Source: Azolla caroliniana (Eukaryota; Plantae; Polypodiophyta). Taken from it: 64,000 bases of DNA. The stretch is taken from NCBI GenBank assembly GCA_043228905.1, contig JBHGNT010000021.1, positions 3,534,001 through 3,598,000 of the forward strand, written 5' to 3'. The notes below the pieces were generated by a model. That model was not told the origin of the DNA and made no database searches. It saw only the letters and a list, made by a program, of their open reading frames with translations. The translations under genes and the position numbers were made by a program. Positions 1 to 64,000 of the stretch are shown here, piece by piece (within the stretch, counting starts at the first letter, position 1; each line of letters starts with the position of its first letter).

Positions 1-1471
1 AGCCCGACCCGGTTGCACCGTTATCCGCCCATTCTCGCCGTTTGTCGAAACGGCCACAGACCTTCCTGACAGCCGCCCAGTCGGTAGTGAGCCCGTCTTC
101 GGTTTCCAGCAAGAGGCCCACGTGCTCCCGATCCCGTTCGTCGACCGACTTGACAAACAGCAAGACCCGGCTCGTGTCCAGGATGGTTCGGTCGAGCGCC
201 GAAAGGCGCGCAAAGTTTTCCTCGAACTCCCGGAGGAGCGCCGACGCGTTTCTTCCCTTCCCCGGGGACTCCACCCATTCCATGAACCTTCGCTTCGAAA
301 GCCGGAGCGCGTCGTCTAGCCCGTATTTCTCTAGGAGCCGACCTTCGAACTCCTCCCAGGTACGGCTCTCCGTCCGCACCTCGAGCACCTCCGCATGGAT
401 GCTCGGCATCGCCACTCGCGGAAATCCGGCAAGACGCCTTTCTTCCGGAATGTCCCGCATCAACATTTCTGCACCGTAGGACGCCAGATACTTCGTGGCA
501 TCCCTCCCATCGAACCGGCCGATCGTGCCGACGACCGCCTCAATAGCTCTGTCGAGGGCACCGGTGCCCTCGCGCGCGTTTACAATCCGATCCACGGCCG
601 AAGCCATGGCCTCTGCGAGATCCGACCCCCTCATCTTCTGCTCTTCTGCCGCCTCTTTCACGTCGGGTTCACCAAATATGTCGAGATATTACGCAAGTGC
701 GTGTGAAAATGAGGCGGGACCGCGGGGGTCTCGAACCAAAGAGCAAGCAAGGGAGGAGAAAGAGAGAGAACCGGCTACGCAGGACCGGGGATACGCAGGG
801 ACACGGCCCTTCAGCACGGAGAACGCGAACAGACACCGACACAGACAGATGCGAATGACTAAATATGTGTATTAACAAAAATGGCTAACACGACTACAAC
901 CCTCGATGGGGCACAGGTTGGTTACAACCGAACAGGCCGGCGAACAGATGCCGATGCCTGTTCGCTTCGACGCACAAACGGGGTAGCAGGTCGGAGGTGC
1001 TGCCGGAAGCACTCGGCGTTCCTCGAAACAGCGCGAGCCTCCTCGGAACCCTGCACAGGAGCTATGGAGCTCGAGAAGGAAGGAAACACAGAGAGAGAGA
1101 GAGAGAAGCGTCCAGAAACGGTCCGGCAGCACTTCGTCCTCTCCGCCCGAGATCCCTGCAACAGCTCTTTCCTGCTCCTTATATAGGCCGACGAGCAGGC
1201 CGTCATGTCAGCTTTATTCCCTGTCCCTTTTGGACAGGGATCCGCTCCGTTTTTCACGCATCCGCGTAGTTACGCCGCCGACTCGTACAGTTCGCGCGCG
1301 CGACCGAAAAGACTGTTCGCGCGGTCTTTGTCTCCACTTGAGTTAGGGCCCGTTCCTGCCGATTATCCTCCTAATTCGCTTCTATGTACAACTTGGAGCG
1401 TGCGCGCGTGAAGAACCGGTTCCCACGCCTTGGTGCGCCGATTCCGCCTATGGACGGTTTTCTTCACGACA
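1..1471 (-). mobile_element. Ty3/gypsy LTR retrotransposon A1 (tRNA-Trp-primed group), 5' end only: 5' LTR 679-1471, PBS 657-674, gag fragment 1-~640
   Basis: LTR reads TGTCGTGAAG...CTCGACA on the minus strand. PBS is TGGTGAACCCGACGTGAA. The gag region is near-identical to 7047-7700. Right flank is CCGT; the other end lies outside the window. Confidence 0.9.
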
Positions 1472-2302
1472 CCGTTTCGTAGGAAGAACCGGTATGCCTT
1501 CTTTCGGATCCGGCTTGCTTCGTCTTTCGTCCATGTCGCATCCGGCCCCAACATGCTTAGGAACTTACCAATCTGGAGCCACTGCCTGTCGTAATCGTTC
1601 CCATCGAACTCGTTCAAGATCAAAGTGCTCCACTTTTTTGCCGACATTCGAGCCGACTCGAAGAAGTCCACGCCGACCTCTTCGTCTTCCGACACCATGC
1701 CATCCTAGTTCTCGAACCGTGCTCTTGAGAGCATATCAGCCATGGTGTTGTCCTTTCTGGGGATGTGTCATATCTCCGGCTTCAGGGCCTTGATGTACGT
1801 GATCCACCGAAGCATCGCCAGGGCCGTAGATGCACATCCGGAAATCAAACTGAGAACCGGTAGGAAATTTGTCTCGATTATCACTTCTGTCCGGATCATG
1901 TAGGCTTTATTGTCCTTTACCGCCGAAAGGATACCCTAGAGTTCGTGGTTAACCTGGGTGTATCCTCGTTGCCGCTCGCTTAGCACCTTCGCACCGAACC
2001 GGATGGGGAAACGTGTGTTGTCCTCGTCTTCATGATTAACCATCCACCCAATTCCGGTCGGACTCATATCCACCGTTATGTAAACCAAAGTGTCTGCCCT
2101 ATATACTACTTTCCGGAGAGTCGGCGCCATCGTTAGCCTTAAGCCTCCAGACCGCCTCTATGTGCCCGTTGTTCTATTCGAATTATCGACCCTTCTTTAG
2201 CAAGCTGTAGAGCGGCTCGGCGAGGTGCGCGTAATAAGGAATCCAAATGTGGTAGAAGGCACATGCTCCCAAGAATCGTCAGACTTCTGTGACCGACCTG
2301 TG
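1472..2302 (-). pseudogene. Degenerate gypsy pol fragment (RT end, RNase H, linker); host of A1 and of copia C1
   Basis: Fragments RFPIRFGAKVLSERQRGY and RIRKKAYRFFLR match the 3596..6988 pol but contain stops and frameshifts. Confidence 0.88.
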
Positions 2303-3595
2303 TGTGCGGAATGGGGCTCGACAATGGAAGAAAGCAAGAAATGAAAATAAGAATAATGCACTTACACAGAATGAGATAACACCAAATGTTAACGTGGAAA
2401 ACCCTAAATGGGGAAAAATCACGGGAGCCCACAGATTCCAACTATCACTATGAGAAGAGGATAGAAAGCGAGACTCGGAGGAAACAACCTGAAGCTCTAT
2501 GTCTTTGCCAACCGACAGTTACAACAAACAAGCTTTCTATGTTTTTTACCCTCTCTCTATCTCTCTCTCTTTACCACAATAGTAATAACAACTCATCCAC
2601 TATATATTTCATAAATGGTTGCCCTAAGTCATATTTATACAAATATGGCCATGACAGGCCCTCTAGAAACATATTTACAAATATGTCCCTAGATCCGGTT
2701 CACACCGGATTCATCCGGATCCGTCCGGTCTAGTTCCTTCCTTTGGCTCATCCGATCCGGCTCCTTCTATTCTCATCTGGATCCCATCCGGAGGGACCGA
2801 ATTCCCAACAAGCTCACCCTTCACACGTTGTCGGGGTTGCTACGCCCTTGCGTGCAGAAAGGAGGAGGGACCATGGGGGTCTTGGACCGAAGAGCAAGAG
2901 AGAGAGGAGTAAGAGAGAGAGGCCCGATTACACAGAACCGAAGATTGCACAGGGACACGGCCCAACAAACAGAGATCACAATTAAACGCCGACGCAGATG
3001 GACGCAACAACGAGAGATATGTACTTATGAATGCAAGAAAATAACAGGCTAAAGTATTACAACCCACGGTGGGGCACGAAATAGATACTAACGAAACGAA
3101 CAGGGCGGCGAACAGATGCCGACCCCTGTATGTCGCGACGCACAGAAAAGGGAAAACAGGTCGGAGGTGCTGCAGGACGCACTCGGGGCGTTCCACGGAA
3201 CAACGCAAGCCTCCTCGAAACCTGCACAGGTACGCGATGGAGCAGAAGACAGAGAAAGCAGGAGTGAGAGAGAAGCTCCGAAATCAGTTCGGCAGCACTT
3301 CGTCCTCTCCGCGCGAGATACCCCACTTCTATTCTCCCTCTTCCTTTTATAGCCCGTCAAGAGGCCGTTTGGCATTAACTGCATACCAACCGAATCTACC
3401 CACCTAGGATCCTCGTATGTACCTACTTCGTCCTTAGGTACTTCTTGGCGCTCGTGTGTGTGTAGAGCCGTTTACCACGCCTTGTTCCTCCGATTCCTCT
3501 TGTGGGCGGTTTTCTTCACGACATCCGCCCCCACCTAACCGCGCATCCACCGGCATGCGCCAAATTAAGTTGGCACGGAGAAAACCGGCCCGCCT

Positions 3596-6500
3596 TTACT
3601 CTTCGCCTGCCGGCCCTTCCTCGGCCTCGGATCGGTCGTCGCTGCTGTCCAGGAGAATCGGGTCGGGTTCGTCGTCGTGCCGCTTCTTGAAAGCTTTGAT
3701 CCTCTTCCCGGCCACGGGTATCGCTATTCTCGTACCGTCGAGTTCCGCCAGATGATACGTCCCGTTGTCGTTGGCGCTCTGTACCGTGTACGGCCCGAAC
3801 CACCTCCGTGCGAACTTCCGCGTTGCTCGGTGCTGGTTGTCGAGGCTGCTGTCGTAGACGAGCACCCAGTCACCTTGTTCGATCTTCTTCGGTCGGAGTC
3901 GGTGCGTTCGGTCGAACCTGGCTTTGTTCTTTATCCTCGCCACTCGGATCCTTTCTGCAGCCGTCTCCACGTCCTCCGGTCTCCGTTCGAGTTGTCGTAT
4001 ACGCGCTGCCAACAACTCCTCCCGGCTCATCTCGCCCCTCCAGTCGACCGTTGCCCATGAGGAGATTGTTCGTTCCATCGGCATGATCGGCTTCTGGCCG
4101 AACATGAGCTCTGTCGGCATGTACCCGGTTACCGAACTGTGCGTAGTCCGGTCGGCCCACAAAGCATAAGGTAGAAGTCGCGGCCAGTTACCGACTTGGC
4201 CTCCGCATGCCCGAACCAGCGCTTTAACGATCGGCCCGTGTCCGCGCTCCACCTTTCCATTCGCCTCCGGGTTGTACGCAGTGGTGAGCGAGAGTTTGAC
4301 TCCCAGCCGATCGAACAGCTCCGCGGCTTCCTCGGCGTCCAACTCCCCTCGGTCAGCCACGATCTTCCCGACGCACCCGTACCGGCATATCACGTCCTCG
4401 ATCAGGAACCGACACACGGCCGCGGTCGTCTTGTTCTGAAGGGCTCGGCCTTCCACCTGGTTCGTCAGGTCTTCCCGTGCTAGGACCAGATACCGCATCT
4501 GTCCTACCCCCATCGGCATCGTCACCAGATCTACCATCCATTTGAAGTGGATAGTTGGAGGGTACGTAGGGCGAAGCCCGTCCCGGTGTCGGACTATCGA
4601 GTGCATCTGACAACTCTCGCAAGTTGACACGAACCGATGCACGTCCCGGTACAATCCCGGCCACCAGTACTTCCCCTTCAGCTTCTCAAATGTCGCCCAC
4701 GTTCCACGGTGTCCAGCCCAAGGGCTGTCGTGGTAGGCCGCCAGTAGCTCCTCCTGTTCTTCCTTCATCGCCACCACCCGGAGCGGGACGCCGTTCCTCT
4801 TCTTCGGGTGCTTCCACAAATGCCCATCTCGGAGAAAGAATCGATATGCTTTCTTCCGGATCCGGTTGGCCTCGTCCTTCGTCCATGACGCATCGGGCGT
4901 CATTGTCTTCAAAAACCCGCCGATCTGCAGCCACTCCCCGTCGTACTTGCTCGCGTCGAACTCGTTAAGCGCCGGAGTGCTCATCCCGTCGGTCGTTATG
5001 TATGCCGCCTCGAAGAAATCCACGCCGACTTCTTCGTCTTCCGAAACCATGCCGCCCTCGTCGTCGAACCTCGCCCTCGAAAGCATGTCGGCCATGGCGT
5101 TGTCTTTCCCGGAAATGTGTCGTATTTCCGGGTCCAGGGACTTAATGTACGCTATCCACCTGAGCATCGCCAGGTCCGGAGTCGCGCATCCGGAAACCAT
5201 ACCGAGAATCGGCAGGCAATCCGTCTCGATGATCACTTCTGTCCCTATCAGGTAGTCTTTGTCGGCCTTAACCGCCGAAACAATACCCCAGAGTTCGCGT
5301 TTAACCTGGGCGTATCCTCGCTGCCGTTCACTGAGGACTTTCGCGCCGAATCGGATCGGAAACCGATTGCCGTCCTCGTCTTCCTGGTTCACGACCCATC
5401 CGATCCCGGTCGGACTGGTATCCACCGTTATGAATACCGGGGTACCCTTCCCGTATACCGCCTTCCGGAGTGCCGGTGCCGCTGCAAGGGCCTCTTTCAG
5501 CTTCCGGACCGATTCCGCGTGCTCGTCTAGCCATTCGAACCTTCGCCCCTTTTTCAGCAACCCGTACAGTGGCTCCGCGACGTGTGCGTAATGCGGGATC
5601 CATATGTGGTAGAACGCGCATGCCCCCAGGAATCTCCGTACTTCCGTGACCGAGCTGCAGTCGGGCTTCATCGCGGAGATGGCTTCTACCTTTGCCGGAG
5701 ACGGTTTCCGGCCATATGGTCCGCACAGGTGTCCGACCACCATGATTTCTGACTGCCCGAAGGCCGACTTCTCCCCGGAGAAGGTGAGTCTCGCATCCTC
5801 TAGTCTTTGCAGCACCTTCTCGCAGTCGTCGATGTGCGTCGCCACGAATCGCCGGCATCCGTCCGGCCCGATCGTCTCGTCCTTTTCTTCCACCGGGCAT
5901 CCCTTGATCGGGATGTCGTCCAGAAACGGCATGGTGATGTCCGGGATACAGTCCCTCAGAACCTTGTTCATCGCATTCACCATGTGGGCCACCGAGTTGG
6001 TCCCTCCTTGCGGCAGTGTACACATCCGAACTAGGCCGAGGGGAGTTCGCATCGTCGTAATGTCTCTGCTCTCCACGGCTAGCTGGAACTGGTCGTACCC
6101 TGAGTATAGATCCCCGACCGAGTAAATTGACCTTCCGGCGAAGGCCTCCACGAACTCGTCTATGGTCGGTCCGATCCCTGCGTTCCGAATGGTCACTCGA
6201 TTGACCGGCTGCAGGTCCTGGATGAAGCGCAACGAACCGTTTTTCTTCGGTACGGTAAACCATCGATTCGAATATGGGGCGCTCGACGGCTCGAGAATTC
6301 CCATATCAACTTTCTGCCTCAGCAGCTCCATCAACTTCGGGATGTGAGCTCTCGGAACCGGGATTGGCTTGAGATTCCACGGTACATGCGGTACCGTGAA
6401 TATCACCATTGGCTCCACGATCGTCGGGTCAACGCACCCGATTTCCTCCGGCGAGAATGCGAAGGCTTTCCCGTGCCTTCCGAGCATTCTCCGAAACCGG

Positions 6501-6988
6501 TCTTCCTCCGCCGGCAGTAGGAACCCGCCCCCACCGATTTTGAGCTCTCGGAGCGTCTCGTCGGTGAAGGTGTGTCCTATGCAGGCCGGATCTCGTAGAC
6601 TAGGGTCCGATGCAACCCCTTTGATTCTCGACGCGCTGTCCTCCGGTAAGGGTGCCGCGACTGGCCTTACCTTCCGGTCCACAGTCTTGTACTTGGTGCT
6701 TACGTGGGCCGTCCGAACTGACTCGAGCCCTCGACCGAAGTCCGCGATGACTCCGTACATCTCCTCGGAACACACCGGTATCGTCCGGTCTTCGTTAAGG
6801 CCTTCTTCGACTACCTTTCCCAGCATTCCCAAGGTGTCGTCGAATGAGACCGCCTCCACGGCTCCGTTGATTTCCTCGTCGGGGCCGAGAACTCCGCACG
6901 CTCGAAGTCTCCCCTCCGCCTTTGTCTTCTGACCACGCCGGTCGTGCCTCTGACCACGCCGGTCGGAGCTGAACCGGATTCCAGCCAC
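3596..6988 (-). CDS. Pol (RT-RNase H-integrase) of A2; N-terminus created by the deletion junction
   Basis: RT LPQG...FLDD, RNase H TDTS...ETDC, integrase HHCC and D,D(35)E region (WMVDL, VADRGE, GKVER), GPY motif; no chromodomain seen. Confidence 0.95.
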   Translation of the reverse strand: MAGIRFSSDRRGQRHDRRGQKTKAEGRLRACGVLGPDEEINGAVEAVSFDDTLGMLGKVVEEGLNEDRTIPVCSEEMYGVIADFGRGLESVRTAHVSTKYKTVDRKVRPVAAPLPEDSASRIKGVASDPSLRDPACIGHTFTDETLRELKIGGGGFLLPAEEDRFRRMLGRHGKAFAFSPEEIGCVDPTIVEPMVIFTVPHVPWNLKPIPVPRAHIPKLMELLRQKVDMGILEPSSAPYSNRWFTVPKKNGSLRFIQDLQPVNRVTIRNAGIGPTIDEFVEAFAGRSIYSVGDLYSGYDQFQLAVESRDITTMRTPLGLVRMCTLPQGGTNSVAHMVNAMNKVLRDCIPDITMPFLDDIPIKGCPVEEKDETIGPDGCRRFVATHIDDCEKVLQRLEDARLTFSGEKSAFGQSEIMVVGHLCGPYGRKPSPAKVEAISAMKPDCSSVTEVRRFLGACAFYHIWIPHYAHVAEPLYGLLKKGRRFEWLDEHAESVRKLKEALAAAPALRKAVYGKGTPVFITVDTSPTGIGWVVNQEDEDGNRFPIRFGAKVLSERQRGYAQVKRELWGIVSAVKADKDYLIGTEVIIETDCLPILGMVSGCATPDLAMLRWIAYIKSLDPEIRHISGKDNAMADMLSRARFDDEGGMVSEDEEVGVDFFEAAYITTDGMSTPALNEFDASKYDGEWLQIGGFLKTMTPDASWTKDEANRIRKKAYRFFLRDGHLWKHPKKRNGVPLRVVAMKEEQEELLAAYHDSPWAGHRGTWATFEKLKGKYWWPGLYRDVHRFVSTCESCQMHSIVRHRDGLRPTYPPTIHFKWMVDLVTMPMGVGQMRYLVLAREDLTNQVEGRALQNKTTAAVCRFLIEDVICRYGCVGKIVADRGELDAEEAAELFDRLGVKLSLTTAYNPEANGKVERGHGPIVKALVRACGGQVGNWPRLLPYALWADRTTHSSVTGYMPTELMFGQKPIMPMERTISSWATVDWRGEMSREELLAARIRQLERRPEDVETAAERIRVARIKNKARFDRTHRLRPKKIEQGDWVLVYDSSLDNQHRATRKFARRWFGPYTVQSANDNGTYHLAELDGTRIAIPVAGKRIKAFKKRHDDEPDPILLDSSDDRSEAEEGPAGEE

Positions 6989-7707
6989 TCCCGAGTCTCT
7001 TCCCTTCGCACCGGCTGCGCCGGCTCGAGTTTCCTCGCCGCGACTGAGCCCGACCCGGTTGCTCTGTCATCCTCCCATTCTCGCCGTTTGTCGAAACGGC
7101 CGCAGGCTCTCTTGACCGCCGCCCAGTCGGCTGTCAGCCCGTCTTCGGTTTCTAGCAGGGCGCCCACGTGACTCCGATCCCTCTCGTCAACCGATTTGAC
7201 GAACAGCAGGACCCGGCTTGTATCCAGGACCATCCTGTCCAGCGCCGAAAGGCGCGCGAAGTTCTCCTCGAACTCCCGGAGGAGTGCCGACGCATTCCTT
7301 CCTTTCCCGGGAGACTCCACCCACTCCATGAAGCTTCGCTTCGAAAGCCGGAGCGCGTCGTCCAGTCCGTATTTTTCCAGGAGCCGACCTTCGAACTCCT
7401 CCCAGGTACGGCTCTCCGCCCGCACCTCGAGCACCTCCGCGTGGATGCTCGGCATCGCCACTCGGGGAAAACCGGCAAGACGCCTATCTTCCGGAATGTC
7501 CCGCATTAACATTTCCGCACCGTAGGACGCCAGGTACTTCGTGGCATCTTTTCCGGTGAATCGACCGATCGTTCCGACGACCGCCTCAATAGCTCTATCG
7601 AGGGCGCCGGTGCCCTCGCGCGCGCTTACTATCCGATCCACGGCCGAAGCCATGGCCTCTGCAAGATCCGCCCCCTTCATCTTCTGCTCTTCTGTCGCCT
7701 CTTTCAC
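6811..7707 (-). CDS. Truncated Gag (capsid part) of A2
   Basis: Homologous to the gag at 57223-57960. Starts in or just after the PBS and lacks the CCHC knuckle because of the deletion. Confidence 0.85.
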   Translation of the reverse strand: MKEATEEQKMKGADLAEAMASAVDRIVSAREGTGALDRAIEAVVGTIGRFTGKDATKYLASYGAEMLMRDIPEDRRLAGFPRVAMPSIHAEVLEVRAESRTWEEFEGRLLEKYGLDDALRLSKRSFMEWVESPGKGRNASALLREFEENFARLSALDRMVLDTSRVLLFVKSVDERDRSHVGALLETEDGLTADWAAVKRACGRFDKRREWEDDRATGSGSVAARKLEPAQPVRREETREWLESGSAPTGVVRGTTGVVRRQRRRGDFERAEFSAPTRKSTEPWRRSHSTTPWECWER

Positions 7708-10419
7708 GTCGGGTTCACCAAGATGTCGGGGTTGCTACGCCCTTGCGTGCAGAAAGGAGGAGGGACCACGGGGGTCTTGGACCGAAGAGCAAGAGAGAGA
7801 GGAGTAAGAGAGAGAGGCCCGATTACACAGAACCGAAGATTGCACAGGGACACGGCCCAACAAACAGAGATCACAATTAAACGCCGACGCAGATGGACGC
7901 AACAACGAGAGATATGTACTTATGAATGCAAGAAAATAACAGGCTAAAGTATTACAACCCACGGTGGGGCACGAAATAGATACTAACGAAACGAACAGGG
8001 CGGCGAACAGATGCCGACCCCTGTATGTCGCGACGCACAGAAAAGGGAAAACAGGTCGGAGGTGCTGCAGGACGCACTCGAGGCGTTCCACGGAACAGCG
8101 CAAGCCTCCTCGAAACCTGCACAGGTACGCGATGGAGCAGAAGACAGAGAAAGCAGGAGTGAGAGAGAAGCTCCGAAATCAGTTCGGCAGCACTTCGTCC
8201 TCTCCGCGCGAGATACCCCACTTCTATTCTCCCTCTTCCTTTTATAGCCCGTCAAGAGGCCGTTTGGCATTAACTGCATACCAACCGAATCTACCCACCT
8301 AGGATCCTCGTATGTACCTACTTCGTCCTTAGGTACTTCTTGGCGCTCGTGTGTGTGTAGAGCCGTTTACCACGCCTTGTTCCTCCGATTCCTCTTGTGG
8401 GCGGTTTTCTTCACGACAACGTCTAGCTTGTCGGTTGACAACACCTTGGTCAGCATGTGGATCGTTGTTAGGAGGAACTCTTTATCTTCTACCTTCTCTC
8501 GTAGCCAGTGATATCGTCTCTGGATGTGCTTGGTCCGGGAGTGGTAGGTCGCGTTCTTCGAGAGGTGGATGGCACTTTGACTGTTGCAGTGGAGCCGGAA
8601 TTCCTCTTGTCGGATCCCTAGCTCTCCGATGAAGTCCTTCATCCAAATTACCTCTTTACCGACTTCTAATGCCGCCATGTACTCCGCTTCCATTGTCAAT
8701 AGTGCAACAAACTTCTGCAACCTCGACTGCCACGATAAGGCTCCCCCTGCATATGTCATAACATATCCGGAAGTTGACCAGTTGGTATTTGCATCAACCG
8801 ACATATCCGAATCCGTGAATCCTTCAAGTTGGGGTTTTCTAGAGCCAAATCAAAGGCACGTACTCGAGGTGCCTTTCAAGTACCGGAGTATCCACTTGAC
8901 GGCGGTCCAATGTTCCCTTCCCGGATTGCTTATGAACCGGCTGACTACATCGACATCGTATCTGATATTCGGCCAAGTACACAACATTGCATACATCAAG
9001 ATTCTGACAGCAGAAGCGTATGGTATCTTCATCATTTTCAACGTCTCTGCCTTTGTTTTCGGACTTTGCTTTCCGAACAACTTGCAATTTTTCGGGAGTG
9101 TCAACCCGACTGGCTTGGCATTCGATATGTTGAACCGTTGCAGCACTTTTGTCACATACTTCTCCTCTGACAGCCATAATAGCTTCTTCATCCGGTCCCC
9201 AATATCTATCTCGCCAAACCGAAATCTTTCATTGAGAAGGTTCGGTTCAAGGCTTTCTTCAGATTCCCGATTTTGGTACTGTTCGGTCCGACGATCAATA
9301 TGTCATCCACATATAGTAGGAGTATTAGGAAGTCTCCTCCATCGAAATTTTTTAGAAATACACAGTGGTTGTCCTTTCTCTTGTGGTATCCTCGATCGGT
9401 CATGAAGGAGTCGAACTTCCGGTACCATTGCTAGGGAGCTTGCTTCAGTCCGTATAAGCTCTTCTTCAACCGGCATACCATGTGCTCCTTCCCTTTCTTC
9501 ATGAATCCTTCCGGTTGTTGTATGTAGATCTTTTTTTCGAGGTCGCCATGTAGGAACGTCGTCTTGACGTCTAGTTGCTCTACCTCAGGGTCCATGCTTG
9601 CCGTTATGCTCAACACAGTTCGGATGAATGTCATCTTCATTACGGGGGCAAAGATCTCATCGAAATCCAATCCTTTCTTATGTTGGAAGCCCTTCACCAC
9701 AATGCGGGCCTTCTACCTTGGTGGATTTCAGGAGTCTCCCGGTTTCAGCTTGTACACCCACTTGTTCCAGAGCACTCTCTTTCCCTTCGGCAGCTTCGTT
9801 AGTTCATATGTGTGGTTCTCATGCAGGGAATCCATCTCATCCTACATGGCACTTAACCAGTTGCATCTGTGGGTGTCTTTCTCTACTTCTTCGAAGTTGT
9901 CATGCTCCCCCTCGTCAGTCAACAACACATGCTTTGCATCCGGAAATCTCTGGGGGGCTCTTCTCTCCCTGAGAGGATATCTTCTTCCTTGGTTCTCGTC
10001 CACTTGTTCCGGTGTCCTGATCTTCTTCTTCTTCGATCGATTTAGTCTCTTATCCAACTCCGGCCAGTTCTTCGAGTGCTATCCAGCTTCCGGCCGGATG
10101 GGTCTTGTCAGTCAATCCGAAGTCTGCTATCTTCTTCTTCGACCCCTAGTCGACAATAGTCTTGTCTTCCATGAAGACTATGTCTCGACTCTGAAACACC
10201 TTCTTGTCGACCAAGTCCCACACTCGGTATCCAAACTCGTCATCGCCGTATCCAAGGAATATGGATGGTCGGGACTTCAGATCGAATTTCGCTCTCTTGT
10301 CCTTTGCAACATGCACGTAAGTGAGACAACCGAACACCTTCATATGCCTGTAAGACACGTCTTTACCGGTCCATACTTTCTATGGTGAGTCTCCTTCCAA
10401 GGGTGCTAAGGTTGATCTG

Positions 10420-10967
10420 TGTTAGGAAACGGGTCCCTTTGGATGGGAAGAGAAGAGCCGAGTTGATGAGAAACTCGGTCGAGGCCTAAACCGAAATCGT
10501 GTAGACAACCAACTTGTAAATAGTCTAAATATGTCCTTATGGGCTACACTTGTAAATAACACAAAAGGTGTAGTAGTATAAGTACTTAGGGCAATCATAA
10601 TGTTAGTATGATGTTGAGTTGTTGTTAAAAAGGTTACTTAGAAGGTCGTTGTCTCTATAATTGTGTAACAGTGAGTGAGAGTGAGAGCATGTGTAACTCT
10701 GTAGCCCTCTGTTGACGAATTTGAATCTCGAGGTCGTTGCCTCAGAGCTTCTAGTTGTACTCCTCCTTTTAGCATAGTGATTCTGTTTCTCGGGGTTTGT
10801 GGACCCCCATGGTTTTTCCCATTTTGGGTTTCCACGCTTCAATTGTGTGTTTCTGTCTCTTGTGCTATTTCTGTTTTCGTACTCTGTCTGAGTGCATTCT
10901 ATTTTACGTTCCCTACACCCGAACATCCGAACTAGAAGCCGGTTGTGGCCGGTCACAATTCTCGACA
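10420..10967 (+). mobile_element. Copia solo LTR (C1-related family) inserted in C1 integrase
   Basis: TG...CA ends, 5-bp TSD ATCTG (10415-10419, 10968-10972), U3 start similar to the C1 LTR. Confidence 0.9.
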
Positions 10968-12252
10968 ATCTGTTTATAACATAGGTCATTGTCATCAGTA
11001 CCTCAACCCAAAACATCTTGGGTAACTTTGGATGTGCTAGCATGCTCCGAATTCGGTTCATCCGTTCAGCCAGCCCGTTCACTTCCAGCGTCTTCGGCAG
11101 GATGAATTCGAACTGAATTCCCTTTAACTGATAGTACTCCTTGAATTGCCCCTAGTATTCTCCTCCATGTTCTGCTCGAACCACCTTCACTTTCCAGTCG
11201 GTTTCCCTTTCGACTCTCGCGTGGAAGTCCTTGAAGACGGATAATACCTGGTCCTTCGTCTTCAGCAGTGAGACCCACAACTTCTGGTTGTGGTCATCTA
11301 AGAACGTCGCAAAGTACTGCGATCCGACATGTGACTTCGTGGCCACTTGGCATACATCAGTATGCACAAGTTCCCGTGGTGCATTCCGTCTCGACGGTGG
11401 TCTTGACTGAAAAGAGGTTCGGTTTTGCTTGTCGGCCAAACAATCGGTGCACTTCTCAAGATGCACATCTTTCACCTCCAGAATGAGGTTATCTTCAGCA
11501 AGTCTTCTCATCCCCTTCTGGCTCATGTGACACAACCTCTTGTGCCACAACTCACCGGCAATTTCGGATGCCACGTTCACTTCCTCCCGGCATATCCAGG
11601 CATGCATCAGATACAATGTGTTGATCTTCTGGGCTTGAGCCATGATCATGCTCCCTTTGCAAAACGTCATGATTCCGTTTCGGATGCTACCCGTGTAGCC
11701 TTCATCATCTAGCCGACCTGTTGAAATCAGGTTCAACCGAATCTCCGGAATGTGTCAGGCATCCTTCAGCAACATCTTCCACCCGGTTGATGTCGTCCAC
11801 CATACGTCTCCTATGCCGATAATTTGGCATGCACCTTCATTTCCCATCTGGACAGAATCGTGATCTCTGACTCTATAACATGAGAAGCACTTCCGGTCGG
11901 GGGTAAGATGGAATGACACTCCGAAGTCGACCACGCATGTCATTTCGGCACTGACAAGATGCAACTCACTCCCTCTGTGATTAGCAGTAGTTCTTCTTCA
12001 CTTGTTGCGATTGCAGACATTACTTGTCTTCCGAAATCTTCTTTGGTTCCAGATTGTCAGCTCCCCTTTTGGATTTCCAGAAGTGTCGGCAATTCTTCTA
12101 GAAGTGCCCCGACTTTCCACAATAAAAGCAAGTGGGCCTTCCCCTTGACTTCAACTGCGTCCCCGATTTGTCTCGATTTTGGGGACTCCAATTTCGGCCT
12201 CTTCACCGGTTATGGTCATCTTCCATGACCAAGGCCTTTAGATCGGTTACGG

Positions 12253-13098
12253 TGTCGTGACGAATTTCGGCCAGAGGCGGAAACCGGGAAATATTGGCTA
12301 CATCGACGGGGTGCAGCATGTGCGATCGCCCTTGTACATTTAGTGTGAATAACGAGGGCGCCTTTATGGCGCCGAAGAGTAGACAAGTCGGGACAGAGAA
12401 TCCCATGTAGGTCGGGATGTATCCCACATTGTAACGCATCTCCCTCCTTGTTCTATAAAAGGAGGGGAGCGCCTCTTGTGAAGGGGTTGCCCATTTTTGC
12501 ATTCGTAGGGCATACCGTTAGAGGAAGAAACGTTCTCTCTTCCTCTTTCTTTCCTCTTGTTTACGATTTCGTTTCTTTTCTCTGCTTCTCCCTCTTCGTC
12601 GTTCTGAGTATCAAGCCTTGGCATCTCGTGTTCCTGTTTCCTGCCCGTTCTCTGTGCAAGACCCCACTGGGCACGACAAGCCCGAGAGCCCCCCCTCCCC
12701 CCCCCCCCCCCCCCCCCTTGACCAGCGGCTTGGCAGTAGACGACTGTTGTAACCTGAGCTACTCAGGTCGGGCTCGATACCAGTATTGTATCTTAGTCTT
12801 GTAATATATGCATGGAGGATCCTGCGCACCGGTGTTTGTGTGGGTGTTTTGGTGTTCTCTTACCTCCGCTTCTATACATAAGGGCGTGAGTTGGGTCGGC
12901 GTGGTGTGTGGGTGTGGGTGTGAGTCGGTGTCAAGCTCTCTCTCTCTCTCTCTCTCTCTCCTGTCCGGTTGCTTCCGGTGTGCTTCTAGGATGCCCCGGA
13001 AATAGTGAAGCACGACTTCCTAGGCTCCGTCACTCCCTAGTCCAAGACCCCCGTGGTCCCACCTGGAATTCTACACATACCCGCGTAACAACGCGACA
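12253..13098 (+). mobile_element. Solo LTR of the tRNA-Trp gypsy group inserted in C1 gag
   Basis: TGTCGTGA...CGCGACA ends, TSD ACGG (12249-12252, 13099-13102), TATAAAAGG, family U5 motif GTCCAAGACCCCCGTGGTCCC. Confidence 0.92.
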
Positions 13099-14299
13099 AC
13101 GGACTCCCGGTCCTTCCGGCGAGCTTCTTCATCTAGCAAGCTCGATTTTACCCTTGATAGGGACAACTATTTTCCTTCCGGCCCGGCATTGCCCAAAGTG
13201 ACAACTAGTGTCTCCCAACTATCTGGGAGGGAACTGTGCAGGAGCAATGCAAGTTCTTCGTCAGCTAAAGGTACTTCCAGCGAGGTTGTTTGGTATATGA
13301 GCCCCAAGAATACATTCATGTGCTCCGCCATTCCGGATCCGTCTTGGTACCAGAGTCTCACTAACTTCCAGAATACCGAAACCCGATTTATAGCGTTCTT
13401 GCTCTCCAACATGGTGCCGATTTTCTCCAAAGCACATGTGCCTTACTTTCTTCATTAAAGTTGTTCTACATGCTCATGTCGATGAAGCACCGAGTGTGTG
13501 TTGTCGTCTTCATATGCATCACATCCCACGTCGTGGCATCGATCTTGTCCGGCCTCTTGTCTCCAAACTGCACCGGCAACCAGAGAACTTTGACCACGAG
13601 CATGTCCCTCATCTTCGACTTCCACACTTGATAGTTGGAGCCGGTGAGCTTGAATATGCTTCCGAATGACTCTTCCATTTTCTTCAAGGTTTAGAACCTT
13701 CACTCTGATACCAGTTTGTGCGGAATGGGGCTCGGCCAGAACGGAGTCTTAAACACTCAATGGCCGAAAGCAAGAAATGAAAATAAGAATAATGCACTTA
13801 CATAGAATGAGACGACACTAGATGTTGATGTGGAAAACCCTAAATGGGGAAAACTTGTTGAGCGAGCAAGCTCAACCAGATCCGGATCGGCTGAATAAGC
13901 TAGAGCCGGATCGGTATCAGGAAACAACCGGCCGAATCGGGGAGACGGATTAGAGAGCCGGATTTGAGTGCGAACCGGAAGCCTAGTAGTATCCTAGACT
14001 ACTAGGTAATCATTGTCTCGTAGTTAGTGTCAGTTGCTCGTATGAGCATTGAAGTACATAATACTTCTGTCAGTCCTTTTGAGGACTTCTATAAATAGTG
14101 TTGTTTAGCACGATGTGTGTACAGAGTTAAAGAGTGGTTTTATTATTTTGAATCTATGTTTACGTTCTGCTCTCTCTATCTCTCCTTGTATACTCTCTGT
14201 GTATTAAGCTTCTCCATTAAACCTTCACCTTATTCTCTGTTGCAATCCGGTTGGGCCGGTTCTGTCTAATGCTTCCGCATGTTAACATTAACATGGTAT

Positions 14300-15042
14300 T
14301 GTTGAGAACTTGACGTTCCTTATGTCCAACGCTCGGCCACAACCGAGATTCTTTACATACACAGAAAAACAGGTAATTAAACGCGACACAAAAGAGGAGA
14401 AATGATACACAGGAGGTATACGTGGAAAACCCCAAAATAGGGGAAAAACCACGGCAGCCCACAAGCTGCAAACTGTCACTATGTAGGAATATACAACAGT
14501 GAGATCACTGAGGCAACGACCTCGTGCTCTCAGATCTTCGCCACAGGCGGCGGTTACAACAGAGGCAACGACCTCGTCTCTCTCTCTCTCTCTCTGTGTG
14601 CACAGTTACGTGCTCTGATTTCTTCTTGCACTAACAAGAATGAATAATCACACAAAAACGACAACACACTACAAAATTGCCCTAAGTCATATTTATACTA
14701 ATATGACTTTTCGGCTATTTACAAATGTAGCCTCGATGGGCTCCATCCGACTCTCCGTAGTCGGGTACTCCCCATCCAGCTCTCCGCAGTTGGGTACTCC
14801 TCATCCGACTCTCCGCAGTCGGGTAATCCCCATCCGGTTCATACCGGGCCTACACCATCCGACTCTCCGCAGTCGGGTACTCCTCATCCGGTTCATACCG
14901 GGCCTACACCATCCGACTCTCCGCAGTCGGGTACTCCTCATCCGGTTCATACCGGTTCGGCCTCGGCCTGTTGGCCTCGGCCGAGTTTGTTCGTCGGCAC
15001 TGTTCTTCTACCTTCCCATCCGGAGGGACCTGTTTCCCAACA
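14300..15042 (-). mobile_element. Copia solo LTR (C1-related family) inserted into the PBS of C2
   Basis: TG...CA ends, TSD GGTAT (14295-14299, 15043-15047), terminus similar to 2780-2810. Confidence 0.92.
14742..14955. repeat. Tandem hairpin repeats in U3 of the solo LTR
   Basis: CCGACT-CTCCGC-AGTCGG about 5 times and CCGGT-TCAT-ACCGG 3 times, with 29/54-bp periods. Confidence 0.9.
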
Positions 15043-15252
15043 GGTATCAGAGCGTGAGGGTTGAGAACCTCTGCAGCCGATACTTGCTTTTGTAGACGAA
15101 CCCTAGAACCCGGTAACAACAGACAAAGAAGCTCGATTGGAGCAACTACGCGTTGTCGTAGTGTATTTTGTACACTACGTGAAAAACGTATATAGTATTA
15201 GATTCAATAAAAAATGAAGAAATAGAAGAAAATAGCAAAAATAAATGGAACA

Positions 15253-15322
15253 TGCATAGGGCAAGATTCGAACCTTGCACCTCCATGTTAATAATGTAAT
15301 GTCTTACCATTACACTAGCATT
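15253..15322 (-). promoter_or_regulatory. tRNA-like Pol III A/B-box cassette in N1 LTR (second copy 18041-18110)
   Basis: Minus strand has TAGTGTAATGGTAAG (A box) and GCAAG-GTTCGAAT-CTTGC (B box in a T-arm-like stem). Confidence 0.6.
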
Positions 15323-15898
15323 TCATTAGTGTTAAAGCATAGATGTCCCACATAGAAAGGTAAATTCACGCTAGGATAAACATTAGAAAAACGCATAACA
15401 AAAGAAAAAGCTACACATACACATCTAGCGTGCATGATAAAAAACGCACAAGTTAGAAAAAAAGCATGATCACTTTAGATAAAGCATATAGTCTATCTAT
15501 AGGAAAAGCATGGGGTCTATAGTTAGAGAAAAAGCATGGATTACTAAGACTTCCTCATCACTACATAAGGATGGGGAGCACAATGTAATTATGTGTGAAA
15601 TACTTGGAAACTGGATATGTTTCTAAAAAACATCAATTAATAAACTATACTCGTGGGATTCACGAGGATTCTATATCATTCTCTTTCAACCCAAATTTAT
15701 ATTCTTATATTCATATTGATTAATCAAATACAATACACTCGTGGGATTCACGAGTTTGCTATAACTCTTTCTTACAACATATTTATATTCTTATTAGCCT
15801 TAAAACTCTCCTCTTCCTAGTCCAAAACCTCGGCGGTTCCCACCCGACTCACGCAACGATCCGGAGCCGAAAGGCACGACACAGTTGGTGAACCCGAC

Positions 15899-17941
15899 GT
15901 GAAGGCGGGTGGCAAGGAGATGGAGAATCAACAAGAGGCGATGAACATGATGATGATGATGTTCGAGATAATGCTACAAGAACAACGCGAGATGTCGGAG
16001 ATCACGACAGTAGTACAACGGCTCGTGCAACGGAACGGGCAATTTGATGGAAAGGATGTGTCACGCTATCTACGTGACTACAAGGCAGAGATGATACGAT
16101 GTGGGATACCGGAAGGATTGCAAGTGATATCCTTTAGTCGGGTGGCCTCGGACGAACTACAAGAGAGAATCCACAAGATACAACAACAAAACTCGACATG
16201 GGAGTCCTTTGAAGAAGCTTTACGGGAGGCATATGACTATGAGAGATGGACGGGACGAGATCGACGAGAATTCGACGAATGGGTGGCGTCGGAGAAGACT
16301 CACCGAAGTGCAACGCAAGCGTTCCTAGAGTTCGAGCATCGTTTTGCTCGACTCTCGGAGCGGGAACGAAGATTGGTGGGAGGAGATAAAGTCTTAATGT
16401 TCGTAAGATCGATCGATCGGAAAGAAAGGATAGACATTGGGATCGAACTCGAAGATGATGACGGTGCGAACGGCCTTACCGAGGATTGGGCTAAAGTCGA
16501 AAGGGTATGCCGAAGACATGATGAAAGGAAGCTGAGAATCTCGTCAACAACGACATGGCCCATGAAGGATGGTCGATTGAGGAAAAACGATGAAGCCAAT
16601 ATGAAGGCCGAAATACAACATGATGGTACCACGGGAGAAAGAGTGGAACAAGACACCCACTCGTCTTGTGAAAGAACGATGGCGAAGGATAAGGCCGATA
16701 ATTCAAGTGTAGAAGGAAATTTCGGGATACAAGTGCCCGAGACATCGGGTCAAAAAGGGGTAAGCATAATAGATGTTTGCATAATTGATGCAGATAAAGA
16801 GTGTGAAGCGGATGTGATTAAGGAGGTAGCCACAAAAGACGAAATCGAATCGGAGGTGGCTATGGACGAATCAATGGCGGATTGCCATATCGAGACTTCC
16901 CCACCACTGATTCCAGAGACTCCGGCGGTTGCGATCGAAAGGCAACGTGAGACCGAAGAGACGGAAGGTGGCGGAGAGAAAACGAATGTCGAAGCCGACG
17001 AATACGATGAAGAGATAGCCGAGAAGAATGCTAAGGGTGAAACTACGAAAGAAGGTAATACCGAGGATTCATGCCAACAATATCTAGAGACTTCGGCGGT
17101 TGTGTCCGAGAACCAACGTGAGACCGGAGAGACGGGAGATGGCGGCGAGGAAGGTAAAGTCGGAAGTCGGTTCGGATGGAAAATGATCCATCCGAAATTC
17201 CAATCTAAAAGAAAGTGCGACAATGCGGAGGTCGGGTCTACGACGGGAGAAGCGCGTAATACAGAGCACGCTCTACGGCGAATAAAGAAACGCGTGTTAT
17301 GGCGAATAAAGAAGCACGCGCTACGGCGAGAAAAGAAGCATGCATTACAACCACACGAGGACCGAACAACGAGCACATATCGGAGGACCTACGTAGCGAA
17401 CAACGGAAAGAAGTGCCGAAAGTCGAACCGGACAAGGCAGGTGAAAACGAAGAAAAGAAAGCAAATCCGGACGAAAAGAAAAGAAAAGAAACCGACCCGA
17501 AAGAGCACTGAATCGGTAAAAACCGATCAACCGAGTCCGGATCGACCGAATACAAATCGGAAAGGAAGCCGAACTAAACGAAAGACGATCCGACGAGACC
17601 GAATCGGAAGTAAGCTAATCCGACTAAACCGAAAATCCGAAAAGAAGTCGAGATTGATGAAGAAAAGAAAGAGGGCAAGAAAAGATACTACCGCGGATGA
17701 CAAGGATCAAGCGGGCCATGCAAAAAGCGAACGAAGACTATGGTGGATCGGATGTCGACAATGGTTCGGGTGGAAAGAATGGATGTGCTCCAAATGGAGA
17801 GACAAAGTCAACATAACAAGAGAAGTCGAGAGTACTACGAGCCGGCAACGAAACCAATCGGGTAGAGACCGGACGGAGGAGACTAACAAACACCAACAAC
17901 TTCGGCACATACCGGAGGATGTGCGGGTTTGGAGGGGGTGA
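15899..17941 (+). CDS. Gag capsid-like domain with acidic repeats, Lys/Arg tract and Trp-rich motif (first ATG at 15920)
   Basis: N-terminal ~200 aa align by eye with A2 Gag (GQFDGKDVSRYL, TWESFEEAL, VLMFVRSID, GLTEDWAKV). Frame is uninterrupted. Confidence 0.88.
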   Translation: MKAGGKEMENQQEAMNMMMMMFEIMLQEQREMSEITTVVQRLVQRNGQFDGKDVSRYLRDYKAEMIRCGIPEGLQVISFSRVASDELQERIHKIQQQNSTWESFEEALREAYDYERWTGRDRREFDEWVASEKTHRSATQAFLEFEHRFARLSERERRLVGGDKVLMFVRSIDRKERIDIGIELEDDDGANGLTEDWAKVERVCRRHDERKLRISSTTTWPMKDGRLRKNDEANMKAEIQHDGTTGERVEQDTHSSCERTMAKDKADNSSVEGNFGIQVPETSGQKGVSIIDVCIIDADKECEADVIKEVATKDEIESEVAMDESMADCHIETSPPLIPETPAVAIERQRETEETEGGGEKTNVEADEYDEEIAEKNAKGETTKEGNTEDSCQQYLETSAVVSENQRETGETGDGGEEGKVGSRFGWKMIHPKFQSKRKCDNAEVGSTTGEARNTEHALRRIKKRVLWRIKKHALRREKKHALQPHEDRTTSTYRRTYVANNGKKCRKSNRTRQVKTKKRKQIRTKRKEKKPTRKSTESVKTDQPSPDRPNTNRKGSRTKRKTIRRDRIGSKLIRLNRKSEKKSRLMKKRKRARKDTTADDKDQAGHAKSERRLWWIGCRQWFGWKEWMCSKWRDKVNITREVESTTSRQRNQSGRDRTEETNKHQQLRHIPEDVRVWRG

Positions 17942-18961
17942 GTGTCGTAGTGTATTTTGTACACTACGTGAAAAACGTATATAGTATTAGATTCAATAAA
18001 AAATGAAGAAATAGAAGAAAATAGCAAAATAAATGGAACATGCATAGGGCAAGATTCGAACCTTGCACCTCCATGTTAATAATGTAATGTCTTACCATTA
18101 CACTAGCATTTCATTAGTGTTAAAGCATAGATGTCCCACATAGAAAGGTAAATTCACGCTAGGATAAACATTAGAAAAACGCATAACAAAAGAAAAAGCT
18201 ACACATACACATCTAGCGTGCATGATAAAAAACGCACAAGTTAGAAAAAAAGCATGATCACTTTAGATAAAGCATATAGTCTATCTATAGGAAAAGCATG
18301 GGGTCTATAGTTAGAGAAAAAGCATGGATTACTAAGACTTCCTCATCACTACATAAGGATGGGGAGCACAATGTAATTATGTGTGAAATACTTGGAAACT
18401 GGATATGTTTCTAAAAAACATCAATTAATAAACTATACTCGTGGGATTCACGAGGATTCTATATCATTCTCTTTCAACCCAAATTTATATTCTTATATTC
18501 ATATTGATTAATCAAATACAATACACTCGTGGGATTCACGAGTTTGCTATAACTCTTTCTTACAACATATTTATATTCTTATTAGCCTTAAAACTCTCCT
18601 CTTCCTAGTCCAAAACCTCGGCGGTTCCCACCCGACTCACGCAACGATCCGGAGCCGAAAGGCACGACAGCGTCCTGGTCATACAAGATGCACAAGTACC
18701 GTATGGGGCATGGATATTTGAGCTTCGTGGAACGAAGGAACGAGGTAGCGCCGGAGGCGGCACACGAGGACTTTCCGGTATGGGAGCAAGGAGCGAGCCG
18801 AGTATTGTACTGCCTTGCGTCCTATGTGCATGACCTGATGCTCGGCTACATAAAGGATGCAAAAACGCCAAAGGACACCTGGGGAAATCTGAGGAAGATT
18901 TTCGCCGTGAGTACCACATCTCGTAAGTTGCAACTCCGACAAGAGCTAAACAACATCCGGT

Positions 18962-19575
18962 TGTCATGAGGATTTTTGGCTATGGAGATGTGAAAATTGC
19001 ACATGCACTTAATAAATTTATAAATAGGAATAAGGAAAACAATGTATAAGGAAAGGGTAAAATATAAGGTGCCAAAAGTGCACTACGAAGTTCGTGAAGT
19101 ACAAATGTGATGTGCACTTAGGTGCACATGCACATGTAGACAAAGGGGGAGTGCATAGGAGTATAGGTGTAATAAGTAGAGGGCATGGTGGTGTGTATGA
19201 AAATGAGAGGAGAGGGAGTTAAGACATCATCAATCTCTCCTCCTAAGATCAAGACAAATATTCCCCTTTGAAAATAGTGGAATATTTGGCCTCTCCTTTT
19301 GTAATGAGCCTCACCCCTTTCTACTATAAAAGGGGGTTGAGGGGTCACCATTGAAAGGGTCGTCATTTTTGTTGTTAGAGGTAGACCGTCAGGGTATTTC
19401 TTCTTCATCTTATCCCTCTATACTCTAAAATGGGATTGAGTCATATGTGGATAAACTTTATTGCAACTCATGGGAAGAACATTTGGTTCTACCATGCACC
19501 ATATTCATGAAATATTGTGAGTGCCAACTCTTGTTCAACATGCAAGTGTCAATTCTTTAAGGTGGTATCTAGACC
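18962..19575 (+). mobile_element. Old LTR with PBS(Met)-like sequence, inserted in C2 gag
   Basis: Abrupt TGTCATG start that ends the C2 gag, TATAAAAGGGGG near 19325, TGGTATCTAGACC at 19563-19575; 3' terminus degenerate. Confidence 0.55.
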
Positions 19576-19684
19576 GATAATGCTAAAGTCAAGGCATGCA
19601 ATAATAGCCTAAGAGATTCCATGAAGAATGAGGAATTCGTTAAAGTGAGATAAAAACCCACAAAAAAATGCCGATGTACTACGT

Positions 19685-22600
19685 TGTCGTGAAGATTTTC
19701 GTCCATAGGCGGAAAACCGAGCGAAGTAAGCAAACCCGCGATGTGCAACGTTGCACATCAAGATGTTGTATTTCAATTTGTCGATAGTGATAAGTGTGGT
19801 GCTAGAAATGCACCTTAGGATTTGTAAAGTGTAAAGGTGATGTGCTTTTTCGCGCACATCCACGTGAGAGAGAGAGATAGGTACATAGTAGTTCGTGTAG
19901 AGGTGGGAGTTAAGACCCATCCTTCCCTCCTCCCCTAAAATCAAGGGAAATATCCCCATTGATTGAAAGGGGATATTTTGTAGCACCCTTTTTGAAAACG
20001 GTCTTCTCTCCTTGTGCTATAAAAGGAGAGGAAGAGCACCATTGTGGGGGTTGCCTTATTTTTGAGTGCGAAAGGTATACCACATAGGACGAGCGTTAGG
20101 ATTAGGGTTTCTTTTCTTCTTCGTCGTATTAGGGTTTCGGGTTTATCATAGTCGTTTGGTGCGGCCTACGCGGCCGCCATTTTGTAATCGGTTTTCGGTT
20201 CTAATATATCTTGTTGAGCATTTGGCCTCCATCTTCCTCTTGTTCATTCTTTCTCTTCTTGTGCTAAGCTCCATTCCGAAGTCCTATCCCTTCTCCCCTT
20301 CTCCTTAGTCCAAGACCCCCATGGTTCCGCCCTTCTCCACGCACTTGCGAAATATCTCGACATCTTTGGTGAACCCGACGTGAAGGGCGGCAAGGGAGAA
20401 AGAGATGGAAGAAGGCTTCGACTTCGAGGAGATGATGACAAAGATCTTGATGGACGTCGGACGGAAGAGGGCGAGGCGAGAGGCGGCTCAACAAGCGGTC
20501 GAAAGGGTGGTCCGTCTAGTCGGCCGGTTCGATGGGAAGGAGGTCCCAAAAATTTTGAGGGCCTACGATGCGGAAATGACGGGGATGGGCGTGGACGAAG
20601 CGACGAGGCTAGAGTTCTTTCGTCGAGCGGCGGCCTCATCAAAGTACGAGGAGGTCAAGGAGCTCCAAGAAGCTCACGAATCATGGGAGTCCTTTGAAGG
20701 GGCTCTAATGGAGGCATACGGGTGCGCGGAATCGGAGGTAAGAGGTCGGCGAGAGTTCGATCGGTGGGTGGCGTCGGCGAGGCGCCATCGGAGCGCAATG
20801 GAGGCATTCCGAGAGTTCGAGCGTCGTTTCTCTCAACTCTCGGAGTGGGAACGAAGATCGGTGGGGGCGGACAAAGTCCTCCTATTTTTGAAGACGGCCA
20901 TCATGAGGAGAGGATGGACATCATGTTCGAGCTTCAAGACGATTATGGGGCGCATGGTCTCACCGAGGAGTGGCCCGAAGTGGAATGGGTGTGTCGGCAA
21001 CATGAGGCGAGGCGGTCGGCCACAACACGGCCCGCGAGCGGGGGAGAAGAGAGAGCGACGACCGACTACACCATGCCGCCGGACGAGAGCTCATCGCGAA
21101 CCGGTTTGGAGGGGCCCGACCTACAAGCGCTAATACGGGAGGCGTGCGGGCTCGTAATGGCGAAAATCGAAGCCGAAGAATGGCTTATTGCGGGATCGGG
21201 CCCGAGCGGATCGGAGGACGCGGAGGAAGGAGCTTCCTCACACGTGGAGGACGGGGCCTATGCGGAGGCCGAAAGAGAATGGTACATCGGTACCACGGGA
21301 GAGGGTGCGGAGCGAGCCGCCCTCTCGACATGGGGGAAAAGAACGACCGAGGACGAGGTCGGGGACGGTGAGGCGGCGATCGCCGATTCGAGCGGACATG
21401 GCGGATTCGGGACATGGTGGCCCGAATCATCGAGTACGGAGGAGACAAGCGGCGGTACCGCAACCTTCCACGCACCGGTTCAAGAGACCACGGCGGCCGG
21501 CCCGAGTGCCCGCGTAAGACCTATGGTGAAAGGCGGTGGCGGTGGCAAGGCGGGCGACCACGGCGTCGACACGAGAGAAGGTGCGGAGCAAGCGACCGTC
21601 TCATCTCGGGGAAAAAGAACGGCCATGGACGAGGCCGATATCTACGGAGCGATGGACGCCACTTCGAGAGTGGGCGGAAGTCTCGGGACGCGGTTGCCCG
21701 AAACGTTCTACGAGGTTTTCGCGAGCATACTCGAGGCTTGCGAAATGGAGGAGGAAGACGAAACGAGCGATGGTGTCGCGACCTTCCACACACCGGCCCT
21801 AGAGGCTTCGGCGGTCGGCCCGAGTGCCGGCACGAGACCTAGAGCTACGGACGGTGGCGACGGCAAGGCGGACAACCGAGATGACGCGGAGAACGGCGAA
21901 GAAGAGGTGGTGGCAAGCATACTAGAGGCTTACGGAATCGGAGATGGGGGAGCCGCGGACAACGACGTCCGAACGAAAGCGGCTACGGAGACAACAAGTG
22001 GCGGTGCCGGGTCCTTACCCACACCAATCCTAGAGGCTCCAATGGCCGGCCCGAGTGCCGGCATGAGGCTTAGCGCGACGGGAGGTGACGGCGGCAAGGC
22101 GGGCAACGAAAACGAGAAGGAAGATTGGAGCGGACGGAGGCAAGACCCCTTGACACCGGGGCCGGAGACTTCGGCGGTTGTGCTCGAATGCCAACGTGAG
22201 ACCGGAGAGATGGGCGGTGACCGTGAGGAGGTGAGGCCCGGAGAGAGCGCATACGAAGACGAGTATGCGGGGCCCGGAATGGGCGTATACGGTGGGTCCG
22301 ACGGAGAGGACCGGAGCGGAAACGAGGAGAGAGTCGGGAACCGACCCGACCGGAATACGGCACGGAAGAAGAAGAGAGTAAGGGCCGGCGAACCGGGCCC
22401 AAACCGAAGGAAGCCGGCGAGACCGATTGGCCGGTTACGGTTACGGTTACGGTTACGGTGGGAGCCGGTAAGCGCGAGATGGAGGCTAACCGGGCACGAC
22501 GACCATGGTTCGGGGGAAAAACGGAAACAAACGAGACCCTCCATACCCACTCTAGAGACTACGGTGGTTGCGGATCAACATAAGACCGGAGAAATGGCGG

Positions 22601-24605
22601 GTGGCGGCGAGGAGTCGGAGGCCGGAGCGTACGAGGTTACCAGAACGGATATCCGGTACGATATGGTGGACGGGTGGGTCCAAGACGGCGAGCCCGTGTC
22701 GGAACGGGCTACGGCGACAAAGGAGGAGAAGACCGACACGGAGGTCGGGTCTACGGCGGAAGAGCGAGACGAGATGCATGCAATACGGCCGATGGAGGGC
22801 CAAGACACAAGCATGCCTACGAAGGAGCCACATCGAGCGACCGAAGATGACGGTCGGATCACGCCTTCGAGAGGCGAATACGAGGAGGAAGGCGGCGACG
22901 ACAAGACCTGGCACGATGCTAGGGAAGATTGGTGGGAAGAGGTGGCCTACGGAGAGGCTAAGACCGGCGGCCACGAAGATAAGGCCCGAGAGGGATCCTC
23001 CACACCGGCTATAGAGACTCCGGCGGTCGGCGCGAGTGCCGACGTGAGACCAAGAGTGGCGGACGGTGGCGGCGAGGGGACGAAGGCCACAACGGATGAA
23101 GGCACCGAGAGAGGCATACGGGAGGTCGCGGAGAACGAAGATGTATGCGCCCAAAAGAACGAACACGACATCACGAAGGATGTGTGCGGTCGAGCGGGCC
23201 AAGAGGGCCAAGAGGGTGTTCCTCCGAGCGAAACGGAGGTCGGGGAAGAAAGGTACCTTTCCGAAAGGGTACGCGAAGAGGAGCGGAATGCGAAACGTGC
23301 AATGCGGCCGCATGAGGGCCAAGCAACGAGCACGGGAACGATGGTATGCTCTACGGTGAGAGAGCACGGCAAGCAAAGGGAAGGCGAAAAATGCGTGATG
23401 GGGTCATCGAAGGACCGAAGCACGAGCACGCATTCGGAGGACGACACCGACGTACGGGGAAAGCCTACGGAAGGCAAGCGCAGAGCGAGAAGAGTCGGCA
23501 CGACGAGGTGTGCGGCACGAAAAAGGCGGATCCGGAGGATATGCGAGGCGGACAAAGGGTCGGCAACGGCGTTCGGGAGGACCGATCGGGGAAGAAAGCG
23601 CGGGCATCGGAAACGGCGGTCCGGATGTAGACAGTGGTTCGAGGAAACACGGTGGACGTGGCGGATCGGGTGGAGGCAACGACTCGGCGAACGTCGTCAA
23701 GTGTGGCGGATCGGATGGAGCCGACGGTTCGAGACCATTCGGCGGAGATGGTGGGCCGGAAGGCGACGGTGGTTCGTGTGGACGGGGTGGACTTGCTCGA
23801 AGTGGAAGACTAAGCCGGGCAAGCCCACGAGGTTGTCAAGGGCTCGGTTGGCCGCCTTGGCCGAAAATCTCGCGTTTTGTTCCCCTTTTGGCACATACCG
23901 GTGGATGTGCGGTTAGGTGGGGGCGGATGTCGTGAAGATTTTCGTCCATAGGCGGAAAACCGAGCGAAGTAAGCAAACCCGCGATGTGCAACGTTGCACA
24001 TCAAGATGTTGTATTTCTATTTGTCGATAGTGATAAGTGTGGTGCTAGAAATGCACCTTAGGATTTGTAAAGTGTAAAGGTGATGTGCTTTTTCGCGCAC
24101 ATCCACGTGAGAGAGAGAGATAGGTACATAGTAGTTCGTGTAGAGGTGGGAGTTAAGACCCATCCTTCCCTCCTCCCCTAAAATCAAGGGAAATATCCCC
24201 ATTGATTGAAAGGGGATATTTTGTAGCACCCTTTTTGAAAACGGTCTTCTCTCCTTGTGCTATAAAAGGAGAGGAAGAGCACCATTGTGGGGGTTGCCTT
24301 ATTTTTGAGTGCGAAAGGTATACCACATAGGACGAGCGTTAGGATTAGGGTGTCTTTTCTTCTTCGTCGGATTAGGGTTTCGGGTTTATCATAGTCGTTT
24401 GGTGCGGCCTACGCGGCCGCCATTTTGTAATCGGTTTTCGGTTCTAATATATCTTGTTGAGCATTTGGCCTCCATCTTCCTCTTGTTCATTCTTTCTCTT
24501 CTTGTGCTAAGCTCCATTCCGAAGTCCTATTCCTTCTCCCCTTCTCCTTAGTCCAAGACCCCCGTGGTTCCGCCCTTCTCCACGCACTTGCGAAATATCT
24601 CGACA
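19685..24605 (+). mobile_element. Gag-only non-autonomous LTR retrotransposon N2
   Basis: 678-bp LTRs at 19685-20362 and 23928-24605 (about 5 substitutions seen), TSD ACGT, Trp PBS 20367-20384, PPT 23915-23927, no pol. Confidence 0.95.
20405..23916 (+). CDS. Gag-like protein with long acidic repeat tail and Trp/Arg repeats (~1170 aa); one frameshift near 20895
   Basis: ORF 20405..21133 (GRFDGKEV...VLLFLKT) continues in ORF 20722..23916 (HHEERMDIMFELQDDYGAHGLTEEW). Homologous to the N1 and N3 proteins. Confidence 0.82.
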
Positions 24606-24609
24606 ACGT

Positions 24610-24687
24610 GGTGCCCAAAAGTTGTTGATGGGTGGGGGGTGGAGCCAAGAAGAGCTCCACCTCCTTCCCAAGGGGTTGAGCGTGAGG

Positions 24688-24739
<52 letters not shown>

Positions 24740-25029
24740 TGAGAGGCAAAACTTCTACTATTTATATATCCTTCATTCATGCCCCTTGGGTGGGGTATAT
24801 AGGTGGATTACATGAGGGTTCCAAATGAAGAACATACAATGGGGTTTGTGGGTTAGTTACATAACCTTGTAACAACTTAGACCCGCTTTACCATATTAAT
24901 ATACTCACACTTATGTGCACATTTGCACATACACGTACACATGACTTATCTATCCATGTACCAACACTTATACACTTACTCATACACTTACAATCCTACG
25001 AATAACACATATGGCACACCCGTGGGACA
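24610..25029. mobile_element. Probable LTR (possible start 19675, split by N2, end ~25009) followed by a tRNA-Arg-type PBS-like sequence at 25012-25028
   Basis: ...AATAACACA then TGGCACACCCGTGGGAC, nearly the same motif as 49934. Contains (GA)n. No partner LTR seen. Confidence 0.5.
24692..24735. repeat. (GA)n microsatellite
   Basis: About 22 GA units. Confidence 0.95.
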
Positions 25030-25246
25030 GTGCCTTGCACGGGTGAACCCATATGCCTTCAATAAACACGAACATCAATCCTTGGACCGGAACTCCCTCA
25101 GTATTCTCCTATTGCGTTGGTCAGAACTCCATCGACCGAAACACGCGTAACACGAACATAAACTCAATGACACGAACCTCTCGTTCGGTCGGAACATCCG
25201 CGAACATAGAACTTCGGTACTCTCTTTTTAGGTCTATAAATGATAC

Positions 25247-25249
25247 TGT

Positions 25250-25282
<33 letters not shown>
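25247..25282. repeat. (TG)n microsatellite
   Basis: Near-perfect TG run. Confidence 0.9.
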
Positions 25283-25288
<6 letters not shown>

Positions 25289-28200
25289 TTTCTTTTATGT
25301 GAGTTGTGAGTTTTTACAAAATGTTAAGATATGCCCTCATGTTTTTGAGATTTTTGGTAATGCCCTTCAAATGTTTAAAATTCTGTTCGTTGCCCTCGAG
25401 TTTTTGAAATTCTCCATTTTGTCCTCCAGTTTTCTTCTTCGTCTTCTTTCTCCTGTTTGGCTTGGATGATCTTGCCGAAACCATGGGAGAGCTAGCTAGG
25501 TGGAGCTCTCTCCCTACTCTGTGTAGGTCTGTTCTCGCTCGTTTCTACTCGCCGGACGTTTTAAAATTGATCGTTCTGATGGGGTGGAGTGGTTTACTGA
25601 GATTCGATTCGATGTGATTTCCATGTGCAAGAAAAGATGGAAATGGATGTGGAGGGAGGTTGATCGATCTATTCATGGACGAATTAGTGTTGCTTTACAG
25701 AGATGGAAAACAAGGGAATCCATCAGATCTGAGGAGGGGATGAACAAAGTGTTGATGGGTGGGATTATTCCAAAACTTGTCAAAGGGAAATCTTTCACAA
25801 AATTGAAGTCAAATTATGTGATGGTTACACTAAGACGGCTTGGAAAAGCGCTTAAAGAAGAGGAATCCACCAAGAAGGTGAAGTAAAAATCCACAGAAGA
25901 ACACTAGTGTACAATATTATGCTCAAAAATGTAGTCAACCAGTATTTGAAAATCATGAAGGGAAATTTCATAGGGAGGTATACAATCCTGCAATGATTTA
26001 TCTAAGAGACTAAGTGAAGAAGTTGATTGTAGACCCAATACAATTTTTTGGATGTCTTGTGAGGTGGCTATGGGAATAGATCCACTTATCAAAAGCTCCT
26101 TTTGAAATAAGGTCTTGGGAAACTACCAGAAATATACATATTGTGTTGCCTGCTGCCCCCTTCTAGGAAATGCTTACTTTTCATGGCAAATACTGAAACA
26201 AATGCTTAGCCAATTCTGAAGTAATTTCACATATCTTGAAATGTTTTTTGAGTCTGTGTATTGTTAAAGTTAGATTTTGTCCCAATGGGTGAAATCTCAA
26301 GTAAACAATGCCATAAGAATAACCCCTCCTTTAATGCAAAGCAAGAGTGCTTGATTCTTGCTAAACAATTTTTTCATGGAAAAGAGTGCAGTGTAATCAT
26401 GTGCCATAGTTGACCTTATATACATTGGAGCAAAAAAGTAGCAACTTGCATACCACTGTGATAATTTTGATGCTTTGGTAAATAGGTGCCAATATCTAGG
26501 TTCCAAACTTGAGAGTGACTTCCACCTACTTGCATTTCTCTATACATAATAACTAGGACCTCATATCTCAACATGAGGGTATTCAATTGGGTAGAAAATA
26601 GGAAATTTGGGTTGGTGTTCATGTAATGGAATTGCATGCCATTAAAACTTGGAGATTGTCTCATGTGTACTTAATATTTGTTTGTTTGAATATGCATGTG
26701 TACTACTTCCGGCATAGCTATTTTTTATATAATTTTCCTCAATTGCATCCTATATTTTAGCATCATTATCGAAGAGCAAATAATGACATTTTCCCATTTT
26801 TTATGGACTTGAACCAGACCCAGTACCATATATCTAGACACTTACACATACTCCCATGTGGACATTTAATCCATGCTTAATAAATTGTTAGGACAATTCG
26901 TATAAAGGGAGGAAGCATTTCTATGGAGTGACAGTGAGGCTTGATCATGTGGTTGCTCAATGAATCCAAAATTTTATCTTCGGAGGGGTTTTTTCCATTC
27001 TTCTTCATATGGATGGGTGGAGATAAACTACAAAATTACATATCAATTTGGGTAGGGTGATGTTGTACTTTGCTTGGGTGATGTATTTCAAGCTCATTTT
27101 CATTGTTCACTGTTGTGGTCTTTCGAGATTTCACTGACAGTGACAGGCCCTACATGTTGTTGTCATTGGCCAAGATTTTCCGATTCAAGTCATAGGAGAC
27201 CTCATATTGTGTTCTTCTTCATCTTGCTAATTTGGAGAATGTTATGGCTTGGCCATACTTTCTTTACTAGTCCAATACGTTACGAGGATTTTTATCGTTA
27301 CCTTACCTGTAAAGCTTGGCTATGGTCGTTCGGCACTGTTTCACAACATTGCTTGTAACATTCGACTACTTTGTATATTATCCTCTAGCCACTTTGCTTT
27401 TGATACCAATGGAGGATATTCCTCTTAAAAAAAACAATGGATGAAAGGGAGATCCAACGACCCAAGACCAATTGGCTATTAAATATTTATTGCCCAAAGT
27501 TCTAGATAATTTACAAGATGTGAACATAGTTTTGTCTAAAGTTGAGACCAAACTCAAAAGCCCTAACAACATCCCCATGATACACAATCTAACAAGAATA
27601 TTAAAGTCTCAATAGCCATATGTAACACATAAATGCCAAATATACTAAGATTAGTCATTTTTCCATACAAATTGTTTTGGATGGTATATATGTTGCTCTA
27701 ATGAATCATAGAGTATTTACATAAAGAAAAAACCACAAACACAATAAGTTGACCCAAGGAAAGTATACATCAGATTCAACGACTAGTCCACAACTACATT
27801 TGGTCTGGTAAGGAAGATCAAGTAGCTCGTGCCAAGGTGGCGTGGCCTATACTCACAACGCCTAAGTCGAGAGGGGGATTGGGTCTTACTGATCCCCTTT
27901 CACAATTGAAAGCCTTACTTGCCAAATTTGTGGTGCGAGGACTCCAACCAGGAAATGATTGTTGGAAAATGCTATTAAGGTTACGTTTCGCTTACTTTAG
28001 GCCACGAAAAGGGGTCAATTGAGCTCCCCAAACGGGATGGATTCTAAACATGGATCTCAAACCTAGTTTCTCCCGCCAATTGGAGGATAGATTTAGTGCA
28101 TCCATGTGGAAGGCATGGTGTGACATTCGTCGAGGACTCAAGTGTGATCAACCAAGATCCGAACCTGCTTGGCTCAGTCAACGTATCCTATGGAACCCAT

Positions 28201-29156
28201 GTATCAAGGATGAATCTAATCAACTATTGGGATCACGTAAGGGGTTGTCATGGGGATACATTGCAGAAGGTCCAGGAAAAAGTATAGAATTTTGGCGACG
28301 GTTTATGTCACTGCCACTACAAGATTAGGTGAACATACTCCATGGAATCAGGGGTGGATGGACTATGAGATCGGAAATCATTAACGCTCTACTGATTAAG
28401 GAATCTACTACTCGAAGGACGACAATGGAGAAATGGATTGTTACGGGCATGACCATATAATATCCCGTGGTGAGAATTGTCGTAGTATTCTATACACGTG
28501 GATAAGTGTGAGGGTTAAACAAAGAGTCTAAAGAAGGGGAGGATTACTTTTAATCCTCGGGATTGAGACAACCCATGAGGCCAAGTGTGAACATGGCTGG
28601 GGGCCTTGAGAATTACTATAAATAAGAGGCCTAGCTACCCTCATTGGGGCATGCATTGACTACGTCGAGACTCTGTCCGTAAGTGGAACGACTCTTGTAG
28701 CAAGCGCGCTATCATCCAGGTACGACTCGACGCCAAGGCGGTGGTATGGGACGCCGATCGAGGCTCGAGTCCGTCTCGATCCCTTCGCTCGGGGGTGGTC
28801 GGGTGGATCGGCACCCTTCTTTCTCTCTTTTCTCTCTATTCTTTCTAGATCTATCATTGATATATCCTTATTTTATGCTTACTTTAGTACCTAATCTCTA
28901 ATATTTGGTATCAGAGCATATGTACTAACGTTTCTTTTGGTTTTCTTTTTGTCTTCGCGTGGGATGGCGATTGATCGTTGTGCGGTCGCCTTCATGCATA
29001 CAAGGATTAGCAAAAGAACTTCGGTAAATTTTCCTTAATTTTTTATCTAATTTTTCTTCTCCCTTCTATACATGTGTATACTTAATATGTAGTTTTTTTT
29101 TCATATATTCAATGATGTTGACGTGGTATTTAATTGGTTATCTTAAACGTTTACAT

Positions 29157-29416
29157 ATGTCCACGAGGTCAATACCTCGTTTGACATATAAATCATATGT
29201 GATGAGTGTCGTATGCGTACGAGGTTACTACCTCAATTGCGTATTACGTTCACGAACATATGTTACGTTCGCGTACGAGGTCAATACCTCGATTCGTTCG
29301 AAATGATATGCGTTGGATTTACTATGCGTAAGAGGTCAATACCTCAATTGCGAATTACGCTTAACCTTATTTTCGGATGTTTCGTGTGCGTAGAGGTATA
29401 TGCCTCGATTACGTAT
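29157..29416 (+). repeat. Five regularly spaced hairpin repeats in the chromovirus 5' leader
   Basis: GAGG-N6-CCTC at 29165, 29221, 29277, 29332 and 29393. Confidence 0.85.
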
Positions 29417-30513
29417 CCCGAATACATCATTGTTGGCTATATAAAAAAAACGATTCATTTAGTATACGCATATGTGGTCACTTATATACGTCTCTGATCG
29501 TATATATGTGATAAATGGACATATGTGTATATTTTAGATTACGTGATTCATATCAAACGTTTTCCTACTTGGGGAGAGGATTTTGGTGGCCGTCCTCACA
29601 TTTTTGTGAGAATGGCGTTGTCACCATCCCTTTTATCAACAATTTTTATTGTTGAAATTCCCGTTGGTCACTTTGATATTTCGTTACGTAACGAACCTCG
29701 TATAGCCAAAATGACGTTGAATACGTCGGGCTTGATCCACATCAAGTAGGGTCGCTCTAATGACACACGTATCCAACATCTCCCCTCGTTACATGGATAC
29801 GATGCCACCATGAGCTCGTTCTTACGAGTGGCATTCGTAATGACGTGACCATGTGATGGGCCACATGAGCCTACGAAGACACAAGGGCTCATTCGGCTTG
29901 ACCATTAGGTTACACTTTGGCATATGCCATCGTAATTACGAGGCTTGAGGTTAGGTAGCGTACAACCATAGTGGGTAATAAATGAGGGAGAAATAAGGCC
30001 ACTTGACCTATATGTTTCTTTTAAACAAAAAACATATAGGGGCAAATGCCTCGCATATCTCGAATACGCCTCAAACATTAAACATTCAAGACGCGCAATC
30101 TACTTGGTTGGCTCAAGTGTTTAATGTATTTGTCCTCGAGGTCTCGAGTTCAAATATGACCAACACCATACAACATCGTTGATACATATGACTATAATAC
30201 ATGTTTAGACTTTAGGTCTAAGTGCACTTCGGGGTCCTCGTAATAGGACTTAAAGAGCCGAAACCACATATGTGGGCACAGAAACATAGTTATTGTTAAC
30301 ATTTTTTTCGTGTATAAACTATTCATGACGTGAACATACATGGTTGAGCCTCGGGGAGCCGCCATGAAAAAAATCGATATAGAGATCAGGGAAAGGCATT
30401 CATTTGTCACCCCCATGGTTTTTAAAACACCTCTGTGTTACCATAGTAACCTGATCTTGAACCTCATCTCATACGTCTAGAGGGGTATTGACGTGAGATC
30501 ATGATATCGATTA

Positions 30514-33500
30514 ATGTTTGCCCATGATATGTTTACACCACGACAAGATGTTATGACTATTTGTCTGACCTTATCTTATTTCTTTGCCAGAAATAATCAT
30601 TCAATGGCTCAGAATAACGACCCGATGCCCTCCGCTCAAGCGGAAAGAACTCAAGGAAATCCTCATGGGACAATGTCCATTGAGGCGTATATTTTACAAG
30701 TACAACATTTCCTTAGTTCAACCGCGCAGCAGTTGACCGAATTTCGGCAATCTCAAAGTGCTCTCGAGGCACGAGTCATTAGTCTCCAAAATGAGATTAA
30801 TAGACCTGATGAGCGTCAGGGTGAACCATCATTTGTCGTAAAGCCATTTACGGGAGATAAAAAGGAAAGAACCGAAGAAGCAATCTGCACGTGGCTGGGC
30901 CGATGGGAGTCTCATTTTGAGCTCTATCCCACGCCAGATAGTACGAAGATTGCATATGTCGGCCGAGAACTAGGGGGTAAGGCCGCCGCTTGGTGGCGTG
31001 GGCTCCGAACTTTGGGGAGATTGCCCGAGACCTGGACAGACTTTGTCACAGTTTTCAAGGGTCAATTTCTACAACCTCCCTCTCGAACCGAGGCAGCACA
31101 AGCTTTAATGAACCTCTCTAGCAGGAAGTTTTCCTCGCTAGAAGACTATGTCCACCATGCTAGAACCCAAATCCAAAAATCGGGTCTAGAAGGGGACAAT
31201 TGGTTAATAGCTTGTTTTGTCAATGGCATCCCCAATTCGGACTATCACTGGATAGTGCACGATAAGGATCCAAAATCCTTCGAAGAGGCCGTTGAGATAG
31301 TTCTTTGCTATCAACGCACTTCGAAGAAGGACCATAACAAACCCAACGAAGCGCCCGGGACTAAGCAGTCGCAATTCGTTGGGAAACGCAAGACACCCAA
31401 CGAATTCATGGATCGCGATTATAAGCGACAACATCCTTTTTGCGTATTCTGCAAAAAGAAGGGTCATACAAAAGAGCAATGTCGTAAGCTCCAACGAAAA
31501 GAGCACGACGCCAAACCTAAAGCTACAGACCATAAAGGTCAGATTCCTAATGTCCTTCAGGTCTATACACATCATTTGAGTAATTGTCAATGTTCTTTCC
31601 CTCATTATGTATTGGGTCCCAATGATTTACTACGTGCAAACGGGTATATCAATGGATCTCCCGTACAATTTTTATTTGATTCGGGAAGCTCACACAATTT
31701 TGTGAATGATCGTTTGGTACAGATATGGGGAATCCAACCCACCGTAAGTGATCACACCTACACGGTGCACTTGGCTGATGGAAGAGTACAACACATCAAC
31801 GGGGCGATTCATTCTTTAGGAATTTCTATTGATACCTATATAGAGGAAGTAGACTTCCATGTAATGAATCTTAGTACCACCGATGTAATACTGGGTTATC
31901 CCTGGTTTTATAATAAAAGCTCTTCTTTATTTATTGATTGGGTTCGCCATTCCATTTCTTTTGTACTCAACAATTGTACGCATTTTATTCAATGTGTAAA
32001 AAAACAATCCCTCTCGATTGTTTCCTCGTGTCCATCAATATCCGAGTTGTCTTGTTCTACGTTATTTTATTGTGTACTTGATCCGGACATTCACGTTTAC
32101 AATATCGATAATGTCTCGGGTCAATTAACATATTTTGAACAAAAACAACTTGATGAAATCGTAAACGATTTTCGTGATGTTTTTCCGAGTGAACTACCCG
32201 ATGGTTTACCTCCTAAACGTAATATAGACCATCGTATAGATATTGTACCTGGCGTTGCACCCATTAGTATACCTCCGTATCGCCTAAGTCGATCTGAAGA
32301 GGATGAGGTAGCTAAGCAACTTAAGGACTATTTACGAATGGGTTATATACGTTATAGTAAATCTCCATGGGGTGCACCAGTTCTCTTGGTTAAAAAGAAA
32401 GAGGGCACATGGCGTATGTGTATTAATTACCAACGCTTGAATAAAGTGACGATCAAGAATTCGTACCCATTGCCCCGGGCTGACGATCTAATTGACCGTC
32501 TCCAGGGAGCTCGGTATTTTACGAAACTTGATCTCCGTACTGGCTACCATCAAATACGAATAAGTGAGGACGATGTTCCTAAAACAGCATTTCGTACGCG
32601 TTACGGCCATTATGAGTTTTTGGTTATGCCTTTTGGTTTGACCAATGCTCCGGCTACATTTCAACAAGAAATGAATGACATTTTCCGAGAACAACTTGGA
32701 AAATTTGTCGTTATCTTCTTAGATGATATTTTAGTTTATAGCCGTACATTGCAAGAACATGCTAGACATGTCCGCTTTGTTTTACAAATATTGCGTGACA
32801 AACAATTTTACGCGAAGATCTCAAAATGTGAGTTCTTCAAGAAATCAATTACTTATCTTGGACATCTCATAACCGAACGAGGAGTTGAAATTGATCCTTC
32901 TCGCATCGAGAAAATCAAGCTTTGGCCCACTCTTCGGAATATTCGAGAAGTTCGATCATTCCTTGGTTTTGTCGGATTTTTGCGAAAATCTCTTCGTAAT
33001 TACTCACAATTGACGACGCCGTTTACTGATCTTCTAAAAGGTCAAACGCGTAAGTCTACAAAACCTATTGTGTGGAATGCTACACTAGACCTCGCCTTTA
33101 AGGAACTCAAGGACTTGGTATGCAAGGCTCCTTCACTTCTTTTACCCGATCCTTCAAAACCTTTTGAGGTTGAAACCGACGCAAGCGATTATGCTATAGG
33201 TGCTGTCTTGTATCAAGATGGTAAACCAATAGCATTCGAGAGTAAGAAACTTGATTCTGCTCAATGTCGGTATACCGTTCAAGAAAAGGAATTATTTGCG
33301 GTTATACATGCGCTCAAAACATGGCGCCATTATCTTTATGGAAATCGCTTTGTGGTAACTACGGACCACGAGTCCTTGAAATATTTTTGTGACCAACAAG
33401 ACCTGAAAGGTCGTAAGGCACGATGGGCTGATCTCATCCAGGACTTTGATTTTTCCATACGATATCGTAAAGGTTCCATGAATACTGTCGCTGATGCACT

Positions 33501-35037
33501 AAGTCGCATCCGTGAAGTTAACATGCTTAGCTTCACTGAAATAACATCAGATCTTTATGATCACCTTCGAGGAAAGTATCCTGATGACAATTATTTTGCA
33601 AAATACTGGGCAAGAGTCGAGTCTGGAACAGACACCACCACACCCTCGAAGGAATACTTCCACATTGCTAACGGTCTGCTCTACCGTAATGGGAAGGTTT
33701 GTGTTCCAGATTTGCCTGAGGTCAAAAAGAGAATTCTTTTTGAATGCCATGATGCACCCTCAGCAGGGCACCCTGGAATACATCGTACACTCGTTCTCAT
33801 CTCCACTCAATTTTATTGGCCTAAGATGCGTCCTGACATACATAGCTATGTGACTAAATGTCACCAATGTCAGGTTAACAAAGCCGAGCGACTTAAAGCC
33901 GCAGGACTTTTACATCCCTTGGACATTCCCAATAATAAGTGGGAAAGTATATCCATGGATTTTATTGTTAGCCTTCCTCGCACCCAAAAAGGTCATGATG
34001 CCATATGGGTTGTGGTTGACAGACTAACTAAAATGGCCAGATTTATTGCTACTAAAACCACGGTAACAGCTCCTGAATTGGCTTACCAATTCGTTGATGA
34101 GTTATTTCGTTTTTACGGGTTACCGATGGATATCGTGAGTGACCGAGATCCAAAGTTTACTAGTGACTTCTGGACGCAAGTCTTTAAGAAGTTAGAAACT
34201 ACGTTGAGCATGAGCTCCACGGATCATCCTCAATCCGATGGACAGACAGAACGAGTAAATCAAATTATTGAGGACATGCTTCGAGCATACGTTGGTGCAA
34301 AACCAACAAAATGGGAACGTTACCTCCCAATTTTGGAGTTTGCTTATAACAGCTCCAAGCATACGTCGACGGGATATAGTCCTTTTATGTTGATGTATGG
34401 ATTTCAGCCACGAGCCCCGATTGATGTTAATATACATCATGATGAGTTGCGAAGTACACAAAACTTTCTTCGGGATATGCAAGATATGTTGCATATTGCA
34501 CGGGATAATATAAAAACAGCTCAAGATAGAGCCCGTTTTTATGCCGATCATCACAGGCAACCTCGTGTATTCAGCCCTGGACAGAAGGTATTTTTACGTG
34601 TACCTCACAATTCTAAGACATTGTCTACGGGCAAGTGCGCTAAGTTAGCCCCACGGTTTTGTGGACCTTTTACAGTCCTCAAACGCATTGGATCATCAGC
34701 CTATCGTCTCGCTCTTCCCGATGGTGTTGGAATCCATCCAGTCTTTCATGTAAGTCGTCTAAAAGAACTTCTAGGTTCTGGTGACAATACAGTTACAACT
34801 GAAACTCTGGTTACTTCTGAAGATTTATCTTCTAAACCACATGTACCAGAAAGAATTCTCGATGTTAAAACAAAAAAATTACGTGCTAAGGAAATCCGAG
34901 AATTTAAAATAAAATGGATGGATAAATCAATCAAAGATGCCACATGGGAACGCGAAACGACTCTAAGAACTAACTTCCCTAACTTTCCATTGCAAGAGTG
35001 CAATGTTTTAAAGAGGGGGAGTATGTTACGGGCATGA
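30514..35037 (+). CDS. Gag-PR-RT-RH-IN-chromodomain polyprotein, 1507 aa
   Basis: [18 protein letters not shown], protease LFDSGS, RT MPFGL...FLDD, RNase H TDAS, integrase HHCC/DDE, GPF, chromodomain PERILD...IKW...ATWE. Confidence 0.97.
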
Positions 35038-37627
35038 CCATATAATATCCCGTGGTGAGAATTGTCGTAGTATTCTATACACGTGGATAAGTGTGAGGGT
35101 TAAACAAAGAGTCTAAAGAAGGGGAGGATTACTTTTAATCCTCGGGATTGAGACAACCCATGAGGCCAAGTGTGAACATGGCTGGGGGCCTTGAGAATTA
35201 CTATAAATAAGAGGCCTAGCTACCCTCATTGGGGCATGCATTGACTACGTCGAGACTCTGTCCGTAAGTGGAACGACTCTTGTAGCAAGCGCGCTATCAT
35301 CCAGGTACGACTCGACGCCAAGGCGGTGGTATGGGACGCCGATCGAGGCTCGAGTCCGTCTCGATCCCTTCGCTCGGGGGTGGTCGGGTGGATCGGCACC
35401 CTTCTTTCTCTCTTTTCTCTCTATTCTTTCTAGATCTATCATTGATATATCCTTATTTTATGCTTACTTTAGTACCTAATCTCTAATATGGATAGGCCAC
35501 GAGGAGGAAGGATCTCTAATCCCGAGAGGTAGGGGACCACCAAACAAGCTCGAAGGCTCTGAATTGCGAGACACTAAGACACCAACACAAAATAACGCAA
35601 TTCGAGTACTCGCATATACTAATCATAAATGGATTGTAGATCCTGATCCAATCAAAGTACAACCCGATTGGCACATATGTACTCGTGAAAACACACGGCT
35701 ACATAAGATCAATTGGGACCCTTTGCAATGGACATGGCGTGATCCCTACGTGGGGCAAGGAAGCAAACCCATCCCTTTCTTCCAATTCACAACTAGATTG
35801 GGTCGCCACATTCTAGTTGCTCAAACCGCCCGAGAGCCGGTTGCTGCGAAGGTCTGGCACACATTTCAAGTTCCTCCCACAATAATCTCCAAGTTTTGGC
35901 AGAAACTCTAGAAACAACAACACGTGAGGCGAATTACCATGTTCCAATGGCTATTAATACATAAGTCCCTACCTGTGGGAGCATGGCAACGTGGGAACCT
36001 TAGCTCTCCTAATTGTGTAAAGTGCCCACATGCTGTAGAATTAGTACGACACACTCTGTGGGACTGTCCAACGTCCCATCGAATATGGTGGGGGGTTGGC
36101 CGCTTGTTGCAATTATGCCAAGTGCAAGGCTCAATCAAGTGGGGAAATATATGTTAGCTATCATGGCAAACCGCAATTGGTAGATACGAGCATCATGAGG
36201 AGGGTATGACTTTGGTGATAAAAGCAGAAGAGGTCTCTTTCTCCTCTAGCGGCAATGTCCACTCCACTCCTCTTAATGACAAATCTCAAGAGGTATTGGA
36301 ATTGGTCAGCCCAATAACACTTTTGATTCTATGGAAACAACGATGTAGCCGAGTCTTCTCCAACCAAACCGTACATCCAACAAGGTTACTGCAAGAGATA
36401 TGGAGTGAAATTGTAGCCACTCTGAAGAGCCAATATGATGGCCTTAAGGGCGGCTCCGAGGGTGTTGAAAGACAACGAATAACCTTCATCCAACAATGGT
36501 CATCCTCTCCCTTTCTTGAGTCAGTGGGCATCCACATAAGATTGAACTATCGCTTCCCTTCAGGGATTTGTATATAATCGTCTCATTTGTAAAATTTTAT
36601 AACTAATGGAATGAGGTTTTTTTTTTTTTTGAAAAAAAAAAAAAAAGTTGGCCCTTCACACATATATGGTGGGTTATAAAATTAATTGATTGGGCAAACA
36701 CAACTATGTGATGGTGTAAGAATTTCATAACATCAAATACTCAAGCGACATTCATGAATAGACAAATGAAGGTTAGATAATTACAATAGTTTGGAGTGAG
36801 AATCCTTTAGTTTATAGCTTTTGTGTCTTATAACCTGTTCATGGAGGGTTGAACTTTAATGTCTCTCCATTCTTGTTTGAAATCTTGAAGAGGTAAACAT
36901 TAACCTCCTTGTAAGTAGCACGACCATAGGATTATAGTATTATATTTTGATTTAAGAATTTAGACTTGTAGGAGCCTACCCTAACAAAGGGCTCACACTT
37001 CGATATTTTTGTGAGTGAGATAGAGACTCCTCAAAACTTTATTATAGAATTTTTAGTTGTTTTGAAGTTTTCAATTCCATGATCCATGCCATTTTCTCCG
37101 TCCTAAAAATTGGGATCTCGAATCTCGATGTTGCTCAAAATCATGGGTTGCTTAAAAAGACTAAACATTTTTGCATTGTAGACAATACTTGAATTACGTT
37201 TGGATAGAAATGGGAAAAAGAAACGTTGAGTGCTACTCCTAAATGGTATTTGTAGGTCCTAGCTAGACTTCAAAACCATTTTCTAATTATTTTCTTATAT
37301 CACCATTAAAAAACATTAATATGAGAAATGCTCTTTCTTTTTTTCTTTTTTTCTTTTTCTTTTCCAAAAAGAAATGCTCATTCTTGAATGAATCAGGTCA
37401 TAAAGTGTTTCAAAATGACAATTCGTACAATCAATGATGAGATATTTTTGGGACGCAAATTGGTTCATTCAAGATTTTGTGGAGAATTGAAATTTAGAGA
37501 TATATAAGGGTGTTTGAAGACCCTCTCACATGCAACAACAAAGAGCTTAGCTTTGGGATGCATGCCTATCCTCCTTGGTAATCGGAACTCGATGACTCAC
37601 ATTAAACCATGTCATTTGGATCATGGT

Positions 37628-39681
37628 TCAAGCTCTTTTGGGCAAGGCCCTAAGCAAACCCTTGAGTATCTTGTAAAACCAAAATAGGTTCATTATGGCC
37701 AGACTAGGAGGTGCAATAAACAAGAAATAGAAACCTGCTGGGAAAATTTCCTTGACCTGCAATGACATTGATATATTGTACTGCTCAACAAGTTTTTTAA
37801 AGTGGCATCAATATATGGATAGAAACTAAGTCAATTTACTGAAATATCCCAAACTTTTTAGGAAATTCCCTTGTAACTTGGAGAATATTGAAATTACCAA
37901 ATTACCCTTTTGCTCTCTTATCTCACTTACTCTTGTCCTCTTACTTTCCTATTTTTCAAAATGTTCTCATCTCATACTTTTCCAAAGTCCAATATAGCGA
38001 CATGCAGTACTTTGAGAATTCAAGAGAAGGAAAGTGAGACATTATAAAGGGTAACTTGGGAAATTTGAGAAGAAAGAAAGTGTAAAAGAAGAGGGAATTT
38101 GATAATGTTATGGATTCCATGAACAATACAGGAGTAATTTGGTCAATTTCCTTCAAAGTTATGTCATTGATGACAGAGTGTACCTGATCATAGTGTAGAG
38201 AAATGTGGAGGAAGAAATACACAAAGAGCAATACTCTTGCAAACTGCAAAAGAAAAACAAAAACAAACTTTTACGGTGTTCGACATAGTTTATGGAAAGT
38301 TACTTTAAAAACGCTAGACATAACTATAAACACTACCTATAGAGAGGGACAAAACACTTACAAACCATAAAATGAATAAGAGAATCCCGTTAAAAACATA
38401 AGCCTTTGAATTCTTCATGCTAGCCATACTCAAGTACCTATATGACAATGTCAAGTATTACTAACAAATTCCATTAAAAATGTTTAGTCTCGATTCATAC
38501 TAGGCATTGCCAATGATGAGCATTAAAATGAAGCTTATGAACAATGATCCCTATATTATGCTTGAGAATGTACCATCGAATGTTCACCAAAGGAGTCGTT
38601 ATTTCTGTTAAAAGCACAAGGTAAATGTAGATATGTGCTTGCCCACTGTAGAGTGACATACCAATAGATACCATCGAAAGAAAATGATGTAGCACCTAAT
38701 GACACCACAAGTCATCACATCTATATTAAGTTAGAAACTTGACATCATGCCATAGATCCAACTTAGTAAGAATAGCTTTAAACTTACATATCCTTTGCCA
38801 CCCAATGTAGGGTAAACCCATAATATCATAGCCAAGTCAGAAATAAAATACCCCAAGGAGACCTATGTCACAATAAGGTCAAATTGCTCGAGAAATGTGT
38901 AAACTTATTTGTGTTGAACATGCCAATAATAGGATGGTCCTCACCCCAAGAATAATTTGCGAGAGAATCGAGCTACGAAAGACCACCGGACCATTAGGTC
39001 CAGAATCCTGGAAAAAATCACTAAAAAAGAGAAGATAGCTAGCAGCTCCAGAGACGACGATTGCGTGCAGTGTGGAGAATCCCCTATCATATAGAAGAAA
39101 ACTGCCTCAAAATCTCAATGTTGGTAGTGTTGTTCATTCAATAGAAAATGATTGAATCTTTGAAATTTGTTGGCTGAAAATGTTTATAAATGGAACAAGA
39201 AAATGAGTTGTATACTATTGTCATGGTACACTCTTCTAAATGACAACAAAGATAAGCAAACACCATATTCTTGAGCATAGGGAAGTATGTGTGTTCATGC
39301 ATCAACTAAATCTAGGTAAACAAATTCAACCATGCCATAAAAGATTGTATGAGTATATATGGGCCGATGTGACAAACCTATTATCCCATTCAATCTTCTC
39401 GGATTTGGAAAGTTTGAGATAAGTGAGTGAATAAGATGGGCTTGAAGATTTCATGATGGTGTATATCTAGATCAAAAGACATGGAATGCACAGAAGGAAG
39501 TTAGGGTTTTGTTTTGTTGTAGAAAAAATAATGATAGATAGATGTGGCTTACTAGTTTACACATGATTATGCCCAGTAGAATAGATGAGAACCAAAGCAT
39601 GGGTTCTGCCCACATTGGGTTTATGTTGTATTCCATCGCCATTGAGAGCATTTGTCCATGGAATGGCTCGGATGTCTTCAT
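37628..39681 (-). CDS. TLC-domain membrane protein (TMEM56/TLCD4-like), 8 exons, ~272 aa: 39553-39681, 39378-39466, 38945-39083, 38788-38862, 38574-38695, 38362-38437, 38184-38243, 37628-37756
   Basis: GT-AG introns give one continuous frame with EWDNRGFSTLHA, SLGYFISDL, YVLHH, TEITTPLVNIRWYL, ARVLLF and MNLFWFYKILKG. Confidence 0.92.
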
Positions 39682-39699
39682 CCTTCATTCCTTACATAT

Positions 39700-40200
39700 C
39701 AATCAAAATGGATCACAATTTAGTCAAAAGCAATCCAATCACATTCTAGTCGGATATAATGACTTCTAACCGAACCGCGATCTAGTAAAAATTCAGTCAA
39801 AAACAATCACATTCTAGTCAAAACAAATATTACAACCTAATTGTGTAAATGATTAGTCCGAATTAATATCAATTAGTCAAGCCTACTCACATTCTAGCCA
39901 ATCTTAATCTAATACAGTAAAAGATAATCATGATTTAGTAAAACAAAAACCAAGGCAATCTTTTAATCATTTCGTCAAAATCAAAGACAACCTAAATAAT
40001 TCTAGCCAAACCTAATGCTAATCTAGTGAAAACTAATGACAATCTAGTAAAAAAAAACAACCATGCCCTAAATTAATGATTAGTCAAGATGGATCATAAT
40101 TTGGTTAAAGTCAATCATATTGTGGTCAAACCTAATACTAATCTTATCAAAAGTAAGCACAATCTAGTAAAAAAATCAACGACAATCTGGTTAGAACAAG
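39700..40200. repeat. Degenerate tandem repeat (AATC/ATTCTAGTCAAA-like units) upstream of the TLC gene
   Basis: TCTAGT(C/A)AAA and TTAGTCAA cores recur about every 30-35 bp. Confidence 0.55.
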
Positions 40201-42595
40201 CGAAAAAAAATGATACTTATAAATAGCCTTCAAATTATTCAAAAGCCAAAATCATTGGTAATCAAAATTAGCCATAAATCCTGATAATTATTCATAACTA
40301 AGCATAACAGTTCACAAATAGTAGCGATTAATTTGCAAACAAACCAAACTATAGCCATAAAATCATCATCCACAGTTACTCATGTAAGGAATGAGCAAAT
40401 ATGTTATCCATACATCCCTCCATGAATATATTATTTATTTAAACATGAATGGAAGAATTAAAGAGAATCATCATTATCAGAACACAGTGCATTGATCTGA
40501 TCATTGATTAAATGAGAGTTGGAGAGAGAGAGAGAGAGAGAGAGATCAGAAAATTTAATGGAGACATTAGCTATGGTGATTAAAGAAGGGGAAGAGCACC
40601 TTAATTATCTATATGTCCAAAGCCTTCAAAATTTGGAGAATAAAAGAAAAGAAAGTAAAGGAAACAGAGTACTTATAAACACACAAATGTTTCTTTCTTT
40701 CTCTTCTTAAAAAGCAATCATGTGCTAAAAAGAAAATCTCATCAATTTTTTATTGAAACCCACAAACAAAAAAGTGTGGGTAAAAGAGTCATGTTAACTT
40801 TTTTGTACCTTAAAAAGACAAAAGCTCTCCCTACTTCTCATACGTAACAAAAGAGGAAACAAAAACAAAGAGATCCTCATCATCACTAACAATGATAAGA
40901 ATTTAAGAGGGAAGCATGTCTCAACGAGTTTTCATAAGTGTACGAATATTTTTTTGTTATATATTGCCTCTCTGTAAAAGCAAGAGTTGTTGGCATCCCT
41001 ACATTATTGTACCACTAGAGTTATCCAAATAAATGGATTGATATAGATATAGTGCCTAATGTATGTATGTATGTGGGGTTTGTGTGTCTCACAACACAAA
41101 TTATCGATTGATGCTTAATATCTCTCGTTTGCAAACGTACTGATCAATTTATACGTAATCGAGGGACAAGGATATAGAGAATGGAAGAGTGACTACAATT
41201 TTTGTGGTAACCACAAGTTAATGAAGAGAATTGTTTGTGGTATGCATCATTATCGAAACAGAGTGGCTAGGTTTCTTGTAGCAAAGCATAAATTTCACAT
41301 AGTGACTCCCAGAATTTACATTTTAACAAAAAGAATCCTAAGTTTATTTGTCGCGTCGATTTCATGAATGGAAGGTCATGGCGATGCAAGAGTACCATAT
41401 AAAGTGTATTCTATAAGTAAGTGGCTACCTTGGGGAGAAGGATTTACATACATATAGTGAATGAAGTTCTCCCCCCACTCTTTCATTTTTGGCATTCTCA
41501 TTTCATGTCTTGTTTCATTTTGTTGTAAATATGTTGACAAAGAAGGACTTTTGTAACTAGGCCTTCAACACGGGTGATATAGAGAATTTACGTATAAGCT
41601 TTATCGGCTCTCATTCACATGTAATGCCTTGTTTCATCTAAAAGTACGTGCTTCACAATAATGTCTTTTAGCATTGTTTCTTCGAAAACAATAATTTTAC
41701 TTTTTCTAAAGAAATTACTAAGGCCAAAAAAACCAAGAGAAAAAATAATAGGGTTTGTGCGCATGTATACGAAGGATTATTGAGATGAATTATGGTTGTG
41801 TAGGCAACTTTTAAAGGTTCTACATTTGATTGAAGTGATCACATGCATTGTATATCATGAGTGTGCTCTAGACAAAGAAAAGGCATTTTTGAAGTATGTC
41901 GATCTAGAAGGAAATTAAGAAAGAATGGGTCCAAAATATGTCCGTAAAAGATGTGCAAAAAAGCATAGATAGATGGACACACCTAAACCATCATGATAGA
42001 CTATAATGAACAAGTATATTACACTGAACTCCCTTTTTTTTATCATGGATAACAATTTGCAAACCTTGAAGACCATCCACACATAAATAGTATGGACGCA
42101 TACACTAGTGGCGACATGACATGTGTACTTACTAGTATATTGGTCCTTCCTATGCATAGCTAGGATTTCTAAGGAGACCAACAATTCAATCGTGCATTGT
42201 CGTTGTGGGCTAATAAAAGCTATGTTGTTGGAAGAAATGTGGAGTTATTTTAAAGAAAACATGGCATTGAGGAGAAATTTTATGTGCACATTTTCATGCT
42301 TTCAATATATACATCTAAAGATGTGGTTAATTAACCAATCAAATATTGTGATATAGTCCAATACTATTATACAGACTATCTCAGGCCTTTTCCAATTGAC
42401 GATCAATTATTATACAGAAGATTCTTGTATTTTGATGTGCATTTGTATGTGTATACAGTTTGAGTAAATTGCAAGTGTGTGTGTGTGTGTGTGTGTATTT
42501 GCAACAAAAGGAATACATAGATATAAATTATAATACATACATACATACATACACAAGTTGATAAATCTTCTCTAATATATTTGTTGAGTTCTCCT

Positions 42596-43030
42596 TTCTT
42601 TCTTTCTTTCTTTCTTTCTTTTTCTTTTTTCCAAAAAAAAAACTCCTTCCATTAGTTATAAAATTTTACAAATGAGACGATTATGTACAAATCCCTAAAG
42701 GGACGCGATAGTTCCATCTTATGTGGATGCCCACTGACTCAAGAAAGGGAGAGGACGACCATTGTTGGATGAAGGCTATACGTTGTCTTTCAACTCCCTT
42801 GGAGCCGCCCTTAAGGCCATCATATTGGCTCTTCAGAGTGGCTACAATTTCACTCCATATCTCTTGTAGTAACCTTGTTGGATGAGCGGTTTGGTTGGAG
42901 AAGACTCGCCTACATCGTTGTTTCCATAGAATCCAAAGGGTTATTGGGTTGACCAATTCCAACACCTCTTGAGATTTGTCATTAAGAGGAATAGAGTGGA
43001 CATTGCCACTGGAGGAGAAAAGGACCTCCT
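42596..43030 (-). mobile_element. Short 3' fragment of the same L1 family as 36230-36646
   Basis: ORF 42681..42965 is nearly identical to the end of 36206..36577, with the same 3' UTR and an A/GAAA tail. Confidence 0.9.
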
Positions 43031-44774
43031 TTCAAATGTATTTCGCTACCTACCTCATTAATTCATTGGGTTAATCTATATTAATTTGAATCCATCTTTC
43101 ACCTAATTTCATTATCACGGGCCCTCCCTACATTAAGTTCACTCAAATATCAACTCACATAACTTTATCAAACAAAAGGCGAGGATTGTGACCATGATAT
43201 TTGTTGGTTTAATCAACATGGGTATTATATCTTACAATGTTGGATCAAGTGGTTGCATTTCAATAAATTTAGAGTTTAGCACATTGAAAACTTTATCTCC
43301 AACATTCTGGAGCGCTATCCAAACATGTGTGCAATTGTCTAGCAGTAGCACCCACTAATGGTTGGTGTTTCATGTGTAGAATATTTGGATTGCATGGTGA
43401 TGTTTGGGGTGTACAAGCCATGTATGTGATTAGTTATATGAAGGATTGCATTTTTACTAAGATTATTGAAACCCTAGGATATGGGATATGAACTAACAAC
43501 CTTAGATGTTGACAACTTAACAATATATATAACATGCAATAAATTTCCTCTACTCAATAAAGTCATTTTAGAGGAATTTACCAAAGCATTGATATTTGCT
43601 CATGAAACTCAAAAAATACTCATAATTGTTCACTCTCTTTTTGATAAGCCTAAGCCATATCTTACAATTAAACAGTATTGGAATCAACACTCTGTTATTT
43701 TGATCCACGTTACCCATTATATATATATATATTTTTTAGCATGTGCTGAATGAGGAGAGAGAGTTAATAATGTTCAATGGTTTTACAAAGCAATAATGCA
43801 GGTAATGTGAAAACATATAATTGTACTTAGAAAGTAGTCATGTTTCTTTAGCGTCTATAGTGTAAACATGTTCTATCTCTAGAGTTTACGAGAAAGATAC
43901 CTTTTCGTTGATTCTTCCTTTTCTCTTTCCTCGTGTAGAACACACGTAAATCATTGCCTCAATTTTACCATTCATGTAGAGATTTTTTTCTTTAGTGTGA
44001 AAATTTAGACAAAAAGTAATGATAACAATCAAAGTTTTCCATAATGACATTGCCATTGACATTAGCCCTATATAGCTTTTTAAGCCAAGTTTTTATTAAC
44101 TCATGCACCTAAATTCAGATCTTAATATATGCACTATTTTAGTATAAATTATTGCACAATGTAGGGATCAAAAGAATATGAATTTTTAGACTCCATCGAA
44201 CAACGTTTTTATTGAGCTACAACGATTTGTGCAATTCCAAATAGATCTTCATATTTTTCCCTTTCTGAATCCTATGATACTTTTTTCCCTCTTCCAATAA
44301 TTATCTTCTATCACTCTCTCTACGATGTAAAGAAAGATGAGGTACTTTTATGTATTTGGGAGAATGGATATTACGGAACCAAGAGTTTTAGGATAAGAAA
44401 AAGGGTATTGTAGAACCAAGAGCTGTGTGAGTTTGGATAAGAAAAAGGGCAATTTGGTAGTAGTGCTCTTTTTTAGGATAGTTTGTAATGGGAGTTTCAT
44501 AAACAAACAGGGGCATTTGGGTGAATTCTCCTTAGACATATGGAGAAAGGAGGTCACACATGGGTGGGGATCTATTAGGATCCTAAATGTTCTTCATTTT
44601 CACCTCTCTCTTCTTCTAATCATTTGCAATTTCTTGTATCTAACATGATATAAATCAATCAATTTCTTCCAGAAATGTTCTTCATTTTCACCTCCAACCT
44701 CTTCTAGTCATGCCTAAAATTTCTTTTTTCCAAGAAAGATATTGCATTAGTATTAAGGAACTCCCTAAGGTTGC

Positions 44775-45214
44775 CTAAAGGTTTTCCAAGATATGGTACG
44801 CCACCTCGGAGGAATTGATCATGGATATATGGTTAACAATTATTAGTTGCCTACGAGGGCAATTGGACGAGGTTTGTGGGCACTACTTGTTTGCGCGTCT
44901 GGTAGAAATGGCGGATCACACCGATGGTGACGCAAGGAGGAAACATCTTGATGTGGAACTACCCGCCCCCACGTTGGTTGTTTCCTACTCATCTCCCACC
45001 CTCCCTTCGTTGTAGGCCATAGGATCCAGCTCGTATTGGCCGGTGATGAAGGACACTAGTTTATAGCTATAGGTACCTACTTACATTAAGTAGTTAGTTT
45101 GAAAGGATGTGTACGTAGTGTGATTCCCTGATTTATGTCTAAGCCACCTTGTATAGTATTTCTGTAATAATCTCTCCTAACTAATGGGAAAGTAACTTCA
45201 TTTTGGAAAAACAA
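44775..45214 (+). mobile_element. 5'-truncated LINE remnant
   Basis: 16-bp TSD AACTCCCTAAGGTTGC (44759-44774, 45215-45230), DIWLTIISCLRGQ resembles the L1 C-terminus, A-rich tail. Confidence 0.8.
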
Positions 45215-46239
45215 AACTCCCTAAGGTTGCATATGAAGTATGTACATATAGGTAATGACCCATTGTGCTAATCATGAGCAATTTCTTGTATCTAACATGA
45301 TATAAGTTAATAAATTTCTTCTAAATATTTAACAATCAGTTTGGGAATCCAAATAGTATAAAAAATTCTCATATATGACTCTTACTCATATTGAGCCAAG
45401 GAAATCATGTGCCAAAAACTGCACAAGATAGAAATGGAGGTAATCGCTTGTCATTTTCTTTTTAGTTTATATTATCTATGTATGTAGAGTTCAATTTCAT
45501 TCCGTTTAAAAGTTCTAGGTTAAATTTGTAATACAAGACTAAAAAATGCGATAATGTTTGGTGAATTTTAAGCTAATTTTTGTAAACCTTGCTGAATGTT
45601 TACTTTTGGAATATATGTTTACATTTAGTCAATTTTGTAGTATTTGAATTTTGGATATTGTTAATTGGGAGATAGTGCATTTGGTTCATGTGTCTTACTC
45701 TTGTCTTTGTTTTAATTTTGTTTTTTTGCAATTGAAACACCTTAGGTCATTTTTAGATAGTCTTGTTTTTAGGTTTATTTACGTATGGAGTGCTTTGTCA
45801 ATACTTTTATTTTATCGCAAATTTTGTTTGGAGTATTTTAATATAATGATTATTATCAATCTTATCTTTCGTTCTTTTTTTTACCATAAAAACATTGCCT
45901 CACATTAGTTAGCAACCAAAATACAATAGAGTTCAAACATTAAGGTTCACAAGGCCTAACCTTAGAGGGATTGGAATATCCAACAACTCCCAATCTCATC
46001 TTTTTTAACGTGTTCTACCAATAATTTGTCTCTTATATGAAGGAAGGGTTTGGAGAAGACAAATTAGTGTTTACGCCTTGCAATAGATATTTGAGCAAAC
46101 AAAACATAAGGAACTAAATGAACTTGAGAAGAAAAATAAAAATGGAAGCATATATATCAACATTGCAAGAAAATTACTTGGCATCTTATTAATTGATATT
46201 CACAACTGGATGGAAACTAGCAACAATGGACTTTGTGTG

Positions 46240-46717
46240 TGCTGAAAATACTCTGGTACACCTTGTTGTCCATATACACCATATGGGGCAAGCAACGTCC
46301 TCCAGCTGAATCGATTAAGCTAATCTGGTACACATTAATAACTACATTGAGAGCTCAATATGAGCAGATTGATTATACTGAGGATGTTGTAGAATTAATG
46401 AGGCTAAATTTTAGAAAGCGGTGGTGTACTACACCGATGGCCACAACAAATGGAATGGATATACAATGGCAGTATGTAGTATCTACATGGTTGTTCCCCC
46501 CTCCCATTAGTTGAATGAGGGGCGTGAAAGAGATGTCATGTGGGATAATGAATGTTGATGATGTGTATGAAAGGATGGCTAGAGACACATGTGAAAGTGT
46601 AAGATAAATAAGTGAGATTTCTTATGTAGGATAGGATAATGTAGGCAATGCCTACCCGAGAAAGGGATCGAGTTTGTGTATATTTTAACTAATGGAGTAT
46701 ATTCTTTTTTGGAAAAA
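46240..46717 (+). mobile_element. 5'-truncated LINE remnant
   Basis: 18-bp TSD AACAATGGACT(T/C)TGTGTG (46222-46239, 46718-46735), IWYTLITTLRAQY...WLFPP, A tail. Confidence 0.8.
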
Positions 46718-47182
46718 AACAATGGACTCTGTGTGACTTAACAGAAAAATTACTCTTTTCACTTTTAGTGTTTGAGAACAATACCAAGAAATGCATCATT
46801 ATTGATGTTCGAAGGGGAAATTTGTATGTAACTTTAGGGGTTCAATTTTCTTGTTTTTCGAAACTTATTTACTAGGATCGCTTTCATTACACTAGCACTC
46901 ATCAAAGTCAACAGACCAAATACATTGTACTATTGTAGTATCGTTAGGTTAAGAAGTTGAAGGACAAAAAGAAAAAGATCTTGTAATTCTGCAAGTACGT
47001 AAAAGTGCAAGGCAAGGCAAAGAGTGGAATGGAGTGCAAGGCAAGGCAAAAGCAAAAAATGATATATAAGGACTCTCAAACTTCTACAATAGATAGTGAA
47101 CTCTCAAACTTTCATAATACATACAGGTCTGACTATATACTTCTACGCCTTCGTCAAGTTAGTATTTTTATTCACTGAAATC

Positions 47183-47980
47183 ATGGGTGGAGGACATTAC
47201 CACAAACATACTATTATGATGCTTATGAACAAGAAGAAAAACATGAAAAAGCATCACCCCCTTGGGCATCATGAGCCTTTGAAACATATTTATGTAAATG
47301 GAGTACCTTTTCATCATCATCCTCGTTGTCATCCCCACTTATCACATCCCACAAGTTGTAATATTATCGATATGAATGATATAATAATTATGAAGAGCCC
47401 CAAAAATCTTAGTGAATTCATGGACTATGATACTTTAAACAGATCATGCAAGAAGGTTCCTCATCATCGTCGTCGTCGTCATCAGCACCCCAACCATCAT
47501 CATAATGATCATGTTCATGAGCATTCTCATATGCAGAAGTGTGAAAGTGGGCACTTAAGTCCATCATTGCCTATACCTCAAGATGCTTCAATCAGAACAT
47601 ATGATGATATAACAACAAAGAAATTTCCACAATGTGGTATTATAAACATTGGAGCAACTCGCCATTATCATGGACATTGCGATCAAGAGCTTTCTCATTT
47701 AAGTATGCCCAAGTGTAAATGGTGTACACGAGATGGCCCTCCACCACCTTCATGGAAGAATAACATTGATGTTGAACATTATAAAAATGCGTCAACACCA
47801 CCACCTAACATTAATGTTGTTGGATCAACCCCTCCTTATACCACCCATCCTCTCAATGATGTTCCACATCCTTCTCATGCCCCACCTACATACAATGACA
47901 ATGTGGCTCTATTTGGTCGTGTTGTGAACCTAATCGATGATATCCCTCGTCCTTCTCCCATGCCCCCCACCTACAACTAA
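47183..47980 (+). CDS. Hypothetical intronless His/Pro-rich protein (265 aa from the ATG)
   Basis: Long ORF in AT-rich DNA, TATATAAG near 47063; no recognisable domain. Confidence 0.55.
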   Translation: MGGGHYHKHTIMMLMNKKKNMKKHHPLGHHEPLKHIYVNGVPFHHHPRCHPHLSHPTSCNIIDMNDIIIMKSPKNLSEFMDYDTLNRSCKKVPHHRRRRHQHPNHHHNDHVHEHSHMQKCESGHLSPSLPIPQDASIRTYDDITTKKFPQCGIINIGATRHYHGHCDQELSHLSMPKCKWCTRDGPPPPSWKNNIDVEHYKNASTPPPNINVVGSTPPYTTHPLNDVPHPSHAPPTYNDNVALFGRVVNLIDDIPRPSPMPPTYN

Positions 47981-49002
47981 TTATGTTGACAATTTAATAA
48001 TATTCCTAAATTAAAAAGCTAATGAGATCTACATAATCTCTCAAAAAAGACAAACTATTTTTGTAAGAAGCCTCTACTTTGAAATGTTACTATAAAACCA
48101 ATATGTTTTGGAAATTTGGATGCCAAGAGGTTTGTGAAATTGTGACTCAAGGCACTCATTATGGTATCACTTTCACAAGGCTATAAAGTTGGAAAGCTAT
48201 CATAATCCTATTTTCCCAAAATGTTATCGCATTGTCTAGAATCTCTAAGAAGGCAATGTAATATACTGTTTTGAGGTGCCTTTACGTGCAACTTCAAAAT
48301 CATGTGTCAATTGCTTATCACCGATGACCCATGTAATTTACGAGTATAATGCTAAGAACTTAGTTACCTATTAAAAAATAGTCATGCAACAACTTATGGG
48401 TATTACTTTATGTTAATATTGCTCTAACTAGCATAATCAATTGCAAACATTTATTTAAGATCCTTTCCTATATTGTCATATTTCTTAACATGTAAATATG
48501 GGCTCTCAATATGCAATGCAAACCATTGTATTCAAATATTAAATGATGCTCGAGACATTGAAGACATCGTGGTAGTTGTTAACCTCCTACCCTTATGGTT
48601 GACATGTTTCTAAAAATGTGAACTATGGATTTGTTATTGCGATGCAGTACATCCATCTATATATTGCTATGCAACATTTTGCTCCAAAATCGTGATGCCA
48701 AATGATGCCTATAGATGATAATAATGACAATGAAGAGGGTGGAACAATGATGATGATGAAAGACCATGAAAAGTAGTGTTGATGAGGATGAAGCTTGGGC
48801 GAAGAGGAGTTGAAAATGATGATGTCAAAGACAAGGATGTTGATGATGGTAACTCCGGAAGCAAGGACGGTGATGATGGTAACTCTAGAAGCAAAGGCAA
48901 TGACTAAGACGGGTGATCGTTCCCATCTTCTTAAGTTCCTTGTCTCGTCAACAGAGTTTCTAGTTGGATGTATTGTGAATACAAATATTTAGGTGTTGTT
49001 AC

Positions 49003-49416
49003 TAACAATCGTTAACGGTTCCATTTGAAACAAATCGAACCGCGAAACCACGGCTTAACGGTTTAAACGGTTTGGTTCAAGTTTGGGTTTTTTTAACGGT
49101 TCAGTTTCAACGGTTAGAAACCACGGTTTAAAGGTTTTTTATTTTTTTATTTTTATTTTTTACAAAATGGTTTTTAAACAATCTTTTCATTTTCATGCCT
49201 TATTTTCACATTATAGGAAAATCTTTAAAATTTTGAAATTTTAAATAATGAAATATTTTAAATTTTGACCTAAGCTGAAAACTGAAACTTAACAACGAAA
49301 CTAGTTTATTGGCTTAATGGTTTGAATTTTTTTTAATGGTTCGGTTCGGTTCAGGTGTCTAAAACTTTAAACGGTTCGGTTTTGACCCTCTCGAACTGAA
49401 CCATTGCAGATTGTTA
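49003..49416. mobile_element. hAT-type MITE
   Basis: TIR TAACAATC...GATTGTTA (extends imperfectly ~25 bp), 8-bp TSD GTTGTTAC, subterminal AACCG/CGGTT repeats. Confidence 0.88.
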
Positions 49417-52400
49417 GTTGTTACACCTTCCAAATGGTAAAAGTCCTTGTTGGGACAATATAACAAGTGAAGTCTGTTACCCGTTCCCTTGGGTGAACAC
49501 CTTTGATAGATCTGCGGCTATCGGTATTCAAGGGCGTGGTACGTGAAGGCTCGTAACAGAGGCGTCGAGGGAGAGACAGTGCTCAGAGAGAAAACACTAA
49601 CGAGATCTTGACAGGCGTGGGCGGCGCTCAAATCATACGTATGAATCAAAGCACAGACACATGGAGCAAATTGGGCACAATTCAGATATATTACTACGAC
49701 AGAAGAGATTACAGAACACGGCCTACGGTCGGTGACCTTACAAGATTAGCTAGTTACGAGGGACTCAACTAGTGCTTCCGCCTATATTTTCTTCTCCCCC
49801 CCACTCTGAGGTACTGGTCTGTGTTTAAATAACTTTTCCCCTAATACACAACCGAGCCGTCGGTGGCCCGTGATACTCGGACTCGGCGTTTGCTAATTTC
49901 CTAATTTTACATTTCTATCCTCTGGACAACACCTGGCACGCCCGTGGGACAGGACCTTGTCCGTCGGACCCACGACTTACAAAATACTAACAATATTACA
50001 AAAATTGCCTTTTAGGCGTGATCCTCGTTTCATTCCTCTTTTAAGATGTCGAGGATGTTTTCGGGGTCCGGGGTGGTGGCATGGTGGTCTGGTTGGACTA
50101 TCGGTGCGGGGGGTTGAGTTTGGTCCGGGGGTATCATATCTTCTCGGGCGTCCGCCTCCGGTGCCGCCGATTCTTTTGGTGGGGGTGTGGGTTCGAGGGC
50201 GTTGACCTCTACTTCGACTGGATCTGGTACCGTGTGGGCGTCCATGGGATGTCTGTTGGCCGGGGCAAGTTCCTCTTGTGCCATGTTCGTGATCTCCTTG
50301 CTAGAAGGTTCTTCCTTCTGCTCTGTGGCCGTTGGAGGGCTGGTTGGGATGGCTGCGAGTCGTTCTCGTTCGAAGGCTTCTGCTTCCAGGCGAAACAACA
50401 TTTGACCGTCATTGAAGTCCTCCATTATTTGCTCGATTGCCGCGGTGTGAGATTTTCCCAAGGACTGGTAATCCTCGGTTAAATCTGCACGCAGGTTTTG
50501 TATGCTGGCTTCGTCCATTTTGTAGAAGCCGCGGCCCTCCTTCCGTCGGTTCTCGGCGTCGGCGCGTAAAATATGCAACTCGGTAGCTTGGGCTGCCCAT
50601 TCGTCTCTTGCGCGACTTAATGTTTCCTCGACCTTTTTGGTCAGGTGCTGGCGCTGTTTCTCGATCAGTATTTTGATGCGTGTCTCATCCATGCCGGGTT
50701 GTGCTCGGATGGCCGCTAAGTCCTGTTTTAAGCCGTCGACCTTGGCCTGAAGCTTCTGTGCTCGTAGTTCATAGATGGCTTGAGTGTTCTTTGCATCCGC
50801 GGTTACAAGCTGGATAGCCTGCTCGTAACGCTTGGTGAGTTCTTCGGTGGCTTGCTCTCGTTCTTTTTGACACGCGGCCCGGACTTGTACCCGTTCGACG
50901 ATTCTCTCCTCTTGTAGGGCGAAGTAGGAATCTGATAATTTGTCTTTTTGCTCCGAAAGTAGCTTGCATTTGATGAAAAACTCGTCAGCCATTTCTTTAA
51001 GGGTCGTACGCTGACTCTGCAGCTCGGCATTCTCCGCGATCATTCTCTCCTCCCGTCGATGGTTCCAATCTTTCGCATTGTCGAGCACGGCCTGTAGGTC
51101 TAGGACCTCCTTCTCTTTCTTTGCCACTGTGGTTGCGTATTCCTCCAGCTTGCTTTTGAGTTCGGCTTCTTTGCCCGCGGCTTGCGCTTGTACCCGGCCC
51201 AGTGCTTCGTTCTGCTCATGTATCCTTTGGTCGGCCTGGGCTCTCATCTCGGCCATCTGCTTGGAAGCTTCTTCTTTTAGGCGAGCCATCGCCTCTTGAT
51301 GCCGTTGTTCATGTCTCTCGGTTCGCCGTTGTTCTTCTTTAAGCTCCGCACGGTAATCCCGGAGCGGGGGTTCTGTCTGGGTTGCCACCTCCTTGGGTGC
51401 ACGAGGGGGTGGTATCTCGGTCTTCTCCATGGGCGTGGGCGCCTCGGTTGTTGTGCAGGCATCGACCATTTGTAACGAGTCCGTTTGTGTACTGGCCTGC
51501 ATCGTCAGGATTGAGTCGGTGATGGTGCTTTCATCCATCATTGTTATGCGTGGAGGCGCTGGGAGGGCCTCGGTGGTCATGACCGGAAGGCTCAAGAGTT
51601 GTTGTTCCGGCCGGTTTTGCTCCCAGGCTGCCAGCTTCTGGTTCGTAGCGTGCCATAATTCTGTAGCCATCTTAGCCTGTTTTTGGGCTATTTTTATCTT
51701 TCGGGCCATGTCTTTGGCTGCCCGCGTAGTGCGATTCAGGTCCCGATATGCCTCGATAAGGGCCGTGTTCAACTCGGGGACCTCCATGAGGAGAGCGACA
51801 TGTTTTGCCTGCTTCTTTCTCCCGATTTTTTGTAAAGCCCTATCCTCCTAGGGCTCAATTTCACCTATTAGCGCGCGTTGAATCATTTTTGTTTCGGCGT
51901 GCTCCTCCGCCATTTGAGCAGCTGCCGCGACTTGGGCTCTGGCGAGGAAGTCGACCAGCTCGAATGTCGTACCGAGGTGTAGGAGCGTACTAAATTCGTA
52001 AGCCTCCGCGGGGAGGTCCTTATACCCGAGGACTTCATCCTCCGAGATCTGCGTTGTCTGCCCATGCTCGATCTTTCCCTGGTTCAGCGATGCCTCCTTA
52101 GGGATGATGGCCAGGTTGCTCTGTCTGACAACTAAGGCTTGCTCCTGTTGTGGCTCTTTCTGTTCTTCCGAGGACTCGCGGTTGAGTCATCTTCTCTTGC
52201 TTGGCTATGTTTGGGGTTCCGGGGTCGGTAGTGTCGTTTCCTCCACCTACTTCCTTTTCTGGGGTCATGGTGGTGCAGCCTGCTGTGTGTTGGGGCGTGG
52301 GCTAGGCCCTCAGGAAGTTATCGAGGGGCGTGACGTTGGTTGTCGAATGGTGACGTCATCGGCCGTGTTGTCTTCCGCGGCTACCTCCTCCTCCCATTCT

Positions 52401-53107
52401 TGGTAGGTCTCGGAAACTGCCCTTTTTTGTTGGGGTTGGGTGGGTGGTGGTGGAGATGCGGGGTTTTGGTCGGCGGCAGGAGGTGGAGGCGATGTGGGCT
52501 CCTCCCATGCTTCGTGGCTGATGGCAATGAATTTCTCTTTCTGCCTTCGTGGTGGTGGTGGGGACGTGAGTGTGCGAGGGGAAGGAAGAGAAGAGGGTGG
52601 GTATAGAACCATCAAAAAGTGGGTAAGAACAGACAACATCTTCTTACCGGATTGAAATGAAGCTAAGGCGGCGCGGAGTCCTTCGCCTGTGATGATTCCC
52701 CAATCGATTCTATTTCCTTCATACGCGTTGTCGCGAAGATGCGCGTGCGAGCGTGCTTCGCTTGAGCGGGACCACCGGGGTCTTGGACCAAGGAGGATGT
52801 CCGTCAAGGTATTGAGAAGAGGACGATGTGAATGTAAGATTGGAGGAAGACCTATTACACTTGAGAAGATTGAAGATTGTACACTTTCAGAAGTAGATAA
52901 ATAATTACAAGATAGATGCGAAGAAGAAGAAATAGAAGCTTATATTATTGATGGTGATGATGATGGTCATATCATATTGACACAGTTTTGCTTTGTGACA
53001 TGCAAGAAACCATGGGCTTAAAACCGTGGTTTTGTGTACACGGTTTTGTTCGTTTGTTTCCTACGGAATACTGAATATGAGAAAGAAATATAGAACATCT
53101 AAAGCAC

Positions 53108-53180
53108 TTAGTAGTAGCTTTAGTGGTAAGGTAATTGCCTCTTACCTTAGGGGTGCAAGGTTCAAATCCTACTTGCAACC
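53108..53180 (+). promoter_or_regulatory. tRNA-like Pol III A/B-box cassette in N3 LTR (second copy 56030-56102)
   Basis: TAGCTTTAGTGGTAAG (A box) and GGTGCAAGGTTCAAATCC (B box), antisense to the element. Confidence 0.6.
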
Positions 53181-53261
53181 CTCTACATGCACTCAATGCC
53201 ATTGTGACCTAGGTTTATTTATTTTCATTTTTACAAGTATTCGTGAAATGTGTGTGGATCC

Positions 53262-55610
53262 TCAATTTTTGAGTTTTTCTCGCACTAGACATGCCACATC
53301 ACGACATCCACCCCCACCAAACTGCACATCCTCCGGTATGTGCCAAGAAGAAAAGAGTGATGTGGAAGGGTCAAAGGTGGTTGGTGTTTGATTTCCTCCT
53401 TTCTTGTGCCTCGTCCGCACCGTCTTTTTGTCGTCTACTTCGAACTGCCGTTGCCATCCGATCCACCATATCATTCGCTTACCTTTTTTATTGCCATGTC
53501 TAGTTGTCATGGCTCCCTGTGCTCCTCCCAAGCATAACGCTTCATGCCTCGTGCATGTGCCACCTTCATCTCGGCCATCTCCTTGGTCACTTAACTTTCC
53601 TTTATCATCCTTTCTCGTCTCATGCTTGCCTTTCCTTATGCTCAACAGCCTCGATTGGATGTCGCAGCTCGTTTGCTTTGACCTCTGTCTAGGCCGGCTC
53701 AACTTCTGTCGGGATCGGTCTCGACCAATCAACTTCTGGCTTGGTCGGCCTTCGTTCGGATTCGCATTCGGCCGAATCGGACTTAGATGATTGACTTTCG
53801 TCCGGGTTAGTTTCCGTCCGGTTTTCAGTTGGGTCGGGCCTAGTTGATCAACTCTCGTCCGGGTCGGCTTCCATTCGGGTCGGAATACCAACTGAGTCAT
53901 CTTCCATCCGGATTGTATTCCGGTTCTTCCTTTCTTGCCGCTCTTTGGCTCTTCATCGAACTCTATTGTAGCTTTGTTTTTGGCCTCCTTGTTGGCAACC
54001 GTTCCTCTGTATGCGCCGGCTTCGACCCTCATCTCCTCGCTACCACCTTCCATCTCTCCGGTCTGATGTTGGCTCTCGGGCACAACTGCCGAAGTCTTCG
54101 GAACCTGTGTGGAGGGATCCCTTCGTCTGTGGTCATCGTCCTCATTGCCACTTTGGTCCTTCGATTTCTTGCCGTCACCTTCCGCCTCTCCGGTCTCACG
54201 TTGACACTCGGGCACAACTGCCGAAGTCTCAGGAAGAAATGTGGGGAGAACCTCGACACCATCGGTCACCGTCTTCTCATCCATAGCCATCTTTCGCTCA
54301 ATGTTGTTATTCGCATTGTCTTCAATATTTTCTTCCCCACCACTTTTCGTCTCTTGGGTCTCATGTTGGCTCTCGGACGCAACTGCCCAAGTCTCTAGAT
54401 CAAGTGTTGGGAAAGTCTCGACACGGTCATCCGTCGTGAACTCTTCCTTAGCCATCTGCGACTTGATGTCGTTTCTCGTGGCTACCGCCTCAATCACGTC
54501 GACCTCGCACTCTTTACATCCCTTGATCACGCAAGCTTCCCTCATGCTTGCACCTTCATTACTCGATATTTCGGACACATCACGTGTTCTGAAATGCTCA
54601 TCCACTCTTAAAGCAGCATTTCCCGCTCTCGAGTCTTCGGCCCTTCTCTCGACCATCGTTCCTCCATAAGTCGAGAAGGTGGCTTGTTTCACACCTTCTC
54701 CCATGGTACTGTCATACCAAACCTGGGCCTTCGTATTGGCTGCACCATTAGTCTGCATTTGTCGGGAGGTCTCCTCTTCGTCGATCACCATTTTCCTCGG
54801 TTTTGTTTTCAGCTTCTCTTGAACCTCGACTTGTGCCTTTAAGTTCATTATTGCCTCTCTCATCAAGGCTTCTATGTTGAGTTCTTTCGAAGCTTCCCTC
54901 TTCGAGCTTTCTTCCTTCAGTGGGTTTTTATTGCCACATCCCATTCTCCTTTGAACATCCCTTGTGGGTCGTGTTGTTGTCGATGAGAGTCTCATCTCCT
55001 TCTTATCGTGTTGTCGGCATACCCTTTCCACTTTGGCCCAATCCTCAGTGAGGCCATTTTCACCATTGTCATCCTCGAGTTGGATTCCAATGGTCTTCCT
55101 TTCATTCCGATCGATTGACTTTACAAACATCAGAACTTTATTCACCCCCACCAATCTTCGATCCCGGTCCGAGAGTTGAGCGAAGCGATACTCAAACTCA
55201 ACGAATGCATGCATAGCACTCTGGTGGGTCTTTCTCGATGACACCCATTCGTGAAACTCATATAGACCTCGTTCCTTTTGCTCTTCGTAACCATATGACT
55301 CTCGTAAAGCTTCTTTGAAGGACACCCACGAATCGTGAGTTTTTTGAATCTCTTTAATCTCTTCGAAGATTGGTTCGGCCACCACTCGACAAAAGTACTC
55401 CAGCCTCATTGCTTCCTCCACTCCTCTTGAATCCATTTCGGCATTGTAGGCCTTTAGAAATTTTTGGACTTTGCCTCCATCGAAAAACCCGACTCGCTTG
55501 ATCATGCTTTCGACGGCTTGTTGGGCCGCACGTCGTGTTTTCCCTTCTCTTGAAAACTCCATCATCATCTTTGACATTGCCTTCATTAGATATTCCTCGT
55601 CCAGCTTCAT
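53262..55610 (-). CDS. Gag capsid-like domain with acidic repeats, basic tract and Trp motif, 782 aa
   Basis: VGFFDGGKV, SWVSFKEAL, VLMFVKSID, GLTEDWAKVERVC; intact and reads through the PPT into the LTR. Confidence 0.88.
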   Translation of the reverse strand: MKLDEEYLMKAMSKMMMEFSREGKTRRAAQQAVESMIKRVGFFDGGKVQKFLKAYNAEMDSRGVEEAMRLEYFCRVVAEPIFEEIKEIQKTHDSWVSFKEALRESYGYEEQKERGLYEFHEWVSSRKTHQSAMHAFVEFEYRFAQLSDRDRRLVGVNKVLMFVKSIDRNERKTIGIQLEDDNGENGLTEDWAKVERVCRQHDKKEMRLSSTTTRPTRDVQRRMGCGNKNPLKEESSKREASKELNIEALMREAIMNLKAQVEVQEKLKTKPRKMVIDEEETSRQMQTNGAANTKAQVWYDSTMGEGVKQATFSTYGGTMVERRAEDSRAGNAALRVDEHFRTRDVSEISSNEGASMREACVIKGCKECEVDVIEAVATRNDIKSQMAKEEFTTDDRVETFPTLDLETWAVASESQHETQETKSGGEENIEDNANNNIERKMAMDEKTVTDGVEVLPTFLPETSAVVPECQRETGEAEGDGKKSKDQSGNEDDDHRRRDPSTQVPKTSAVVPESQHQTGEMEGGSEEMRVEAGAYRGTVANKEAKNKATIEFDEEPKSGKKGRTGIQSGWKMTQLVFRPEWKPTRTRVDQLGPTQLKTGRKLTRTKVNHLSPIRPNANPNEGRPSQKLIGRDRSRQKLSRPRQRSKQTSCDIQSRLLSIRKGKHETRKDDKGKLSDQGDGRDEGGTCTRHEALCLGGAQGAMTTRHGNKKGKRMIWWIGWQRQFEVDDKKTVRTRHKKGGNQTPTTFDPSTSLFSSWHIPEDVQFGGGGCRDVACLVREKLKN

Positions 55611-56526
55611 CCTCCCCTACCGCTCTTCACGTCGGGTTCACCAAAAAAAATGTCACGAAGATGCGCGTGCGAGCGTGCTTCGCTTGAGCGGGACCACCGG
55701 GGTCTTGGACCAAGGAGGATGTCCGTCAAGGTATTGAGAAGAGGACGATGTGAATGTAAGATTGGAGGAAGACCTATTACACTTGAGAAGATTGAAGATT
55801 GTACACTTTCAGAAGTAGATAAATAATTACAAGATAGATGCGAAGAAGAAGAAATAGAAGCTTATATTATTGATGGTGATGATGATGGTCATATCATATT
55901 GACACAGTTTTGCTTTGTGACATGCAAGAAACCATGGGCTTAAAACCGTGGTTTTGTGTACACGGTTTTGTTCGTTTGTTTCCTACGGAATACTGAATAT
56001 GAGAAAGAAATATAGAACATCTAAAGCACTTAGTAGTAGCTTTAGTGGTAAGGTAATTGCCTCTTACCTTAGGGGTGCAAGGTTCAAATCCTACTTGCAA
56101 CCCTCTACATACACTCAATGCCATTGTGACCTAGGTTTATTTATTTTCATTTTTACAAGTATTCGTGAAATGTGTGTGGATCCTCAATTTTTGAGTTTTT
56201 CTCGCACTAGACATGCCACATCACGACAGCGCTGATGATGATGGTTGCCTTGTTCTGCGGCATGCTCGTTGGGTTCGTATGCACGAACGCATACTCCATT
56301 AATATACGAGCAATCTCCCCGAAAGCTATGTTGGGACCGCCATACGTGCGATGTGCTTTCCCTGAGGCTGAGTACTCCCCGAAGTACGCTTTCATCTTCG
56401 ATGCCAAGGGTAGGTCGACCTCATGGTCCCCTCCCCGTTGCAGGTCCAAAACAGCCCGAAGCACGTTGTTGGTGATGGCTTCGGGACTTATACGTTTAGC
56501 CACACCTTGGGCATCTGGGTGCGCGG

Positions 56527-59500
56527 TGTCGTGAAGAAAACCGTCCCTTAGCGCAATCGGTGCATAGCGCGCGTGAACCGACTCTTCGCGTGTGCGCGCC
56601 CTTAATGTATATAATAGGGGATTAGGTACATAGGTATATCCTGGGTAGTTAGATTCGGTAGGTAGGAAGTAAATGAGGGAGACGGCTCCCTTCTGGACGC
56701 TATAAAGAAGAGGGAGACGCAAGGGAGAAGGGAATCGCGCATTAAGGAGGACGAAGTGCTGTCGAACCGTAACCGAACGCTTCTCCTCTGTTCGTTCTCG
56801 ATTGCTCTTCTCTGCAGGGTTTCGGGAGGCTCACGCTGCTTCAAGGAACGCCCGTGTGCTTCCGGCAGCACCTCCACCCTTTTCTCCTTTCGTGCGCATA
56901 CGAACAGGCATCCGCATCTGTAAGCCGGCCTGTTCGGTTGTAATAGCTCGCGTGCTCTGTTGTGTATTTGTTATTCGTTAATCTACAAAAACTTGTGTCT
57001 CCCTGTCTCTGTGTCCATTCGCGTCTTCTATGTTGACGAGCCGTGCCCATGTGTTTCTTTGCTCGTACGTTACCGGTCGTCTTTCTCTTTCTCTTTCCCC
57101 TCCTATCACCTGCTCTTCGGTTCAAGACCCCGGTGGTCCCGCCTCGTTTCTCCACGCACGCGCGTAACAACGCGACATATTTTGTGAACCCGACGTGAAA
57201 CAAGGCGGCAGAGGAGCAGAAGATGAGGGGGTCGGATCTTGCAGAGGCCATGGCTTCGGCCGTGGACCGGATAGTGAGCGCACGCGAGGGCACCGGCGCC
57301 CTTGACAGGGCTATTGAGGCGATCGTCGGTATGATTGGCCGATTCAGTGGAAAGGATACCACGAGTTATTTGGCGTCCTACTGGGCGGAGATGTTGATGA
57401 GGGATATTCCGGAAGAGAGGCGTCTTGCCGGATTCCCTCGAGTGGCGATGCCATGCATCCATGCGGAGGTGCTCGAGGTTCGGGCGGAGAGCCGGACTTG
57501 GGAAGAGTTCGAAGGACGGCTCCTGGAGAAATACGGGCTGGATGACGCGCTTTGACTTTTGAAGTGGGGCTTCATGGAGTGGGTGGAGTCCCCCAACAAA
57601 GGAAGAAATGCGTCGGCACTCCCCCGGGAGTTTGAGGATTGCTTTGCGCGCCTTTCGGCGCTCGATCGGACCGTTCTGGACACAAGTCGTGTCCTACTGT
57701 TTGTCAAATCGGTTGACGCACGGGATCGGGAGCAAGTGAGCTCCTTACTCGAAACCAAAGACGAGCTAACGGCCGATTGGGCCGCGGTAAAAAGAGTCTG
57801 CGGCCGTTTTGACAAACAGTGGGAGTGGGCTGATACAGGGGCGACCGGGGTGGGTCCTGTCGCACCAAGGAAGCTTGAACCGATACCGCGGGCGCGAAGG
57901 GAAGAGACCCGGGAGTGGCCCGAAACCGGTTCGGCTTCGACCGGCGTGGTCAGAGGCTCGTCCGGGGGAACAGCTTTAGAGGAGTTGACACGGGCGGTAA
58001 AGGATCTCCAGATCGCCCAGGCTCGGAGGGAAGGTGGCGAACAGCCTCGTGACCAACGGCCTCCGGCAGGAAATAGGTGCATGTGGTGCGACGAGGTTGG
58101 CCACATCCGGAAAGACTGCGGGGACTTTGCGGAGGCTTTGAGAAGCCGGGTAGTGTACCTGTGGGAAGGTCGGGTGCACGCCAGCGATACCCGTAGGGCG
58201 CTGAACCGAAACGACGGGCGAGGAGGAATGAAAAGGCTGATGGAAGAGGTGGCGGCCCGGCACGCGGAGACCGTCCACTACTCAGCGTCAGCCGGTATTC
58301 GGGTCGGAGGCAGCGAGGCCCGGAAGGAGAGCAAAGCTGGGTTCTGGCCGACGGTGCTGGAAGGCCTCGCCGGTGCCCGACTGAAGAAAGACGAGGCGGA
58401 CCGCGCGGAGAAGCGGGTCCAGGGGGTAACCGGGTGGAGTGACCCGGTCGAAGAAAAGACGAGTTTCGTAGAAGCAGCTTGCCAGAACTACGAGGCCCTG
58501 GTTGAAGACAAACGGGTAGGTAAAACCGGAGGGGCCGGACCCTCACAGAGATACGAAACCCGATTCGGGTCAAAACGGAACGAGGCTGGTGAGTCCAGTG
58601 CTCGGGATAACCACAAGAAGGGCGGATACCGTTTGGGCACGGAAATCGAAAGGACCACGGACCTACGAAAGGTCTTGGAAGAACGAATCCTCAACAACAA
58701 AGTGGAACTGTCATTGCGGGAGGTGCTCGGAATCGCCAAGAAGGAGTTCCACGACTCCATCGTGGACTTGGTGAAGAGGAAGAGGCTGTCAACGGAGGCA
58801 GAACCGGAAAGGTCGGTGGAGGTGCGGACGGCGCACATAGAGGACATGGTGCTGGAAGACGAGTGGACGGAGAGCCACTATTCAAGGCCACACTAGGCCC
58901 GAGCAACCACAGAAACCCCGGTGAAGATCGGAGATGTTCAGGAACCGGTGGTGGCGCTGGTGGACCACGGTTCTGAAATAAACCTGATGTCCATGGACTT
59001 CTACAAGAAGGGGAAATGGCCGATCAACACTAAGCACGGGTGGAAGATACGGGCGGCGACGCGCGCCACCGAGGAACTACACGGGGCCTGCCCAAACGTG
59101 CGAGTCAAGATCGGCGACGTCGAGATAGACCAGCACTTCTTTGTGCAGGAGACGTCCTCGCACCCGGTCATACTGGGAGAACCGTACATTACGGCAACGC
59201 GAATGGAGACCAAGGTGCTGGACAACGGGTCGGCTTACGCGAGGGTCAAGAGTCAGGACGGGCGTCACTCGGTCCAAATCCTGACGGTGAGACTAAACCA
59301 CAAGCGAAACCGCGAGTCCCTCGGTGGCGAGAACCGAGAGGATTTTTAGAGAGCCGTCAAGGCGTGGGGCCACGACAGTCCAGACACTCCGGGAAAACCC
59401 CACAAATGTACGATAGAGGCGAAACCGAAGAAACCTTGTACCATAAGTAGGAAGTTTTGTTTCTCCGACAACGGAGGGTGTACGATAGTCGGCGTCGTAG

Positions 59501-59912
59501 GCCGAGAAAAGACAAGGGCGGAAGAGCGACTTCGGGCGTGCGGAGTTCTCGGGCCCAACGAGGAAATCAACGGAGCCGTGGAGGCGGTCTCCTTCGACGA
59601 TACCTTGGGAATACTGCGAGAGGTGGTCGGAGAGGGCCTTAAGGAGGACCGGACGATACCGGTTTGTTCGGAAGAGATGTACGAAGTCATCACGGACTTC
59701 AGTCGAGGGCTCGAGTCGGATCGGGCGGCTCAGGTTAACACGAAGTACAAGACTGTGGACCGGAAGGTAAGGCCAGTCGCGGCACCCTTACTGGAGGGCA
59801 GCGAGTTGCGAATCAAGGGGGTCGCGTCGGACCCCAGTTTACAAGATCCGGCCTGCATAGGGCACGCCTTCACCGATAGAACGCTACGGGAGCTCAAAAT
59901 CGGTGGGGGCGG
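56527..59912 (+). mobile_element. Ty3/gypsy element A3 (tRNA-Trp group), 5' part: LTR 56527-57177, mutated PBS 57182-57199
   Basis: TGTCGTGAAG...CGCGACA, homology to A1 and A2, left flank GCGG; cut by copia C3. Confidence 0.92.
57223..59912 (+). pseudogene. gag-PR-start of pol of A3, one frame with three stops (57553, 58894, 59347)
   Basis: CCHC CMWCDEVGHIRKDC, protease ALVDHGSEINL...VILG, then KYKTVDRKVRPV as in the A2 pol. Confidence 0.9.
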
Positions 59913-62900
59913 TGTTGGAAGCAATGTCGTCTGTGCGGAAGATCGAGAAGCACTCGATTCCTGTTTATTCCCTGTGTATGACAGAATGTAGGTCGTTGCA
60001 CAGAGAGAGAGAGAGAGAGAGAGACACAAAAGACTTTCTATTACACAAAGCAACAATACAACAGCCAACCTTACAAAGAGGTTACAAGGTCACTATATAT
60101 AGTGACCGACTTAGGGCAACTACCCTTTATGCTAATTACATAAATGGCCAAAACGGGATAGTGTGAATACGTCCATTATACACATGTATTCGACACTCCC
60201 CCGTAATGGGCGTATACATGGGTTATCTAAGATTACAGGTATAGACTTAGGTTCTCGGACATATCAGCTTTGTTCGAGTCGGCAGGATCCGAAGACAGAA
60301 GACCGAACTGGTCGGGTCGGAACAGTTGAAGCCGATCATTAAGGAGCTGATGTCGGTTGTCGGGGACCATCCTGCTCTGTGTCCGGCTCTAACCGGACTG
60401 GTTTGTCGTTACGCCCATCTGATGCCGAAGAGACCGAAAACGGTCTGCCGAGAGACATTTGGTCATTCCATCTGCGACATTATCGGTTGTAGATATTTTC
60501 TCTAGACTGATTTTCCCTGAAATGACGCAGTCCCGAACGAAGTGATATCGAACGTCGATATGTTTGGAGGCGTTGTGGTGAACCGGATTTTTCGACAAGG
60601 CAACAGCACCTTGACTGTCGCTGTAGACAACTGGAGCCGAGTCATGTTCGACTTGTCGAAACGTGTGCGCCAGCCGACCGAGCCACAAAGCTTCTTTTGC
60701 CGCGTCGGACGCAGCTACATATTCTGCTTCGGTCGTTGAGGTCGCTGTGCACTCCTGAAGTTTCGACTTCCACGAGATTGCTCCATTGCCGAATTTGAAG
60801 CAGTATCCGGTTGTTGATTTCCGACTGTCTATACAGCCGGCGAAGTCCGAGTCGGTGTAACCGACTACGCCTGAGGTTCGGTTCGGTCCGAAAAGAATGC
60901 CATGGTCTTTTGTGCCAACCAGATATCTGAACACATGCTTGACTGCGTTCCAATGCGATCGGCCAGGGTTGTGCATAAATCTGCTAACGACTCCTACGGC
61001 ATGAGAGATGTCAGGCCGTGTCGCGACCATCAGGTACATAAGGGAGCCGACTGCCGGTGCATACGGTACCGACTTCATATCTTCCCCCTCCGAACCGGAT
61101 GTCGGGCAGTCTCGCTGAGAGAGCCGAAGATTCATGGGGAGCGGGGTTGAAGCAGATTTGGTTGATTGCATGTTGAAGCGTTCCAAGACACGTCCGATAT
61201 AGTCGGTCTGAGACAAAAAAAGATGTCGTTTATCGCGATGCCGACTAATTTTCATGCCAAGGATGTGTCGTGCCGGACCGAGGTCCTTCATGGCAAACTT
61301 CAACCGCAGTTGCCGAACTAGATCGGAAAGTTCGCCCGCGTGGCGTCCAGAAATTAGCATGTCGTCCACGTAAATGATGAGGAAGATGGGTGATCCATCT
61401 CGAGCTGTGTTGGTGAAGAGACAATGGTCCTCATCGCTTTTGGAGAAGCCGATTGATTGGATGAAGTCGTCGAACTTCTTGTACCATTGTCGCGGTGCCT
61501 GTTTGAGGCCGTATAGACTCTTCCTGAGTCGGCAGACTAGATGTTCTTGGCCAGTTGCCACGAAGCCTTTTGGCTGCTCCATATAAATTTCCTCCTCGAG
61601 ATCACCATGGAGGAAGGCTGTTTTGACATCTAGCTGAATCAGCTCCAAGTTGTCGGCTGCCACGACGCCGAGCAGAAGACGAAGGGTTGTCATTTTCACC
61701 ACTGGTGAAAAAATCTCGTCGAAGTCGACGCCATATTCTTGTCGGAAGCCCTTCGCAACTAATCTGGCCTTGTACTTTGGGGTGGTCGAATCAGACGTCT
61801 CTTTTAGTCGATAAACCCACTTGCAAGGAAGAGCACGTCGGTTCCTAGGTAATTCGACCAGATCCCAAGTCTTGTTTGCCCGGATGGAGTGCATTTCCGA
61901 CTCCATCGCCAGATGCCAGGTGGCCGAATCGACAGATGTCGATGCTTCTTCGTAAGACGTCGGTTCGCCGGCGTCGGTGAAGAAAATTCCAGGAGAATAC
62001 CTCTCCGGAGGTTGCGACAGTCTCTCGGATCGTCGAGGTATGATTGGACTGGTCGCATCGGGTATCGTGGTCGGATGGTCCGAAACCGAATCATTCGGCT
62101 GTGCCGAGTCAGAGTTGTCCGAGTCGGTAGTATAAGGGTCAGCTACCCGTGAAGCTGACCGTGTGTTGAGAGCGGGGCCTTCTTGAAGGGTCGGCACATC
62201 GGAGAATGTTACCCTTCGGACTTCGATCGGTTTGTCGACCGATGGATTCATAGCCGACTCGTTGAACACAACGTCCGAACTTCGAACGATTTGTCTGCGT
62301 TCGGGGTCCCAGAGTCGGTATCCCATTTCGCCGTCTGATCCATATCCAAGGAAAATGCATTTCCTGGACCGAGGTGCAAGTTTTCGGCGATCATCTTTCG
62401 GAATAAGGGCGTACGCCTCGCATCCGAAGATCCTCAGCTTGTCGTAATTCGGCTTGCTGCCGATCCATAATTCCTGAGGAATTTGAAGTCCTAGAGGTCT
62501 ACTTGGCGACATATTGATTATGTGTACTGCCGTGAGTAGAGCCTCTGCCCAGAAGCCATCCGACAGTCCGGAGTGTTGGAGCATGGAAACTGTCCGTTCT
62601 TGGATTGTCCGATTCATTCGTTCTGCAATCCCGTTTTGCTCCGGACTGTGTGGTGCCGTAAGTTCACGTCGGATGCCGCGTTGTCGGCAGAATTTGACGA
62701 ATTCTTCGGATTTAAACTCTCCCCCATTGTCTGTCCGAAAGCATTTCAGCTTTCGGTCGGTTTGATTTTCCACCATAGCGAGCCAATCTGAAAAGATCGA
62801 GAAGACACGATCTTTGGTGCGAATTGGATACGCCCACACCTTTCGAGTCGAGTCGTCAATGAAAGTGACGAAGTAAGATGCACCGCCTAGAGACTGATGC

Positions 62901-64000
62901 GGCATTGGGCCGCAGACGTCCGAGTGGACCAAATCGAGAGGTCTCGTTTCTCTTGGTGCTGATGTCGGGTGTGATGCGGCGGCTTGTTTGCCATACTGGC
63001 AATGCTCGCAGAATTGATGGTCGGAGAAGGAGAGTTTGGGGATGTATCCGGCTCTAGATAGATGCGTGATGCCGGCCTTGCTGAGGTGTCCCAATCGTCG
63101 GTGCCATAGTGATGACACAGGAATATCCACCAAAAACAGGTTACCCTCTCTGAGCGTAACATGTAACGGATACAGTGAGTGTATCTTGGGTCCTCTAGCA
63201 AGCAGGAGGTTCCCCCTGTGGAGTGTCCACCCTCCCGAAGAGAAACCGGCACGAATGCCGTCTTCATCTAGTTGTCCGACTGAGATCAATGGCCTTGAGA
63301 GCTCGGGTACATGTCGGACATTGTGGAGTACAAGTGTAGAGCCACCTGCAAGGTTGAGCTCTACTGTGCCGATTCCGATGATGTCACAGTGTTGTGAGTT
63401 GCCGACCCGAACTGAGTCGGAGTGACGGATCGTATATTGCCGAAATTGGGATCGATGAGGAGTCACGTGAAATGACGCGCCCGAATCTAAGAGCCATGTG
63501 CTCGATTCTTCAGTCGTGAGCAGAACTTCTGAGCCGACTGGATTTTCGATTGATAGTATATTCGGGTCGTCTGGTAGCACATCAGCTGAGAAGCTGACGT
63601 AATTGATCTCCTCATGCCGGCCACTCTTCTTGTTGTTCTTGTTCTTGAGTGCGCGGCAGTCGGCTTTGATGTGTCCGGGTTTCTTGCAATAGTTGCAGAT
63701 TCGGTTATCCCGTGACTGGCTCCGTCTTCGCTGATTGTTCGGCGGTCGTGAGGAATCTCTTCCTCGTATGTTTGATCGGTCTGTCGAACCTTGTACTACG
63801 TAGGCGTCGTCTGTTGAGTCTTTGGCGAAAGACTTTCTCCGAGCTGCTTCGGTCAGGATTGCGCTCGTGACTTCGGAGTATTTAACAGCCGTGGTTGACG
63901 CGTTGCACACGGTTGTGACGAAAGTTTCCCATGATGGGGGAAGGCTGCTCATGAGTATCATTGCTCTGAGTTCATCCTCGATTGCCGTCCCCTGTGACGA
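59913..64000 (-). mobile_element. Ty1/copia element C3: 3' LTR 59913-60195, PPT 60196-60202; 5' end outside the window
   Basis: TG...CA LTR and GGGGGAG PPT; interrupts A3 pol. Confidence 0.93.
60389..64000 (-). CDS. Intact copia Gag-PR-IN-RT-RH polyprotein (open to the window edge)
   Basis: CNYCKKPGHIKADC, WLLDSGAS, LWHRRLGH, VHSDVCGP, QLDVKTAFLHG, YVDD, YTDSD, KHIDVRYH. Confidence 0.96.
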   Translation of the reverse strand, partial: SSQGTAIEDELRAMILMSSLPPSWETFVTTVCNASTTAVKYSEVTSAILTEAARRKSFAKDSTDDAYVVQGSTDRSNIRGRDSSRPPNNQRRRSQSRDNRICNYCKKPGHIKADCRALKNKNNKKSGRHEEINYVSFSADVLPDDPNILSIENPVGSEVLLTTEESSTWLLDSGASFHVTPHRSQFRQYTIRHSDSVRVGNSQHCDIIGIGTVELNLAGGSTLVLHNVRHVPELSRPLISVGQLDEDGIRAGFSSGGWTLHRGNLLLARGPKIHSLYPLHVTLREGNLFLVDIPVSSLWHRRLGHLSKAGITHLSRAGYIPKLSFSDHQFCEHCQYGKQAAASHPTSAPRETRPLDLVHSDVCGPMPHQSLGGASYFVTFIDDSTRKVWAYPIRTKDRVFSIFSDWLAMVENQTDRKLKCFRTDNGGEFKSEEFVKFCRQRGIRRELTAPHSPEQNGIAERMNRTIQERTVSMLQHSGLSDGFWAEALLTAVHIINMSPSRPLGLQIPQELWIGSKPNYDKLRIFGCEAYALIPKDDRRKLAPRSRKCIFLGYGSDGEMGYRLWDPERRQIVRSSDVVFNESAMNPSVDKPIEVRRVTFSDVPTLQEGPALNTRSASRVADPYTTDSDNSDSAQPNDSVSDHPTTIPDATSPIIPRRSERLSQPPERYSPGIFFTDAGEPTSYEEASTSVDSATWHLAMESEMHSIRANKTWDLVELPRNRRALPCKWVYRLKETSDSTTPKYKARLVAKGFRQEYGVDFDEIFSPVVKMTTLRLLLGVVAADNLELIQLDVKTAFLHGDLEEEIYMEQPKGFVATGQEHLVCRLRKSLYGLKQAPRQWYKKFDDFIQSIGFSKSDEDHCLFTNTARDGSPIFLIIYVDDMLISGRHAGELSDLVRQLRLKFAMKDLGPARHILGMKISRHRDKRHLFLSQTDYIGRVLERFNMQSTKSASTPLPMNLRLSQRDCPTSGSEGEDMKSVPYAPAVGSLMYLMVATRPDISHAVGVVSRFMHNPGRSHWNAVKHVFRYLVGTKDHGILFGPNRTSGVVGYTDSDFAGCIDSRKSTTGYCFKFGNGAISWKSKLQECTATSTTEAEYVAASDAAKEALWLGRLAHTFRQVEHDSAPVVYSDSQGAVALSKNPVHHNASKHIDVRYHFVRDCVISGKISLEKISTTDNVADGMTKCLSADRFRSLRHQMGVTTNQSG

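What the first reader, a model, noticed from the sequence alone, without database searches (positions are those of the whole stretch)
1472..56526. All seven Trp-primed insertions hit a CpG-centred 4-bp target (RCGN), always inside other TEs
Seen: duplicated targets ACGT (2825/8419), ACGG (12249/13099), GCGT (15150/18670), ACGT (19681/24606) and GCGT/GCGC (52725/56229); single flanks CCGT (1472) and GCGG (56523). Read on each element's own strand, all are purine-C-G-N. The copia and chromovirus insertions with both flanks visible have 5-bp TSDs without CG (ATCTG, GGTAT, TGGAT). None of the seven lies in the 24-kb AT-rich genic island, and the A2 integrase has no chromodomain. Inference: an integrase that selects CpG, possibly methylated CpG, would steer insertions into existing TEs and away from genes.
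Basis: partly seen in the sequence, partly recalled or inferred. Interest (0 to 1): 0.75.

Follow-up and report, generated by a model that had tools for sequence, protein, structure and literature searches.

The report
Phygy-type retrotransposons that insert at CpG
These jumping genes do insert almost only at a C-G step, best at ACGT, but that preference is already published for the moss Phygy lineage to which they likely belong, and nothing here shows that DNA methylation guides them.

Summary
All 12 flanks are as stated, and 7 of 7 CG centres is not chance (p about 1e-9). The trait is already in print: Neumann 2019 gives Phygy, a moss non-chromovirus Ty3/gypsy lineage, a tRNA-Trp primer and a 4-bp NCGN duplication. 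The window's elements share these features and lack a chromodomain and an added RNase H; a tree against Phygy references could not be run.

In 77 further junctions of the same LTR families, 67 have central CG and 7 of the other 10 have CA/TG. The motif is a palindrome, not-T/C/G/not-A with ACGT best, not a strand-read RCGN (53 of 67). That shape is the usual geometry of 4-bp-stagger integrases. A distant plant genome holds a full 8.5-kb relative with a GCGT duplication.

'Always in TEs, away from genes' does not hold generally. The island is CpG-poor (0 of 7 has p 0.07-0.22 by CpG-site count) and shows no Pfam host gene. Two of 77 junctions lie in host-gene sequence. Methylation is untested. 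An acidic residue at the target-contact position of the integrase (112 of 112 homologues) is a new lead.

The parts
1..1471 (-). Element A1: 5' LTR 679-1471, PBS ending at 674, start of gag; the rest lies beyond the window
   Evidence: flank CCGT at 1472-1475 (ACGG on its strand), inside an older pol fragment of the same lineage (68% aa to A2 pol)
2829..8418 (-). Element A2: LTRs 7724-8418 and 2829-3523 (3 differences in 695), PBS, gag start, open pol 3596-7066 (RT-RH-IN); lacks about 1.5 kb of gag end and protease present in E
   Evidence: TSD ACGT 2825/8419, inside a copia element
3599..4945 (-). A2 integrase: H2C2 zinc finger, DDE core, SH3-like C-terminal domain, short acidic tail; no chromodomain or methyl-CpG-binding domain detected; Glu three residues after the second catalytic Asp
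12253..13098 (+). Solo LTR of the same lineage
   Evidence: 3' end 75-83% like the LTR ends of C and E; TSD ACGG 12249/13099, inside copia gag
15154..18669 (+). Element B: non-autonomous, gag-like ORF only, LTRs 15154-15881 and 17943-18669 (1 indel)
   Evidence: TSD GCGT 15150/18670, just downstream of a copia PBS
19685..24605 (+). Element C: non-autonomous, gag-like ORF with long low-complexity tail, LTRs 19685-20362 and 23928-24605
   Evidence: TSD ACGT 19681/24606, inside an LTR-like sequence starting at about 18961 (read by eye)
52729..56228 (-). Element D: non-autonomous, gag-like ORF only, LTRs 55651-56228 and 52729-53306 (2 differences)
   Evidence: flanks GCGT/GCGC differ at one base (later mutation or recombination between two copies); host is a GC-rich LTR-like element read by eye, no Pfam hit
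56527..59912 (+). Element E: 5' LTR 56527-57177, variant PBS, gag (DUF4100), protease, start of pol; cut by a copia insertion at 59913
   Evidence: flank GCGG 56523-56526
24874..49420 (.). AT-rich, CpG-poor stretch (16 CG/kb outside the chromovirus) holding LINE remains and a chromovirus at 28439-35488; no host gene identified

Best explanation
The seven insertions belong to one lineage of non-chromovirus Ty3/gypsy LTR retrotransposons, likely Phygy, whose integrase leaves a 4-bp duplication centred on CG (best ACGT) and likely picks that step by reading DNA sequence and bendability rather than methylation. Shown: the shared PBS, LTR ends, 4-bp TSD, palindromic not-T/C/G/not-A motif, domain set, and that gag-only copies B, C and D use the same target rule. 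Inferred: a two-fold symmetric intasome kinks the target at a central pyrimidine-purine step, T is excluded at the joined base as in most retroviruses, and lineage-specific contacts narrow the step to CG; a conserved acidic residue at the PFV Ala188-equivalent position is the candidate. Inferred: B, C and D are mobilised in trans. Inferred: nesting in TEs follows from TEs holding most CpGs, plus selection against insertions in genes.
For: Phygy: 186 elements, 4 bp 100% (NCGN), tRNA-Trp 81%, no extra domain, 7.7-10.0 kb (text). Window: 7 of 7 CG. Further junctions: 67 of 77 CG against 3.7% background; position 1 A45 C13 G8 T1, position 4 T45 C10 G10 A2; 64 of 67 VCGB. In four sequencing runs the listed loose-end rows leave the window's sequence at 8421-8423, after the CG, or at the PPT junction 8418 (32 rows not shown). 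Distant genome B9: 8,547-bp element, pol 65% identical, same PBS, GCGT/GCGT. Retroviruses with 4-bp TSDs disfavour T at the first and A at the last TSD base and favour a central YR step, largely independent of chromatin (PMC4422553). The closest solved structure is PFV integrase. CG-centred or CG-rich targets also occur in Ginger1 (CCGG/CCGT/ACGG) and Drosophila ZAM, whose purified integrase binds its target.
Against: No tree against Phygy reference sequences, so membership rests on features. The window's elements are shorter than the Phygy range (3.5-5.6 kb; A2 plus its deleted part about 7.1 kb). Bendability alone does not explain CG over TA, CA or TG. No methylation data were available. CpG methylation is reported to create strong target preferences for an avian retroviral integrase in vitro (review passage). 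The role of the acidic residue is inferred from an alignment only. The 77 junctions come from metagenome assemblies that look like one sample series and cover only the LTR families matched by my pattern.
Confidence: 0.78

Rival explanations
1. The integrase or a partner prefers methylated CpG, so the element finds heterochromatin and other TEs without a chromodomain.
For: 7 of 7 in TEs in the window and at least 39 of 77 elsewhere. 7 of 10 non-CG junctions are CA/TG, the products of methyl-C deamination (p 1.2e-4). In vitro precedent for an avian retrovirus. In P. patens ACG sites keep the most CG methylation in met mutants, Phygy nests in Tcn1, and Phygy is enriched at liverwort centromeres.
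Against: CA/TG decay needs only methylation after insertion. CpG density accounts for island avoidance. No chromodomain or methyl-CpG reader was found in the integrase. Insertions occur in a methyltransferase exon and a DUF247 pseudogene-like stretch and in AT-rich DNA. The A preference mirrors the general no-T rule.
Confidence: 0.14
2. Two layers: the sequence rule picks CG, while a separate chromatin tether (gag or a host protein) brings the complex to heterochromatin.
For: Centromere enrichment of Phygy in a liverwort; nesting in P. patens; by length alone 0 of 7 in the island has p 0.002-0.011.
Against: The excess disappears when CpG sites are counted (p 0.07-0.22). All LTR classes in this window are nested, and selection gives the same pattern. 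No tether domain was seen.
Confidence: 0.15
3. The elements are TatI (also Trp-primed with 4-bp TSD) or an unnamed sister lineage of Phygy.
For: TatI has 4-bp TSD and 75% Trp PBS (4 elements); no reference tree was run here.
Against: TatI carries an added RNase H in 100% of elements; none was found in A2 pol, the L121 pol or P0017. NCGN is reported for Phygy alone.
Confidence: 0.08
4. Chance, or an artefact of the conserved LTR end.
For: Only seven sites in the window.
Against: p 9e-10 in the window and 5e-85 in 77 further junctions; both flanks carry the duplication in five elements (one with a single mismatch); flanks are unrelated outside the 4 bp.
Confidence: 0.01

Closest known systems
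Phygy (non-chromovirus Ty3/gypsy of Physcomitrella patens; Neumann et al. 2019, PMC6317226)
   Same: tRNA-Trp PBS, 4-bp NCGN TSD, no chromodomain, no added RNase H; a full-length relative of 8.5 kb lies in the Phygy size range
   Different: Host not identified and probably another non-seed plant; short gag-only derivatives; motif resolved here to VCGB with ACGT best; no reference tree run
Retroviruses with 4-bp TSD (PFV, MoMLV, PERV, XMRV; Serrao et al. 2015, PMC4422553)
   Same: 4-bp stagger, T disfavoured at first and A at last base, central YR step; PFV integrase is the nearest solved structure
   Different: Their YR preference is weak (about 63% above random) and not CG-specific; they have a small neutral residue where this lineage has Glu/Asp
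Ginger1 DNA transposons (Bao et al. 2010, PMC2836005)
   Same: Gypsy-type integrase, 4-bp TSD centred on CG (CCGG 75%, CCGT/ACGG 24%), TGT ends
   Different: Cut-and-paste elements of animals with inverted repeats; prefer CCGG; relationship to this integrase not tested
ZAM (Drosophila; Faye et al. 2008, PMC2527525)
   Same: LTR element whose integrase binds a CG-rich target directly (abstract)
   Different: Envelope-bearing insect element with a 6-bp CGCGCg consensus; that Drosophila has little CpG methylation is recalled, not from a call
TatI (Neumann et al. 2019)
   Same: Trp PBS and 4-bp TSD
   Different: Has an added RNase H, not found here; no NCGN preference reported

Membership tests
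Phygy | Ty3/gypsy order RT-RH-INT, polyprotein spanning most of the interior | tested here: met
   A2 pol and L121 pol
Phygy | No chromodomain | tested here: met
   None in A2, L121 or P0017 at E 0.05; the window's chromovirus scores as a positive control
Phygy | No added (archaeal-type) RNase H | tested here: met
   One RNase H region only
Phygy | 4-bp TSD | tested here: met
   5 of 5 two-flank elements, one with a single mismatch; L121
Phygy | NCGN target | tested here: met
   7 of 7 in the window; 67 of 77 elsewhere
Phygy | PBS for tRNA-Trp | tested here: inconclusive
   Same 17-base PBS in five window elements and L121. That it matches plant tRNA-Trp is recalled; no tRNA gene lies in the window
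Phygy | Length 7.7-10.0 kb | tested here: inconclusive
   Window copies are deleted, truncated or non-autonomous (3.5-5.6 kb); relative L121 is 8,547 bp
Phygy | Clusters with P. patens Phygy references in RT/RH/INT trees (the formal definition) | not testable with these tools
   Reference FASTA too large to read; named homologues among the listed hits were Riccia and Adiantum only
TatI | Added RNase H domain | tested here: not met
Chromovirus | C-terminal chromodomain | tested here: not met

The most novel reading that the evidence does not exclude
The Phygy-type integrase reads methylated CpG directly at the point of joining, through an unusual acidic target-contact residue or its SH3-like domain. 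It would be a chromodomain-free route into silenced DNA, conserved across liverworts, mosses and ferns, making DNA methylation the landing mark for the elements it silences.
Probability: 0.12. Interest if true: 0.72.

Novelty: new member of a known kind. Interest (0 to 1): 0.22.

Why it matters
The CpG target is a known lineage signature, so its main use is to classify these elements and to find their ends. Three small additions: the motif is resolved to a palindrome (ACGT best, no T at the joined base); it is conserved in a relative with 65% pol identity; and there is a candidate determinant in the integrase. A nearly CG-only integrase in plants whose TEs carry CG methylation is a clean system for asking whether 5mC at the target changes integration. 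My searches found no such test for Phygy. If methylation mattered, it would explain TE nesting without a chromodomain.

Tried and rejected
No whole genome is held for the window, so no genome-wide logo or background was possible; metagenome junctions were used instead. Dropped from the 120 loci before counting: 4 chance matches without LTR continuation (L030, L050, L059, L062, judged by eye), 32 PPT/3'-LTR junctions and 7 duplicates, leaving 77. Strand-specific RCGN rejected. Extra motif outside the TSD: only a weak C preference one base outside (29 of 77, p 0.007 uncorrected over six positions); not relied on. First read-laying showed high copy number but no usable flanks. Fetching more TSDs from genome B9 did not complete, so the cross-genome test rests on one element. 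GingerRoot (6-bp TSD) is not relevant. Whether RLG2 or RLG3 of P. patens is Phygy was not stated in the passages read, so their gene distances were not used. The structure model (pLDDT 80, pTM 0.52) gave only integrase matches. Earlier scan notes held nothing on this lineage. Neumann's Additional file 1 and the FASTA, which list Phygy TSDs and sequences, could not be read; they may already show the ACGT bias.

Full report
Observation. All twelve flanks are at the stated coordinates beside LTR ends of the form TGTC...GACA. Self-comparison resolves seven insertions: A1 (5' part only, minus), A2 (2829-8418, minus), a solo LTR (12253-13098), B (15154-18669), C (19685-24605), D (52729-56228, minus) and E (from 56527, cut by a copia at 59913). 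Five have the same intact PBS and E a one-base variant; that it pairs with plant tRNA-Trp is recalled, not tested. LTR pairs differ at 1-5 positions, so the insertions are young. At the 5.1% CG density of the host TE sequence, 7 of 7 central CG has p 9e-10. The three CG-free 5-bp TSDs are confirmed.

What the elements are. A2 has an open RT-RH-INT frame of 1,156 aa with no chromodomain and a single RNase H and lacks about 1.5 kb of gag and protease present in E. B, C and D encode only a gag-like ORF, 35-37% identical to A2 gag, and are non-autonomous. Named homologues among the listed hits are from the liverworts Riccia sorocarpa and R. fluitans (up to 64% over the long region) and the fern Adiantum nelumboides; 14 plant genomes matched A2 pol DNA, one at 83%. 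The host is therefore likely a non-seed plant; it was not identified.

What is already known. Neumann et al. 2019 (PMC6317226; passages and Additional file 5 read) state that Phygy elements are the one plant lineage with an insertion preference, to NCGN. They list 186 Phygy elements with 4-bp TSD (100%, NCGN), tRNA-Trp PBS (81%), no extra domain and 7,656-9,968 bp. TatI is also Trp-primed with 4-bp TSDs but always has an added RNase H, which is absent here. Jedlicka et al. 2019 (passages) report Phygy nested in Tcn1 in P. patens. A liverwort genome paper (passages) reports Phygy, with Tat and Selgy, enriched at centromeres. The formal test, a tree with Phygy references, could not be run because the reference file is too large to read.

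More insertion sites. I dropped 4 chance matches, 32 PPT junctions and 7 duplicates, leaving 77. Central CG: 67 of 77 against 3.7% in the flanks. Of the other 10, 7 are CA or TG (expected share 0.15, p 1.2e-4), as methyl-C decay would give. One more, L068, is a solo LTR with CCTT on one side and CCGT on the other. Among the 67, position 1 is A45 C13 G8 T1 and position 4 is T45 C10 G10 A2; ACGT is 31. The two ends are symmetric (p 0.81), 64 of 67 are VCGB and 53 of 67 RCGN. These loci look like one sample series of a close relative and only cover the LTR families in my pattern. Contigs of four sequencing runs laid on the A2 end agree qualitatively: listed loose ends fall after the CG (8421-8423) or at the PPT junction, with 32 rows not shown. 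In a distant plant genome (handle B9, pol 65% identical) a complete 8,547-bp element has the same PBS, 1,184-bp LTRs and GCGT on both sides. This is one element only.

Inside TEs, away from genes? The seven hosts are TE sequence: four shown by protein match or a copia PBS, three read by eye as LTR-like elements. The chromovirus, however, sits in a LINE and the solo copia LTRs in copia elements, so nesting is the rule in this window. TE host DNA has 51 CG/kb and the island 16. Zero of seven in the island has p 0.002-0.011 by length but 0.07-0.16 by CG count and 0.12-0.22 by VCGB count, and 0.55-0.62 if the whole window is the target. No host gene family was found in 38 island ORFs. Of the 77 outside flanks, 39 match the window's small TE library, a lower bound, and 21 of 75 are 38% GC or less. 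A Pfam scan of 120 ORFs from 38 mostly unmatched flanks found one insertion in the last exon of a methyltransferase gene (L098), one in DUF247 gene-like sequence with stops (L071, a non-CG junction) and one zinc knuckle. Short-read contigs favour unique flanks, so these shares are biased against TEs.

Mechanism. Retroviruses with 4-bp TSDs disfavour T at the first and A at the last base and favour a central pyrimidine-purine step, because the intasome bends the target there; the choice is largely independent of chromatin (PMC4422553; abstract and sections 6 and 14 read). The VCGB pattern has exactly this shape, with the step narrowed to CG. The A2 integrase is closest to PFV integrase by sequence (E 2.6e-22) and by fold; the model shows zinc finger, core, a long helix and an SH3-like domain, with no added reader domain. 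At the position aligning with PFV Ala188, where retroviruses have small neutral residues, 112 of 112 aligned homologues (of 118 hits) have Glu or Asp. I infer that this or a neighbouring contact fixes CG; that step is untested. Ginger1 transposons (CCGG, CCGT/ACGG; passages) and ZAM (abstract) show that CG-centred or CG-rich targeting by Gypsy-type integrases has precedents. Drosophila TE target motifs are palindromes as a rule (passages).

Methylation. Nothing in the sequence records whether a CpG was methylated before insertion. For: a review passage says CpG methylation created strong target preferences for an avian retroviral integrase in vitro (the 1992 paper itself was not read), and ACG sites hold the most residual CG methylation in moss met mutants (passages). 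Against: no reader domain, insertions in gene sequence, CpG density suffices, and retroviral sites in cells are disfavoured in CpG-methylated regions (passages). Searches of the held library found no test for Phygy. I put direct methyl reading at about 0.12-0.14.

Verdict. A real and strong target preference, already published for this kind of element. New here are the palindromic refinement, one more distant genome, gag-only derivatives and a candidate residue. Interest 0.22.

Noticed in passing
window 3599-4945 (-), integrase residue 201: Glu or Asp three residues after the second catalytic Asp in 112 of 112 aligned homologues; the window's chromovirus has Pro there and retroviruses have small neutral residues.
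   Followed up: partly
window 28439-35488: Intact chromovirus (1,510-aa ORF) with identical LTRs that end TG...TA instead of TG...CA, Met-type PBS, 5-bp TSD TGGAT, inserted in a LINE remnant.
   Followed up: no
window 15154-18669, 19685-24605, 52729-56228: Three different gag-only non-autonomous elements with long charged low-complexity tails and near-identical LTR pairs, so recently mobile.
   Followed up: partly
window 14295-15047: A solo copia LTR (14300-15042) sits inside the Met-type PBS of another copia element; its TSD GGTAT is part of that PBS.
   Followed up: no
L045, junction at the LTR start: One element inserted into the ACGT left beside an earlier LTR of the same lineage: the duplication recreates a target.
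   Followed up: no
L098:46-300 and L071:994-1693: Insertions in a methyltransferase (PF03141) last exon and in DUF247 gene-like sequence.
   Followed up: partly
window 36230-36647 and 42614-43028: Two 92% identical LINE 3' ends in inverted orientation, 6 kb apart.
   Followed up: no
window 47093-47980 (+): His/Pro-rich 295-aa open frame without Pfam match, the only long non-TE ORF in the AT-rich stretch.
   Followed up: no
window 50030-51847 (-): 605-aa coiled-coil-like ORF without Pfam match, antisense to an LTR-like element with a PBS at about 49935.
   Followed up: no
window 15260-15290 and 56075-56100: LTRs of B and D hold short tRNA- or SINE-like B-box motifs, read by eye; ARAGORN finds no tRNA.
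   Followed up: no

What the first reader, a model, noticed from the sequence alone, without database searches (positions are those of the whole stretch)
15154..56228. Three young Gag-only satellite retrotransposons with a shared, unrecognised protein architecture
Seen: N1 (15154-18669), N2 (19685-24605) and N3 (52729-56228) have near-identical LTR pairs, the same Trp PBS, PPT region and target type as A1-A3, and no pol. One ORF fills the space from PBS to PPT. It keeps the ~200-aa capsid-like domain, but the CCHC knuckle, PR and pol are replaced by a 450-950 aa tail of acidic repeats, a Lys/Arg tract and a Trp motif. The three LTRs differ strongly from each other, yet the ORFs stay open (one frameshift, in N2). 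Known: Gag-only elements (TR-GAG type) exist in plants. Inference: a long-lived helper/satellite system whose modified Gag is under selection, for example co-assembling into helper particles, packaging its own RNA through the basic tract, or acting as a dominant-negative on the helper.
Basis: partly seen in the sequence, partly recalled or inferred. Interest (0 to 1): 0.82.

Follow-up and report, generated by a model that had tools for sequence, protein, structure and literature searches.

The report
Capsid-only parasites of plant retrotransposons
These are three young copies of an old, abundant family of plant jumping genes that have no copying enzymes and keep only a conserved capsid protein joined to a long tail; the tail's letters drift freely but its reading frame stays open through a tryptophan-rich end motif, so the family likely hitchhikes inside the particles of full-size relatives, a life style already described in wheat, here with an undescribed tail.

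Summary
Observation confirmed. N1, N2 and N3 are recently inserted, pol-less LTR elements whose PBS and 4-bp NCGN target sites match the Phygy lineage of Ty3/Gypsy. Their one ORF has an Arc/Ty3-type capsid fold under purifying selection (dN/dS 0.16-0.23 in four same-type comparisons). The 470-970-aa tail drifts neutrally (pooled dN/dS 1.03) yet stays in frame: 20 of 22 homologous blocks and 18 of 18 internal duplications keep phase, and relatives tolerate compensated frameshifts. 70 of 80 long family proteins run through a C-terminal Trp motif. The capsid C-lobes of 19 of 22 tail-bearing proteins form one clade, so these are not independent deletions. N1's N-lobe groups with a helper-type Gag, and some relatives keep only one capsid lobe. 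Corrections: the tail sequence is not under amino-acid selection, the basic tract is not universal, and none of A1-A3 is shown to be autonomous. Wheat RLG_Quinta (Gag plus unknown domain, Gag swaps) and TR-GAG are precedents, so this is a new variant of a known kind. Expression and co-assembly are untested. The scan's index showed no earlier look-alike of this protein.

The parts
15154..15881 (+). N1 5' LTR (TG..CA; U5 hairpin motif at about 15820)
15885..15902 (+). N1 primer binding site (Trp type, isotype recalled), inside a U5-leader stem shared with the A elements
15920..16525 (+). N1 capsid domain: N-lobe about aa 37-107 (groups with helper-type Gag P0004/P0005/P0037), C-lobe about aa 111-206 (satellite clade)
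16526..17941 (+). N1 tail, 471 aa: acidic repeats, basic tract, Trp motif starting at 17741; stop immediately before the 3' LTR
17943..18669 (+). N1 3' LTR; target duplication GCGT on both sides
19685..20362 (+). N2 5' LTR; terminal 30 nt match A1 at 26/30 at each end
20405..23916 (+). N2 ORF: capsid broken by one frameshift near 20,890 (relative P0209 reads through there), then a 967-aa tail with repeated Trp units at 23659, 23704 and 23749
23928..24605 (+). N2 3' LTR; target duplication ACGT
55651..56228 (-). N3 5' LTR
53262..55610 (-). N3 ORF, 782 aa: capsid, the helix that precedes the knuckle in helpers, 576-aa tail, Trp motif at 53468; runs 45 nt into the 3' LTR
52729..53306 (-). N3 3' LTR; target duplication GCGT/GCGC (one mismatch)
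2829..8418 (-). A2, Phygy-type relative with open RT-RNase H-integrase ORF but lacking knuckle, DUF4100 and protease (about 1.5 kb missing against A3); target duplication ACGT
56527..59912 (+). A3, broken Phygy-type copy with CCHC knuckle, DUF4100 and protease; stop in gag, pol cut off
1..1471 (-). A1, 5' LTR and start of gag of a Phygy-type element, cut by the window edge

Best explanation
N1-N3 belong to an old family of pol-less Phygy-type LTR retrotransposons that keep a conserved capsid joined to a sequence-neutral but frame-locked tail ending in a Trp/Arg motif, and they likely replicate by docking this protein into the particles of enzyme-coding relatives, where the tail would act as a tether and the end motif is predicted to grip the element's own RNA in place of the lost zinc knuckle. 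Shown: structure, youth, capsid fold, purifying selection on the capsid, neutral drift with frame conservation in the tail, motif retention, cis signals shared with Phygy-type elements, discordant trees of the two capsid lobes. Inferred: cross-mobilisation (no pol, so enzymes must come in trans); co-packaging with helper RNA (simplest route to N1's helper-like N-lobe is template switching in a shared particle); the tail lying inside the shell (established knowledge: in Ty3/Arc-type Gag the part after the C-lobe faces inward where the nucleocapsid sits). Speculative: RNA as the motif's ligand. Keeping the RNA translated almost to its 3' end likely also protects it from nonsense-mediated decay. 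My odds: about 0.85 for 'satellite with a functional capsid', about 0.5 for the whole statement.
For: Capsid: AlphaFold model confident over aa 1-210 and low over most of the rest; top structural matches dArc1 Z 9.5 (rmsd 7.7, 159 aligned), Arc Z 9.4, Arc N-lobe Z 8.8 (rmsd 1.9, 69 aligned), also PNMA2, Copia and Ty3 capsids; Atlas neighbours are Retrotrans_gag clusters, score 0.94. dN/dS: C-lobe 0.21 (N1/N3), 0.18 (N1/L001), 0.16 (N1/L002); N-lobe 0.23 (N1/L001); N3/N2 capsid 0.48; control A1/A2 0.14. Tail: pooled 1.03 (0.85-1.26) over 855 codon pairs, differences 189/212/190 by codon position; neutral simulation expects 6-11 stops per lineage, 1 of 3000 runs had none; 20 of 22 block diagonals among the three window tails in phase, both exceptions in the 3' block past the motif; 18 of 18 internal repeat offsets are multiples of 3; LTR control 4 of 19. 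P0011, P0204, P0214 and P0216 read a tail stretch in another frame (67% over 24 aa to N1's +1 frame for P0011) and the three full-length ones return to the motif's frame. Motif in 70 of 80 long family proteins; 26 different C-termini 6-72 residues after it, 11 of them shared by 2-13 proteins; the 10 proteins without it all end at different lengths. Trees: 19 of 22 tail-bearing C-lobes form one clade (100/99); N1-type N-lobes group with helper-type P0004/P0005/P0037 (98/99); AU test rejects joining N1-type with other satellite N-lobes (p 0.025) and joining N1-type C-lobes with those helpers (p 0.0055). U5-leader fold shared by 4 N-type and 3 A sequences: 10 of 24 pairs with changes on both sides, 0 of 500 shuffles as high. 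N2's LTR ends match A1 at 26/30 and 26/30.
Against: No expression or protein evidence was obtained. The motif's DNA is also well conserved (94% between N1 and L004/L005), and synonymous and non-synonymous changes there do not separate protein from RNA constraint (N1/L002 motif region dN/dS 0.76, 0.29-2.47). The motif varies: the WWIGW core is replaced in the P0008 family and in P0205/P0210/P0255/P0256, and N1 has Cys for the third Trp. The basic tract is absent from the P0008 family. Common tail variants in run X2 were 15 synonymous of 40 shown (12 more hidden), not significantly above 0.27 expected (p 0.10). The N1/N3 N-lobe comparison gave 0.74 (0.37-1.31), read here as two different origins. 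Trees rest on 78-90 columns under LG+G4 with long-branch warnings; one clade for all 22 tail-bearing C-lobes is not rejected (p 0.14). The covarying stem is a pyrimidine tract against a purine tract in 7 related sequences; slid controls reach up to 6 double-changed pairs. Database members may be the same family re-assembled from different samples, not independent copies.
Confidence: 0.5

Rival explanations
1. The capsid works as a Gag donor, but the tail protein has no function: the frame is kept open only so that the RNA is translated nearly to its end and escapes nonsense-mediated decay or translation-linked silencing, and the Trp motif is an RNA signal or a passenger.
For: Tail dN/dS 1.03; compensated frameshifts tolerated; ORFs end at or just inside the 3' LTR; plant Copia elements are proposed to shorten Gag mRNA 3' UTRs to avoid NMD (PMC5580714, passages); motif DNA highly conserved.
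Against: Stops cluster 10-17 residues after the first Trp in 4 multi-member classes and no multi-member class stops upstream of the motif. TGG codons are one transition from a stop, yet are kept and in some families multiplied (12-13 Trp in the last 130 aa of N2, P0012, P0211, P0213). If filler were all, deleting it (as in short TR-GAG elements) would be simpler.
Confidence: 0.25
2. The N protein is mainly a dominant-negative that poisons or caps helper particle assembly, like Ty1 p22/p18, limiting the helper while the satellite RNA is still packaged.
For: 13 database proteins have a C-lobe without an N-lobe, arising at least twice on the tree; Ty1 p18 is a capsid C-terminal fragment that blocks assembly (PMC8458377, abstract); a 450-950-aa appendage could distort a shell.
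Against: The family appears abundant and young and depends on the helper; most proteins keep both lobes, with dN/dS near the helper-type value; N-lobe-only forms also exist.
Confidence: 0.12
3. The Trp/basic end motif anchors the protein to a membrane, or acts as a GW-type Argonaute hook that dampens silencing, and does not bind RNA.
For: Trp- and Arg-rich segment with moderate amphipathicity (hydrophobic moment 0.33-0.41 at 100 degrees in 3 of 12 proteins); 1-4 GW/WG pairs in the last 130 aa of 12 of 14 proteins, in a disordered context. Both motif types are recalled, not tested.
Against: No GW/WG in P0008 or P0210; amphipathic period differs between families; no hydrophobic transmembrane run (mean hydrophobicity near or below zero); in an assembled shell the tail would face inward.
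Confidence: 0.1
4. The three elements are unrelated recent deletion products whose ORFs are open by chance or by recent descent.
For: Purine-rich, T-poor plus strands favour long ORFs (T 13-18%); internally deleted copies such as A2 occur in this lineage.
Against: 0 of 6000 shuffles open; one C-lobe clade with a long stem; homologous tails absent from the A elements except the last 27-48 nt; purifying selection between satellites.
Confidence: 0.03

Closest known systems
RLG_Quinta, non-autonomous partner of RLG_Cereba in wheat and oat (PMC11302176; passages and section 5 read)
   Same: Gypsy-derived; one ORF with GAG plus a domain of unknown function; no RT or INT; PBS and LTR termini shared with the helper; long-lived lineage; divergent GAG variants exchanged by recombination; proposed to contribute GAG to shared particles.
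   Different: Quinta derives from a centromeric (CRM) element, these from Phygy. Here LTR bodies are not alignable to the window's A elements, only ends and the U5 motif. The passages read report no neutral-but-frame-locked tail, Trp motif, capture of a helper capsid lobe or single-lobe forms. I could not compare DUF1 with this tail (no sequence at hand).
TR-GAG elements (PMC4350172; 12 passages read; also PMC13570524, 9 passages)
   Same: LTRs, PBS, PPT, TSD, one GAG ORF, no RT, multiple copies; N1 and N3 are under 4 kb.
   Different: TR-GAG1 keeps its zinc knuckle and has a 433-aa ORF and 5-bp TSD; here the knuckle is replaced by a 470-970-aa tail, the TSD is 4 bp NCGN, N2 is 4.9 kb, and the GAG is missed by Pfam.
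Phygy clade of Ty3/Gypsy non-chromoviruses (PMC6317226; 10 passages and one supplementary table row)
   Same: 4-bp NCGN target duplication and tRNA-Trp PBS; no chromodomain found in A2's integrase.
   Different: Phygy elements listed there are 7.7-10 kb with a full polyprotein; no non-autonomous Gag-tail partner is mentioned in what I read.
Ty1 p22/p18 and Drt2 capsid C-terminal restriction factors (PMC8458377, abstract and outline; structures)
   Same: Capsid-lobe-only proteins of the same fold.
   Different: Those are made by the autonomous element or the host to restrict transposition; here single-lobe forms carry the long tail and seem to belong to a mobile dependent family (DNA context not verified).

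Membership tests
TR-GAG / semi-autonomous Gag-only LTR elements | LTRs, PBS, PPT and target duplication | tested here: met
   (TSD is 4 bp, not the 5 bp described for Coffea)
TR-GAG / semi-autonomous Gag-only LTR elements | single ORF with a GAG capsid domain and no RT/INT | tested here: met
   fold; Atlas; no pol match in the N interiors (tblastn of A2 pol); Pfam misses the capsid
TR-GAG / semi-autonomous Gag-only LTR elements | length under 4 kb (1-6 kb in the paper's HMM screen) | tested here: met
   3.5, 4.9 and 3.5 kb; N2 meets only the wider range
TR-GAG / semi-autonomous Gag-only LTR elements | multiple conserved copies per genome | tested here: inconclusive
   no genome held; exact-match contigs have depth 5,400-8,600 in X1 and 1,200-1,400 in X2 against 9-63 for most diverged-relative contigs, suggestive of many copies but not a copy count
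TR-GAG / semi-autonomous Gag-only LTR elements | transcribed | not testable with these tools
   only contigs, no raw RNA reads were offered
Autonomous/non-autonomous pair (criteria in PMC11302176) | identical PBS | tested here: met
   identical in N1-N3, A1, A2; one mismatch in A3
Autonomous/non-autonomous pair (criteria in PMC11302176) | matching LTR termini | tested here: inconclusive
   N2/A1 26 of 30 at both ends; N1 and N3 against A1-A3 only 15-17 (5') and 5-16 (3') of 30, ungapped, so their partners are probably other families
Autonomous/non-autonomous pair (criteria in PMC11302176) | conserved 3' half of the LTR | tested here: not met
   only 28-72 nt of U5 align between N2/N3 and A LTRs, none for N1 by blastn; tested against the window's A1-A3 only
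Autonomous/non-autonomous pair (criteria in PMC11302176) | an intact autonomous partner in the same genome | not testable with these tools
   no genome held; A1-A3 are cut or defective; intact Gag-protease proteins P0004, P0005, P0037 exist in the database
Phygy lineage | 4-bp NCGN target duplication | tested here: met
   GCGT, ACGT, GCGT/GCGC for N; ACGT for A2; 5' flanks ACGG and GCGG for A1, A3
Phygy lineage | tRNA-Trp primer binding site | tested here: inconclusive
   sequence conserved; isotype from recall, no tRNA gene found to verify
Phygy lineage | RT/RH/INT phylogeny with REXdb Phygy references | not testable with these tools
   no reference sequences at hand; N elements have no pol
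Ty1 p22-type restriction factor | inhibits transposition of the cognate element | not testable with these tools
   needs an assay

The most novel reading that the evidence does not exclude
A modular capsid-adaptor parasite: one tail, whose only requirements are an open frame and a terminal Trp/Arg motif, is plugged onto interchangeable capsids or single capsid lobes captured from different helper families, letting the satellite retarget itself from helper to helper and package its own RNA without a zinc knuckle.
Probability: 0.3. Interest if true: 0.75.

Novelty: new variant of a known kind. Interest (0 to 1): 0.52.

Why it matters
Gag-only plant elements are common, but what their Gag and extra domains do is open (the Quinta paper says it has no hint for DUF1). 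This family splits the question into testable parts: a capsid under selection, a spacer selected only for frame, and a short end motif. Natural variants already supply the controls (single-lobe forms, compensated frameshifts, a swapped lobe). If the motif is a knuckle-free packaging device or the lobes retarget the satellite between helpers, it shows how dependent elements compete for shared particles. The family is also invisible to Pfam-based annotation while apparently abundant.

Tried and rejected
Whole-genome copy census and genome-wide dN/dS: no genome held and the genome index gave no answer, so distribution across species is unknown. Expression: no RNA holder listed; contigs of two guessed-RNA runs gave only low-depth diverged pieces; neither is evidence. 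Complex prediction of N1 capsid with P0005 capsid: no verdict (score 0.17). Idea that the tail repeats are copies of the U5 signal: a matrix from six U5 motifs gave p 0.02, 0.41 and 0.14 for the three tails with near-zero scores; rejected. Tail derived from helper gag/pol in another frame or strand: nothing beyond the last 27-48 nt. Tail fused to Pol in longer proteins: 0 of 5322 candidates of 1694-4835 aa, weak evidence, and 880-1690 aa was covered only. Tail look-alikes: none usable in the Atlas; the 150 listed of 469 representative hits were capsid matches or unnamed fragments matching the tail. Viral contigs: 0 of 3 candidates. Single-sequence fold of N2's last 118 aa: low confidence (mean pLDDT 51), not searched. 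Weak Pfam hits for 3 of 11 N-type proteins (E 0.02-0.04, below cut-offs) were set aside. Trees lost a few rows to de-duplication; one search repeats them with a fixed set of 36 and 32 rows. LTR-end tables had two off-by-one windows, corrected. Literature: 10 searches found no description of a Phygy Gag-tail satellite; the library lacks most subscription papers, and supplements of PMC11302176 and PMC4350172 were not read and may bear on novelty.
Full report
Observation. A self-comparison of the window found the three LTR pairs at the stated places, 99.86, 99.26 and 99.65% identical: one indel, five substitutions and two substitutions. Ends are TG..CA and target duplications are 4 bp, GCGT, ACGT and GCGT/GCGC. 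The same PBS follows the 5' LTR of N1-N3 and A1-A3, and a 40-nt block before the 3' LTR is shared by N1-N3 and A2. NCGN targets and a Trp PBS are the marks of the Phygy clade in Neumann et al. (PMC6317226; passages; supplementary row: 4 bp NCGN 100%, tRNA-Trp 81%). The Trp label itself is recalled. The host is an unnamed plant; no genome was held.

The ORFs are real features. N1 encodes 673 aa and N3 782 aa; N2 is split by one frameshift near 20,890, which its relative P0209 (97% over aa 1-164) does not have. In 2000 dinucleotide shuffles per tail none was stop-free in any frame. Pfam sees nothing in the four N ORFs, but a model built on a 27-sequence alignment is confident over aa 1-210 and matches retrotransposon-derived capsids: dArc1 Z 9.5, Arc 9.4, Arc N-lobe 8.8 at rmsd 1.9, with PNMA2, Copia, PEG10 and Ty3 below; Foldseek ranked the same family first though with no E-value under 0.001. 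Most of the rest is low-confidence, except a short helix around aa 451-470. N3-type proteins keep the helix that precedes the CCHC knuckle in helper Gag, and the tail starts where the knuckle would be.

It is a family, not three accidents. Protein searches returned 12 and 22 clusters, expanded by member look-ups, all unnamed metagenome predictions. In a tree of 36 C-lobes, 19 of the 22 tail-bearing ones, including N1, N3 and N2's relative, form one clade (100/99) apart from all helper-type Gags; the other three (P0201, P0207, P0210) carry a different whole capsid on the same tail. Synonymous distances between families are 0.7-0.9, about a hundred times the LTR-pair differences. Contigs identical to N1 have depths of thousands where most contigs of diverged relatives have tens, which suggests many near-identical copies but is not a count.

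Selection splits the ORF. Capsid dN/dS is 0.16-0.23 in four same-type comparisons, 0.48 for N3/N2 and 0.14 for the A1/A2 control (Nei-Gojobori counting with a transition weight, bootstrap intervals). In DNA-defined ungapped tail blocks it is 1.03 (0.85-1.26), with differences spread evenly over codon positions (blocks within and between elements are pooled and are not fully independent). Protein-guided whole-tail values were 0.71-0.83. Yet frame is kept: 20 of 22 block diagonals among the window's tails and 18 of 18 internal duplications are in phase, against 4 of 19 in LTRs. Three metagenome loci (L002-L004) show out-of-phase blocks; some reflect broken copies, and part of L002's is a shared frame change. 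P0011, P0204, P0214 and P0216 read a tail stretch in another frame, and the three full-length ones come back to the frame of the end motif. So the middle of the tail needs to be translated but not to have a particular sequence.

The end motif. 70 of 80 family proteins of 420 aa or more (three window ORFs included; helper-type proteins removed by pattern, four more by hand) carry the Trp motif or a variant. Their C-termini fall at 26 different places 6-72 residues after it, 11 shared by several proteins, while the 10 without it all differ in length. The basic tract is strong in N1 but missing in the P0008 family. Whether the motif is constrained as protein or as RNA could not be settled: its DNA is also conserved.

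Exchange with helpers. N1's N-lobe groups with intact helper-type Gag-protease proteins P0004, P0005 and P0037 (98/99) while its C-lobe sits in the satellite clade; both alternative groupings are rejected (AU p 0.025 and 0.0055; the idea was noted, before the trees; short alignments, simple model). Four proteins have only an N-lobe and 13 only a C-lobe before the tail; their DNA context was not available, but a run X2 contig of depth 739 leaves N1 at 16,240, the lobe boundary. N2's LTR ends match A1 at 26 of 30 on both sides, N1's and N3's do not. A U5-leader stem enclosing the PBS is shared by satellites and A elements, with 10 of 24 pairs changed on both sides. None of A1-A3 is a proven helper: A2 lacks knuckle, DUF4100 and protease, A1 is cut off, A3 is broken.

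Mechanism. Without pol, the elements must borrow enzymes (inference from structure). A capsid conserved on satellite-only branches and a lobe apparently captured from a helper point to shared particles. I commit to a tether model: the capsid docks, the neutral spacer gives reach, and the Trp/Arg end likely holds the element's own RNA where the knuckle was lost (0.5). The main rival is that the tail is translated filler that shields the RNA from nonsense-mediated decay, in line with the argument for plant Copia Gag mRNAs in PMC5580714 (12 passages read) (0.25). Dominant-negative action like Ty1 p18 (PMC8458377, abstract only) and a membrane or Argonaute role are less likely. Two papers on translation-linked silencing were seen as search listings only and are not relied on.

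Comparison and verdict. Wheat RLG_Quinta encodes GAG plus an unknown domain, shares PBS and LTR ends with RLG_Cereba and has swapped GAG variants (PMC11302176); TR-GAG elements are widespread (PMC4350172; PMC13570524). The life style is therefore known. New here, as far as ten searches of an open-access library show, are the Phygy origin, the neutral yet frame-locked tail with its Trp end, and lobe-level capsid exchange. The scan's own index held no look-alike of the protein, and the word and place look-ups listed other systems (8 of 49 shown for this genome). New variant of a known kind; interest 0.52.

Noticed in passing
window 2829-8418 (-), A2: Young Phygy-type copy (LTRs 99.1%) with an open RT-RNase H-integrase ORF but about 1.5 kb missing over knuckle, DUF4100 and protease: the mirror image of the N elements. 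Whether this deletion form is itself a propagating family is unknown.
   Followed up: partly
window 59340-59350 (+), A3: Gag-protease ends at a GGATTTT heptamer followed by a stop, and several database helper Gags also end in or near 'DF'; looks like a -1 frameshift site between protease and RT (motif type recalled).
   Followed up: no
window about 12330-13095 (+): LTR-like stretch with the same U5 motif (13032) and a CGACA end but no PBS after it; probably a solo LTR of another Phygy family.
   Followed up: partly
window 28439-35489 (+): Intact chromovirus with identical 466-bp LTRs, 1510-aa polyprotein with chromodomain and a Met-type PBS; ordinary and very young.
   Followed up: no
window 50030-51847 (-): 605-aa Glu/Ala/Gln-rich, probably coiled-coil ORF with no Pfam hit, just beyond N3's insertion site.
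   Followed up: no
window 36230-36646 and 42616-43028: 417-bp inverted repeat at 92.6% identity, 6 kb apart; possible DNA transposon ends.
   Followed up: no
window 14743-15050: Short tandem repeats just left of N1 to which very many contigs map in runs X1 and X2; part of another abundant element into which N1 inserted.
   Followed up: no
window 8367-11754 (-): Decayed Copia-type pol fragments next to A2.
   Followed up: no
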